Shown here: in pieces, positions 1-55,499 of the stretch
Layout: the number at the start of each line of letters is the position of its first letter
How positions within the stretch are numbered: position 1 is the stretch's first letter
Assembly: GCF_004010195.1 (NCBI RefSeq)
Contig: NC_057718.1
Location: 102,009,901 to 102,065,399 of the forward strand
Origin: Chiloscyllium plagiosum
Lineage: Eukaryota
Direction of reading: 5' to 3'
Length of the DNA stretch: 55,499 bases
Translations under genes and position numbers: made by a program
The notes under the pieces: generated by a model
Seen by the model: only the letters and a program-made list of their open reading frames with translations
Databases searched by the model: none
Told to the model about the DNA's origin: nothing

Positions 1-497
1 TACACCTATCCCTTTCTGTCACTAAAGTAAACATAACAGAATTGTGATCGCTATCACCAAAGTGCTCACCTACTTCCAAGTCTAACACCTGGCCGGGCTC
101 ATTACCCAGTACCAAATCTAATGTGGCTTCGCCCCTTGTTGGCCTGTCTACATACTGTGTCAGGAAGCCCTCCTGCACACACTGGACAAAAACTGACCCA
201 TCTATAGTACTCGTACTATAGTGTTCCCAGTCAATATTTGGAGAGTTGAAGTCCCCCAAGACAACTACCCTGTCTTTGTCACTCCTATCGAGAATCATCT
301 TTGTTATCCTTTCCTCTACATCTCTGAAACTATTTGGAGGCCTATAGAAAACTCCCAACAGGGTGACCTCTCCTTTCCTGTTTCTAACCTCAGCCCATAC
401 TACCTTAGTTGACGAGTCCCCAAACATCCTTTCTGCAACTGCAATACTGTCCTTGACCAACAATGGCACACCTCCCCCTCTTTTACCATCTTCTCTG
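1..497 (-). mobile_element. CR1/HER1-type LINE fragment, APE endonuclease region
   Basis: Minus-strand translation gives the APE motifs VVVLGDFNSPNIDW and GEHFGDSDHNSV. Confidence 0.75.
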
Positions 498-503
498 TCT
501 TCA

Positions 504-568
504 GTTGTTGAAGGTCAGTCATCTCATCTCCAGATGTCCTGGAGCTGAGATGACTGACCTTCAACAAC
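504..568. repeat. Fold-back inverted repeat at a LINE-LINE junction
   Basis: Arms 504-533 and 539-568 are reverse complements with one mismatch (527/545); 5-nt loop atgtc. Confidence 0.9.
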
Positions 569-1740
569 CACAACCATCTTCTTATATGTCAGATATGGCT
601 CTAACCTGTGGAGTGTTTGCCCCGTGATAGCTATTGATTTCAGTTTTGCCAGGGCTCCTTGATGCCACACTCGGTCGAATGCAGCCTTGATGTCAAGGGC
701 TGTCTCTCTCCCCTCCCCTCTGGAATTCAGCTCTTTTGTCCATGTTTGAACCTAAGGCTGTAATGAGGTCATGAGCTGAGTGACCCTGGGGGAGCCCAAA
801 ATGGGCGTCACTGAGCAGGTTATTGCTGAGCAGGTGCTGCTGGATAGTACTATGGATGACACGTTCTATCACTTTACTGACGATGGAAAGTAGACTGATG
901 GGGTGGGAATTGGCCAGGTTGGATTTGTCCTGCTTTTCATGTACAGGACATACCTGGGCAGTTTTCCACATTGTCGGGTAGATGTTGTAACTGCACAGGA
1001 ACAGCTTGGCGAGGGGAGCAGCTCGTTCTGGAGCACAGGTCTTCAGTCCTGTTGTCGAATGTTGTCAGGGCCCGTAGCCTTTACAGTATCCAGTACCTCC
1101 ATCTGTTTCTTGATCTCACGCGAAGTGAATCGAATTGGCTGGAGACTGGTATCTGTGATGCTGGGGACCATTGGAGGAGGCTGAAGATTGCTGTAAAAGC
1201 TTCAGCCTTATCTTTTGCGCTGATGTGCGGGGCTCTTCCATCACTGAGGTTGAGGATGTGTGTGGAACCTCCTCCTCCAGTGATTTGTTTAATTGTCCAC
1301 ATTCACGACTGTGGCAGGACTGCAGAGCTTAGGTCTGATCTGTTGCTTGTGGGATCATTTAGCTCCGTCTATCACTTACTGCTTATGCTGTTTGGTGGCT
1401 TCGCCAGGTTGACACCTCATCTTCAGGTCTGTCTGATGCTGCTCATGACCTGCCCTCCTGTACTCTCCATTGAACCAGGGTTGATCCCCTGGCTTGATGG
1501 TAATGGTTGAGTTGGGGATATGCTGGGCCATGAGGTTAAAGATTGTGCTGAAGGACAATTCTGCTGCTGTTAATGGTCCACAGCACCTCATTGTTCCCCA
1601 GTCTTGAGTTGCTAGACCTGTTTGAAGTCTGTCCCATTTAGCACGGTGATAGTGCCATACAACACAATGGAGGGTATTCTCAATGTGAAGGTGAGTTAAC
1701 TGCACGGTGGTCACTCTTACCGATACTGTCATGGACAGAT
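534..1740 (-). mobile_element. Degenerate CR1/L2-group LINE ORF2 fragment (linker plus RT N-terminus)
   Basis: ORFs 693-971 (WKTAQVCPVHEKQDKSNLANSHPISLLSIVSKVIE...FGLPQGHS) and 1376-1732 (KPGDQPWFN) resemble non-LTR RT; frameshifted. Confidence 0.8.
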
Positions 1741-1741
1741 G

Positions 1742-2140
1742 CTGTAGGAAGAATATTATTAAACTGGAGATGGACAGAAAACATTTACCAAGATGTTGCT
1801 GGGAACGTAGGGTTTGAGTTATAAAAATCGGCTGGATAGGCTGGGACTTCTTTCACTGGAGCTTAGGAGGCAGAGGGATGACCTTGTAGAGGTTTATAAA
1901 ATCATGAGATGCATGGATAAGGAGAATAGTAAGGGTCTTTCCCCTAGGTTGGGCAAGTTCAAAACTCGAGGGCTTATTTTTAAGGTGAGAGGAGAAAGCT
2001 TTAGAAGGGACATGAAGGGGAGCTTTTTTGCACAGAGAGTGGTTTGTGTGAGGAATGAACTTCCAGAGGAAGTGTAGAATGCAGGTATAGTTACAACATT
2101 TAAAAGACATTTGGATAAGTTCATGAATATGGAGGAACAT
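1742..2140 (+). mobile_element. CR1/HER1-type LINE 3' fragment
   Basis: LELRRQRDDLVEVYKIM...KTRG...FFAQRVV..RNELP is the typical CR1 ORF2 C-terminus. Confidence 0.8.
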
Positions 2141-2390
2141 GGGCCATCCCACCTAGATCCACCCCATCCCTGTAACCATGCATTCTCTATGGCTAACCCA
2201 CCTAGCCTGCACACTCTGGACAATTTCCCATATCCAATCCATCTAACCTGCAGATCTTTGGATTGTGGGAGAAAACCCATGCAGACACGGGGAGACTGTG
2301 CAAACTCCACACAGACAGTCACCCGAGGGTGGAATCAAACCCAAATCCCTGGGGCTGTGAGGCAGCAATGCTAACGACTGAGCCACCTGG
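2141..2390 (-). mobile_element. HE1-type V-SINE (partial)
   Basis: Reverse complement of the core tgtggagtttgcac...gggtttt..cccaca and a tRNA-like head; matches the copy at 33954. Confidence 0.8.
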
Positions 2391-3819
2391 CCTGGCCTCT
2401 ACTTCTCGTGTCAGTGCAACAATTCCTTCAGCAGCAAATACATTAATCAATATTGTTAAGTCAAAATTCAACTTTGGAGGGATGTGAGCCAACCTCAGGT
2501 AGGTAGGACTAGTTTAGTTTGGGGTTATGGACGACCTGGACTCGTTGGACCAAAGGGTCTGTTTCTGTGCTGTATGATTCTGTGATTTGACTCTGATGTC
2601 TTAATATCGACTAACACACACTTTGTGTGAGAACTCATGTGTTGTTGAGATCCGTGTATCAAAACAAGCATATCTCAAATGTAGCCGTCATCTCAATTCT
2701 GAACCTGGATTGTACAATCAGTCACATCTTCAGTGACAAATGGTGCAGGTTCATTGATTTGCAGTCCTTCCTTTTTAAAAACATATTACACACAGATGAA
2801 AGTTTAGGAATTCTGCCAGTACACTGTTTCTGTCCATTTGGTATTCAAAGAAGCATCTGTCTGCAGTCTGCATGCAATCAATTATTATCTTTTATTGCTT
2901 GTCATGTCGATCAACACATTCACCACTCTTATCAAAACTAATTATATGCAAGAGAAAGTGGCCGTGTACTTACATAGTTTTCCGCAAGGTCAGGGTGCAG
3001 GTAATCAATTCCTGCATTAGAACAATAAGTAGGTTACATAAACGGAATTCAAATTTGTAAAAGAAGGTGCTATAAACTGATCCAATTACATTTTTCAGCA
3101 ACTTTGAAGAGGTTTGAAGTATTGAGAAACTGCATTTAAATCATCTGGAATAAAAGGTGTTTGCACAGTTCTGGTGAAAGCTGGGGGTATGAGGGCCATA
3201 AAAGCAGAAAACCTCAGGAACTTTACTTGGATGAGCACTTGAAATGTCATAACATTCAAGGCTTATGAGGTGGTACAGACTTGATGGGCCGAAGGGCTTC
3301 ATTTGTACTGTACGGTTCTCTGATTTTATGTCTGCGGATGCTGGAAATGCGAAACAAACACAGAGCATGCTGGAGAAACTCAGCAGGTCTGGCAGGATCT
3401 GCAGTGAGAGAAATAAAATTCAACATTTCCAGTCCAAATTACTCTTCTTCAGAACAGTTCTATCACTTAGTGACATCCGTTATCCATTGTGTAACATTCA
3501 AATAGAACAGAGATTGACGGACGCTGGAGAACTGAAGCAAAAAACAGAAATTACAGGAGAAACTCAGCAGGCCGGGCAGCATCTGTGGAGAGAGAAACAG
3601 AGTTACTATTTCAAGTCTGGTGACTCTCGATCAGGACTCGTCTAAGGTTTTTCATCTTTGATGAAATGGTCAACATGCTGATGGTTTCTTTCTTGGGCAT
3701 CAACTTTTAAGAGTTCTGAAGGACAGTCATACCAGACTCAAAACATTAACCCTGTTTCCCTCTCCATTCCAGATTTACTGAGGTTCTCCAGCATTCTCTG
3801 TGTTTGGTCAGAATCCTTA

Positions 3820-4097
3820 TTCTGTGGATGAGGGCCATTCGGCCCATAGAGTTCACACTGGCCCTCCGAAGCGCATCCCACCTAGACTCACCCCATCTCT
3901 GTAACCATGCATGCCCCGTGGCTAACCCACCTAGCCTGCACACTCAGGACAATTTCCCATGTCCAATCCACCTAACCTGTAGATCTTTGGACTGTAGGAG
4001 GAAGCCCATGCAGACATGGGGAGAACGGGCAAACTCCACACAGACAGTCACTCAAAGGTGGAAGCAGCAGTGCTAACCACCGAGCCACCGCGCTGCC
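3820..4097 (-). mobile_element. HE1-type V-SINE (partial)
   Basis: Same core and tail; closely resembles the 2141-2390 copy. Confidence 0.8.
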
Positions 4098-5629
4098 CTG
4101 GCCTCTGCTCCTTAAGTCAGTGCAACAATTCCTTCAGCAGCAAATACATTAATCAATATCGTTAATTCAAGTGTTGTGAGTTTAAATGGCAATTATAACT
4201 GGGGAAAGACATTTAATGCATTTGCTTCCTTCTCAGAGATGTATTATCCATTCAAACAAACAGAGCAGCATGTAAGCACTTCATTGTCAAGAGCAGCAAC
4301 ATGTCATTAGCCCTTACCATCATCCATGATTGCGATGGTTACTCCTTTTCCAGTGTAGCCCAACTCCCATGCTTCAGCCACATTCAGGTCCAAACCAGGG
4401 GTCCCATCAGCTTGCCCCGTGTTGACCTGTTTCAGCAGGAAAAGATGTTTCTACAGTTGCACCCATTTCTTACTCAGATCTCAATCCCGATTCCAACCCT
4501 CCCTGCCCTGGTTGGGGGGAGAGGTGAGGGGGTAAACTTGGGGGCTGGGGCAGCCCGTGGAAATAAAGCCCCTGGCACATGAAGTCTCCTGGGCATTCTT
4601 TTGCAATTCTCTACCCCGGAGAGCAATGACAGTTCAGTCATGGAGTAGATTCAAGGCAGAAGTCAAAAGATTAAAGCAAGCAATAGATTTCTGGATATTA
4701 AAGATTTCAAGGGTATAGTGCAGGAAAATGACCGGGTAAAAGAGCCATGGTCTGGTTGAATGGCCCAGTATCCTTGAAGGGCTGAATAGCCTGCTTTACT
4801 CCTATCTTTCAAGGTCCCTCACTGCAGGTAGGTGGGGTGGAAAATCTTCCTCTTGAATATTACCATCAGGAGGGGCTTGGTCTGACACCTTTGTGATGGA
4901 CACAAACATTAGCTGAAATGGGTGCAATCTCAGATGACAGCAGTAGATTGGGACCGTTATGGGGATTGGGATCAAAAGGATTCAAAGTGAACCCCAGCTC
5001 TTTCGTTCCTTACCTTTGCTCCATTTCAGGGCCAGGGACTTCCTCCTCCAGTCCTCACTGAGACCTCTACCCATTCCCAATCCAGCCTAGCCTCTTTGAT
5101 CTCAACTGCAAACCCTGGGAGTTCGAGTGGCTCCTGGGTCAGGCAAATGCCTTTTCTCATCATTCCACGAAACCAAAACCTAGTCCCTCTTTCCCAGAAT
5201 GAGACGTGATCTTGTTGAAACATATAAGACCTTGAGGGGAACTTGACAATGAGGATGCTGAAAGGATTTGTCTTCTTGGAGGAGAGACTGAAACTGAGGA
5301 ACACACGTTAAATACATGGACTCTCCCATTCAAAATCACGATGTGGAAAATATTTTCTTTTCCCTCTGGAGGGTTTTCAGTCTTTGGGAACTCTCTTCCC
5401 TCGAGAGAGGGAGAGTTGGGGGTTTTTGAATACTTTTAAGGCTGGGGTGAACAGATTCATGACTAACAGAAATCAAATGTTAATGGGAAACCAGAGTTTA
5501 TGATTAGCTATGGCGTAGATCGACACCAATTCCTTTGAGGGCGACAGCTTTATTTAAATAATTTGATCATCAAAGGTGGATATCCCTAATTGCTCTGGAG
5601 AAGCACCATCTTTGAACTTTTAAATTTTC

Positions 5630-5875
5630 TTTTTAGATTGCTTATACTGTCGAAACAGGCCCTTTGGCCCATCTAGCCCTCTGAACAGCAACCCACCCAG
5701 ACCCATTCCCCTAACACTACATGCAATTTAGCATGGCCAATTCACCTAACCTGCACAGTTTTGGACTGTGGAAAGAAACCCACACAGACATAGAGTGAAT
5801 GTGCAAACTCCACACAGACAGTTGCCTGAGACGGGAATTGAACCCAGGCTAACCACTGTGCCACCATGCCACCCC
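5630..5875 (-). mobile_element. HE1-type V-SINE
   Basis: Tail gaaacaggccctttggccc, core tgtgcaaactccacacagaca, head ctaaccactgtgccacc. Confidence 0.75.
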
Positions 5876-7535
5876 AGCAGTTCTGCAGTGGTTCATAAGC
5901 TTTAGGCAGTTCAAGAGGGTATTGGATGATTATATGGATAGAAATGGTGTGCTGGGACTTCGGGAAAAGGCACTGGGATAGAATTCTGCACATACAATGG
6001 GCTGAATGGCCTCTGTCAGCACTTCTGTGACCTACAAGGCCCTTGGGGAGGGGATTCCAGGACATTGACCAGTGACAGTGAAGGAACAGCAATATATTTC
6101 CAAGTCAGGACAGTGGGTGACTAGGAGGGGGACTTGCAGGGGGTGGTGTTCCCGGGTATATGCTGCCTTCTGGATGGTAGAGGTAGATGGTAAATTGGAA
6201 GCTGCTGGTGAGTTACTGCAGTGCATCTTGTAAATAAAAAGGTAGAAGCAATTTAAACTTAATATGACAAGTTAGTATTAGCAATGGTGAGCACATAAAT
6301 GTGGATCATACTGAAAACCCATCTGGTTCACCATGTCCTATGGGGAAGGAAACTGCCATCCTTACCTGGTCTGGCCAACATGTGACTCCAGACGAATTGC
6401 AATGTGATTTACTCTTAACTACCCTCTGAAATGGCTAAACAATTAAGGCCCTTTCAGAGTTGACATAAATGCTAAATGCTATTCAATCCCTGGGAATTAG
6501 GTAAAATAGAATCCCAATGAATATGAAAATCCCATTCTCATTTTGATAAACAAAAGTTCATTTCCAATTGGGAAATAAAGAAACAATGAAAGCTGGAGGA
6601 TGAATATATCTCATTCTTTTGTTCTAAGTCTTGCTCCCCTAGACAAATCCCGTCACCAAGTCTCACATATGCCCACCCCTCAGGTAGCTCTTTCCTCATC
6701 ACTGCTGGGTTCATAGCCTGGTGTTTCCTATCTTTGGGAGATGGCACCATTGGCACACAATGTGCAGCAGGTTGACAGGACCAATCCTGTCTCAGGATAA
6801 TTGGGGAGGGGCAAAACATGATGGCCTCACCCAGCTGTGTCCAGAGAAGAATTTCAACAAAGGCACATAAACAGTGGTAAACATCAAACAGAACATAAAA
6901 GAGATGTAGGTAAGTCAGATGGTGCTTACAAGATACCATTGTTTAGTAAACAAAGGATCATTCATCATGATACCAATTTCACGAATACTCCGATATCCTC
7001 GCTTCCTTCTATTAAATGCTTCTTGCTGCATGGCATGTTTTACCTGCAAGAGAAATCATCTGTTTGAGGGCATACAGAAATATTGGTTTAGGTTTAAAGA
7101 TTCATGAATTAAAAATTTCAAACCGACTTGTGATGTTTTATTTGCTGATGGAGAACTCAATCTGAACACGGAGATGCGTTTCCTTGACACTATATTCTCA
7201 ATACACCTTTAAACAAATACCTAGATCAGGCTCAGCCATGGCCTTGCACTTTACCATTCACCTTACAAAGAAACAGGTAATGATGGACAGCAAAGGAGTC
7301 AAAGTTCCAACTAATCTGTTGCACACAATGCGGATACCTTGTGTATTTCATACTGCCCCTCCTGCCAACTGGCAGTGTAAAGACAAAAAGATAAAAGACA
7401 AGGGCACCATTGAGAAAGAGTGAAGTTGGGTAGCACCATCACCAAGGCAATGCAGAGTTCACAGTCTACAGCAGGATGCATCAGGGATCTCTGATACAGG
7501 AGATCAAAGGACCTCCTCGATCACTCCTACCAGGT

Positions 7536-7945
7536 TATAGAGTCATAGAGATGTACAGCATGGAAACAGACTCTTCAGTCCAACCCCGTCCATGCCGACC
7601 AGATATCCCAACCTAATCTAGTCCCACCTGCCAGCACCCAGCCCATATCCCTCCAAACCCTTCCTATTCATATACCCATCCAAATACCTCTTAAATGTTG
7701 CAATTGTACCAGCCTCCACCACATCCTCTGGCAGCTCATTCCATACACGCACCACCCTCTGCGTGAAAAAGTTGCCTCTTAGGTCTCTTTTATATCTTTC
7801 CCCTCTCACCCCAAACCACATCCTTGTAAATCTTTTCTGAACCCTTTCAAGTTTCACAACAGCTTTCCGATAGGAAGGAGACCAGAATTGCACCCAATAT
7901 TCCAACAGTGGCCTAACCAATGTCCCGTACAGCCATAACACTGTT
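7536..7945 (-). mobile_element. CR1/HER1-type LINE 3' end
   Basis: LYGTLVRPLLEYWVQFWSP...LERVQKRFTRM...FFTQRVVRVWNELP, followed by the (ctatgact)-type tail. Confidence 0.85.
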
Positions 7946-8021
7946 GAATCCATCCCCCAGACACGTTTAACACAGAAAAACATCCCAAGGCATTTCACAG
8001 AAGCATATACATAAAAATCAC

Positions 8022-8250
8022 AAATAAACCTGTTGCACTATAACCTGATTTGGAGCGGCCAGTGTTGGACTGGGGTGTACAAAGTTAAAAGTTACACAGC
8101 ACCAGGTTATAGTCCAACAGGTTTATTTGGAATCACTAGTGCTGCTCCTTCATCAAGTGGTTGACTGAAAACTAGTGCTTCCAAATAAACCTGTTGGACT
8201 ATAACCTGGTGCTGTGTGATTTTTAAGTTTATCCCAGTCCAACACCTGCA
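8022..8250. mobile_element. Palindromic Penelope-like non-autonomous element, family C (decayed)
   Basis: Inverted arms caccaggttatagtccaacaggtttatttg / caaataaacctgttggactataacctggtg, with a remnant ctccttcatca at the centre. Confidence 0.65.
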
Positions 8251-8744
8251 CCTTCACATTACATATAGCACTGAACCACTGAAGGACATTTTAGGAAGTT
8301 TAAGACCAGGTGCTTAACAAAGCAAATATAAAAGACAGTATTCCAGAAAAGGGAAAGACAGCGAGGTTTACAGAGGGAATGCCAGAGCTTCGGGCCCAGA
8401 CAGCTGAAAGAATGACCACCAAGAACGGAATGATTCAGATCAGTGGATGGACAGGTGGCCAGTATTAGAGGGTCGTAGGAAATCAGGAACCTTTCTGATG
8501 ACGATTCTCAAGAGAGTGAGGTAAAATCTTTCAAAAAGCTAGAGGTTGGTGACAATCATCTGTTTCCAAACAAACTGATTCTGCAAAAGGAAGTTTCCAC
8601 AGCCACACAACAGCCTCCATCGGTGAAATGAAGGGCAAACCGTTGTGAAATTATGGTGTCAGATTAAAGGCCGGAAGACAGAGAGAAAGGCATTTCTTGA
8701 TGATAATGGCCTGTCATGTTAAAGCAAATAACCCTTCAACATTA

Positions 8745-9300
8745 ACTTTTCTTCATTTATTTATATATATTTATTACCCATCTATGGTTGCTCCTTGAGA
8801 AAGTGGGGGTGAGCTGCAGAGTCCACATTCTGCAGATTGTGCCATAATGCCCTTAGGGAGGGAATTGCAGGATTGTGACCCAGTTACAGTGAAGGAACGG
8901 TGATATATCTCCGAGTCAGGATGGTGAGTGGCTTAGAGGGGAACTTACAGAGGGTGGTGTTCCCATATATCTGCTGCCCTTGTCCTTCTAGATGGAACGC
9001 ATCACAGGTTTGGAAGGTGCTGTTGGAGAAGCCTTGGTAAGTTACTCCAGTGTACCTTGAAGATGGTACACACTGCTGCAACTGAGTGTCGGTGGTGGAG
9101 GAAGTGGATATTTGTGGGTGTGGTGCCAATCAAGCAGGTTGCTTTGTCCTGCATGCTGTCAAACTTCTTGAGTGTTATTGGAGCTACACCCATCCAGGCA
9201 AATGGGGAGTATTCCATCACACTCCTGACTTGTGCCTTGTAAGTGGTGGACAGGCTTTGGAAAGTCAGGAGGGGAGTTACTTGTCACAGAATTTCCAACA
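8745..9300 (-). mobile_element. L2/CR1-group LINE 3' fragment
   Basis: MEYSPFAWMGVAPITLKKFDSMQDKATCLIG resembles an ORF2 C-terminus; the same tail recurs at 19630-20050 and elsewhere. Confidence 0.7.
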
Positions 9301-9429
9301 TCTGAATTGCCAGAATTCTGGAAGTAATGAGTCCAGGATTGATATTGGGAAAAAAATTCTCTGTATTTACACAGCACCTGCTTCAACCATAGGCTTTTAT
9401 AGCCAATGAAGTACTTTGAATTGTATAGA

Positions 9430-9650
9430 AACGAAACCAGAAATTGCCAGAAAAGCTCAGCGGGTCTGGCAGCATCTGTGAACAGAAATCAGAGTTAACG
9501 TTTCGGGTCCGGTGACCATTCCACAGAATGGACCCTAAAACGTTAACTCTGGTTTCTCTCCACAAATGCTGCCAGACTTGCCGAGATTTCCCAGTGATTT
9601 CTGGTTTTGTTTCTGATTTATACGGCATCTGCAGTTCTGTCAGTTTTCAC
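9430..9650. mobile_element. Palindromic Penelope-like element, family B (decayed)
   Basis: Imperfect inverted arms aaaccagaaatt...gtctggcagcat..agagttaacgttt / aaacgttaactct...atgctgccagac...atttctggttt. Confidence 0.65.
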
Positions 9651-11675
9651 ATTGAGGTGTAGTCCTTGTTATAAAGTCATAAAGTCATAGAGTCCTACAG
9701 CACAGAGACAGGCTCTTTGCCCCAAACTGGTCTATGCCGTCTATGCTAACCCCATTTCCCTGCACTTGGCCCACATCCCTCTAATCCTTTCCTATGCATG
9801 TATATGTCCAAATGCCTTTTAAATGTTGTTAATGTACCTGCGTCAACCACTTCCACTGGCAGCTCATTCCATATGCACCCCACCCTCTGTATAAAAGAGT
9901 TGCCCCTCAGGTTCCCTTTTATTCTTTCCCCTCTAACCTTAAACTGATGCCCTCCTATCCTTGATTCCCAGCGCGGGGAAAAAGACTGAATGCATTCACC
10001 CTTTCAATGCGTCTCAAGATCTCATACGCTTCCACAAGATCCCCCCTCAGTCTCCCCTCTGTGATACAGGATGGGATTATAGGGACCATCAGCCTTGGAC
10101 CTGCACTGAGAATTATTTACACATGAACATTTCAGGTGCACGCACGTGTGACCACGTAAAAGGTTACTGAGGAAATTGGCGGCAGTATAATTCAAGGCAC
10201 AGGTGGGAGAAGAAGATGGAGCACCCAATTATCTGGTGCTCAACCCCCATACACTGTGCCCTGGCACTGCACTCAGTGCCCTCGCCACATGTGCGGTGAC
10301 GCTGGTACCGGGACCCAGCTGAAGAACACTCTCCCACAGAATTCTTCAACGGCATCCTGTCTCACACACTCATCTCTGTATCCACTCAACGCTTTATTCA
10401 ACGGCACTTGTCGTGACTTTTAACAAAACTGCAACCATTCCAACCTGTCCCAATTCCACTCGCCAGATCATAATCTAGAGGGCATAGGTTTAAAGTGAGA
10501 GGGGAAAGATTTAAAAGGGACCTAAGGAGTAACTTTTTCACACAGAGGGTGGTGCACATATGCAAGTGGTGTAGGCTGGTACAATTACATCATTTAGAAG
10601 GCATCTGGATGGGTATAGGGTTTAGAGGGATATTGGCCAAGTGCTGGCAAATGGGACTAGATTAGGTTAGGATATCTGGTCGGCATGGAACGAAGGGTCT
10701 GTTTCTGAGCTATACATCTCTATCACTCTATGATTCTAAAGTAAGATCTCATTTCTACTCACCATCCTCACTCACTATAAGAATAGGAACAGGAGTAGGC
10801 CATTCGGTCCCTCGAGCCTGCTCTGCCATTCAACAGGATCATGGCTGATCCAAGATTTTTTATGTCCAACCTCCTGCTCTTTTCCCATAACCCTTCCTTC
10901 TCCGACTGATCAAGAATTTATCTCAGTCTTAAATATAAACAAGGACTCTGCCCCCACAGTTGTCTCTGCGGCAAGGAATTCCAAAGACTCACAACCCTCA
11001 GTGAGAAGAAATTCCTCCCCATCTCCGTCTGAAATTGGAGCCCCATTGTTCTGAGACTGTACCCTCTGGTCCTAGCCTCTTCCATGAGGGAAAATATCCT
11101 GTCAGCAATGACCCTGTCAAGCCCCTTAAGAATCCTCCACCTTCATTCACTGCCTTCACTCACTCATGGCTTCATACACCCCCACCCAACCTGCTTCCTG
11201 GTCACCCTATTCCCGATCTTGTATCTGCCAGCCTCCCACTCACTCGCAGGGAACGATAAACAGCAAAGAGGCAGAGCAGTGAGAGGGAGGGAGCAGTGAT
11301 GAGGGGAGGTTTTGAGGCAGAGCTGAAAATGTGTTGCTGGAAAAGCGCAGCAGGTCAGGCAGCAGGTCAGGCAAGACAAAGTATATGAGCAGATGTCTGC
11401 ATTATTTATGCAAATCACAGCGCAGAAAGATCTTTTGTACAGTCAGAGATGATGCAAAGACTGATTGTACTCCTCTCATTGCGATCTGCGTCTAGCTATC
11501 AATGGATTGAACACTTTTTCAGGCAAGATTGGACAGATTTTTAATCAGTAGCATCATGTGGAAAAGGAAGGAAAGAGGGTTTGAGGGTTATCAAACCAGC
11601 TGTGAACTCATTGAATGGTGGAGCAATGTCAATGGGCTGAATGGCCTACTTCTGTCCTAGGTATTATGGTCTTTT

Positions 11676-11887
11676 GGAGAAAGTGAGGTCTGCAGATGCT
11701 GGAGATCAAAGTTGAAACTTTATTGCTGGAACAGCACAGCAGGTCAGGCAGCATCCAGGGAACAGGAGATTCGACGTTTCGGGCACAGGCCCTTCTTCCT
11801 GAAGAAGGGCCTGTGCCCGAAACGTCGAATCTCCTGTTCCCTGGATGCTGCCTGACCTGCTGTGCTGTTCCAGCAATAAAGTTTCAA
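11676..11887. mobile_element. Palindromic Penelope-like non-autonomous element, family A (young)
   Basis: 87-bp inverted arms 11712-11798 and 11801-11887; flanking direct repeat attatggtcttttgg at 11663-11677 and 11887-11901. Confidence 0.85.
11799..11826 (+). ncRNA. Minimal type I hammerhead ribozyme motif
   Basis: CTGAAGA-A-GGGC-ctgt-GCCC-GAAA-CG-TC: conserved core, 4-bp stem II, palindromic minimal stem III (ACGT). Confidence 0.7.
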
Positions 11888-12247
11888 TTATGGTCTTTTG
11901 GTCGATCTTTTGCTCTCTTTCCATTTCTGGCTAAATGGAGTTGGGGTACAGACGGACCCTGACCTGACTGAATGGCAGAAAGACCTCCTCCTGTTCTTAT
12001 CAAATTCCAGCCAGTGTGATAAAGAAAAACAAACACAGAGCAGCCAAAGATGATGGCATCAGCTTTTTGTTGTCAGTGTACATTGCCAGGTGACTCCCAA
12101 TTTGGAAATACATTAACCTTGACAGTTCATTGCAACCCCAGAATCCAAGCCCACACTTTACAAAAACTTCCTCACCGAGGCTACCAACCATCTAGCAAAG
12201 ACCTGCAGAATTCAGACACTGTGGATACCTCTCTGACGCACCATTCA

Positions 12248-12455
12248 ATGGTGAGCTCGTGACGCAGTGTGATGCCAGCAGGGTAGGTTCAATTCCCGCG
12301 CTGGCTGAGGTGACCATGAAGGACTCTTCTTTTCAACCTCTCCCCTTACCTGAGGCGTGGTGGCCCTCAGGTTAAACTACCACCAGTTGTCTCTCTGTAA
12401 TTAGACAGAGCAGCCCTATGGGCTGGTAAGACTATGGTGGCTTTGCACTTTCCTT
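12248..12455 (+). mobile_element. Second tRNA-derived SINE-like family
   Basis: B-box-like ggttcaattcc; body and tail (gagcagccctatg..taagactatgg) recur in reverse at ~38330-38520 and at ~26830-26905. Confidence 0.55.
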
Positions 12456-13360
12456 GAGTTATTCCTGGAATGGATGGGTTAGTTTATTGGGAAAGTTGGA
12501 CAGGTTGGGTTTGTATCTGCTGAAGTTTAAAAGATAAAGAGGTGACTTGATTGATTAAAGATCCTGAAAGGATGCAGGTGGCAATGATGTTTCCATTTGT
12601 TGGAAGAACTAGAACGAGGGGATCGCTGTTTAAACTGATGGGTCACCCATTTAAGACAGAGTGCAAGGGAATTTTTTTCTCACAAAGTGGGGTTGGTGGT
12701 TCTTTGGAATTCTCTTCCTGAAAAGTTGGTAGGAGCAGAATCTTTGTGTAGTTTTCAGGCAGAGGTAAATAAAGGTAGCGATTATACCTGCACTCGCTTT
12801 CTGAGCATTTTAACTCAGTACCAATCTCCTTTTCCCCATTACCCTGCACATTGCTCCTATTTAAATAATTATCCAATGTTCCTCTTGAATGCCTCAATTG
12901 AACCTGCCTCCCCCACATTTCCAGGCAGTGTATTCCACACCATAAAAACCTACTGGGTGAAAATGCTTTTTTTGCCTCATCTCACAATTACTTCTTTCAT
13001 AAACTATTTTGAATCTGTGCACTATAGTTCTCCATCTACTTGAATGGTGAAGAGCTTATGCTCGAAACGTTGAGTCTCCTGCCCCTCAGATGCTGCCTGA
13101 CTCGCTGTGCTTTTCCAGCACCACACGTTTTGACTGGGAAGAGTTTCTCCCTATTCACTCTGACCAGCCCCTTCATGATCTTGAAAATCTCTATCCGATC
13201 TTCCCTGAGCTTGCTCCTCTCCAAGGTCCTCACTTCTTCAACTCTTCCTCCTCAATGGAAGGTCTCATCCCAGGAACCATTGGTAAGTGAGGAATGGTCG
13301 GGGGAAGGGTGATGGAAGTTAATCGGGGGTAGGTGGAACCATGGAGTGATCAAATCCACA

Positions 13361-13690
13361 ATGGTGTGGCTCAGTGGTTAGCACTGCTGCTTCACAATAC
13401 TGGGGACCCGGGTTTGATTCCACCCTCGGGTGACTGTCTGTGTGGAGTTTGCACATTCTCCACGTGTCTGCGTGGGTTTCCTCCGGGTGCAGGTTATGGG
13501 GGATTGGCCATGCTAAATTGTTCAATTTGGGTAGATTGGCCATGGTGTAGTGTCCAGGGAATGTGTAGGCTAGGTGAGTTAGTCATGGAAAATGTGAGGC
13601 AGTGAAGATAGGGTGGGGAGGCATTTTGCAGGTTTGATGCCGACCCGATGGGCTGAATGGCCTCTTTCTGCATTATAGGGATTCCGTGAT
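13361..13690 (+). mobile_element. HE1-type V-SINE
   Basis: A box tggctcagtgg, B-box-like ggtttgattcc, V core, HER1-like tail. Confidence 0.8.
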
Positions 13691-13907
13691 TGTAATATTA
13701 TCGATTGGCAGAACAGACTTGAGAGGCTATCTGTTTTTCTCCTGCTCCTAATTCTGGTATTGATATAACTTATCATTTATATCATTTTAATCTGCCATAT
13801 CCTCATCTGCACTGAAGGTATTGAGAGGCTCTGGTGTTGAGGTGGGCCTTACATTGCTGAGGTTCAGTTGTGATTGTCAGCAGGTGACTTGACTGATCCA
13901 ACCACGA

Positions 13908-14123
13908 GTTGAAACTTTATTGCTGGAACAGCACAGCAGGTCAGGCAGCATCCAGGGAACAGGAGATTCGACGTTTCGGGCACAGGCCCTTCTTCAGAAG
14001 AAGGGCCTGTGCCCGAAACGTCGAATCTCCTGTTCCCTGGATGCTGCCTGACCTGCTGTGCTGTTCCAGCAATAAAGTTTCAACTTTGATCTCCAGCATC
14101 TGCAGACCTCACTTTCTCCTCGA
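13908..14123. mobile_element. Palindromic Penelope-like element, family A (young, opposite orientation to the 11676 copy)
   Basis: 89-bp inverted arms 13907-13995 and 13997-14085; direct repeat tgatccaaccacga at 13894-13907 and 14124-14137. Confidence 0.85.
13970..13997 (-). ncRNA. Minimal type I hammerhead ribozyme motif (sense in the pcsk2 pre-mRNA)
   Basis: Minus strand reads CTGAAGA-A-GGGC-ctgt-GCCC-GAAA-CG-TC. Confidence 0.7.
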
Positions 14124-15037
14124 TGATCCAACCACGACCCCACCTTCAACTGACCTCCAGACAAGTCTACACCTTCCCCCCAGCCCCTGCCCACCCCGCC
14201 CCCACAATTTTCCAGAAGGCACGATGCAGATAAAACTCATCATCCCTCCCCCGAATCAATTGTCTCACTGTTACTAAGTGAGCATGTGGAAAGCAGGAAC
14301 AAATGAACGAAGCAGTGAGGAACACGCATTGAGCAGATTTTCACCCCTTTATTGTTTTCATTTTTGTTGGGACGGTTTCCTTACTCTAGTGGCTTCATGT
14401 AAAATCTCTTCTCCATGTTTGTTACAACACTCCAGCTGACAAGAGCCAGAAATTCAAAAGCATTCAATCTCTCCAAAGGCGAGTTAAGTGTCTGGAGCAG
14501 TCATAAAGCCACAAACTCTGCAATATTCTGTGTTGAATTGTAAAAAACTAAAATAAAGTACATGATCTATTTTCGCCACTGTAAATAGAATGGTAGTGAT
14601 TCACACTTGAGGATGAGATTGACTGGGCACTTGAGAAAGATTGCTCCAATGATGATGATTTGGACACAAACACTTCTACCCAGGCCTCTAGAAAGCAGAC
14701 TTAAAAGCGAAATATTCACGAGGCAAATAAGGAAAACTGATGGTGTCATCTATTCTAAGCTGTTAGGGTGTGTTTTCCTGAAATAATGTTGGAAAAGGCT
14801 GTGTTTACCACCACAGAAACTTCAGAGGCTACATTCACTGCCCAATGCAGTCACAGTTCCTCTGATATTACTGCTACATGAATTTGCCTACGTCAAAGAA
14901 TGAGACCGCTTACAGTGTTCATTTTACAACGTGTGAAATTAATTCAGTCCAAATCTTTGGTTTGTGATTTGCTCACTGCCCCACTCCCAAGACTTGGCTA
15001 CATCACTCATTACCTCCTGGCTGCCTCAAAACCTCTA

Positions 15038-15163
15038 GGAGAAAGTGAGGAATGCAGATGCTGGAGATCAGAGCTGAAAATGTGTTGCTGGAAAAGCGCA
15101 GGTCAGGCAGCATCCAAGGAGCAGGAGAATCGACGTTTCGGGCATGAGCCCTTCTTTAGGAAT
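15038..15163. mobile_element. Family A single arm with mutated hammerhead core, abutting a family C arm fragment
   Basis: ggagaaagtgagg...gacgtttcgggcatgagcccttctttagg; the minus-strand core reads CTAAAGA instead of CTGAAGA. Confidence 0.7.
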
Positions 15164-15794
15164 TTGTGATTTCAAATAACCTTTTGGACTATAACTTGGT
15201 GTCGTGAGACTTCTGACTTCTGTTCACTAATGTCCTCTAGGGAAGGAAACTGCCAACCTTACCTGGTCTGGCCTACATGTGACTCCAGACCCATAGCAAT
15301 GTGGTTGACTCTTAACTGCCCTTTGAAATGGTTCAGAGAGCCATCTAGTTTATAAGGGATGGATAATAAATGCTCACCTTGCCAGTGTCTCTCACATTCC
15401 ATGAAAGAATAAGGGAAGAAAATATGTACTTTAACACCCACAATTTAACATAGTCCGAGAAAAAGCAATACCAAACTTTCTCAGCATGCAAATCACATCC
15501 ACACCGGCCTTTATCTGTACCACAGTGAAACTGTACAGATGAGACAAAATGTCACTCTCTTCGCTCCCACATCTCCTTTTGTAATGATGTGAGCCAGCCC
15601 CGCAGTAAATTCAAAGCAAACCGTATCTGATGCAAATTACATTTGATAACATTCATACAAAATTAGAGAACAGAAATGGACTTTTGAATTATCAGGTACT
15701 TTCAAGGGTTATGTTTTATTCTTTCTGAATTTGTTCGCTAAGGCTTGAATGATTGTTTTTGCTCCCTGCTGATTAGCTGACCACATTATGAGTT

Positions 15795-15808
15795 GTTGCC
15801 TAGGTAAC
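15795..15808. promoter_or_regulatory. RFX X-box motif in pcsk2 intron 2
   Basis: GTTGCCTAGGTAAC fits the X-box palindrome GTTRCC-NN-GGYAAC and lies in non-repeat sequence. Confidence 0.55.
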
Positions 15809-15840
15809 GGCTGCTGAAGGCTGGAGAAGCATTAGCTTAC

Positions 15841-15945
15841 CCTTGGGTTCTTTTCCAGATAAAGCTTGTATCGAGTATTGCGTCTTCGCCTGGCCTTTGG
15901 AATACCGTTATGAGCAAAGTGATAGAGTCCATCTCCAAATGGGAG
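15841..15945 (-). CDS. pcsk2: Prohormone convertase 2 (PC2), coding exon 2 (prodomain)
   Basis: 105 nt, phase 0/0, tacag|CTC...AGG|gtaag; encodes LPFGDGLYHFAHNGIPKARRRRNTRYKLYLEKNPR, matching the vertebrate PC2 LPFAEGLYHFYHNGLAKAKRRR... segment as recalled. Confidence 0.95.
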
Positions 15946-16167
15946 CTGTAGCAAAACAGAAAGTGTTTAATCAATACCTTACTGTCAACGCTGTGGCTGT
16001 CCCATGAATTTTGTATGGTATCTTCAGTTGAGAATAAATGTCTACACTCTTTCGATTTTCGCTTTCACTAGAAGCATCCTAATCTAATTCTTCGAGTGGA
16101 AATCAGACCCATGGTGGAAGGACTTCACATTTAAGTCTCCACCCAATTTCAAGTCAATGAGTACAGA

Positions 16168-16498
16168 ATCACTACAGTGTGGAAGGAGGCACTTCGGCCC
16201 ATCAAGTCTGTACTGACCCACCGAAGGGCAACCCTCCCAGACACCCCATCATGTCCCATAGCCCCACATTTCCAAAGGCTAATCCACCTACCCGACACAT
16301 CCCTGGACACTTTGCCATGTCCAATTCACCTAACCTGCACATCTTTGGACTGTGAGAGGAAACTGGAGTACCCGGGGGAAACCCACGCAGTCACGGGGAG
16401 AACGTGCAAACTCCACGCAGACAGTTGTCTGAGAGTGGAATCAAATCTGGGTCCCCAGCGCTGTGAGGAAGCGGTGCTAACCACTGAGCCACTGTGCC
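16168..16498 (-). mobile_element. HE1-type V-SINE
   Basis: Tail, V core and tRNA-like head in reverse orientation. Confidence 0.8.
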
Positions 16499-19113
16499 AG
16501 CTACAATAGAGTATGGAGAGCAAAACCAGGTCCCACAGCGGCCCCAATGTAGTGATTCCATTTACAATGCCTCCTTCAAACTCTTTGCTCTACACTCAAT
16601 AGATTTCATGCACTAGCTCTTTGCACTTTCTGGAAAATGCCAGACTGCTACAGAATCATTTTGTGTTACACATGTAATCTATTGGTGAAGAATCTTCAAA
16701 TAATTCACTATACTGGAGAATAGTTTAACCCTTAAGAAGCTACATGTTTGATAAAGTTGGACTTCTTGTGCGTTCATTTTGCATTTTGAAGTGAGATTGA
16801 GTAGATTGCATCTATGTTCATTGGGGCCTGGAAGAAACAAAGGTCAAAATCCTTAATGGGCTTGACAGGGTACAACATGCACCAATCCATCCCTTCAACA
16901 TTCACTAGATCCACTGTGCGGTGCATGGGAGCAGCAATGGGTACCATCTACAAGATGCACAGCAGCAACTCACTAAGGGATCCTTAGACTGTACCTTCTA
17001 AACCCATCACCTCTGCTATCCAGAAAGACAAATGCAGCAGATACATGGGAACACCAAGTTCCCCTCCAAGCCACTCACCATCCTGTCTTGGAAATATATC
17101 ACTGTTCTTTCAGTGCCGTTGGGTCAAAATCCTGGAACCTCTTTTATTCACTCGTGGAACATGGATATCATTGGTTGGGCCAGTATTTATTGCCCATTCC
17201 TAGTTGTGGTGGTAGTGGTGAGCTACCTTCTTGAAGTGCTGTGGTCCACATTATAGATTTCCAAGTCAGCATGGTGAGTGGCTTGGAGAAAAGCTTGCAA
17301 ATAGTGGTGTCCCTACATATTGCTACCAATGTCCTTGCAGGTGGAAGTGTTTGGAAGGATTTTTATTGAAGTCCCTCCCAAACCAAGTATTGGTGTACCC
17401 ACACTGCATAGCCCTACAGCAATATAAGAAGGTGACTCACCACTAGCTTCTCAAGTTCAACTCGGGATGGACAATAAATACTGGCCCAGCCAGCAATCTC
17501 CACATCCCATCAATGAATGAAAAAATGGTCCTTATAATTTTAACGATTATAAATGGAGAATATATATATTTGGAAAAGGTGCGTAGCATCAAACCAACTA
17601 GAATGGCATTGAATATTGGAAGAGATTGCCAAAGGAAGTGGTTTAAAGGGAATCTGGATGGATTTATGAATAGGAAGGGTTTAGATGGATATGGGTCAAA
17701 TACTGGCAGATGGGACTAGATTAATTTAGGATATCTGGTTGGCATGCATGAATTGGACCGAAGGGTCTGTATCCATGGCTGTACAACTGTATGTATTACT
17801 CTAGATGTTATTCAATGAGGTAGTGTATACATTGCTTAAGGATCTCTTTTGAGGTTCACACTTTGTAGCCAAACATCACCAGTGTATTACTGTAACTGAA
17901 CGTTGCTCCATCTGAAATACTCGCTTGCCTAACAGCAACACATCCACTCCCATGAAATACATAGCTTTAACTTTCCACATGGGTATCTTAGCTTTACATC
18001 CAAATTACTGCAATTACAGTGTTCAGTTGTCACAATGAAGCAGATGAGAGGATCAATCATACCTTAACAAATCAAATGAAGTTTTTTTCAATTTGAATCA
18101 TTAAATTAAAACAGGTGATTTAGCACCACAGTGTAGACTTGAAAATAAACAGTAAAATGTGGAATACAGGCTGACTGAATACTGTGGAAATTGACTCTGT
18201 TTTACCTTCTAGTTGCATGTGTACTGAGCTCTCGCTTTCTTCCCTTTGGCCAATGTCAGAATATTTGTTATTCGACAATTGCACACTTCTCATTTAAGTG
18301 GGCACCTTTACCAGGTCCTCAGCAGGTTTTCACTCTTTCAGGTAACTTGATGCATCATCCATTCTCTCCTGTGCATTCTGTGGAGTTGGCATGACTTATT
18401 TCCAGTTCGTGACTTCACTACCAATGAGAAGAGAGCTGCCTATTCCCCTTGGCTAACCCATTTCACTTTAATAGCTCATTTCCAATTTGATTGATAACTC
18501 CTCACTTCGGTTCCTGCTGGAGTCATACATTGCAGCACAAGTGAAAACAGAAAGCGTGTGCAGAGAATGAGGCCATTCTGTCCATTTGGTCCTTCTTCGC
18601 CACCCGCCCCATCCTACCCTCCAGTTCAAGGTGTAAGACGACACCAAAGTGTTTTTTCAAATACGTTGAGGGTTTCCACTTCATTCGCATAAGAGAGTTC
18701 CAGAAATTCTGAGTGAAAAGATGTTGTTTTTGACTTCCCTGTAATCCATATTACTTTAAATCTAAACCTCCTGGTTATTAATCTCCCTGTGCAGGGCAAT
18801 ACATCCTTCCTATTCACACTCTCTAGGTCCCTCACACTTACCGGTAGATGCTTGGCACTTCTTGTCTGAATCACAGAATTGTTCTGATGCAGAAGGAGGC
18901 CATTCAGCCCACTGTTCTATCCCCTAGCACCAATCTCCTGCCTTTTCCCCACATCCCTGCATCCCATTCTATCCAAATAATCATCCAGTGTCTGTCTTGA
19001 TGCTTCAATTGAACCTGCCTCCATCAAATTTCCAGGCAGGACATTCCACACCCTAACCAGCATGTGAGGATTTTGATCACGTCATCCTTGCTTGGTTTAC
19101 ACATCACTCTTAA

Positions 19114-19436
19114 TTAGATTAGATTACTTACAGTGTGGAAACAGGCCCTTCGGCCCAACAAGTCCACACCGACCCTCCAAAGCGCAACCCACCCATACCC
19201 CTACATGCACCCCTTTTTACCTAACACTACGGGCAATTTAACATGGCCAATTCACCTAACCTGCACATCTTTGGACTGTGGGAGGAAACAGGAGCACCCG
19301 GAGGAAACCCACGCAGACACGGGGAGAATGTGCAAACTCCACACAGTTAGTCACCTGAGGCAGGAATTGAACCCGGGTCTCTGGCACTGTGAGGCAACAG
19401 TGCTAACCACTGTGCCACTGTGCCACCGTGCCACCC
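19114..19436 (-). mobile_element. HE1-type V-SINE, full length
   Basis: Close to the reverse complement of 33954-34283, with a (ttaga)n tail. Confidence 0.85.
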
Positions 19437-19629
19437 ATCATCTACAGCCTCTCATTCTTCCTCCTATTAAGAATGGGAAAAACTTCTCCCTATCTACTCT
19501 ATCCAACTCACTCATGGATGCCCCTCCTATAACCACAAACCTCACCCCTATCTGATCCTTTGAGTAATTTTGGCCCATTTTTAAATGAAGCCCACATTGC
19601 TATTTTCTCCCCACGCCCTTTTATATTCT

Positions 19630-20050
19630 TCATTAACAACAGCTCCAACAACACTCAATAAGCTTGATACCATCCAGGATAAAGTAGCCTTTAGATTAGC
19701 ACAACATCCACAAACATCCGCTCCTTCCAACATTGGTGCCCAGTAGCAGCAGTGCTTACTATCTACAAGAGGCACTGCAGAGATTCACTAAAGATCCTCA
19801 GGCAGCACATTCCAAACCCAGGAGCATTTCCATCTAGAAGGACAAGGTCAGCAGATACATGGGAACACCACCTCCTGCAAGTTTCTCTCCAAGCCACTCC
19901 CCATCCAGACTTGGAAATATATCGCTGTTCCTTCACTGTCACTGGGTCAAAATCCTGGAACTCCCTCAGTAATAGCAGTATGGGTGCCCCTACACAAAAG
20001 GGGCAATAACAGTTCAAGAATGCAGCTCCTCACCAGCTCCCCAAAGGCAA
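19630..20050 (+). mobile_element. L2/CR1-group 3' fragment interrupted at 20050; appears to resume at ~25010-25070
   Basis: Ends ...ccccaaaggcaa and continues ttgggggttggcaacaaatactggccc, collinear with uninterrupted copies at ~17430-17525 and ~29500-29600. Confidence 0.65.
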
Positions 20051-23000
20051 TGAATCAAATTGAATTAGCTTTATGTCGAGAGTATGTTGTTGGAAAAGCA
20101 CAGCAGGAATAATGAAGGGTTCCAGCCCGAAACATCAATTCTCCTGCTTCTCGGATGCTGCCTGACCTGCTGTGCTGTTCCAGCAACACACTCTCAACTC
20201 TGATCTCCAGCATCTGCAGACCTCACTGTCTCCTGAATTAGCTTACAGATCCTAGAAATAAATTAGAAAATAGAGAAAAATAAAGTTCAGAATAACAGTC
20301 CTTCCAGCCCAGTCTACTTTGGCAGTTAGCCACCATAGCCGGGCCTTGATTCTTGTCCATGGTCAGGCCGTGACTCCAGTCCACAACCAGGCCTTGACTT
20401 GAGACCACAGCCTGTCCTTGACTCCAGTCCACAGTCAGGCCTTCATTCCAGTCCAAAGTCAGGCCTTGACTCCAGACCACAGCCTGGCCTTGACTCCAGT
20501 CCACAGTCGGGCCTTGACTCCAGACCACAGTCGGGCCTTGACTCCAGTCCACAGCCTGGCCTTGACTGCAGTCCACAGTCGGGCCTTGACTCCAGTCCAT
20601 GGTCGGACCTTGACTCCAGTCCACAGTCGGGCCTTGACCCCTGTCCACAGTCGGGCCTTGACTCCAGTCCATGGTTGGGCCTTGACTGCAGACCACAATC
20701 GGGCCTTGACTCCAGACCACAGTCAGGCCTTGCCTCCAGTCCACAGTCGGGCCTTGACTCCAGACCACATTTGGGCATTGACTCTAGTCCCCAGCCTGGC
20801 CTTGACTCCAGACCACAGTCAGGCCTTGCCTCCAGTCCACAGTCGGGCCTTGACTCCAGACCACAGCCAGTCCTTGTCTCTAGACCACAGTCAGGCCTTG
20901 ACTCCAGACCACAGTCAGGTCTTGACTCCGGTCCATGGTTGGACCTTGACTCCAGTCCACAGTCGGGCCTTGACTCCAGACCACAGCCTGTCCTTGACTC
21001 CAGACCACAGTCGGGACTTGACTCCAGACCACAGTCGGGCCTTGACTCCAGTCCATGGTTGGGCCTTGACTGCAGACCACAATCGGGCCTTGACTCCAGA
21101 CCACAGTCGGGTCTTGACTCCGATCCATGGTCGGACCTTGACTCCAGTCCACAGTCGGGCCTTGACTGCAGTCCACAGTCAGGCCTTGACCTCAGACTAC
21201 AGCCTGTCCTTGAACCCAGACCACAGTCGGACCTTGACTCCAGATCACAGTTGAGCCTTGACTCCAGTCCACAGCCGGTCCTTGACTCCAGACCACAGCC
21301 TGTCCTTGACTCCAGACCACAGTCGGGCCTTGTCTCCAGACCACAGTCAGGCCTTGACTCCAGTCCATGGTCGGGCCTTGACTCCAGTCCACAGTCGGGC
21401 CTTGACTACAGTCCACAGCCTGGCCTTGACTGCAGACCACAGTCGGGCCTTGACTCCAGTCCATGGTCGGGCCTTGACTGCAGACCACAGTTGGGCCTTG
21501 ACTCCAGTCCACAGTCGGGCCTTGACTCCAGTCCACAGTCGGGCCTTGACTCCAGACCACAGTCAGGTCTTGACTCCAGTCCACAGTCGGGCCTTGACTC
21601 CAGTCCACAGTTGGGTCTTGACTCCAGTCCACAGCCGGGCATTGACTTCAGACCACAGTCAGGCCTTGACTGCAGTCCACAGTCGGGCCATGACTGCAGT
21701 CCACAGTCGGGCCTCGACTGCAGACCACAGTCGGGCCTTGACTCCAGACCACAGTCAGTCCTTGACTCCAGACCACAATCAGGCCTTGACTGCAGTCCAC
21801 AGTCGGGCCTTGACTGCAGACCACAGTCGGGCCTTGACTCCAGACCACAGTCGGTCCTTGATTCCAGACCACAGTCTGGCCATGACTGCAGAGCACAGTC
21901 GGGCCGTGACTCCAGTCCACAGTTGGGCATTGACTCCAGACCACAGTCGGGCCTTGACTCCAGTCCACAGCCTGTCCTTGACTCCAGTCCACAGTCGGGC
22001 CTTGACTCCAGTCCATGGTCGGACCTTGACTCCAGTCCACAGGCTGTCCTTGACTCCAGACCACAGCCTGTCCTTGACTCCAGACCACAGTCAGGCCTTG
22101 ACTCCAGTCCACAGCCTGTCCTTGACTCCAGACCACATTCAGGCCTTGACCCCAGACCACAGTCGGGCCTTGACTCCAGTCCACAGTCTGGCCTTGACTC
22201 CAGAGCACAATCGGTCCTTGACTCCAGACCACAGTCGGGCATTGACTCCAGACCACAGTCAGGCCTTGACTCCAGTCCACAGCCTGGCCTTGACTCCAGT
22301 CCACAGTCGGGCCTTGACTCCAGTCCATGGTCGGACCTTGACTCCAGTCCATAGCCTGTCCTTGACTCCAGACCACAGCCTGTCCTTGACTCCAGACCAA
22401 GGTCGGGCCTTGACTCCAGTCCACAGCCTGTCCTTGACTCCAGACCACATTCAGGCCTTGACACCAGACCACAGTCAGGCCTTGACTCCAGTCCACAGTC
22501 GGGCCTTGACTCCAGACCACAGTCGGGCCTTGACTCCAGTCCACAGTCGGGCCTTGACTCCAAACCACAGTCGGGCCTTGACTCCAGACCACAGTCGGGA
22601 CTTGACTGCAGTCCACAGTCGGGCCTTGACTCCAGATCACAGTCAGGCCTTGACTCCAGTCCACAGTCGGGCCTCGACTGCGGACCACAGTCGGGCCTTG
22701 ACTCCAGACCACAGTCAGTCCTTGACTCCAAATCACAATCAGGCCTTGACTGCAGTCCACAGTCAGGCCTTGACTGCAGACCACAGTCGGGCCTTGACTC
22801 CAGACCACAGTCGGTCCTTGACTCCAGACCACAGTCTGGCCTTGACTGCAGTCCACAGTCGGGCCTTGACTCCAGTCCATGGTCGGACCTTGACTCCAGA
22901 CCACAGCCTGGCCTTGACTGCAGTCCACAGTCGGGCCTTGACTCCAGTCCATGGTCGGGCCTTGACTCCAGTCCACAGCCTGTCCTTGACTCCAGACCAC

Positions 23001-25000
23001 AGCCTGTCCTTGACTCCAGACCACATTCAGGCCTTGACTCCAGACCACAGTCGGGCCTTGACTCCAGTCCACAGTCTGGCCTTGACTGCAGAGCACAGTC
23101 GGGCCTTGACTCCAGACCACAGTCGGGCATTGACTCCAGACCACATTCAGGCCTTGACTCCAGACCACAGACGGGCCTTGACTCCAGTCCACAGTTGGGC
23201 CTTGACTCCAGACCACAGTCAGGTCTTGACTGCAGTCCACAGTCGCGCCTTGACTCCAGTCCACAGTCGTGCCTTGACTCCAGATCACAGTCAGGCCTTG
23301 ACTCCAGACCACAGTCGGGCCTTGACTCCAGACCACATTCAGGCCTTGACTCCAAACCACAGTCAGGCCTTGACTCCAGTCTACAGTCGGGCCTTGACTC
23401 CAGACCACATTCAGGCCATGACTGCAGAGCACAGTCGGGCCTTGACTCCAGTCCACAGTCGTGCCTTGACTCCAGATCACAGTCAGGCCTTGACTCCAGT
23501 CCACAGTCGGGCCTTGACTCCAGACCACAGTCAGGCCTTGACTGCAGTCCACAGTCGGGCCTTGACTCCAGACCACATTCAGGCCTTGACTCCAGACCAC
23601 AGTCGGGCCTTGACTCCAGTCCACAGTCTGTCCTTGACTCCAGACCACAGTCTGGCCTTGACTCCAGACCACAGTCTGGCCTTGACTCAGACCACAGTCA
23701 GGCCTTGACTCCAGTCCACAGTCGTGCCTTGACTCCAGATCACAGTCAGGCCTTGACTCCAGTCCACAGTCGGGCCTTGACTCCAGACCACAGTCAGGCC
23801 TTGACTGCAGTCCACAGTCGGGCCTTGACTCCAGACCACATTCAGGCCTTGACTCCAGACCACAGTCGGGCCTTGACTCCAGTCCACAGTCTGGCCTTGA
23901 CTGCAGAGCACAGTCGGGCCTTGACTCCAGTCCACAGTCGGGCATTGACTCCAGACCACATTCAGGCCTTGACTCCAGACCACAGTCAGGCCTTGACTCC
24001 AGTCCACAGTCGGGCCTTGACTCCAGATCACAGTCAGGCCTTGACTCCAGTCCGCAGTCGGTCCTTGACTCCAGACCACAGTCAGGCCTTGACTGCAGTC
24101 CACAGTCGGGCCTTGACTCCAGACCACATTCAGGCCTTGACTCCAGACCACAGTCGGGCCTTGACTCCAGTCCACAGCCTGTCCTTGACTCCAGACCACA
24201 GCCTGTCCTTGACTCCAGACCACAGTCTGGCCTTGACTCCAGTCCATGGTCAGGCCTTGACTCCTGTGCACAGTCGGGCCTTGACTCCAGTCCATGGTTG
24301 GGCCTTAACCCCAGTCCATGGTTGGGCCTTGACTGCAGACCACAGTCGGGCCTTAGACTCCAGACCACAGTCTGGCCTTGACTCCAGTCCATGGTCAGGC
24401 CTTGATTCCAGTCCACAGTTGGGCCTTGACTCCAGTCCATGGTTGGGCCTTAACCCCAGTCCATGGTTGGGCCTTGACTGCAGACCACAGTCGGGCCTTA
24501 ACTCCATGCCAGACTTCACCTCGAGGCTCTTGAGGCCGGGAGAGCACTCTGAAATCAACTCAGAAGTTCACGCTGCGGTCATGCCGGGACGAAAGGCTGC
24601 CATGCTGGGCTGTGAGACCACCTTGCCATGGCATGAGACAACATGTGCTGCTGAGAGACTGCCACGCTGGGCCGGGGGGACACTACACCAGGCTGGGAGG
24701 CTGGCATGGTGGGGTGAAAGACCACTACACCGAGCCAGGGGAGCAGTACACCAGGCCGGGAGATTGATATGCCTGGCCGAGAGACAGCGTGTGCCACCGA
24801 GAGCCTGCCACAGTGATCTGGGGGGACCACTGGGCCGAGGAGACGCCTCACCAAGTCCACGCTGAGGCCAGGAGTTCAGGACGTTGGTGAGAAGAATGAA
24901 GAAGAAAGAAAAAAAGACACGAAAGAGAAAAAAAGGAAAAAGAATCAGATGGAGCAGACAATGTCCAGTTCAAATATCCTACCCTGGCGCCATCTTGGAA
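20051..25000 (-). mobile_element. Putative non-autonomous retroelement carrying the minisatellite
   Basis: Minus-strand 5' end CAAGATGGCGCC followed by a pyrimidine tract and a GC-rich repetitive leader; left end tgaatcaaattgaattagctttat resembles a reversed simple-repeat tail. Confidence 0.45.
20333..24506. repeat. 24-bp minisatellite, ~4.2 kb, roughly 174 units
   Basis: Consensus GGCCTTGACTCCAG(A/T)CCACAGTCG; register shifts by a 1-nt deletion near 23688 and is restored by a 1-nt insertion near 24355. Confidence 0.98.
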
Positions 25001-28000
25001 TTTTAGTGATTGGGGGTTGGCAACAAATACTGGCCCGGTCACAAACCCATAGTCCCTGAATAAATAAAGGGATCTGTGCCCTCACAGTAAATAAGCAGTT
25101 TCTATCCGGTCTGCCCTGTACCTTCATACTTTCACAATAAGGATCCTTTAATTTCCAACCTCCTTATTTAAGTGGAGGAATCCCAGTGATACTGTGGGTA
25201 ATGTATGAAACTCTGGATTCCGCTTACCCTCCAGGACTCGACGGTCAAAGAAAGTGGAACCGTATTCAGCTATCGACTTGTATAAATCCTTCCGAGCTGT
25301 CTGCATAAGGCAGTAAGAGTGGGAGTTTCCTGAACAAATGTCACCCTCATTCTGAGGCAAATCACAGAAACAAATTTATGGGAAGCATTCTGAATCTTGA
25401 GGCCATTTATACCTCTTGTGACAAAACAAATATACATTTAAACCTCCTCTTTTTGTAGAAAAATTCAATTCATGGTTGAGTTGATTTTCCTTGCACCTCC
25501 CTCACTCCTTCCTCACCAGTGATATGGACATGGAGGTGCAGATATTTCATGCTCAGTGAGTCACCGACCTAAATTTTGATCACTCTGTTCGCATATCATG
25601 TTCAAATGCACTAATTGCAGAGCATTAACTGAGACGGTTCCTGAGGACAGAGTGGAGCTGGAAAATTACCACCAACACCTACACCTGAATAGATGATGCA
25701 CGACAAATTGCAAATCCAAAGTTGTGCAGCCTCCCACAGTAAACTAGGAGCATGATAATGAAGCAAACAGCCAGAAAATGATGGAGACAGCTCAGGTCAG
25801 CTAGAAAACAGGCAGCTTCATTTTTCAGATATGGAGTAACAGAAAAAGAGGTGAGCTGTCTCATTAAACGAGCGAGCTGGAAAGGGTGAGCTATCTGAAA
25901 TGTTAGATTCTTGAGGCAAAATGCAATGACCTCCAGCACATCAACATGCACAATCTGTAACATTATTTAATGGTAGATAATTATTTAATATGCACTTTTA
26001 TCTAACCTAATGTACTCTTGTAATTACATATGGAATAGTTCCCACTATTGTGGTGTACAAATGCTGCTCAGCTGGTGACTTGCAGTCTCTTCCCTCTGTC
26101 CATCCATTTAACTCGAGCTACCTATACCTTGCCACCTTCACCTCCCCCTCCCCCGACACTCTCACGCCCTTGACAGCGTAACATTAAAATAGGAGCCGGA
26201 ATAGGCCATTCAGCCCATTGGGTCCACTCCACTTTTTGACATGATCTTGGCTGACCTTCTATCTCAACATTATACTCCTCCTCTCACCCGCTGATGCCTC
26301 CAGTGTGTAGAAATCTTGTATTTGCTTAATGATATTCAGTGGTTGGCCTCTGCAGCTTCTTGTGCTGGAGAATTCCACAGGGTCACCACTCACAAAATAA
26401 AAACATTTCAATTTATCTCAGTCAGAAATCACCCAGTACAGCGCCCCATTCAACGCCAACCTGAAATGCAATGTTGTTTGTCCTGTCTGTGGCCAGAATG
26501 ACTGCACCTTCTGAGCCCATTGTTTATTTCGAATTCACTCGTGGGATGTGGGTGTCACTGGCTGGGTCAGCATTTATTGCCCGCTGAGAAGGTGGGGGGG
26601 TGAGCTGCTTCTTGAACCGCTGCAGACAATGTGGGCAGAAACTTGCCAGTTTGGGAAGGGTGGATTTGAAGGTTGCATTGGGAGCGAGGTCTGGGATAAC
26701 ACCACTGCACCCACCCCCCAATCCCCAGGCACCTCAGACATTCCCACTCCTTTTGGAGGCAGGAGAACACCGATAGCTGTACCCAGCTGGCATTTCCTGG
26801 CAGCCAGTGAGCAAGGGGTGACATATAGATGAAGCCATTACCAGTCATCTTGCTCACTAATGAGAGGACAGCACTATGTTCCAATAGGGCAATGGTGACT
26901 TGACCTTTAAAATAGTAATGAGGTGGCTACGACCAGAGGAAAGTGAAGGAGGAGCAGGCCATTCGGCCCCTCAAGCCTATAGCACCGTTCAGTAAGACCA
27001 TGGCTGATCCTGTAGCTCCACTGGGCTGGAGGGACCTGGCGTCGCAGCTGACTGTAGAGACTAACAGCTCCCCAGGAGGGAAGGCACTTCCCAGCAGCAG
27101 GCCGAGTGGCCTTTGGCATCAGAAGCGTCATAAAATGGTAAACCATAGGGGCAGCCCACTGAGCCTCCTCCAAGTGACAGGGCGGTGGAGTTCACGAGGG
27201 CATGCATGGAGCCCTGCAACACTAACCACTTCCCCCCCACCCACCACCACTACCCAACTCCCCAATCAACCCCCCAAATCCAAGCCAGTCTCCCAGCTCC
27301 CAAAACTGCAGAATCCCCATTGTCCAGCTGGATGGTCGGCCTGGCGGGTTGCTGGAGGGAGGGGAAGGGTGCAGGGCTATGGGAGTGCATAGAACACAGA
27401 ACATTACAGCACAGTACAGGCCCTTCGGCCCTCGATTTTGAGCCAACCTGTGGAACCAATATGAAGCCCAATTATCCTACACTATTCCATTTTCATCCAC
27501 ATGTTTATCCATTGACTATTTAAATGCCCTTAAAGTTGACGAATCTACTACTGTTGCAGGCAGTGCATTCCATCCCCTTACTGAGTCAAGAAACTACCTC
27601 TGACATCTGTATCAGACAGGAGATCGCTCAAGTCAGAAATATCCCTGAGTCCCGAACAGGGACTGTCACCAGGAGATTCCACTCCCCTTTGCCTGCTTCA
27701 CATCCCCAGCCTCTGCAATGTTTCGCCTTTTATTTGTTTCTCCTGATTCTGAACTTTTTCAAGCCGCTTGCCAGAGGTCGCCTGGGAGTCGACAGCTTGT
27801 ACAGCATTCTCGCAGCCACAGGCGACATCCCTAATGGGAAATAATGATCATCACTCAAGGCCAGGCAGTGTGCGTGGGAAGCACTGTGACTGGGAGGGAG
27901 AGTCTCTGATTGCTGTCCTTTCTCAGTTTCAGTCTCCATTCAGTCTGCTTTGGATCACTCATCTTTTTTTATTCCAGATCGCACTCTGCGTTTACCGCAC

Positions 28001-31000
28001 TGCTCAACACAAGCAATAGGCTACACGCTTCGCAGCTTTCCCGACTCAACACTAAGGTCGATTTCAAATCACAGCCAGGGTTTTTCAGGCAGTAATTTCC
28101 ATGTGACGGCTTGTGCATGTGTCAATTACACCTCCTCAGTATTAATCTGGCTCATTGGGTGTGTCGCCCATCAAAGACCCAGTCCTACTGGCTGGTTTCA
28201 AATCCCACCATGGCATACCTTTTCAAGGGCAACTTGGCAATAGTTGGGCAAGAAGTACTGGCCCAGCCAGCAACACCCACCTCCCATGAATGAAAAAAAA
28301 ATTCTACATCTTAATATCTTTCTCTGTCCTGTAAAGCTTTATGAACAAAAGCAGCAGTAACTATAAATTATGTTTGTAACATTTACAATGATGCAGTAGC
28401 CCAGGCAATTGCAGGTCTCACTTAACACATCCACAAATCAAATTGTCACCAATGGTATGACTTAGCATCACTCCAGGAGAGTAATTCTTGCTGGTAAATA
28501 TAATGTGTACCATGGTTGTAAATCCCCATTTTCAGGGAAGGTACAGTAGGGTGAAGCAGGAATTTCAAATATACAAGTGAATGGGTGATATTTTGGCAAA
28601 TGGAGTTCAAAATGCATAGTTGCAACGATTCAAGAAAGACATGGAATATTTGCATAATGGTGAGATTATGGAAGTGCAAAGAGAACACAATGTCAACATA
28701 CACAGATTCCTAAAATCTTATGCATAGATTCAAAAAACTAAAATAATAAAGTCAATGGAATATCGAGAGAGGAGGGATTCCAAATGAGAAGCCAGGGACC
28801 AGAAATTCACCTGGAGGAAAACAATTTAATCATGGCATCACATCGCAGCAAAAATATAAGGGCCTTGAAAACACAATCAGCTCAGACTGGTACTGGGACG
28901 TAAAGGGTTCATATTGAAGCCTTCTGTGTTGCCTTGGGTTCAGAGAGTTCAGGAGCTTTCTAGTGGTGTCCTTCAAAATGAGAAAAGGATTAGACAGGAT
29001 CGAGACAGCAAAAGCATTTCCTCGGTTAGGGGGCATGGATTCCCATTTATGTTCTGCCACTTGGGAGTGCATGTACTTTTACCGTGCAAACAGTGGTGCA
29101 AATCTGGAACGCAAATTTCTGCGGATGCTGGAAATTATAATCAATAACTTAAAGTTGACCAAGTGATGTACCGTACAGGCTGATAAGTGGAATTGACATT
29201 GAAATTATTAATGATCTGATTGAATGGCAGAATAGATTTGAGGGGCCGAACGGCCCAATTCCAATCCTATGCAGACTATGACACCTGGAGGCTTTGTAAA
29301 ACACTGAACAGCTCTGAACATGCTGTTAAGTATAAGTGCATAAATATTCTAACTGAAATGCTTTCTGCCGTCTGCTGGATGTGTGATCTTTTTATTTAGT
29401 TATAGTTTCAGAAAATATCCAATATAACAAATGTGAATTGGAACTGCACAGGTAGTCCATATTGTGGGTCCCCTACAGCACATGGACTGCAGCGGTTCAA
29501 GAAGGCAGCTCACCACCACCTTTTTGAAGGCAACTTGGCAATGGTTGAATAAGAAGTGCCAGCCTAGCCAGCAATGCCCACATCCCATAAACAAAAAGTT
29601 AATTCCACATCTTGAAACCTTTACCTGTAAAGCTTTATGAAAAAAAGCAGCAGCAACTATAAATTATGTTGGCAACTTTTACAATGATGCAGCAGTACAG
29701 ATGATTCCAGTTCTCACTTAATACATCCAGAAATTAAATCCCCATTAATGGTATGACTTGGCATCACCTCAGGAAAGCAAATCTTGCTGTCAAATATAAT
29801 GTGCACTGTGGCAGCTACGCATAATCACTGCTTTTCTAATTCTTCATCATTCTAATGTGGCATCTAATCAGCACAAAGAAAAATCAAAAGACAGCTGATG
29901 CTGCAAGTCTGAAATAAAAGCAGGGATCGTAAGAAATACTTATCAAGTAAGTCATCAACTGGGGGGAGGCATAGACAAGTTGACACGTTGGAGACCTCGG
30001 CATTTTAACCAATGATTTTGCCTGAAGCTTGAACTGGTCTTTCTCCTACACAAATGTTGCCTGGCTTTCTGTGTGTTTCTGGCACTTTCTGACATTGTAT
30101 ACGTTCAGTAGCTTTCTCGAAATCATAATCCTGTGTAGGAGAAGGGAGTGACAACACCTTTAATCAAATGAGGTGTACTGGTCATCCATATGTAAAATAA
30201 TAAGATTGATGCTGGTTATAAATTACTCCTGACAGCTCTTACCATCGCTTTTTACTGGCAGGTTTTTTTGTATAATGCGTTAACATCTGCATTAGAATAA
30301 CGTCAAGGGATTTTTACTGCAGGTTTCAATCATAAAATATACTTCGCAGAGCAACTGTGGAAATGTTCTTTTCAGTCAATTAATTCTGATCAAATATGGT
30401 TATGTTTTTTGAGCTATACCATGAAGCAAAACAATCCCCTCCACACAATATTTAGGGACTGGCTTACAATTGAGGGAAGGTCTAGATGCAGGCATACTCC
30501 TGAACCTGACTTTGAGTCTGACTCAAGGACTTGTGGGCCATGGAAGGTTCATACACAAATGGTCAAATGGGTTGTTTCTCAGCCTGTAAACCCTTTCCAA
30601 TAGGCCAGATAGCAGGCAGGAGGAACAGGAGAAGCTCCTGATCACCTATACTTCAGAAGGCAATGCTGCTTCAGCACTTTGCCCATAAGTGTGGGATCAA
30701 TTCAGTGGGCTCATCCGTAGTTTCATCCTTGGAAAGACACACTGAAAAGATATTTTCCCTGGTGGGACACACCAAAATGAAGGGACGTAACATTCAAAAT
30801 AGGAGTTTACCATTTAAGGTGGAAGGTTTGGGATCATTTTCGGTTTGGACTGGTTGGACTGAAGGGTCTGTTTTTGTGCTGTATGACTCTATGACTCTCT
30901 ACCTGTTGTCTTTCAGAGATTCATGAGACATTGGGCACTCTGTTCCCCAGAAAGTGGTGGAGCCAGAGCCATTTTAAGACACAGGGGGGATAGATTCTTA

Positions 31001-31048
31001 ACTATCAATATGAAATTGAGGCCACACTCAGATCAGCCATAATCTCAT

Positions 31049-31149
31049 TTTCTGGATCAGTGGTGCTGGAAGAGCGCAGCAATTCAAGCAGCATCCGACG
31101 AGCAGCAAAATCGACGTTTCTGGCAAAAGCCCTTCATCAGGAATAAAGG
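31049..31149 (-). mobile_element. Single-arm family A-related element with hammerhead core
   Basis: Direct repeat cataatctcat at 31038-31048 and 31150-31160; minus strand 31113-31140 reads CTGATGA-A-GGGC-tttt-GCCA-GAAA-CG-TC. Confidence 0.75.
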
Positions 31150-33114
31150 CATAATCTCATCCAATGGCAGAACATGCATGAGGGGCCGAATGGCCTAATC
31201 CTGCTCCTAATTGATACATCCACATGCAAATATGGATGAGAGAAAGAACAGACAGACATACTTTTGTGAAACTAAATTCTTATGCTATTGAGATCACAAC
31301 CGCTACAGTCTGATGTTCTGTTACCCTCATAAAGCAATCTAGAATATTTCTTCAATAATTTAGGCAATAGACCATATTCATATCTTTCTTGCATGATTCA
31401 AATACATAAAATTCAAGAGATGAAGAATTATTGATATCTTGGATATAATTCTGAATTCCTGATTACTCAACCGGAAAAGCACAAGTATGAATCTGTACAA
31501 ATTTCCTTCACTGGCTGTAATTAAACCCTCCACAAACAGTAACTGGCATTTGTGCTTATTCATGAGTCAGCCAACATTTAATCTTTGACCCATTTTGAAT
31601 TTTCACAGTAGAAGTTATATTGCCACTGCCAGGATTAGAAGTCCAGAAAAGTATTTATAAAACATATTTAATTTACTGAGAGCATAACAAACGTGTAGTT
31701 TGCTGATAAAGCAATGCTACTTGCAGAATCAGAAGAGGCCTTACAAAATAGGAGAGATGCAACAAAATCTGCAAGCTTTAAATAAAAACTGAAAGAACTG
31801 CAAATGCTGTAAATCCGAAACAAAAAACAGAAATTGTTGGAAAAGCTCAGCAGGTCTGGCAGCATCCGTGGCAAGAAATCAGAGTTGATGCTTCGCGTTC
31901 GGTGACCCTTCCTCAGATTTGACTCTGCTTTCTCTCCATAAATGCTGACACGCCTGCAAAGCCTTGCCAACATTTTCTCTTTTTGTTTCTTTAAGTTTTG
32001 AATATGGATTGAGTAAGAGCATCAAAAAGACAAAAGCAATGTTTTTGGGAGAAGCTAGAGTGAAAGTTGAGTAGACGTTGTCCTACTGTAATGAATCAAT
32101 AAGTCTATTTCGGACAAATGGTAATGAAGATGGCAGAGGGGATATGGAAGTCAGAAGCAGGTTAGATGCCACCAGTAATAGTTTCGTGTGAATCCAAGAT
32201 GTGTAAACAACAAGAAAACTCAAATTTGCAACAAGGGAAAAACTCACAAGATTCTTTATTTTATTCACATTCATAACCTCTGAAATATGAATAATAAGTA
32301 AAAACTCTGGATGCGAAGGCAAAAATTTAATATAGAAACCAAAGTCAATTTATTATCTTGCAGGCTACCGCCAACGTATTCTGGCTGCCTATCTTGTACA
32401 TAACTTGATCTATTCATGGTTTCAACTCATACTGCTGCTGATGCTTGTTGCAACCCCCATCAGGTGATCTGCTGCCATGGTATGTCACATTCATTTATCT
32501 TGCCCCAATCTGCCACATCCACTGAAGATCACCGACAACCGCTCAGTAACATCCATCATCCAGCTCTCCACTGCATCTCTCGAAGAGATCTCTGTGGCTT
32601 TTCAGCTCAAATCAAATGGACAAAATACTGACATTTTAATTTCTGGATGCCATTTCTTAGAGTTCTTTCTGCTCTTGAAATTTTGCTAATTCACGACTGA
32701 TTGCAAAATTCATGCCATTGTTCATTTTTTGTTCTGAAACCATCAGCAATTGTTTTCCAGGAGCTAACAGATGTTTATATACTATGCAGCGACTGAGGAT
32801 TAAAGCTTATGAAGTAATGTTGGTGATGGAGTAATGCAGTGACTAGTAATGATTTCATTTCTGAAGAGCTTACTATATTATGCCAGTGATATAAAAATAG
32901 AATGTATTGATTAAGGAAGTTCTTATGTATGAAATTCAGAAAGTATAAGGCTGCAGATGAAAACAGTTTTAGTATTTAATTAGTGGTATAGAGAAAATAT
33001 AAAACAAAAAGAAAACATATAGTATCATTGTTATTTTCTGCTTGAATTGGTATTCTTGCAAATTGTCCTGATGCATGTAAATTGAAAAGCTTCAGCCAAA
33101 TGTGTCCTTTTTTT

Positions 33115-33305
33115 CTGGATGTCGAAGTGCCCATGTTGGACTGGGATGGACAAGGTCAGAAATCACACAACGCCAGGTTATAGTCCAACAGGTTTATTTG
33201 AAATCACAAGCACTCAGAGTTTACCGGTCGAAGGAACAGCTTGGAAACTTTGTGATTTCAAATAAACCTGTTGGGCTATAACCTGGTGTTTTATGATTTC
33301 TGACT
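33115..33305. mobile_element. Palindromic element, family C (decayed)
   Basis: Inverted arms ccaggttatagtccaacaggtttatttgaaatcacaa / ttgtgatttcaaataaacctgttgggctataacctgg; both ends flanked by ccttttttt. Confidence 0.7.
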
Positions 33306-33953
33306 AGCCTTTTTTTCAGCAATACATAAAAAATTATCTTCAAATGGTGTGATTTGCTTTTGGTTGTTCATTCGTGTTAGTTTGGAAGACGTTTGGATGT
33401 TTCCATTTTTAACTTGCTTATTTTTGGCAATGTTGCTTTTTTCTAATTATGAGTAAGTGATTTTCATTCTTCCCTGAAAACTGTATGCAATCTCATTATG
33501 TGATCCAGAACCAAAAGCTGAAAATAACTGTGGAGAAGTGAATCACACGGATGCTACGTGGTTTGCCTCAGCATGCTGTGACTGTGAAGCATGTCAGGGA
33601 AACCCAACCTACGCTTTCATAATCACAAGAACCTATGTTCATGTACTGAGAAACATAGAATGCACATAAAGGTGTCACATCTTGGTGCCAGAGTTTATGT
33701 GACCTCAACAACTATCTGTTTGGTGGGGAAAGGGTACAGATGGCCAGCAACGTTCCCTAGAAACTTTTTGACACTTTATGTGCTGCCTCACAGAAACATT
33801 GAAACGTAAAATATATGAGCAGGATTAAGCCATTTGGCACTTTGCGGCTGCTCCACCATTCAATACAGTCAGGGCTGACCATCCAACCCAGCACCCTGTT
33901 CCACTTTCATCCCATATCCTTTGATCCATTTAGCCCTGAGAACTGGGCTAAAT

Positions 33954-34283
33954 GGGCGGCACGGTGGCCCAGTGGTTAGCACTGCTGCCTCACAGCGCCT
34001 GTAGACCCGGGTTCAATTCCCGACTCAGGCGACTGACTGTGTGGAGTTTGCACATTCTCCCTGTGTCTGCGTGGGTTTCCTCCGGGTGCTCCGGTTTCCT
34101 CCCACAGTCCAAAGATGTGCGGGTCAGGTGAATTGGCCATGCTGAATTGCCCGTAGTGTTAGGTTAAAGGGGTAAAGGTAGGGGTATGGGTGGGTTGCGC
34201 TTCGGCGGGTCGGTGTGGACTTGTTGGGCCGAAGGGCCTGTTTCCACACTGTAAGTAATCTAATCTAATCTAATCTAATCTAA
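33954..34283 (+). mobile_element. HE1-type V-SINE, full length, young
   Basis: A box tggcccagtgg, B box ggttcaattcc (34010-34020), V core, tail gggccgaagggcctgtttccacactgt plus (taatc)n; CpGs retained. Confidence 0.9.
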
Positions 34284-37200
34284 ACTATATCTAACTCCTT
34301 CTTGAAAACATTCAATGTTTTGGCCACAGCTAATTTTAGTAATGCAGGCTCACCACTCTCTGGGTGAAGAATTTTCCACTTATCTCAATCCTAAATGGCT
34401 TACCCTATATCCTTAGACCGTGAGCCCTGGTTCAGGACTCCCTGGTCATTGAAAACATCCTTCCTGCACCAGCCCTTCCTGTTAGTATTTTGTTGGTTTC
34501 CTAGAGATTCCCCTCATTCCCCTAGCTTCAGAGAATTTAGTTCTAACCAATCCAATCTCTGTTCACGTGTGAGCGCTCCCATCCCAGGAATCCGTCTGGG
34601 TTCTGAGAAAGGGGCACCAAACCCAAAACGTTAACTCTGATTGCTCTTCACAGATGCTGCCAGATGTGCTGAGCTTTCCCAGCAATTTCTGTTTTGTTTG
34701 GATTTACTCCATCCGCGGTTGTTTTGCATTTTTTTCTGGCTGTTAAAGCTTTGTTGCTCCCCCTCCAATTCCAGAACACCCTTCTTCAGATAAGGAAACT
34801 AAAACTGCAGGTGTGATCTCACCGATGTCCTGTACAATTGCAGCAAGACATCCAAGCTCCTCCACTCAAATTCTCTCGCTATGAAGACCAACACACCATT
34901 TGCGTTCTTTACTGACTGTTGCGTAATTACTTTCTGCGACAATATACAAGGACACCCAAGTACTATTGCATATTCCCCCTCTCCCAATCTAATGCTATTC
35001 AGATAATCTGCCTTCCTGTTTTTGCTAGCAAAGTGAATGACCTCACATTTATCCACAGTTCATTTCCATGTATTTGCCCACTCACTCAACTGTCCAAATA
35101 CTTAATGACTCAGCTTCAGCTGCTTTCTGTAGCAACAAATTCCTCAGGCTCACAACTCTCTGAAAGAAGAAGCTCCTCCTTGTCTCTGTATTAATCTCTG
35201 CCTGAGTTGTTTTAACAGTTATTAATCCCTCTATCCTTTGTTCCTAAGCTCCTGCTCACCCCCAAACTTATTGCCAACTCCTGCCCACACTAACTCCCCC
35301 TCCTCATACACTTCATGGCCTAGCCACTCATCCAAGTATCCACCATCACAGACCTCAGAAGCCATGTGGTCCTCTTACTCATACACACTTGATGCTGAAA
35401 AAAATGCCCCATTCATACAACCTATTTAAAGCTGCTAAATCTCACTGAGTGAGTAATCCTTTAGAAAATCAAACAAACATATATTCACTCCTCCACATAA
35501 AAAGAAGTCATATTTTAATAGTGTCTTCAAACTGTCAATCTAAGTATCATTTTAGAATCGCCTGCTAATATAATATAGCTTTTGGAACTCAGCCAAGCAT
35601 TTATACTGAAATAACAACAGCCCTTTGGGAAATATCAACAAACTATAAATAGATGCTAATTTTTCTGTCAGTCTAGCAAAAAAAAGAGTTTTTGAGCTCT
35701 CATTGAAAGCTATATTTGCCTTTTAAAGCTTAAAGAGCATAGACTTTAAAAAAAAGATCACAACAGTTCTGAGAATTGTATTCATCCTTTAAGTATGTAA
35801 TACAATTCTACCCCATCAGTTTGTGGCTCCCATGCTGTGGATTAAAGCTCTTGCAGTAGCCACAATGGGGTCTGTTTGAGCTCTGACAGCCCTATGGAGT
35901 TCAGGTCTCCCCCTACTCTGCCAATCCCACCATGGGAATCACCCCCTTCACCCTTTCCCATAGCAATCAAAACTGGACTTGTTGGGAGTGCAGGTCGAAT
36001 TTTCATATTTAGTTCCTGCCCATCATTTTTAAATATGGGCAACACCTGAAGAATTCAAATTCAACTAAATAAATATAGATTAAAACAATGATTTCAGTAA
36101 TGATGATTGTGCAACTTTTTTTTCGTTCATTCACAGGGTAAGGGCATTGCTGGCTAGGTCAGCAGTTATTGCCCATCCCTAATTTCCCAGAGAGCAGTTA
36201 AAATGTCAACCTCATTGCTATGGCTCTGGAGTCACATGCAGTTCCTTTTCCTAAAGGAGATTAGTGAACCAGATGCATTTCCCTGAGAATGGAGTCATAA
36301 TTACCATTAGACTCCTAATACCAGATTTTTTAAAAAAAAATTCAGATTCCACCACCTGCTATGGCATGATTTGAACCCAGGTCCCCAGAATATTCCCTGC
36401 GTCTCTGGATTAACAGTTGACATATAATACCTCCAGGCTACTGCTTCCCCCAAACTTTGGCATTGCCATTTTAAAAGCAATTCTGTTTACTGACGTATCT
36501 CAGCTAGAGCTTTTGTTTGGTCCACACATGATTCCAGACTCACGCCAATACGGTTGATTTGGAAATGATTTAACAGGTTCTCTAGCCAACAGCAATAAAA
36601 GTTGACATTAGCAGCAACACACACATTCGGCCCATCAGACCACCTTCGACAGCACTCACAAACCCATAACCTCCATCCACTAGATGGACAAGAGCAGCAG
36701 CTGCATGGGAACACCACTGCCTGAAAGTTCCATTCCAGTCACTCACCATCCTGACTTGGAACTACAACACCATTCCTTCAGTGTAATAGGGTCAAAATTC
36801 TGGAATTCTCTTCTAGAGAGCACTTACTGTCTATGGACATCTACAGTTTGAGAAGAAAGCTTACCATTACTTTCTCCAAGACAAGGAGTGGTGGGTAGTA
36901 AATGCTGGTCCAGCCAGTGACTCTCATGTTCCATGAGTGAATAACTCTCTATTCCTTGCTTCTTTGTGTGTTTATGCATTTTATCCTTAAATGTATCAAT
37001 GCCATTCACCTATACTGTCAGTATGGCAAGAGGTCCCCCTGTGGTGCAGTGGGTAGTATCCCTGTCTCTGAGCCAACAGTTCCAGGTTCGTGAGCCTCAC
37101 CAGGACATGGTGGCAAAGGAAGGTCCTTTTGCAATGTGACCAAACAGGTTGTGAATCTTTCCAGTCTGTCTGATGGACAAGCAGTAAGAGGAGGAGAGAC

Positions 37201-37676
37201 TCATGGTCATCCATCCTGCAGGAGGCAATAGCAACTGCAGGGCTTTGTCCACAAGTGCTGGACCAACACAATGGCAGTCCATGACCCAACCTTTGAAAAT
37301 GAGGACTGGAGAGCAAACAGACAAATTGCCAGTGGAGACCACACTTGATAAAGATACCTACTTCATTCTGAATGAATGATTAAACAAAGTCTCACATCAA
37401 CAGCCACCATGGACAGAAGCTGTATGCCTGAACCCTGAGCTCACAGATTTTCTTCCCCTCCATTTACATTTGCAAGTTGATTTAACAGAACACATCTTTA
37501 GGCATAAATGAAGAAATAAAGCAACCAAAATTGGATAAAAGACAGCAATGATTTAATGTGAAAAAAACGTAGTTACTTTCTAGCAAAACATAAATGGGGA
37601 AGGTCAGAGTCTAAGCCAACAATACTAGAATGAAGTGAAATTAATAAAAACAAGGAATCTGCTCTGTTACCAGTTA

Positions 37677-37866
37677 TGACATGGAGGTACCGATGTTGGA
37701 TTGGGGTGGTCAAATTCAAAAGTCATGCAACACCAGGTTATAGTCCAACAGCTTTATTTGAAATCACAAGCTTTCAGAGCACTGACCCTTCCTCAGGTTC
37801 ACCTCTGAAAGCTTGTGGTTTCAAATAAACCTGCTGGACTATAACCTGGTGTCACATGACTTCTGA
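37677..37866. mobile_element. Palindromic element, family C, with degenerate hammerhead core
   Basis: Direct repeat ctctgtt(a/g)ccagtta at 37662-37676 and 37867-37881; minus strand 37768-37796 reads CTGAGGA...GAAA-GC-TT. Confidence 0.75.
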
Positions 37867-38559
37867 CTCTGTTGCCAGTTAACAACACTGTCAGCCTCCA
37901 TAAAGAAATACTCTATAATGCTTTGGGATATCTTCAGTAAGTTGAAAGATCTTTGAGTAGAAGAAGACACAGTCATATTGTTCTGTTGAATAAGTCAATT
38001 GTAAAGGTGATAACATTGTTGAAATAAGTTAAATATTGAATAAGGTGCAATTGGTATTCATGAGGAAATTCTTGACCATTGTAATTTCCCTGATGCTAAA
38101 TATGACTTCTTCCCATTCAACCAGATAAAACGTGAACCCAAATCAAGGATTAAGATGTTGGCTAAACCTACACTGTGTCTGAGATGCTAGAAGAACAAAG
38201 AATTGAAAAAAAAATTAACACCACCATTCAAAAAAGATTGAAAGGATAAGCCCAACAATTATAGACCAGACATCTTATTTTAGAGATGGGAAACTTTTAG
38301 AAACAATTATTTAGGGTAGAATTAAAAGAAAGGCAAAGTTACTATAGTCGTATCAGACCATAGGGCTGCTCTCTCATTAGAGAGAGACAGAGATGACTGG
38401 TAATGGTTCAACCCAAAAATCACCATGTCTCAGGCAAGGAAAGGTTGAGATGGAGAGTCCTTTGTGGTACTGTCACCCAATGTGGCAATTTGAACTTATC
38501 CCATGCTGTTAGTGGCACTCTGCAATGCAAGGAGAAAGTGAGGCTGGAGATTAGAGTTG

Positions 38560-39440
38560 AAAAGTGTGGCTTTGCCCAGAGTTCAGAATTGGGATCCTTG
38601 TTTCTCCTAATATATATTTATGATTTGGATCTTGGTGTGCAATGGACAATTTCAAAGTTTGCAGATAATTCAAAAACTTGGAAGCAGGTTGGTAGAGTGA
38701 GCAAAGATGTGGCAGATAACATTCAATGCAGAGAAGTGATCAGTGAAGTGATGAAGTGATGCATTTTGATAGGAAGTACATGGACAGATGTTACAAGATA
38801 AGGGGATCCAAAAGCAAAGGGATGTGGCTGTACCTGGGCACAGGTCATTAAATATGGCAGCACAAGTGGAGAGAGCAGTTCATAAAGTATGTTGTGTCTT
38901 CAACTTTATTAATTATATCATAAAAACCAAGGCTGTGGTGCTGAACTTGTACAAGTCATTTGTCTATCCTCAATTGGAGTATTATGTAGAGTCTGGATAC
39001 CACACCATAAGGAAGGATGCAAAAGCATTGGAGAGAGCGCAGAAGAGATTTGCAAGAATGGCTCAGAGAACAAGAAACAAAGGTTATGAGGGTATATTGG
39101 AGAAGTTGATCTGTTTTCCTGGGAGAGGAGTTGACTAAGGGAAGACCTGGTGGACATGTTCATGCTCATGAGGGAGCTGACAGAGTGGGTTGGGAGAACC
39201 GGTTCCCTCTTGTATTGAAGGACCAAGAAAGTGACGGCACAGGACTTAAGGTGATTTGCAAAAAAGGCAAATGTAGCTGGGGTTGGAATGTACTGTCTGG
39301 AGGTGCAACGGAGGCAGGTTCAATTCACCAGGGTCTTAGGTGATTATTTAAATAACTAAAATGTGCAAGGGTATGGGAACAGTCGCTAAGTCACAGACTC
39401 TCATTTGATGAGCCGCTGCAGACACGACGGGCCGAATGGC
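38560..39440 (+). mobile_element. Old CR1-type LINE RT and C-terminal fragment
   Basis: QSSELGSLFLLIYIYDLD..ISKFADN (RT FADD-like) and LYKSFVYPQLEY...LERAQKRFARM; many disruptions. Confidence 0.8.
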
Positions 39441-39574
39441 TGTGACCTCACCAGCGATTAAAATATTCAGCGCCATTTAAACTTAATTCGCGCAAGTTTT
39501 GGACCTTGGTGCGGTGTGTGATAATTCCGTGTTCACGTTTTCAGTGTCCGGGTACACCACACTGAAAGCTCCGT

Positions 39575-39595
39575 TTCAGCACCACGGACAGCTCC
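39575..39595 (+). promoter_or_regulatory. RE1/NRSE (REST/NRSF binding site) in pcsk2 intron 1
   Basis: TTCAGCACCACGGACAGCTCC matches the canonical TTCAGCACCACGGACAGCGCC at 20 of 21 positions, within a CpG-retaining unique patch. Confidence 0.88.
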
Positions 39596-39822
39596 GAATG
39601 CTAACCGCGCCGCACACGCACTCCGGAAGCTGCATATGAGTTTATCCATCTCAGTGTTAGTGGCGGCTCTCCATTAACACTCGCACTCGAGTTGGGTCCA
39701 GTCCACTTTGTCTTGATTTCTACCCGGCGCTTCCAGAAAACGCCGTCCCACTTGAAGCCATCTCTTGAATGACCCATCTTTTGGAGAAATCGATACCTGT
39801 TATTGGATCTTACAGTCCGTGC

Positions 39823-41000
39823 AACACACACACATAGACACAGATACACAGAAACACAGATACACAGAAACACAGATACACAGACAGAGACACACGATAC
39901 ACGGATACAGATACACACACACACATACACGTAGACGCATACAGACATGCATGCACACACATGCATGCACACATACACAGACATACGCATGTGCATACAG
40001 ACACACAGGTACACACACAGGTACACACAGACATTAAAACAGATAAGCAGATAGATTCACAGACACACACACAGACAGACGCATACACAGACACAGATAC
40101 ACACATACACATAGACGCACACAGGCACACATGCACACACACATATACACACAGGCACACACATATACAGACATACGCATACACAGACACACAGATATAC
40201 ACACACAGATACACGCAGGCACACATACAGACACACAGATATACACACACAAATACACACAGACAGACACACATGCAGATACACACAGACACAGATAGAC
40301 CCACACATAAATAAGCACACATACACATACATACCAACACATACAGACACACCAATACACAGACAGTCAGGCACACACACACACACCCACACCAACACGT
40401 GGGTTTCCTCTGAGTGCTCGGTTTTCTTCACCAGACCAAAGATGTGCAGGTTAGGGTGGATTGCCCTTGCTAAATTGCCCATAGTGCTCAGTGATGTGTA
40501 TGTTAGGGTGGATTGGCCTTGCTAAATTGTCCATAGTGCTCAGGGATGTGCAGGTTAGGTGGATTGGCCTTGCTAAATTGTCCATAGTGCCCAGGGATAT
40601 GTAGGTTAGGTGCATTAGTCTGGGTCAAATACAGGATAGTGGGAATGGGTCTGGGTGGGTTACTCTTTGGAGGGCCAGTGTAGGCTTGTTGGGCCGAAGG
40701 GCCTATCTCCACACTGTTGGGATTCTATGATTCTGTGATTCACAGATGTACACACACATACATAGAGAGAAATACAAACATACTCGCACACGGACAGATA
40801 TACAGACAGACACACACACACCAAGACACAAACACACACAGACACATACATACGGACGCACGCATACATACACACACGCACCAACACACACCGACATATA
40901 CACAAAAATACTCGCACTCACGCACACATACACACATACAAATAGACACTGAGACACACAGACACACACGCACACATACACAGAAGCACACACATACACC
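39823..41000. repeat. Degenerate (AC/AT/AG)-rich microsatellite, split by an HE1 SINE at ~40397-40740
   Basis: acacacatacagacacac... tracts on both sides of a SINE core; the SINE has an internal ~52-bp unit repeated about three times (40441-40610). Confidence 0.9.
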
Positions 41001-42034
41001 ATGGGAGTTTTCAGCACTCCGTCTAATATCAGAACTGTGTTAAATTATTGATCAGGTCAGTAACTGAGCCCTGACGGTTCTGCCTGGTTGGAGCTGAGTG
41101 ATGCAGTGTTGGGTGTGTTTTTTCTTCGCTGCAGTTCTCTGTACAAGGTGCCTTACTTGTTAATTTGGAACATCCAAATCAGCAGCGGAACTATTGGACT
41201 CGGGGTTACTGTAACAACAGCCTAAAAAGCACACACACGCACACACAGAGACCCACCCCTTTCCTGGGCACGACCCAGATGAGAATATATCCAAACGCAG
41301 TGTAGGATTGTGTGACTGGAGCTTCTCACGGCTGCTCAACCATACCTGCTACCATACCGTTCCCTGTGCACATAGAGGCATGTTAGAGCTCCCTTATACC
41401 AAACCAACATGACCAACACCATAACCTCAAACGCACAGTTAGTTCTCCACACTGTAGGTTATAAATTCAGGATCAGTAGCTACGAGCTGGTATGCAACTG
41501 AGCAGTGAATGTCACCCCAAAGAAGCTGGGGTTGAGGGGTAAGGGGGTTGATTTTCCATCAGTCAGGATCAGGGGAAGCCGTGTTGAGGGTGGTGCGGTT
41601 ATTCTCTAAGCTTGGTGAAGCTGGTAGGCAGGACATTTCACTGAAAACATGCAATGACCTCAAACCTTCCAGGGGAAGGTCATGTGAAACTTTCCCTCGT
41701 CAATGCCAAGCCCCGTGTGGGACAGAAACCAGCCAGGAACTGATGGCAGTAATTACAGCTCTCCGGCCATCGTTTGTGTTTCTTTCTCCACCAAAGTGCA
41801 TTTCAGGGGAACCTCTGTCATTTTTCTTATTGTTGCGTGTGATTAAAAGAGAGGGCGACCGTACCCTGCCGATTTTGCATGATAATCATTGGGCGAGGCG
41901 GTATGCGGGTTATATCTAAATTTAAAAAAAACAGAACCAGGAACCAATGTGCAAAATGAGTGTTTGCCATGGCTATGTTAAATCACATTAGGCATGTTTA
42001 TTTTTGCATGTACGTCCTATTGACACAAATACAC

Positions 42035-42106
42035 TTCCCACAATGGCATAATTCCCACAATGGCATAATTCCCACAATGGCACAATTCCCACAATGGCAT
42101 AATTCC
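42035..42106. repeat. 17-bp tandem repeat x4 immediately after the exon 1 splice donor
   Basis: ttcccacaatggca(t/c)aa x4 followed by ttcc. Confidence 0.95.
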
Positions 42107-42109
42107 TAC

Positions 42110-42283
42110 CTTCCTGAGAGCAACGAAGCCCGAGTCTGTAGCAACCCGCTGAGCGTCCCCATCTCCGCCGTCTAACTCCACCAAAAAGTGGTTGGTATAC
42201 AGTTTCTGATGAGCCGCGGTTGTTGCGAACAGAGCTGCATTGAGTAACAGAAGGAACCAGTCCTTTATAAATCCCCGCTTCAT
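42110..42283 (-). CDS. pcsk2: Prohormone convertase 2 (PC2), coding exon 1 (signal peptide and prodomain start)
   Basis: MKRGFIKDWFLLLLNAALFATTAAHQKLYTNHFLVELDGGDGDAQRVATDSGFVALRK|gtagga; hydrophobic signal peptide and the PC2 motif TNHFLVEL; 174 nt, phase 0, joins exon 2 in frame. Confidence 0.95.
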
Positions 42284-42660
42284 CTCTCTCTCTCTCCCTC
42301 TGTTGCACTGGAGAGGCAGTTACTGCTAACCGAGAGAGACCGGAGACGGAGGGAGAAGAGAGAGAGAGAGGTAAAGGAATGGAATGAATACAAACGATAA
42401 CAGGACCGTTACCACATGCACTTCACTGGTGCACCACTGTCAGGCGGAGGATGGAGCTATGCAGCTCAGAGGGGCAGCGCCTCGCTCTCCTCTCCCTCTC
42501 TCTGCGTGTGTGGGTTCAAAAGGATGCTACATGTTCCACCGCCGACCTATAATTCATGGAGAAAATCCCAGCTCCCTCACTGGATCATGTGGCAGGCACG
42601 TCAAAGCCATGAAGCATTCAGAAGCGGGTCCCCTGCAGGGAGGGAGTGAACCCCACACTG
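42284..42660 (-). promoter_or_regulatory. Probable pcsk2 5' UTR / proximal promoter
   Basis: Unique, CpG-retaining sequence with GA/CT tracts directly upstream of the ATG; the TSS cannot be determined from sequence. Confidence 0.5.
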
Positions 42661-42939
42661 GCGATGTCAGGAATACGTTTCTCAAAAATACAAACACACG
42701 ACTTGTACAAGAGTGAGACAGATGTGAAAATGGACTCCTCGGGGCAATTTCACTATCCCGGCAATCCCAGGGCTTTCAATTAGCACATTCAGATCTGCCG
42801 CAGGGGAAAATATCCCCCAAATTGGGTGGGGGGCATAAAGATACAAACCAATTATAAGTCAATCCAAGCTTCCTCATTTAGAAAAAGATGAGTGTGGAAC
42901 TTAACTGGCACAAGGAATGAAGTGCAAAGTAAGGAGGTA

Positions 42940-43580
42940 ATTTTGATTTGATTTGATTTGTTGTAGTGACATATACCTAAGAGCAGTGAAAAAGTTTTCT
43001 TTTGCGAGCAGTACAGACAGATTGTAGCAAAAAAGGATGTACTGCTCATAGGGTGCTTAGACAGTGAGGTACACACGGGCTGCACAAGAGGGGCAAAGTT
43101 AGATCAACATCAGATTTGAAGCTGGAGAGGTCCGTTCAGCAGTCTGATACCAGCAGGGAATAAGCTGTTCTTGAACCTGTTGGCGTGTATGTTTCAGCTT
43201 TTGCATCTTCTGCCTGATGGAAGAGGTTGGAAGAGAGTGTCACCGGGGTGTGAGGAATCTTTGATGATGTTGGCAGTCCTTCTGCAGCAGCGAGCTGTGT
43301 AAATGGTGTAACGGGAGGTTGGCTCCTGTGATGGTCCTGGCTGTACACACCACCCTCTGTAGTTTCTTATGGTCCTGGGCTGATCAGTTGCCTTAAAAAG
43401 CCATTGAATGGAATAGAATTCATAGAATCTCTACAGTTTGGAAACAGACCATTCAGCCCAACAAGTCCACACCAACCCTCCAAAGAGTATCCCAGAAGCT
43501 GTGATGCACCCAGTTAGAATGCTTTCTATAATACATCTGTAAAAGTTGGTGAAAATTCTTATGGGTATGCCAGACAGGAA
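42940..43580 (-). mobile_element. Non-LTR element 3' end (Rex1/RTE-like), interrupted by a HER1/HE1 tail piece
   Basis: (tttga)n reversed tail; minus-strand ...aacaggttcaagaacagcttattccct... resembles the RFKNSFFP-type C-terminus. Confidence 0.5.
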
Positions 43581-44327
43581 TTTACCTCAGCTGGTGCATT
43601 GTGTCTACACCAGAGTATCTTCAGGCTGAGAAGAGATTTGATATCTACAAAAATAGAGACTGACGACAGGCAAAGGTCACTCAACCTCTTGAACCTGCCC
43701 CACCATTCAATAAGATCATATCTGACTTGATTATTTCATGTTCATGCCTACCCTACACAAATATATTTAGGAAGGATATATCGGCCTTGGGGGGGATCGG
43801 GGGGAGTACAACATAGGTTTACAAGAATTAAAATTGGACTTCAGGAGTTAACTTATGAGGAGACATTTTACAAATTACAGCTATTTTCTCTAGAATTTAG
43901 GTGGTTCAGGGATGATCTGATTGAAGTCTTCAAAATGTTAACAGAAAAAGACAGGGTAGATAAAGATAAACTATTTCCACTGGTTGGGGATTCCAGAACC
44001 GGGGGCATAGTCTGAGAATTGGGGCCAGACTGTTCAGGAGAGATGTGGGGAAGCACTTCCATACACAAAGGGTGGGAGAAGTTTGGAACTCTCTTCCACA
44101 AACTTCAGTGGGTGCTGGATCAGTCATTCATTTTAAATCAGAGATAGATAAATTCTTATGAGGATATGGGATATGGGTAGGCTGCAGGTCAGCCACTGAG
44201 TAGTGGAACAGGCTCAAGAAGCTGAATGGCCTACTCCCTGTATTTTCTAGGAGAAAGTGAGGACTGCAGATGCTGGAGATCAGAGCTGAAAATGTGTTGC
44301 TGGAAAAGCGCAGCAGGTCAGGCAGCA

Positions 44328-44470
44328 NNNNNNNNNNNNNNNNNNNNNNNNNNNNNNNNNNNNNNNNNNNNNNNNNNNNNNNNNNNNNNNNNNNNNNNNN
44401 NNNNNNNNNNNNNNNNNNNNNNNNNNNNNNNNNNNNNNNNNNNNNNNNNNNNNNNNNNNNNNNNNNNNNN
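44328..44470. other. Assembly gap (143 N)
   Basis: N run beginning inside a family A arm (44250-44327). Confidence 0.99.
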
Positions 44471-45212
44471 GCCTTCTTCACTATCCTATCTACCTGCGAC
44501 TCCACTTTCAAGGAGCTATAAACCTGCACTTCAAGGTCTCTTTGTTCAGCAACACTCCCTAAGACCTTACGCCTATCCATGTATTTATCCAAATACCTTT
44601 TAAATGTTGTTAATGGATCTGCCTCAACCACTTCTACTGGCAGCTCATTTCATATGCATACCACCCTCTGTCCAAAAAAAGGTGAGCTTTGCTCTGCTCA
44701 TTTAGTATTAATCTGCTTCTTATGAGTGTTTTGATCATGCTCTTATTTTATTTTGTTGAGTCATGGAGCAAGTCAGTTATGAAGAGAGATTAAATAGTTT
44801 GAGATTGTTTTCTTGGAAACCGAGAAGGCTGAGGAGGGTCTGACTGCAATGTATAAAGTCTGAGGGACACAGGCAGGATAGATAGAACATAGAACAATAC
44901 AGCGCAGAACAGGCCCTTCGGCCCTCGATGTTGCACTGAACTATGAACTATTCTCAGCTTGTCCCCCTACACTATCCCAAAATCATCCATGTGTTTATCT
45001 AAGGATTGTTTAACTCTCCCTAATGTGGCTGAGATGACTACATTAGCAGGTAGGGCATTCCACGCCCTTACCACTCTCTGCATAAAGAACCTGCCTCTGA
45101 CATCTGTCTTAAATCTATCAACCCTCAATTTGTAGTTATGCCCCTTCGTATCTGCTGACGTCATCATCCTAGGAAAAAGACTTTCATTGTCTACCATATC
45201 TACTCCTCTGAT

Positions 45213-45399
45213 CTGAAAATGTGTTGCTGGAAAAGCGCAACAGGTCAGGCAGCATCCAAGGAGCAGGAGAATCGACGTTTCGGGCATGAGCCCTTCTTCA
45301 GGATTGATTCCTGAAGAAGGGCTCATGCCCGAAATGTCGATTCTCCTGTTCCTTGGATGCTGCCTGATCTGCTGTGCTTTTCCAGCAACACATTTTCAG
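45213..45399. mobile_element. Palindromic family A element with hammerhead cores on both strands
   Basis: Arms symmetric about 45306; minus 45274-45301 CTGAAGA-A-GGGC-tcat-GCCC-GAAA-CG-TC; plus 45311-45338 CTGAAGA-A-GGGC-tcat-GCCC-GAAA-TG-TC. Confidence 0.85.
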
Positions 45400-47856
45400 C
45401 TACTCCCTGTATTTCTATTTCATCCCCATACTTATTAAGTATCTATCCACCTTTGCCTTAATAATATTCTTACTGCTTCTATCAGCTTTTCAGAAGAGGT
45501 TTTCAAACACTCCCAACCCTTCATGAGAGAAAATAAATGTCACCTCTGTTTTATGTGGGCGCCTCCTGTTGCCAAACAATGATCCCTTATCTCTAGATTC
45601 TCCCATAAGAGGAAACACCCTTTCCACATCCACCTTGTCAAGATACCTCAGAATCTTAAATGTTTCGATCTAGTCACCCATTACTCTTCAAAACTCCAGT
45701 GTCTACCTAGCCAAATCGTTCCTCCTTAGACAATCTATCTACTCTAAGTACAGGTGCAGTAAACCACAAATAATGATGCTAACACTGAATACAGCACACC
45801 CAATGCCATCTCACCAATGCTCTGTATAAGTGAAATATAACCTCCCTATATTCATCTCCCACCCCAACAATAAACAATAATATTCAATCAGCTTTTCTAA
45901 TTATTTGCTGTACCTTCATACTAACCTTCTGATGTTCATTTAAAAGCTATCTGGACAGGTACACGAATAGGAAAGGTTTAGAGGGACATGGGCCAAATGC
46001 AGGCAAATGGGACTAGTTCAGTTTGGGAAACCTGATTGGCATGGTCAAGTTAGATCACAGGGTCTGTTTCCATACTGTATGACTCTCTGACTCTGTGACA
46101 CTCAGATCCCTCTGCATCTCAACGCTCCACAGTCTCTCACCATTTAGATAATGTGCTTTTCTTCCTTGTTCTTGCTAAAAAAAAAGACAACTTCACATTT
46201 TCCCATGTTATGCTCCATTTGGCTGATCTTTTCCCACTCACTTAGCCTCTTCATATCCCTTTGTAGTTTGATTATGTCCACTCTGTGACTTAATTTCCTG
46301 TCTATCTTTTTGTAATCAGTATATTTAGCAACCAAACCTTTGGTACTTTCACCCAAGTCATTTGTATAAATGTAACCGCTTGCAACACCTTGTCAACCAG
46401 AAAATGGCCTCATTAGGCCAACTTTCTCTCTTCTGTCTGCTAGCTAATCTTCCATCCATGCCAATATCCTAGCCACTGCATATTTATCAACATCCTTTGA
46501 TGTAACAAATGCTAACCAGCATATCCACTGGTTCCCCTTTATCTGCAGCATGTGTTACTTTCTCAAAGAACTCCAATAAGTTGTGCAAGAGACCACATAG
46601 TTTCTTTTTTGAGGCTATAAACTGGAATCAAAATTGTACCACTACATAAGTGAAATACCAGGAGTTTAGCACCTTGGAAACATCAAGTGTAGCTCATTGT
46701 TAGCTGTGACAGACAATATTGCTTTTTGATGCAGTGAAAGAGATCAGTCAAGATTAAGTAGGACCGAGAGTCTTGAAGTTAAGTAAATTCTGTCTGGCAA
46801 CAGCCACCCAATCAGTGGATATGCAATTTGTTATAAAGATGTACATGATAGGGCAACAGAAACATCAGACCTTGCGAATGGAGAGCACAGTCTATAAAAG
46901 CATTAGGGGCATAGATAGGGGAAATAACCAACAGCTTTTCCCCATGGTATGGGAGTCTAAAACTAGAGGGCATAGGTTTAAGGTGAGGGGAGTAGAGATT
47001 CAAAAGGGTTTGGGGGCAACTATTTTCACACACAGGGTGGTGAGTGTCTGGAATGGGCTGCCAGAGGTCGTGGTGGAGGTGAATACAATTTCATTATTTA
47101 AGAAACATTTAGACAGGTACATGGAGGGGATAGGTATGGAGGGATATGGACCAAATGCAGGCAAATAGGACTAGAATCATGGAATCATAGAAGCCCTCCA
47201 GTGTGGAAAAAGGCCATTCAGCCCAACAAGCCCAATTATGAAAACTGAGTGGCATGGCAAGTTGGGCCAAAGGGCCTGTTTGCATTCTGTGGACCTCTAT
47301 GATTCTATGACTGCCTATGATGCCCTTCCACCTCTCTCTCTTTCTGGGTGGGGTATGCAATAGAAAACCAAGAAAGCTTTATCTACCTATAATATGTGTC
47401 AAACTATAGGTCATGTGCCTGCCTTATTTGTAAATGAGTACGTATTTGGGGTTTTTGAAAGAGTGCAGTTTAAGTTACTTTGTAGCAGATAAGATAACGT
47501 CATTTTTTCTTTGCCTTTTTGGTTTTCTGTTATTGACAAAATCTGGTGTGAATTGCTTTCATCCTGAATATCCATTGGTCAGGCAAATTTGGCATCTTTG
47601 TGATTTACTTCAGAATTTATACATTTTGTGATGGTTTGTGTAACAGTCAGGCATATATATCAATGTACACTTCCCAATTAAGCCATGTCACATGGTTAAA
47701 TCTAATTTCTCTTTCTCAAAACCCTGTTGACACTGATTATCTTGGACTTATTTAAATGTCTTGGCTGCAATTCCTTTAATAATGGGTTCAAACTCTTCCC
47801 ATTAAGTGTCCACGCAGAACAATATGTGATTTTATGCCCCTTGATATTGGACCAAA

Positions 47857-48138
47857 GCACGGTGGCTCAGTGATTAGCACTGCTGCCTCATAGCACCAGG
47901 GTCCCAGGTTCACTTCCAGCCTTGGGCAACTGTCTGTGTGGAGTTTGCACATTCTCCCCGTGTCTGCGTGGGTTTCCTCCGGGTGCTCTGGTTTCCTCCC
48001 ACAGTCAAAAGATGTGCAGGTTAGGTGAATTGGCCAAGCAAAATTGCCCATAGTGTTAGGTGCATTAGTCAGAGGGAAGTTGGTGTGGACTTGTTGAGCC
48101 AAAGGGCCTGTTTCCACACTGTAAGAAATCCAATCTAA
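47857..48138 (+). mobile_element. HE1-type V-SINE
   Basis: tRNA-like head, V core and tail as in the 33954 copy. Confidence 0.85.
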
Positions 48139-51100
48139 TAAAACATTGCATGTTTTGCTTCACATTATGGTTTACACTTTGGGACCAGTGTAATGATGAG
48201 GCTATGAATACTCAATGTTAACAAATGACTAAATTCTGTGACCTTACAAGCACAGCTAGACACAGACATCAAGACATTACTGTCTGAGTTGTGGCCTGTT
48301 CCTCTATCAGCTTCACTGTCTCATTAAATGACCGAGACACTGGGTATTAAAAAGCCATGGCTATCCCCTAAGCATGCCAGAAAACACTTAGCCAGCTGCA
48401 TTTATGAGTAAACCAATTATAACATTGTGAGCAGTCCTCATTATTGCCAAATAGTATTGACAATTAATTTTTACAAGTATGGAGTCTCATATCATCACAT
48501 TTTAATTATTACAGGAAATTTTAAGAGACTAAAATCTAAAATGAAATCCTTCCACCCCTCTCTTTTCTTATATTTTTATTGCAATCTCATCATCTTTACC
48601 TCTATCTGGCTTTCTGCACAGAATTTTATTTTGAATTAAACATTCTAACTTAAATGCCTGAATGTTTTAATGACTGTTGAATGTTTTCAATCTGACTGGT
48701 TAAGGAGATGCACTGTTGCTTATATTGTCACATGCTGACAGATCCTCTATAGCTGGACCCATACCGTTTTTAATTCCCAGTGACTGTATGTTTCAATACA
48801 AAAAACAGCAAGTCTGTGGGCAATTCCAAACATTATCAGCAGAGATTGATGTTCATTCTCCACTGGCCTGAAAGACTGGACTAAAACATTAGATGCTCAA
48901 AATATGTAAAAAAAAAAGGAATTAAAATAAGGAACAAAAAAACTAATTAAATGTATATAAAAATGGTACTTAATTTCAATTTAATTGTTTTTCTTCCTTC
49001 AATTTTTAGAAAAATAGTGTTTTTGCAGGATCTGAAGATAGGCAACATTTGTTTAAATATTTCATATTATGATTCCCAAGTGTAAGAAATCAGATGGCTC
49101 AAATTTTAAGTGGATCCTGGAAGATTTTTGTTCTCAGAGAAATAAGCTAGTTTCTTGGCTAAGGTGTTTCATTTAGGTATAAATAGGTGTAAATGTACTG
49201 TCACTATCGTGTGTAGGAAGCACTGTGAATCAATTCTATAAAAGGACACATTAACAGAACAAGCTAATGTAAATAACAGTCATTTTCCAAATATATCGTA
49301 GATTATTTTCCAACTTGCTTGATTATTTTACCCCTCCTTTGCAAATTGTACCACCATTAATTCTACTGGATCAGTGGTCTCATCGCAGACATAAACCAAG
49401 CCCTAGATATTATGATCTGTTTCATCAGTAGTAGAACAGGCATAAAATTTTTCATTAAGTCAGTCAGAAAAAAAACTTTGTATCCCTATAATACTTCAAG
49501 GCCTGGAGGGAACCATTTTCTCCAGTCCACTGCACATGAGTAGGAAGTAACTATTGCTAGGAAGTGAAAGAAAACTCCTTTGCGAAATGTAAAAGTAGTT
49601 TTACATATAAATAAAATATTAATGTTTATCAATGCTAACACTAAGATCATATCAGCCAGAAATACAATTTCTGAAGCCTTCAGCTTCTTTCAAAGTTGTA
49701 GCCTTTATTCATGGGTGGGACTAGATTGGCTTGGGATATCTAGTCAGCATGGATGAGTTGGATGGGTCTGTTTCGGTGCTGTACATCTCTATGATTCTAT
49801 GACGTTGATGGCGTTTTTTTCTTTGCAATTTAATTCAAAATGAATAGGCAGCAAATTTGAAGTGACAACGTGTTCTATATCAGGATGATTTTTCTTAAAA
49901 ACAATTTGTGTTTTTCATCCCACATCTGCTTTTAACAGGAGACACAAAGCATGAGCATCTTTCAGGAATTTGTTCCTTATTAGTCTGCACAGACAGTAAT
50001 ATCTTTTAATAAGCAGGGCAATGACAAAGTACAATAAATAGCACAGTCACTCACGTCCTGCAATGCTCAGAGAACATTTCTTTCCTGTTGATAATCCTAC
50101 CATGAAGGTTGACTTTATGAAAATAGCAGAAAAGCTTTTACAGCCAATCAAGAGAATGCTGAACTATCAAATCACATTATTGACCAAAAGCAACCATAAC
50201 CATCAGAAAATTAACTTAGCTGACGTGGAAATCGATGGAAACCTGGAAGTGCAAATACATTGTTCGTGCATAACCTCAAAGCAGCAGAAAATTGTCACAG
50301 CTATTTTAGTTAATAAGAGTGGAGATTGACGTGACACAGTCTAATTAAATAGATTATGTTTGTTCAGAAATAGGGACATCTCTAAATTTGGTGAAACTCT
50401 TCATCTTCAGGCGTGACTGCTCCATGAAGCACAAATCTGAGATAAAGGTCAAAAATACCTGTCAAAGTTCGTATTGTGTCTCTTATTCACATTCACAGAT
50501 CATCAAGGCACTTAACTATGAGGTAAAATTTCAATGATTTGAGATAAACTGCAATTATGGTTAATTGAACCAAAAGATTGCAATATGTGCAACTACATGA
50601 CATCATTGTTGTAAAGCAAATCTCCAATGAAAGATGTGCCTTATTTAGACATAGGGCCTGTGGTCGTTACAATTTGGTTGCATGACTAAAAACAAAACAC
50701 TCAGAATGCTGGAGAAGACCAACTGAGATTACCAGCTTGAACATATGACTTCTGTCCTCCATGTTGAGTACAATAATCCCATTCCCACCTCAGCAATGTC
50801 TTTTACATGTGTGTCTTCGTTCACTTTGCTTTCTACAGAGCAGACTCATTTTCTCCTTTACATACTTATTTTACATCTCTATCCCTCCTTCACCACCAAT
50901 AAGCACTCCCTTTGCCTTTTACTCTGGTCACCCTCACAATCTGTTCCACCCGCTCCTCCTCCCCTTCTGTTAAATGCACAGAAACAATGTTTTCCAGTCC
51001 CTTTTGCTCCGAAAGAAGAGTCATATTGGACTCAAAACGTTAACTTATTTTCTTCCTTCACAGATACTGCCAGATTTGCTGAGTTTCTGTGGTACTTTCT

Positions 51101-51469
51101 ATGTTTATTCCAATTCTCTCTTGGCTCTCCCGCATTCCTCACCCTCTCTGCACCCGAACATGTCCAAAACTGTGCTACCTGATTGCTGGTCACCCATCAT
51201 CATTTGCAATTATCTTTGTTTTCAAATCCCTTTGCATCCTCACTATCACTGATGTCCTCCATCATTCCACAACCATTCACAACCTCTTACTCCTCCAATT
51301 CTGACCTTTTGTACACTGTCAATTTTAAATGCTCCCTACTGGTGATCATGCTTTCAACTGTTTTGAACCCAACATTCATGAATCCTCTCCCTAAAGCCTC
51401 TCCAACCCTCTGCCTGCTCTAGGAGAGTCCCAAAGCCTGTTTCACTGACCAAGCTAGCAATGCCAGCAA

Positions 51470-51810
51470 TGGGCATTACTCAGTGGCACCAGGGACCCAA
51501 GTTTGATTCTAGACCCAGGTTTGATTCTAGCCTCAGGTGACCATCTGTGTGGAGTTTGCACATTCTCCCCGTGTCTGCATGGGTTTCCTCCGGGTGCTCC
51601 GGTTTCCTCCCACAATCCAAAGATGTGCAGTTTAGGTGAATTGGCCATGCTCAATTGCCCATAATGTTCAGGGACATGTAGGTTAGGTGCATTAGTCAGG
51701 GGTAAATACAGGGTATTAGGGTAGGGGGATGAGTCTGGGTGGGTTACTCTTTGGAGGGTCAGTGTGGACCTTGTTGGGCTGAAGGGCCTGTTTCCACACT
51801 GTAGGGAATC
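51470..51810 (+). mobile_element. HE1-type V-SINE
   Basis: V core and tail gaagggcctgtttccacactgt. Confidence 0.8.
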
Positions 51811-52480
51811 TATGCCTACATCCCACAAATTTAAAAGAAAGCTTTTAGCTGTCTGTCCAAATATTGCCTCATTCTTGATAAAGGGCTTATGCCCGAAACG
51901 TCGATTCTCCTGCTCCTCAGATGCTGTGCGTTTCCAGCACCACACTCTTGACTCTGATCTCCAGCATTTGCAGTCCTCACATTTTCCATCGCCTCATATC
52001 TGTCTTAGTGTCAAACTGCGTTTGGTCTTGTGAAGGATCTGGGAGCTTTTTAAACCAACTTAAGGTGCTATATAGATGCAAATTGTGGTTATCACTTTAG
52101 TCAATAAAATAATCTTAAACAGGATTACAATATCTTTAATGAGTGAATTCTACAACCAAATCAAAGCAATCACGAGATATATTTTAACACAGTATTTCCC
52201 TCCTTAACCTGCGAGGAAGGGGCTAATTCAATTGAGATTCATTTTCACCAATTGTCATTCATCATCATTAAAGTCAAAAGATATCCAATTTTGGCACTAA
52301 CATTACTTCAGCCTACAAGCTCAAACACAAAAATGTGTTCCTATCAGTCAAATAATGATCAAAGTGCTGTTTCCCTGCTTCATGTGGAGAAAGTTAGGCA
52401 AATAAACAAGTCTGCTTTTGTAATTGATTTGCAACAGTCCTGTATTTATAAAGAAAAGATGTTCAGGAGATTCCCTGTGT

Positions 52481-52869
52481 TCAAATACTAGCTTCATTTG
52501 AATCGATTTGCTCCGGGTCTTTCTCACTGCTGCACTCTGCACTGCTGTCCACCTTTGGTTTCAAATGGATGATAACTTCAATTTGTTTTGCGAGATGTGT
52601 AGTGCTGTCCATTTCTAGAGTCTCTTCATCGTCTTCATCATCATTGAGATTGGACGTTTGAGAATCTTCTGCCTCCTTCAAGTCACTTGGCTCGGCCACC
52701 AAATCTTTGGAGTTCTCTTCCTCTACAGAGCCTTGAATCTTATCTTCACAAGTATCTGTCATTCTGTGTTTCCCAGTGCCAGTACCTTGAGTATTTATTT
52801 TGGAGTGGAAAGACATCTTTGTTCTTGAGTTGAAGGGACTGCGTACTTTTGTTGAGGGTATAGCTTTGC
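52481..52869 (-). CDS. Probable terminal coding exon of an unidentified upstream gene (acidic, Ser-rich C-terminus)
   Basis: Non-repeat open frame of ~128 codons (..KAIPSTKVRSPF...NDDEDDEETLEMDS...IDSNEASI*) beginning at acceptor aattttgtatttgccag|GC, with a ctaat branch-like motif upstream. Confidence 0.55.
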
Positions 52870-54486
52870 CTGGCAAATACAAAATTTCTGTGTTACTTGT
52901 TATGCATTAGACGATAAAGGTTTTTGAACATAGTCCAAGTCCATAGTTTTCATGAGAGCTTTATTTCAGTTGAACACACTCCATAAAACTCACTGACCCT
53001 CCGCCAATTACTAGCTCCTCATCAATCAAGTCAGGTACAATTAACCCTTAAATAACATATCCATCTCCTGTTTCCTTATTCTATTAGGTCTCAGACATTC
53101 CTTCAGATTGTATTAGACACTATTGGTCATGCAGTTAATACAGTAGAAGCTTTCAAATAGACTTCAGAGTTCATTTTTTGATCCCTTATTCCTTGAGGAT
53201 AGTTGCAAAAGTTTGGAGAACTGATTCAGTATGTTGCAACCCTATCTCTGTGCTCTACTCATATCCATCAGAGTACAGCAGGCCAGCAACAGCATAATGT
53301 AGAAGCAGGAATAGGCCATTTAGCCCTTCAATTCTACTATCCCATTTAATAAAATCACAGGCTGATTCTGGTCTCAACTCTACTCTCTTATCCACCAACA
53401 ATAACCCTTTAGAATTATCAAAAACATCCCTTAAGTCAGCCTTGACAATATTTGAAGACCTACCCTCCACTACCTTCTGGGAAAGAGAATTCCATTCTAT
53501 AGCCATGCAAGTTCCCCTCCAAACCACTCACCATCCTGACTTGGAAATATATCACTGTTCCTTCACTGGTGCTGCATCAAAATCCTAGAATTCCTTCCCT
53601 TGCAGTGTTGCAGATCTACCAACAATAGATTACAGGAAGAGTGATATTGGACTTGAAACATTAACTCTGTTTCTCTTTACACAGATGCTGCCAGACCTGC
53701 TGGGTTTCTCCAGCATTCTCTGTTTTAATTTCAGATCTCCAGCACCCGAAGTATTTTGGTTTGATTAAAATGTGCTATCATACTCCTGGCTTGGACCTTG
53801 TAGATGATGGACAGGTTTTAGGGAGTTTAGTGATGAGTTACTCACTGCAGCTTGTTGAATCAGCAGTGTGAAAGTACAAACAGCAATTGTTTTCAAGCAA
53901 AGGAAAACAGTATGAATTTTTCATTAGTTTGGAATGTCAACTTTCAATGATCATAAATACCTGGCTTTTATTCAGGATATGACAATAAGGAAAATATCCC
54001 AGGGCACCCAATTGTAAATACAGTGAGCTGGTTCATTACTGAAAGTACTTCTCATTAAATATTGCAAATTTTGTCTTTATGGAGGGGAGTTGATGTAAAA
54101 TACTGTTCATTTTCCAGGTTTTCCCATGGTTGTAAGAACACAGGAAATGGGAGCAGGAGTAGGCCATTTAGTCCCTCATGCCAAAGCGTTGGAAGATGAG
54201 GTGCAAGAATTTGCTAGCCCTTGTGGAGAGAAACCTTCCAGGAAATTCGACGAAGTTGACACATTGCAAAATGAAAACCTTAGATTCGGCCCCATCCGTC
54301 CCAGCACTCAGGCAAGTCCAGTACAGAAGCAGCTTCCACGCTGGCTGTTCTTACTTGAACTGCACAGATGCAAGGAGGTAGTCACAAGGTAGGAGAGACA
54401 CATGTGGTACAAAGGAGTTGTCTTATTGCTATGGAGAGCAACAATTCACGTAACTGGCAACACTGCAATCTCACTTCAGTCTGAAA

Positions 54487-55499
54487 TTTTTTTTTAATTT
54501 CAAAAATATACTTTATTCATAAAATAATTTGATGGTCTGTACAGTTGGTCATGCTATACATATGTAAACATGTACATATAGAGATTAGAATTTATCATTT
54601 TTACACAGGTCTGTACATTTTTCAATCAATGCCCATATGATTAGCTGAGGCATCAGCAGAGCCCAAATGACTGCGTGGGCCCCCTGTTCTTCTTTAGGCA
54701 GGCAGACTTTACACAGTGGTCTTTCCCCACCGCGCCTTGGCGGCAGCTGCCCCAAGCTTCAGCGCATCCCTCAACACGTGGTCCTGGACCTTGGAACGTG
54801 CCAGTCTGCAGCACTCAGTCGGGGTCAACTCCTTGAGCTGGAAGATCAGCAGGTTTCGGACCACCCAGAGAGCGTCCTTCACCGAGTTGATGATCCTCCA
54901 GGCACAGTTGATGTTCGTCTTGGTGTGCGTCCCGGGGAACAGGCCGTAGAGCACGGAGTCCCGCGTCACGGCGCTGCTCGGGACGAACCTCGACAAACAC
55001 CACTGCATTCCTCTCCAGACTTCCTCTGCATAGGCACATTCCAGAATGAGGTGTGTGACAGTCTCGTCCCCCCCGCAGCCGCTTCGAGGGCAGCGTGCCG
55101 TGCGGCTGAGAGTCCGCGCGTGCATAAAGGATTTCACAGGCAGAGCCCTTCTCACCACCAGCCAAGCCATGTCTTGGCGCTTGTTGGAAAGTTCTGGCGA
55201 TGAGGCATCCTGCCAAATGGCTTTGACAGTCTGCTCAGGGAACCACTCGATAGGATCCGCCCTCTCCTTTTCCCGAAGGATCTCAAGGACACTACGTGCT
55301 GACCACTTCCTAATGGACTTGTGGTCAAAGGTGTTTTTCTTCATAAACTTCTCCACGAAGGACAAGTGATACGGAACGGTCCGACTACTCGGAGCGTTCC
55401 GCGGCAGCGAGGCCAGGCCCATCCTTCGCAACACCGGGGACAGGTAGAACCTCAGTACATAGTGACACTTGGTGTTTGCGTACCGGGGATCCACACACA
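54487..55499 (-). mobile_element. Tx1/L1-clade LINE, 3' end (ORF2 C-terminus, 3' UTR, polyA)
   Basis: Uninterrupted 261-aa frame (54709-55494) with AWLVVRRALPV and the CCHC knuckle CPRSGCGGDETVTHLILEC; AATAAA at 54512-54517 (minus) then an A tract at 54487-54495. Confidence 0.88.

What the first reader, a model, noticed from the sequence alone, without database searches (positions are those of the whole stretch)
8022..51990. At least three sequence-distinct families share the same hairpin-plus-hammerhead architecture
Family A (11676, 13908, 15038, 20075, 31049, 44250, 45213, ~51870), family B (~3330-3810, 9430, ~31790, ~34600) and family C (8022, 33115, 37677) have different arms, though A and B share some similarity. 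Where the centre is readable it follows CUGANGA-A-stem-GAAA-NN-UH, with a different stem II in each (GGGC/GCCC, GGGTC/GACCC, GGAGC-type). Several copies have 10-18 bp direct repeats. A conserved core with different compensated stems suggests selection on RNA structure and repeated origin of such elements. About 15 copies in 55 kb implies a major genome component.
Basis: partly seen in the sequence, partly recalled or inferred. Interest (0 to 1): 0.7.

Follow-up and report, generated by a model that had tools for sequence, protein, structure and literature searches.

The report
Penelope hairpin stubs, two lineages
These short repeats are real and very abundant, but they are likely ordinary leftovers: end pieces of Penelope-like jumping genes, each carrying the tiny hammerhead ribozyme motif already described for that class and often pasted head to head, which is predicted to lock the ribozyme inside a hairpin rather than create a new kind of working RNA.

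Summary
All 15 listed sites exist, plus 6 more. Only 9 of the 15 are two-armed hairpins. The core fits the published minimal hammerhead of Penelope-like element (PLE) terminal repeats (pLTRs). It is intact in 7 of 17 window arms; read majorities restore it for A and C, and an in-window majority does so for B.

A and B are homologous along the arm (z 5-18), while C is unrelated (z at most 1.4). That makes two lineages, not three independent origins. The anatomy matches known PLE insertions: head-to-head arms, a 30-35-bp tail on one arm, and 10-15-bp target duplications. In hairpin form, stem II is predicted not to fold, covariation is not significant, and old B cores decay like their arms.

Best reading: truncated PLE stubs, each likely built from two cDNAs primed at the two target nicks. 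No reverse transcriptase or endonuclease frame was recovered, so membership rests on terminal anatomy. One extra: family C arms are polyadenylated 12-15 nt after an AATAAA lying just behind the predicted cut. The scan has noted this class before (70 notes, at least 11 genomes), including the poly(A) point in this genome.

The parts
11676..11887 (.). Family A young hairpin: long arm with tail (11676-11798, sense on -) head to head with short arm (11799-11887, sense on +, intact core at 11799-11826); 15-bp target duplication 11663-11677 / 11887-11901
13907..14120 (.). Family A young hairpin, inverted relative to 11676 and identical to it but for one C at the centre; intact core 13997-13970 (-); tail 14086-14120; 14-bp target duplication 13894-13907 / 14124-14137
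   Evidence: family edges at 13997 and 14120-14121 in reads
15038..15227 (.). Family A long arm (15038-15163, sense on -, one core mismatch) joined head to head to a family C short arm (15164-15227) that begins at about the predicted cut; no target duplication found for the A arm
20072..20233 (.). Family A degraded hairpin: internally deleted short arm plus tail-bearing long arm; 11-bp target duplication 20061-20071 / 20234-20244
31049..31149 (-). Family A single tail-less arm with intact core (31140-31113, outer stem II pair broken); 11-bp target duplication 31038-31048 / 31150-31160
44250..44328 (-). Family A long arm cut off by an assembly gap; its left flank shares 15 bp (44231-44245) with the right flank of the 45213 hairpin (45400-45414)
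45213..45401 (.). Family A hairpin of two tail-less arms, each with a full core (45311-45338 +, 45301-45274 -); the arms differ at 5 body positions
51872..51988 (+). Family A single long arm, two core mismatches
13040..13135 (+).
11321..11364 (-). Family A fragment without core
3330..3808 (.). Family B complex: two tandem long arms (3330-3452, 3518-3637, sense on -) and one short arm (3716-3808, sense on +), with spacers
9428..9640 (.). Family B old hairpin: short arm with core (one mismatch), long arm 5'-truncated inside stem II
31795..31992 (.). Family B old hairpin: long arm with core, short arm starting at about the predicted cut
34600..34720 (+). Family B single long arm, two core mismatches
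51005..51112 (+).
53640..53752 (+).
30021..30098 (+).
8021..8262 (.). Family C hairpin, both arms long, both cores partly deleted; 27-bp duplicated fragment at 8021-8047
33120..33305 (.). Family C hairpin: long arm truncated in stem II, short arm with a degraded full core; 10-bp T-rich target duplication
37677..37872 (.). Family C hairpin: long arm (sense on -) with intact core 37796-37768, predicted cut 37768/37767, AATAAA 37758-37753, family poly(A) sites at 37741 and 37738; short arm with stem II deleted; 15-bp target duplication with one mismatch 37662-37676 / 37867-37881

Best explanation
These repeats are likely severely 5'-truncated insertions of endonuclease-bearing Penelope-like retroelements from two lineages (A/B and C), in which one or two copies of the roughly 90-125-base terminal segment carrying a minimal hammerhead motif sit alone or head to head between target duplications.

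Shown: the arm anatomy, fixed family edges, one-sided tail, target duplications, varied centres and the published core consensus.

Inferred mechanism: the element's enzyme makes a staggered cut 10-15 bp apart and primes reverse transcription at both nicks, starting at one of two internal sites about 30-35 nt apart, which gives the long and short arms. Both cDNAs run through the uncleaved hammerhead, stop at or shortly before its 5' edge, and are joined at micro-matches, so the hairpin is a by-product of insertion. The hammerhead is inferred to be selected in the parent RNA, where it would work as a dimer through its 4-nt palindromic stem III. In a read-through transcript of a stub it is predicted to be sequestered, and the copies then decay.
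For: (1) Core. It fits the metazoan min-HHR consensus point by point: extra base after A9, G-C first pair, palindromic 15.1-16.1, NUH.
(2) Anatomy. Head-to-head inverted truncated copy, a 30-40-bp tail on one arm and a target duplication are the described PLE pattern. They are seen here.
(3) Two arm ends about 30-35 nt apart in all three families match the two reverse-transcription start sites of the Anolis element, whose enzyme extends both strands and uses uncleaved RNA in vitro.
(4) In 5 of 9 hairpins (11676, 13908, 20075, 9430, 33115) the long arm has the tail and the short arm has 5' core bases that the long arm lacks, so neither arm is a plain copy of the other.
(5) Centres differ. Among the 9 hairpins only 11676 and 13908 nearly agree. 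The 13 strand-switch joints listed for C (15 joints shown, 9 more not shown) join 37781-37803 or 37753-37754 to varied partners between 37715 and 37766.
(6) 364 RNA reads continue upstream of the A core in non-inverted sequence with 0.55 agreement, pointing to a longer parent.
(7) Stem II probability is 0.0 in hairpins, while it forms in all 3 single A arms folded alone.
(8) B cores decay like B arm bodies.
Against: No PLE reverse transcriptase or GIY-YIG frame was linked to any arm. Pfam on 87 of the window's 132 open frames found only LINE-type domains and a host peptidase domain, and both protein searches with arm peptides failed.

11676 and 13908 have different target duplications yet differ by a single base, centre included, as expected if a hairpin were copied whole. 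In 31790 and 33115-like truncations, later deletions at a hairpin tip could also create asymmetric centres, and 31790 and 8022 are compatible with fold-back copying.

Family A cores are somewhat better kept than A arm bodies (7.1% against 11.7%), though the body figure includes subfamily differences. No target duplication was found for any of 6 B intervals. Cleavage and dimer formation were not tested.
Confidence: 0.72

Rival explanations
1. Same PLE origin, but the second arm is made by self-priming: one nucleic-acid strand folds back near the hammerhead and is copied, as proposed for rotifer Penelope elements.
For: Arkhipova et al. 2013 interpret palindromes at inverted junctions as self-priming (passage). 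Arms of the young A copies are identical over their shared length. In 31790 and 8022 one arm is a subset of the other.
Against: In 5 of 9 hairpins each arm has bases the other lacks. The two 45213 arms differ at 5 positions, two of them common family polymorphisms (equivalents of 14033 and 14059), though both are transitions that could be later mutations.
Confidence: 0.15
2. At least the young A subfamily is a non-autonomous hairpin element that is transcribed and re-inserted whole by PLE proteins acting in trans.
For: 11676 and 13908 are separate insertions (different 15- and 14-bp duplications) that agree in tail, arm lengths and all but one centre base. DNA contigs of run X1 extend over that centre with summed depth 12,519. 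pLTR sequences sufficed for trans-mobilisation in a rotifer (passage).
Against: That depth is about a thousandth of the arm peak (1.6e7). The other 7 hairpins in the window and the listed C joints have different centres. Many copies are single arms, one with its own target duplication (31049). Hairpin DNA may be under-read by short-read libraries, which weakens this count.
Confidence: 0.09
3. One reading: three independently arisen families under selection as a hairpin-plus-hammerhead RNA, a new retrozyme-like class.
For: Each family has its own paired stem II around one core. In A, variation among reads concentrates in loop II, at N7 and at CpG sites. In C, H17 varies only between U and A. 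One G-C to A-U change appears in each of the A and B stems.
Against: A and B are homologous. The hairpin is predicted to abolish the fold. Covariation is not above shuffles. Copies decay. No pile-up of RNA ends appeared at the predicted cut (a weak test). Retrozymes are tandem head-to-tail repeats, which these are not.
Confidence: 0.04

Closest known systems
[quoted passage not shown]
   Same: Core consensus, extra base after A9, G-C first pair, palindromic stem III without loop, short stem I, many families per genome, thousands of dispersed copies, occasional pairs on opposite strands. C's 4-bp stem I is the same as in the lamprey PLE row.
   Different: No shark or Callorhinchus entry found in the searchable supplement (file 1 not searchable). 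Their opposite-strand pairs were about 100-700 bp apart; here the cores are back to back.
Complex insertions of EN+ PLEs: inverted 5'-truncated pLTR, one-sided 30-40-bp tail, target duplication (Craig et al. 2021 PMC8557442; Arkhipova et al. 2013 PMC3846280; passages read)
   Same: Head-to-head inverted arms, optional tail on one arm, target duplication, tandem-plus-inverted arrays (3330-3808), start of a reading frame inside pLTR plus tail (a shared frame in A and B arms).
   Different: Here nothing lies between the arms (no ORF body). Duplications are 10-15 bp against 8-10 bp in the rotifer passages.
Poseidon element of Anolis carolinensis (Frangieh et al. 2024, PMC11167929; parts 1-2 of 4 read)
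   Same: Two reverse-transcription start sites define a tail about 85-120 nt behind the hammerhead. Both target strands are cut and extended, uncleaved RNA is the template, and no RNA-seq ends were found at the cut.
   Different: The parts read do not report head-to-head products. Clade assignment of the window's families was not possible.
Animal non-LTR retrozymes (Li, Clavereau and Pollet 2026, bioRxiv 10.64898/2026.07.22.740005; parts 1-3 of 5 read)
   Same: Non-coding, pLTR-derived, type I hammerhead, present in the one chondrichthyan sampled.
   Different: Defined as tandem head-to-tail units, each with a hammerhead. The window's copies are single or inverted.

Membership tests
PLE-associated minimal hammerhead (min-HHR) | Core CUGANGA + extra base, stem II with G-C first pair, GAAA, NUH | tested here: met
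   7 of 17 window arms intact; family majorities intact for A, B and C
PLE-associated minimal hammerhead (min-HHR) | Loop-less palindromic stem III (15.1-16.1) | tested here: met
   Palindromic in 11 of 17 arms; the 6 exceptions are CpG-type changes or a GAAG mismatch
PLE-associated minimal hammerhead (min-HHR) | Short stem I closing round the cut | tested here: inconclusive
   4 bp for the C read majority and for 45301; the common A form has a U-U mismatch; lost at the centres of 11676 and 13908
PLE-associated minimal hammerhead (min-HHR) | Self-cleavage as a dimer | not testable with these tools
   No RNA end pile-up in poly(A) single-cell reads, a library that would lose short cut products
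EN+ Penelope-like element insertion | Inverted 5'-truncated copy, head to head | tested here: met
   9 two-armed copies; strand-switch joints in other copies
EN+ Penelope-like element insertion | 30-40-bp tail on one end | tested here: met
   Long arms exceed short arms by about 30-35 nt in A, B and C
EN+ Penelope-like element insertion | Target site duplication | tested here: met
   7 of 18 intervals, 10-15 bp; 0 of 6 B intervals
EN+ Penelope-like element insertion | Parent ORF with PLE-type RT and GIY-YIG endonuclease | tested here: inconclusive
   None in 87 window frames or in arm-peptide searches; no whole genome held; 30-42-residue queries are weak
EN+ Penelope-like element insertion | Match to a named Repbase or Dfam family and clade | not testable with these tools
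   Neither library is available
Non-LTR retrozyme | Tandem head-to-tail units, each with a hammerhead | tested here: not met
   No tandem array of these units in the window; two tandem B arms at 3330-3637 only, one with a broken core
Non-LTR retrozyme | Abundant circular RNA from the unit | not testable with these tools
   Only poly(A) single-cell reads and assembled contigs were offered

The most novel reading that the evidence does not exclude
The hairpin stubs are a non-autonomous class of their own, the PLE counterpart of MITEs. They are copied whole by PLE proteins (young A pair), can be assembled across families (A arm joined to C arm at 15038-15227), and in family C seed very many poly(A) sites that lie 27-30 nt behind a dimer-dependent hammerhead, so that pairing of two host RNAs could cut off their tails.
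Probability: 0.1. Interest if true: 0.6.

Novelty: new member of a known kind. Interest (0 to 1): 0.24.

Why it matters
As a class this is known: minimal hammerheads in PLE ends and inverted-pLTR-plus-tail insertions are both in print. I found no paper on these families in cartilaginous fish (searches; Repbase, Dfam, subscription journals and preprint supplements were not visible).

Their value is as a very large natural record of how PLE inverted ends form, a step still open in the papers read. The two-cDNA model can be tested in the existing Anolis in vitro system. Family C may also be a sizeable source of poly(A) sites in this lineage. The repeats take up 5.8% of this window and likely cause assembly gaps, so they matter for annotation.

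Tried and rejected
Rfam at gathering thresholds: 0 hits. No whole genome is held, so no genome-wide census or family tree was made.

Searches for a parent ORF found nothing:
- Metagenome scan with a 22-base A motif: 0 hits.
- Pfam on 87 of 132 window frames of at least 85 aa (satellite, microsatellite and some SINE or overlapping frames left out): no PLE domain.
- Word search with a 42-residue A frame among longer proteins: none.
- Profile of 10 arm peptides: 3 hits, two apparently gene models that include arm sequence (one with a PIP5K domain) and one repeat protein; none has RT.

Reads: no RNA holder was listed for 28000-37900; the RNA runs were added by species label. Run X22 laid 0 reads, so it is no test. 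Neither lay showed a pile-up of molecule ends; this is uninformative about cleavage.

Covariation counts were not above shuffles; R-scape was not available. A PDB search with the host exon was uninformative. The Lunse et al. paper on dimer cleavage is not held and was seen only in reference lists. A supplement search of PMC11167929 found none of four terms.

Rejected: three independent origins, retrozyme membership, and copy-level selection on the hairpin.
Full report
CONTEXT. The window looks like shark DNA. That label is my recall of the SINE and LINE sequences in it plus the wording of earlier scan notes; no call named the organism. No whole genome is held. An exon with a peptidase S8 pro-domain lies at 42020-42319 on the minus strand (E 2e-4, below Pfam's cut-off), and a likely next exon lies near 15860-15990 (the likeness to a proprotein convertase is recalled). 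Many copies are therefore probably intronic.

OBSERVATION. All listed sites are real and six more were found; 23 segments cover 5.8% of the window. Read on the hammerhead strand, every family has one plan: core, predicted cut, about 55-65 bases to a first end point (short arm), and about 30-35 more to a second (long arm with tail). Nine of the 15 listed sites are two arms joined at their 5' ends; the rest are single arms, one three-arm array and one arm cut by a gap. A strict core with stem II occurs 5 times against at most 1 in 200 shuffles. Seven of 17 arms that reach the core are intact. Target duplications of 10-15 bp flank 7 of 18 intervals and none of the 6 B intervals; chance gave 6 of 1,500.

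FAMILIES. Downstream of the cut, A and B align with z 5.4-17.9 in all 24 comparisons among 3 A and 4 B arms, whereas 3 C arms reach at most 1.4 against either. A and B also share a short open frame beginning MLPDLL, seen in 15 window stretches, and in B it follows a pyrimidine tract and CAG. This may be the start of the parent's ORF behind a splice acceptor (inference; pLTR plus tail encodes 22 residues in a rotifer element). So there are two lineages. C differs from A/B as much as published min-HHR families differ within one genome, so shared descent of all cores from PLE ancestors needs no repeated origin.

READS, FAMILY A (window 13990-14135, four runs). Depth has sharp edges at the core's 5' end (13997) and the tail end (14120-14121). 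30,585 DNA contigs of X1 and 2,569 RNA reads of X21 were laid; X22 gave 0. The common variants in the core region fall in loop II, at N7 and at CpG sites, but the 85% likeness filter favours such a picture. 364 RNA reads run on upstream without inversion at 0.55 agreement, which points to longer parents. Only 3 reads and one contig showed a strand-switch joint at the core, so short reads say little about how common hairpins are.

READS, FAMILY C (37670-37803). The majority in organisms A, B and C restores a full core with a 5-bp stem II and a 4-bp stem I, and H17 varies between U and A only. Strand-switch joints in contigs of about single-copy depth have varied centres, often with one arm starting at 37797-37798. 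In RNA run X21, 439 plus 167 of 1,327 laid reads end in poly(T) at 37738 and 37741, 12-15 nt after the AATAAA at 37758-37753. First mates lie mostly on + (about 990 against 230), and several haplotypes are present. I infer polyadenylation of hammerhead-sense RNA from several loci, probably host transcripts, since the upstream loose ends differ. Internal priming at other copies is not excluded. Depth does not drop at the predicted cut, but cut products of about 30 nt would be lost from this library.

STRUCTURE AND SELECTION. For all five intact cores inside hairpins, the outer stem II pair has predicted probability 0.0. Single A arms form stem II in 3 of 3 folds; the one C arm folded gives a shifted helix. 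In-window covariation is one G-C to A-U change each in A and B, reached by 44 and 134 of 500 shuffles. B cores mismatch at 12 of 77 invariant bases against 98 of 593 in arm bodies; A cores at 7 of 99 against 78 of 667. This fits selection on parents followed by decay of copies.

MECHANISM. The layout is flank, reversed long arm, short arm, flank, with tails outward. That is what two target-primed cDNAs from a staggered cut would give. The Anolis enzyme cuts and extends both strands, starts at two internal sites that define the tail, and uses uncleaved RNA, which explains why arms keep the whole core. In 5 of 9 hairpins each arm holds bases the other lacks, which argues against simple fold-back. 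Against this reading: 11676 and 13908 differ by one base in 212 despite different target duplications; later deletions at hairpin tips could mimic asymmetry; and no parent ORF was recovered. The two-cDNA wording also stands in earlier unreviewed scan notes, which are not independent evidence.

COMPARISON. The core meets the min-HHR definition (PMC4209133), and the insertion shape meets the EN+ PLE description (PMC8557442 passages; PMC3846280 passages). It fails the tandem criterion for retrozymes (bioRxiv 10.64898/2026.07.22.740005; its supplementary tables, which list the chondrichthyan families, were not seen and may bear on novelty). PMC2377424 (abstract and passages), PMC6765202 (passages) and PMC6431247 (passages) added only background. 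Seven literature searches showed no paper on these families or on poly(A) use of a pLTR.

VERDICT. Real, abundant and of a known kind: new member families, interest 0.24. Confidence that these are PLE terminal stubs is about 0.95; confidence in the two-cDNA route is about 0.72.

Noticed in passing
window 20333-24506: 24-bp satellite, 174 copies, 85% matches, starting about 100 bp after the A copy at 20072-20233.
   Followed up: no
window 15038-15227: An A long arm meets a C short arm head to head, the C arm starting at about its predicted cut. It is either a cross-family insertion or a nested insertion with deletion; no duplication found for the A arm.
   Followed up: partly
window 44231-45414: The A arm at 44250 and the hairpin ending at 45401 share a 15-bp flank across an N gap and about 740 bp of other repeat DNA. 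This is one composite insertion or a mis-assembly caused by the hairpin.
   Followed up: partly
window 37738-37758: Family C AATAAA about 10 nt behind the predicted cut, with poly(A) tails 12-15 nt further on in 606 of 1,327 laid RNA reads.
   Followed up: partly
window 3398-3421, 3582-3608, 53664-53685: B arms have a pyrimidine tract and CAG directly before the shared MLPDLL frame, like a splice acceptor. Two public gene models carry this peptide.
   Followed up: partly
window 50690-51112: A B arm preceded by about 290 bp of non-inverted sequence and then an inverted arm fragment; possibly a longer truncated parent end.
   Followed up: partly
window 42020-42319 and about 15860-15990 (minus strand): Likely first two coding exons of a proprotein convertase gene (Pfam S8 pro-domain; translation).
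   Followed up: partly
window 52484-52906 (minus strand): 141-residue acidic open frame, probably an exon of a neighbouring gene; no Pfam match.
   Followed up: no
window 2-1064 and 54712-55497 (minus strand): LINE fragments: endonuclease and RT at the left end, zf-RVT at the right end.
   Followed up: no

Follow-up and report, generated by a model that had tools for sequence, protein, structure and literature searches.

The locus raises the question of what kind of event placed two short palindromes, each with a hammerhead ribozyme motif, in the genome of Chiloscyllium plagiosum. In the window, which is the whole stretch of 55,499 nucleotides that was analysed, element A extends from 11678 to 11886 and element B from 13908 to 14123. 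Repeat comparison placed A between identical 15-bp direct repeats (11663–11677 and 11887–11901; the last two bases of the left one also fit the end of the element's tail) and B between identical 14-bp repeats (13894–13907 and 14124–14137). The two elements match each other at 100% over 123 nt and 89 nt in opposite orientation, and the two arms of B are complementary at 100% across 89 nt. Coordinates and alignment confirmed the preliminary description of oppositely oriented elements of about 210 bp with identical arms, an asymmetric extension and distinct flanking repeats of 14–15 bp; A and B are true palindromes with target site duplications (TSDs) and one minimal hammerhead strand each. The predicted fold of A is a single hairpin of −193 kcal/mol (z = −26), equalled by none of 200 shuffled sequences.

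The left end of A is a tail of 34 nt (11676–11709, minus strand) that, following the tail concept in the available text of PMC11167929, would lie between two start sites of reverse transcription. The inverted, tailed arm follows (11710–11798, minus strand), with its inner end at +2 relative to the hammerhead C3 and without the CU of the core, and then the direct, untailed arm (11801–11886, plus strand), which ends at the putative start site 1. Read against the parent copy L254, described below, the junction (11796–11800, plus strand) consists of a 3-nt microhomology, TTC, common to both arms, and then CT; the short arm extends to −3 and falls a single base short of the hot-spot A. B is built from an untailed arm with the hammerhead core (13908–13997, minus strand; C3 at 13997, predicted cut after 13970), a tailed arm (13997–14085, plus strand) that has the one base 13997 in common with the other arm, and a tail of 38 nt (14086–14123, plus strand), which in 187 genomic copies runs on into the open reading frame (ORF) region of the autonomous element. 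The untailed arm reaches further than the tailed arm in both elements, and the centres are unlike, being CT in A and one base in B. The window also holds two older members of the A/B lineage with 86% identity, namely a head-to-head copy of an older subfamily (45214–45401), which has the core in both arms and one arm beginning at the same boundary A with a G before it, and a single arm with tail (15034–15156, minus strand).

The hammerhead core, CUGAAGA-A-GGGC-cugu-GCCC-GAAA-CGUC, occurs on one strand only of each element, from 11799 on the plus strand in A (11799–11826, stem II GGGC/GCCC) and from 13997 on the minus strand in B. Pattern scanning and folding put the predicted cut in A after 11826, so that the core sequence and the cut after C11826 were as given in the preliminary description. 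Both elements show the CUGANGA box, extra base, G10.1–C11.1 pair, GAAA and NUH triplet of a minimal type I hammerhead, with helix I shortened to 3 bp in A and 2 bp in B. This assignment relies on our own pattern scan and not on Rfam, as an Rfam scan of the A/B region gave no hammerhead family at E ≤ 5 and only chance miRNA-like hairpin matches. The core is conserved in the young subfamily, where 231 motifs with intact stem II vary only at N7 and, once, at the extra base; loop II differs between subfamilies. The ribozyme had been placed at the symmetry centre, and the core is indeed found there, on one strand of each element, but the centre is its 5′ edge and not the middle of the ribozyme. By predicted energies, forcing the hammerhead fold costs +49.9 kcal/mol in A and +50.7 kcal/mol in B, as against +1.3 kcal/mol in a natural copy (L180) read from −4, and in these models the hammerhead of A and B is buried inside the palindrome hairpin. 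The proposed release by ribozyme cleavage fits neither this burial nor the arm ends, as 92 of 100 arms pass through the cut site and none begins there. The hammerhead thus probably does not release elements of the A/B type, and it would be central in A and B because it is located at the front end of the RNA.

The arms led us to an autonomous element. Copy L254 contains an open frame of 534 amino acids (639–2240) with matches to RVT_1 (33.7 bits) and GIY-YIG (23.0 bits), both above the Pfam cut-off, and an A/B-type arm 160 nt after this reverse transcriptase (RT) and GIY-YIG frame. This autonomous RT + GIY-YIG Penelope-like element (PLE) is the source of A and B, which are its shortest insertions. 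The suggested Penelope origin and insertion through an RT/GIY-YIG protein are thereby supported, and the idea of a separate, MITE-looking palindromic family is contradicted by the arms, which are the end of the autonomous element, and by the heterogeneous centres. Like EN+ PLEs, the parent has a pLTR with a minimal hammerhead, here with a helix I of 4 bp, and partial tandems. Its linker between RT and EN reads CNRRRCNTC in L254 and fits the zinc-finger motif CX2-5CxxC given in the available text of PMC8557442. The linker would agree with that of Neptune; Nematis too has a linker motif (Craig et al.). A search for a full-length intact parent returned none, the candidates having N runs or host cargo and no complete ORF, and no pieces of the parent ORF were found within the window. 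Long ORFs at 20339–24865 of the window were considered as a nearby parent and rejected, as they are a 24-bp minisatellite.

Palindromes of the A/B type gave 2,309 pattern matches in the genome (reversed control, 0), accompanied by 243 palindromes of a sister subfamily, about 15,000 arms and 4,548 sites that continue upstream of the core. All of the best 40 matches to A scored 100% identity over 209 bp, which supports the earlier claim of recent activity, and the TSDs at 30 A-type loci, A included, are 11–18 bp long and all different (in the control, 869 of 870 cross-locus pairs share at most 10 bp). A fixed master palindrome, suggested by the first 40 matches, was dropped as an effect of best-match selection. 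The 50 palindromes listed show some 30 different centres, counted by eye, and the sister subfamily has the same junction set, including the junctions of A and B. Because many centres exist and the same junctions recur in the sister subfamily, the palindromes appear to be made anew at insertion. To say that this is always so would be too strong, since identical head-to-head centres of 141–202 bp occur at different loci within cargo-bearing composites, and some of the at least 40 copies identical to A could be re-copies. Tandem retrozyme-like derivatives of 194–224 bp are found elsewhere in the family (L172/L173, L207). The samples of 50–100 copies were drawn from the first 20–60 Mb of one contig, and one set (L081–L110), biased by its search motif, was left out of the rates.

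The way in which the arms are paired bears on the mechanism. In the family of A and B (family 1), 63 of 74 palindromes have one arm with a tail and one without. Two-tailed palindromes are absent, one palindrome has two short arms and ten could not be classed; non-inverted arms are divided into 12 short, 12 tailed and 2 other. As palindromes are one-tailed while non-inverted arms split evenly, two coupled starts are suggested. The further-reaching arm among the 63 is the tailed one in 26 and the untailed one in 28, with 9 equal, and since either arm may be the longer, simple fold-back is excluded and two cDNAs are favoured. Nine palindromes are mixed at the diagnostic subfamily site, of which one (L291) is hybrid throughout, one (L288) is unclear and seven are single-site changes; against this one clear hybrid, independent pairing would give about 447, by arithmetic from 2,309, 243 and 9. 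In 8 of 50 copies both arms carry the same rare variants. The sharing of subfamily marks and rare variants between arms points to one RNA template. The scarcity of hybrids could instead reflect subfamilies that were active at different times.

The arms end abruptly at an initiator-like A that lies four bases ahead of the core. Inner ends fall at −7 to +8 in 76 of 100 unbiased arms, with the mode at −4, and the other 24 extend beyond the boundary; the stopping rate per base is 0.236 at −6 to −3 (0.245 in a second sample) and about 0.01 upstream. The same inner boundary is seen in solo stubs, which occur with either type of outer end. A private arm variant and the same host cargo link two copies that both stop at −5 and differ in their junctions. 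The motif CTC-ATTCC is kept in older subfamilies whose helix I no longer fully pairs, and a TTTAT box lies upstream at −30 to −33. It resembles TATA poorly, and the match to the DPE is likewise poor (cf. PMC2377424). An extra G was seen in 7 of 12 non-overlapping joins, which is weak under a null of 1/3 (P = 0.07), and solo copies at the boundary showed no G excess (G 3, T 4 and A 4 among 11 non-C; G 4 and T 5 in a second set). Many family 1 junctions can equally be read as G added to the cDNA. The boundary A has no AG in front of it, and splicing was therefore rejected as the source of the boundary. Mapping of RNA reads, from about 2% of a poly(A) single-cell run that is not a 5′-end library, gave no site at which many molecules begin; 21 reads ended loosely at the boundary (L254:2395), as read-through of genomic stubs would give. 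The raw reads of the mapped stretch listed no circular-RNA joint, in a library unsuited to circles.

A second hammerhead family (family 2), with 3,013 palindromes, showed the same pairing, tailed with untailed in 48 of 50, and the untailed arm reaches further in 19 of the 48. An exact TSD of 8–17 bp was present in 38 of these one-tailed copies and none in 10. The ends are scattered from −13 to +1 (15 of 100 at −8 and 16 of 100 at +1), and the peak is an A eight bases before the core and five bases beyond helix I, with TATAAA 32 nt upstream in the read-through copy L252. Joins at that A without overlap have a G that is absent from the template copy in 14 of 14 cases (P about 3e-6 with our null of 0.4), a base that may be derived from the cap. 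A literature search on cap-derived G gave nothing usable. The R2 RT adds mostly A (PMC8857657), and a base preference of the PLE RT, rather than the cap, could explain the extra G.

Our main reading, to which we give a probability of about 0.62, is that A and B are the shortest products, likely made anew per insertion, of one uncleaved sense RNA with a predicted start about four bases before the core. The arms are the terminal repeat of the element, which also ends the RT + GIY-YIG frame. Duplications of 11–18 bp and the in vitro behaviour of an anole PLE suggest that the protein, which probably acts as a dimer, introduces a nick into each strand of the target at a spacing of about 14 bp. Priming from one nick would begin at start site 1; the second nick would use start site 2, which lies about 35 nt 3′ of it in the same RNA molecule, and the interval between the two sites would correspond to the tail. 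If priming took place in the 5′ repeat copy of the RNA, both cDNAs would run off the RNA start, an initiator-like A that is probably capped, with lengths of about 93 and 128 nt. Minus-strand strong-stop DNA of retroviruses arises likewise, as a short cDNA whose synthesis runs off at the 5′ end of the RNA. The 3′ ends of the cDNAs may then anneal by 1–3 nt or join via added or slipped bases, and fill-in would give a head-to-head palindrome with a single tail; capture of a single cDNA would leave a solo stub of 93 or 128 bp. A and B are probably dead ends. In LINE-1 twin priming, second-nick priming on the same RNA leads to an inversion. A different part of the RNA is inverted there, whereas here both primers would copy the same part and give a mirror image.

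Double priming could also have used a long RNA and its 3′ repeat as template, with the RT stalling at a protein or structure roadblock at the 5′ edge of the hammerhead. The absence of an RNA start in the mapped reads, the family 1 modal stop at the first base of helix I, the passage of 24 of 100 arms beyond the boundary and the anole protein, which assists hammerhead folding and may contact this region, all agree with such a stall. An RT moving 3′ to 5′, however, opens helix I before it meets the 5′ strand, the upstream sequence is pyrimidine-rich with no evident pairing partner, and the family 2 peak lies five bases past helix I, after an initiator-like A with TATAAA at −32 and G in 14 of 14 joins; we regard a roadblock as unlikely. 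Alternatively, one cDNA, or an antisense RNA as in the available text of PMC3846280, folded back and primed itself, after which an endonuclease resolved the hairpin at site 1. Head-to-head PLE palindromes have been interpreted in this way in the literature, where Craig et al. prefer EN-mediated resolution. Fold-back accounts for identical arms, zero two-tailed copies and microhomologies, and slippage at some centres resembles snap-back. It needs the tailed arm to be the longer, yet the untailed arm is longer in 28 of 63 palindromes of family 1, in 19 of 48 of family 2 and in A and B, and it does not give solo stubs with a shared inner boundary and both outer ends. Fold-back largely fails on this arm-symmetry count and we consider it improbable.

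Still less probable than run-off of two cDNAs at the RNA start, or than either of these alternatives, is the earlier proposal that the palindromes form a non-autonomous family whose members are transcribed in full, excised by the hammerhead and inserted in trans. The at least 40 copies identical to A, each scored copy examined having its own duplication, the junctions re-copied in composites and the tandem derivatives are in line with it. Against it stand the many centres recurring in two subfamilies, a cut at 11826 that would split the element and at which no arm of 100 begins, and the hammerhead fold at some +50 kcal/mol; moreover, the palindromes end at the tail, and the anole protein needed RNA past its start sites. 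The small, non-coding elements with long inverted arms could at first sight be a MITE or foldback DNA transposon. Their 30 different TSDs vary from 11 to 18 bp and are not of the fixed short kind of a DNA transposon, the asymmetric ends with a one-sided tail and the variable centres are unlike symmetric TIRs around a constant interior, and an RT + GIY-YIG element ends in a sequence identical to the arms, which leaves an origin as a MITE or foldback DNA transposon a negligible chance.

The architecture of A and B is already known, and the elements themselves are ordinary Penelope debris. They had been put forward as an under-described system; EN+ PLE insertions with an inverted, 5′-truncated copy and a tail of 30–40 bp, which the A/B tails of 34–38 nt fit, have been described (PMC8557442 and PMC3846280, in the available text), and opposite-strand hammerhead pairs 100–700 bp apart are known in PLEs (PMC4209133). 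According to the available parts of PMC8557442 and PMC3846280, these units share with A and B the head-to-head pLTRs, one-sided tail, TSD and palindrome or overlap at the junction, and the family here also has host DNA between pLTRs. A and B differ in their minimal size and in their abundance, as thousands of nearly identical copies make junction statistics readable. Those sources attribute the shape to antisense self-priming or EN resolution, and our counts speak instead for two sense-primed cDNAs. The hammerheads agree with the minimal ones of metazoan PLEs (PMC4209133) in the extra base between A9 and G10.1, the G10.1–C11.1 pair, the palindromic 15.2–16.2, the 4-bp helix I of the parent and the opposite-strand pairs; helix I is down to 3 bp in A and 2 bp in B, and in both elements a hairpin of about 88 bp encloses the motif. 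Non-LTR retrozymes are also short, non-coding and PLE-derived with a type I hammerhead (bioRxiv 10.64898/2026.07.22.740005; PMC7229834), but they are head-to-tail tandems, whereas A and B are single head-to-head units. In Penelope of D. virilis the start is located far upstream of helix I, from which an intron separates it. The position of that start counts against a start at the boundary A.

The closest biochemical counterpart is the anole Poseidon element PAc, which, as far as the available text of PMC11167929 goes, nicks and extends both strands in vitro from two internal start sites flanking the tail, uses uncleaved RNA, is predicted to be dimeric, assists hammerhead folding and needed RNA beyond its start sites. 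The parent of A and B differs from it by a Neptune-type CxxxxCxxC linker. That text does not connect double extension with inverted copies, and it reports neither coupling of the sites within a single RNA nor run-off where an RNA begins, although its Figs S1 and S2 may bear on coupling, and an origin of PLE palindromes by double priming and run-off was not found in the literature searched. More tentatively, and at somewhat less than even odds, a PLE dimer would prime both strands on a single capped RNA with one subunit per start site, and the pLTR would act like a retroviral LTR: its promoter would lie upstream, the RNA would start just ahead of the hammerhead, the primer sites would follow downstream, and family 2 would have a poly(A) site in use between them; most events would be joined strong-stop-like cDNAs, and the hammerhead would have no part in the template ends. 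If this is true, the inverted copy with tail that is a hallmark of all EN+ PLEs follows from one rule, and the stubs preserve, like fossils, a record of how Penelope elements insert.

The origin of the PLE inverted repeats and one-sided tail is named an open problem in the available text of PMC8557442 (section 15) and PMC3846280, and the in vitro PLE work of 2024 leaves the steps after priming unvalidated. The A/B family has very recently spread thousands of perfect hairpins of about 90 bp, together with some host DNA, and its thousands of nearly unmutated junctions are a natural experiment on PLE insertion. The counts argue against the template-cutting role proposed for the hammerhead in this family, and they give predictions for an in vitro PLE assay, namely that a single RNA and two different start sites are used, that either arm can be the longer, and that copying stops at a capped start. 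The joining of two cDNAs would likely explain the puzzling inverted-plus-tail shape of the PLE class.

Elements A (11678-11886) and B (13908-14123) consist of perfect inverted arms with a one-sided extension, the tail, of 34 nt in A and 38 nt in B, and are flanked by repeats of 15 and 14 bp, respectively, that differ in sequence between the two. Their location, symmetry, short extension and distinct repeats are as in the preliminary description. A and B are completely identical over 123 nt and over 89 nt, and A folds into a single hairpin (z = -26). Older fragments of the same lineage (11318-11364, 13049-13120, 20125-20234, 44246-44327 and 51881-51987) are 72-89% identical to the young arm. 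The window also holds minus-strand LINE fragments with APE endonuclease and RT pieces and zf-RVT (2-1064 and 54712-55497) and a minisatellite of about 4.1 kb with a 24-bp unit (20339-24500). Each strand of the minisatellite has long open frames, and its Pfam matches are low-complexity repeats. A Peptidase S8 pro-domain match at 42020-42319 on the minus strand (E 1.9e-4, below the cut-off) is possibly an exon of a proprotein-convertase-like gene, in which case the region would lie in an intron.

Across the 3.56 Gb genome, all of the best 40 of 468 candidate matches to A were 100% identical over 209 bp, which upheld the proposed youth of the family, and 30 fetched A-type loci had 30 different duplications of 11-18 bp (control: at most 10 bp in 869/870 pairs). 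We counted 2,309 palindromes, defined as two facing stem-II arms at most 30 nt apart, against 0 for the control pattern; an exact arm 30-mer occurs 15,038 times and a more distal 34-mer 18,119 times. A and B are real, young and abundant, and of a known kind: inverted copies with tail and target-site duplication are described for Penelope-like elements (PLEs; PMC8557442; PMC3846280), minimal hammerheads, opposite-strand pairs included, are described in PMC4209133, and the Penelope promoter is treated in PMC2377424. Retrozymes are tandem (bioRxiv 10.64898/2026.07.22.740005) and do not apply to A and B.

Copies extending further upstream of the arm (4,548 sites) enter a 3' UTR and coding frame, and 187 copies extend beyond the tail into the ORF's beginning. 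The frame in the fetched sequence L254 (534 aa open) holds RT, a CxxxxCxxC linker and GIY-YIG, and is an autonomous Penelope ORF of the kind that the preliminary description suggested looking for beside the arm. On the basis of these copies, the arms are the pseudo-LTR of an autonomous PLE with a Neptune-type linker. No intact full-length parent copy was recovered among the genomic candidates. In candidate full-length copies, the N-terminal region of the parent's ORF contains a 36-bp tandem repeat (12 aa; L231 4506-4712; L226 4644-5119) that adjoins N runs.

The arms have two alternative outer ends, separated by about 35 nt. Among 74 palindromes, 63 had one end of each kind, 1 was short on both sides and 0 were two-tailed, with 10 unclassed where ungapped extension stopped early; non-inverted arms were short in 12 cases, tailed in 12 and other in 2. 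This matches the anole PLE, in which two RT start sites bound the tail and both target strands are extended (PMC11167929). Only 9 palindromes mixed subfamilies at a diagnostic base (1 true hybrid, L291; 1 ambiguous; 7 single changes), against about 447 expected by our own arithmetic from independently drawn arms, a test that is weaker if the two subfamilies did not share their period of activity. Rare variants were present on both arms in 8/50 copies.

Palindrome junctions arise repeatedly, since about 30 different centres were counted by eye among 50 palindromes listed, and the 243 palindromes of a sister subfamily, set apart by five linked differences, show this set of junctions again, with those of A and B among them. 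Nearly all centres can be read as two arms cut within about 10 bases of each other and joined at 1-3 common bases or through a few added bases. Some A-type copies may be re-copies, because longer head-to-head junctions recur unchanged in composites whose 2-3 kb of carried host DNA is 100% identical. These composites (L205 393-3401; L210 368-2017; L226; L138-L140; L230/L232 1482-4862) have an inverted tailed arm, a direct arm, non-coding cargo and a 3' repeat, with flanking repeats of 12-14 bp in L205, L210 and L230. Their cargo is 100% identical between different chromosomes, and family 1, the family of A and B, therefore spreads host-like DNA. Head-to-tail units of 194-224 bp (L172/L173; L182-L184; L207, G000:C8:24157000-24159500; L203) hold the hammerhead, tail and first ORF bases, with one junction common to several loci, and are retrozyme-like derivatives and possible non-autonomous sources.

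The best fit, to which we give a probability of about 0.62, is that a protein dimer would nick both target strands, priming would occur at both start sites of one RNA, both cDNAs would run off its 5' end, and the two would then be joined by microhomology. We found no statement of such coupled double priming with run-off among the openly available papers searched. Fold-back of a single cDNA is improbable: if the tailed cDNA folded back, the tailed arm would be longer inward, whereas the tailed arm reached further in 26 palindromes, the untailed in 28 (as it does in A and B) and neither in 9; the self-priming reading in PMC3846280 is hard to square with these counts. The preliminary description proposed a non-autonomous family released by its hammerhead and inserted in trans by a Penelope RT/GIY-YIG. 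A sequence pattern scan found a core with stem II on one strand only in both A and B, and the motif is kept in source elements with changes falling on N7 and loop II; no hammerhead family was among the Rfam matches at this location (E up to 5). With core base C3 as 0 (window 11799) and the predicted cut between +27 and +28, 92/100 arms, collected with a motif that lies downstream of this cut, pass through it; 0/100 start at +28, where the stopping rate (0.0065 per base) is close to background. In A and B, forcing the hammerhead fold has a predicted cost of about 50 kcal/mol, versus 1.3 in a natural copy read from -4. The ribozyme probably does not release such palindromes, and that proposal is very improbable.

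A stronger, though still unlikely, competitor keeps the double priming and has a roadblock, rather than the RNA end, stop the RT. Among 100 unbiased arms (50 inverted, 26 non-inverted, 24 long), 76 inner ends lie at -7 to +8 with a mode at -4, and the stopping rate is 0.236 per base at -6 to -3 versus about 0.01 further upstream, as in a second sample. Position -4 is both the first helix I base and the A of CTC-A-TT, which we take to resemble an initiator. Older subfamilies retain CTC-A-TT despite poorer helix I pairing, and a TTTAT box 30-33 nt upstream although the spacers have diverged. Copies reaching past the tail often jump back to the -4 stop zone, each with its own junction, the pattern that an RT jumping from the end of its template would give; template jumping is described in PMC8857657.

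Family 2, a second hammerhead-bearing repeat, helps to tell the helix I and RNA-start readings apart. It has 3,013 head-to-head palindromes genome-wide, 48/50 one-tailed, in which the tailed arm reached further in 23, the untailed in 19 and neither in 6. Its upstream peak at -8 (15/100 arms; ends from -13 to +1) is an initiator-like A five bases beyond a 3-bp helix I; read-through copy L252 carries TATAAA 32 nt upstream of that A. At no-overlap joins on this A, G replaces the template-copy C in 14/14 cases (P ~3e-6, null 0.4), both arms of one copy contributing 2/14; in family 1 an extra G was found at 7/12 such joins (P 0.002 or 0.07, depending on the null). An RT that copies the cap leaves an additional G as its mark, and RT base preference could produce one too. 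No extra G was seen in solo copies, and the literature search found no paper supporting a cap-derived one. No molecule starts were seen in raw RNA reads (about 2% of a poly(A) single-cell run), and an RNA start just before the hammerhead core is predicted from sequence.

In the RNA read run X19, family 2 poly(T) ends lie at L252:1199 (+58; 553 reads) and L252:1202 (+55; 323 reads), 12-15 nt past AATAAA. A poly(A) site is in use between the hammerhead and the first outer end; host transcripts that end within any of the family 2 copies may account for these RNAs. The window holds family 2 copies at 8021-8250, 33128-33305, 37690-37852 and 15165-15227, three with facing arms. Short arms of both families end in AACT then TTG (window 14078-14090; L350-L399) and both tails contain GCATCT, a candidate common start-site signal. 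A third hammerhead-bearing repeat type (L007, L017, L137, L154, L243; L029, L189, L258) is distinguished by a longer stem II; its read-through copies carry TATAAA upstream.

These elements are of interest for the statistics of their junctions, through which a standing question about PLE insertion can be taken to the bench.
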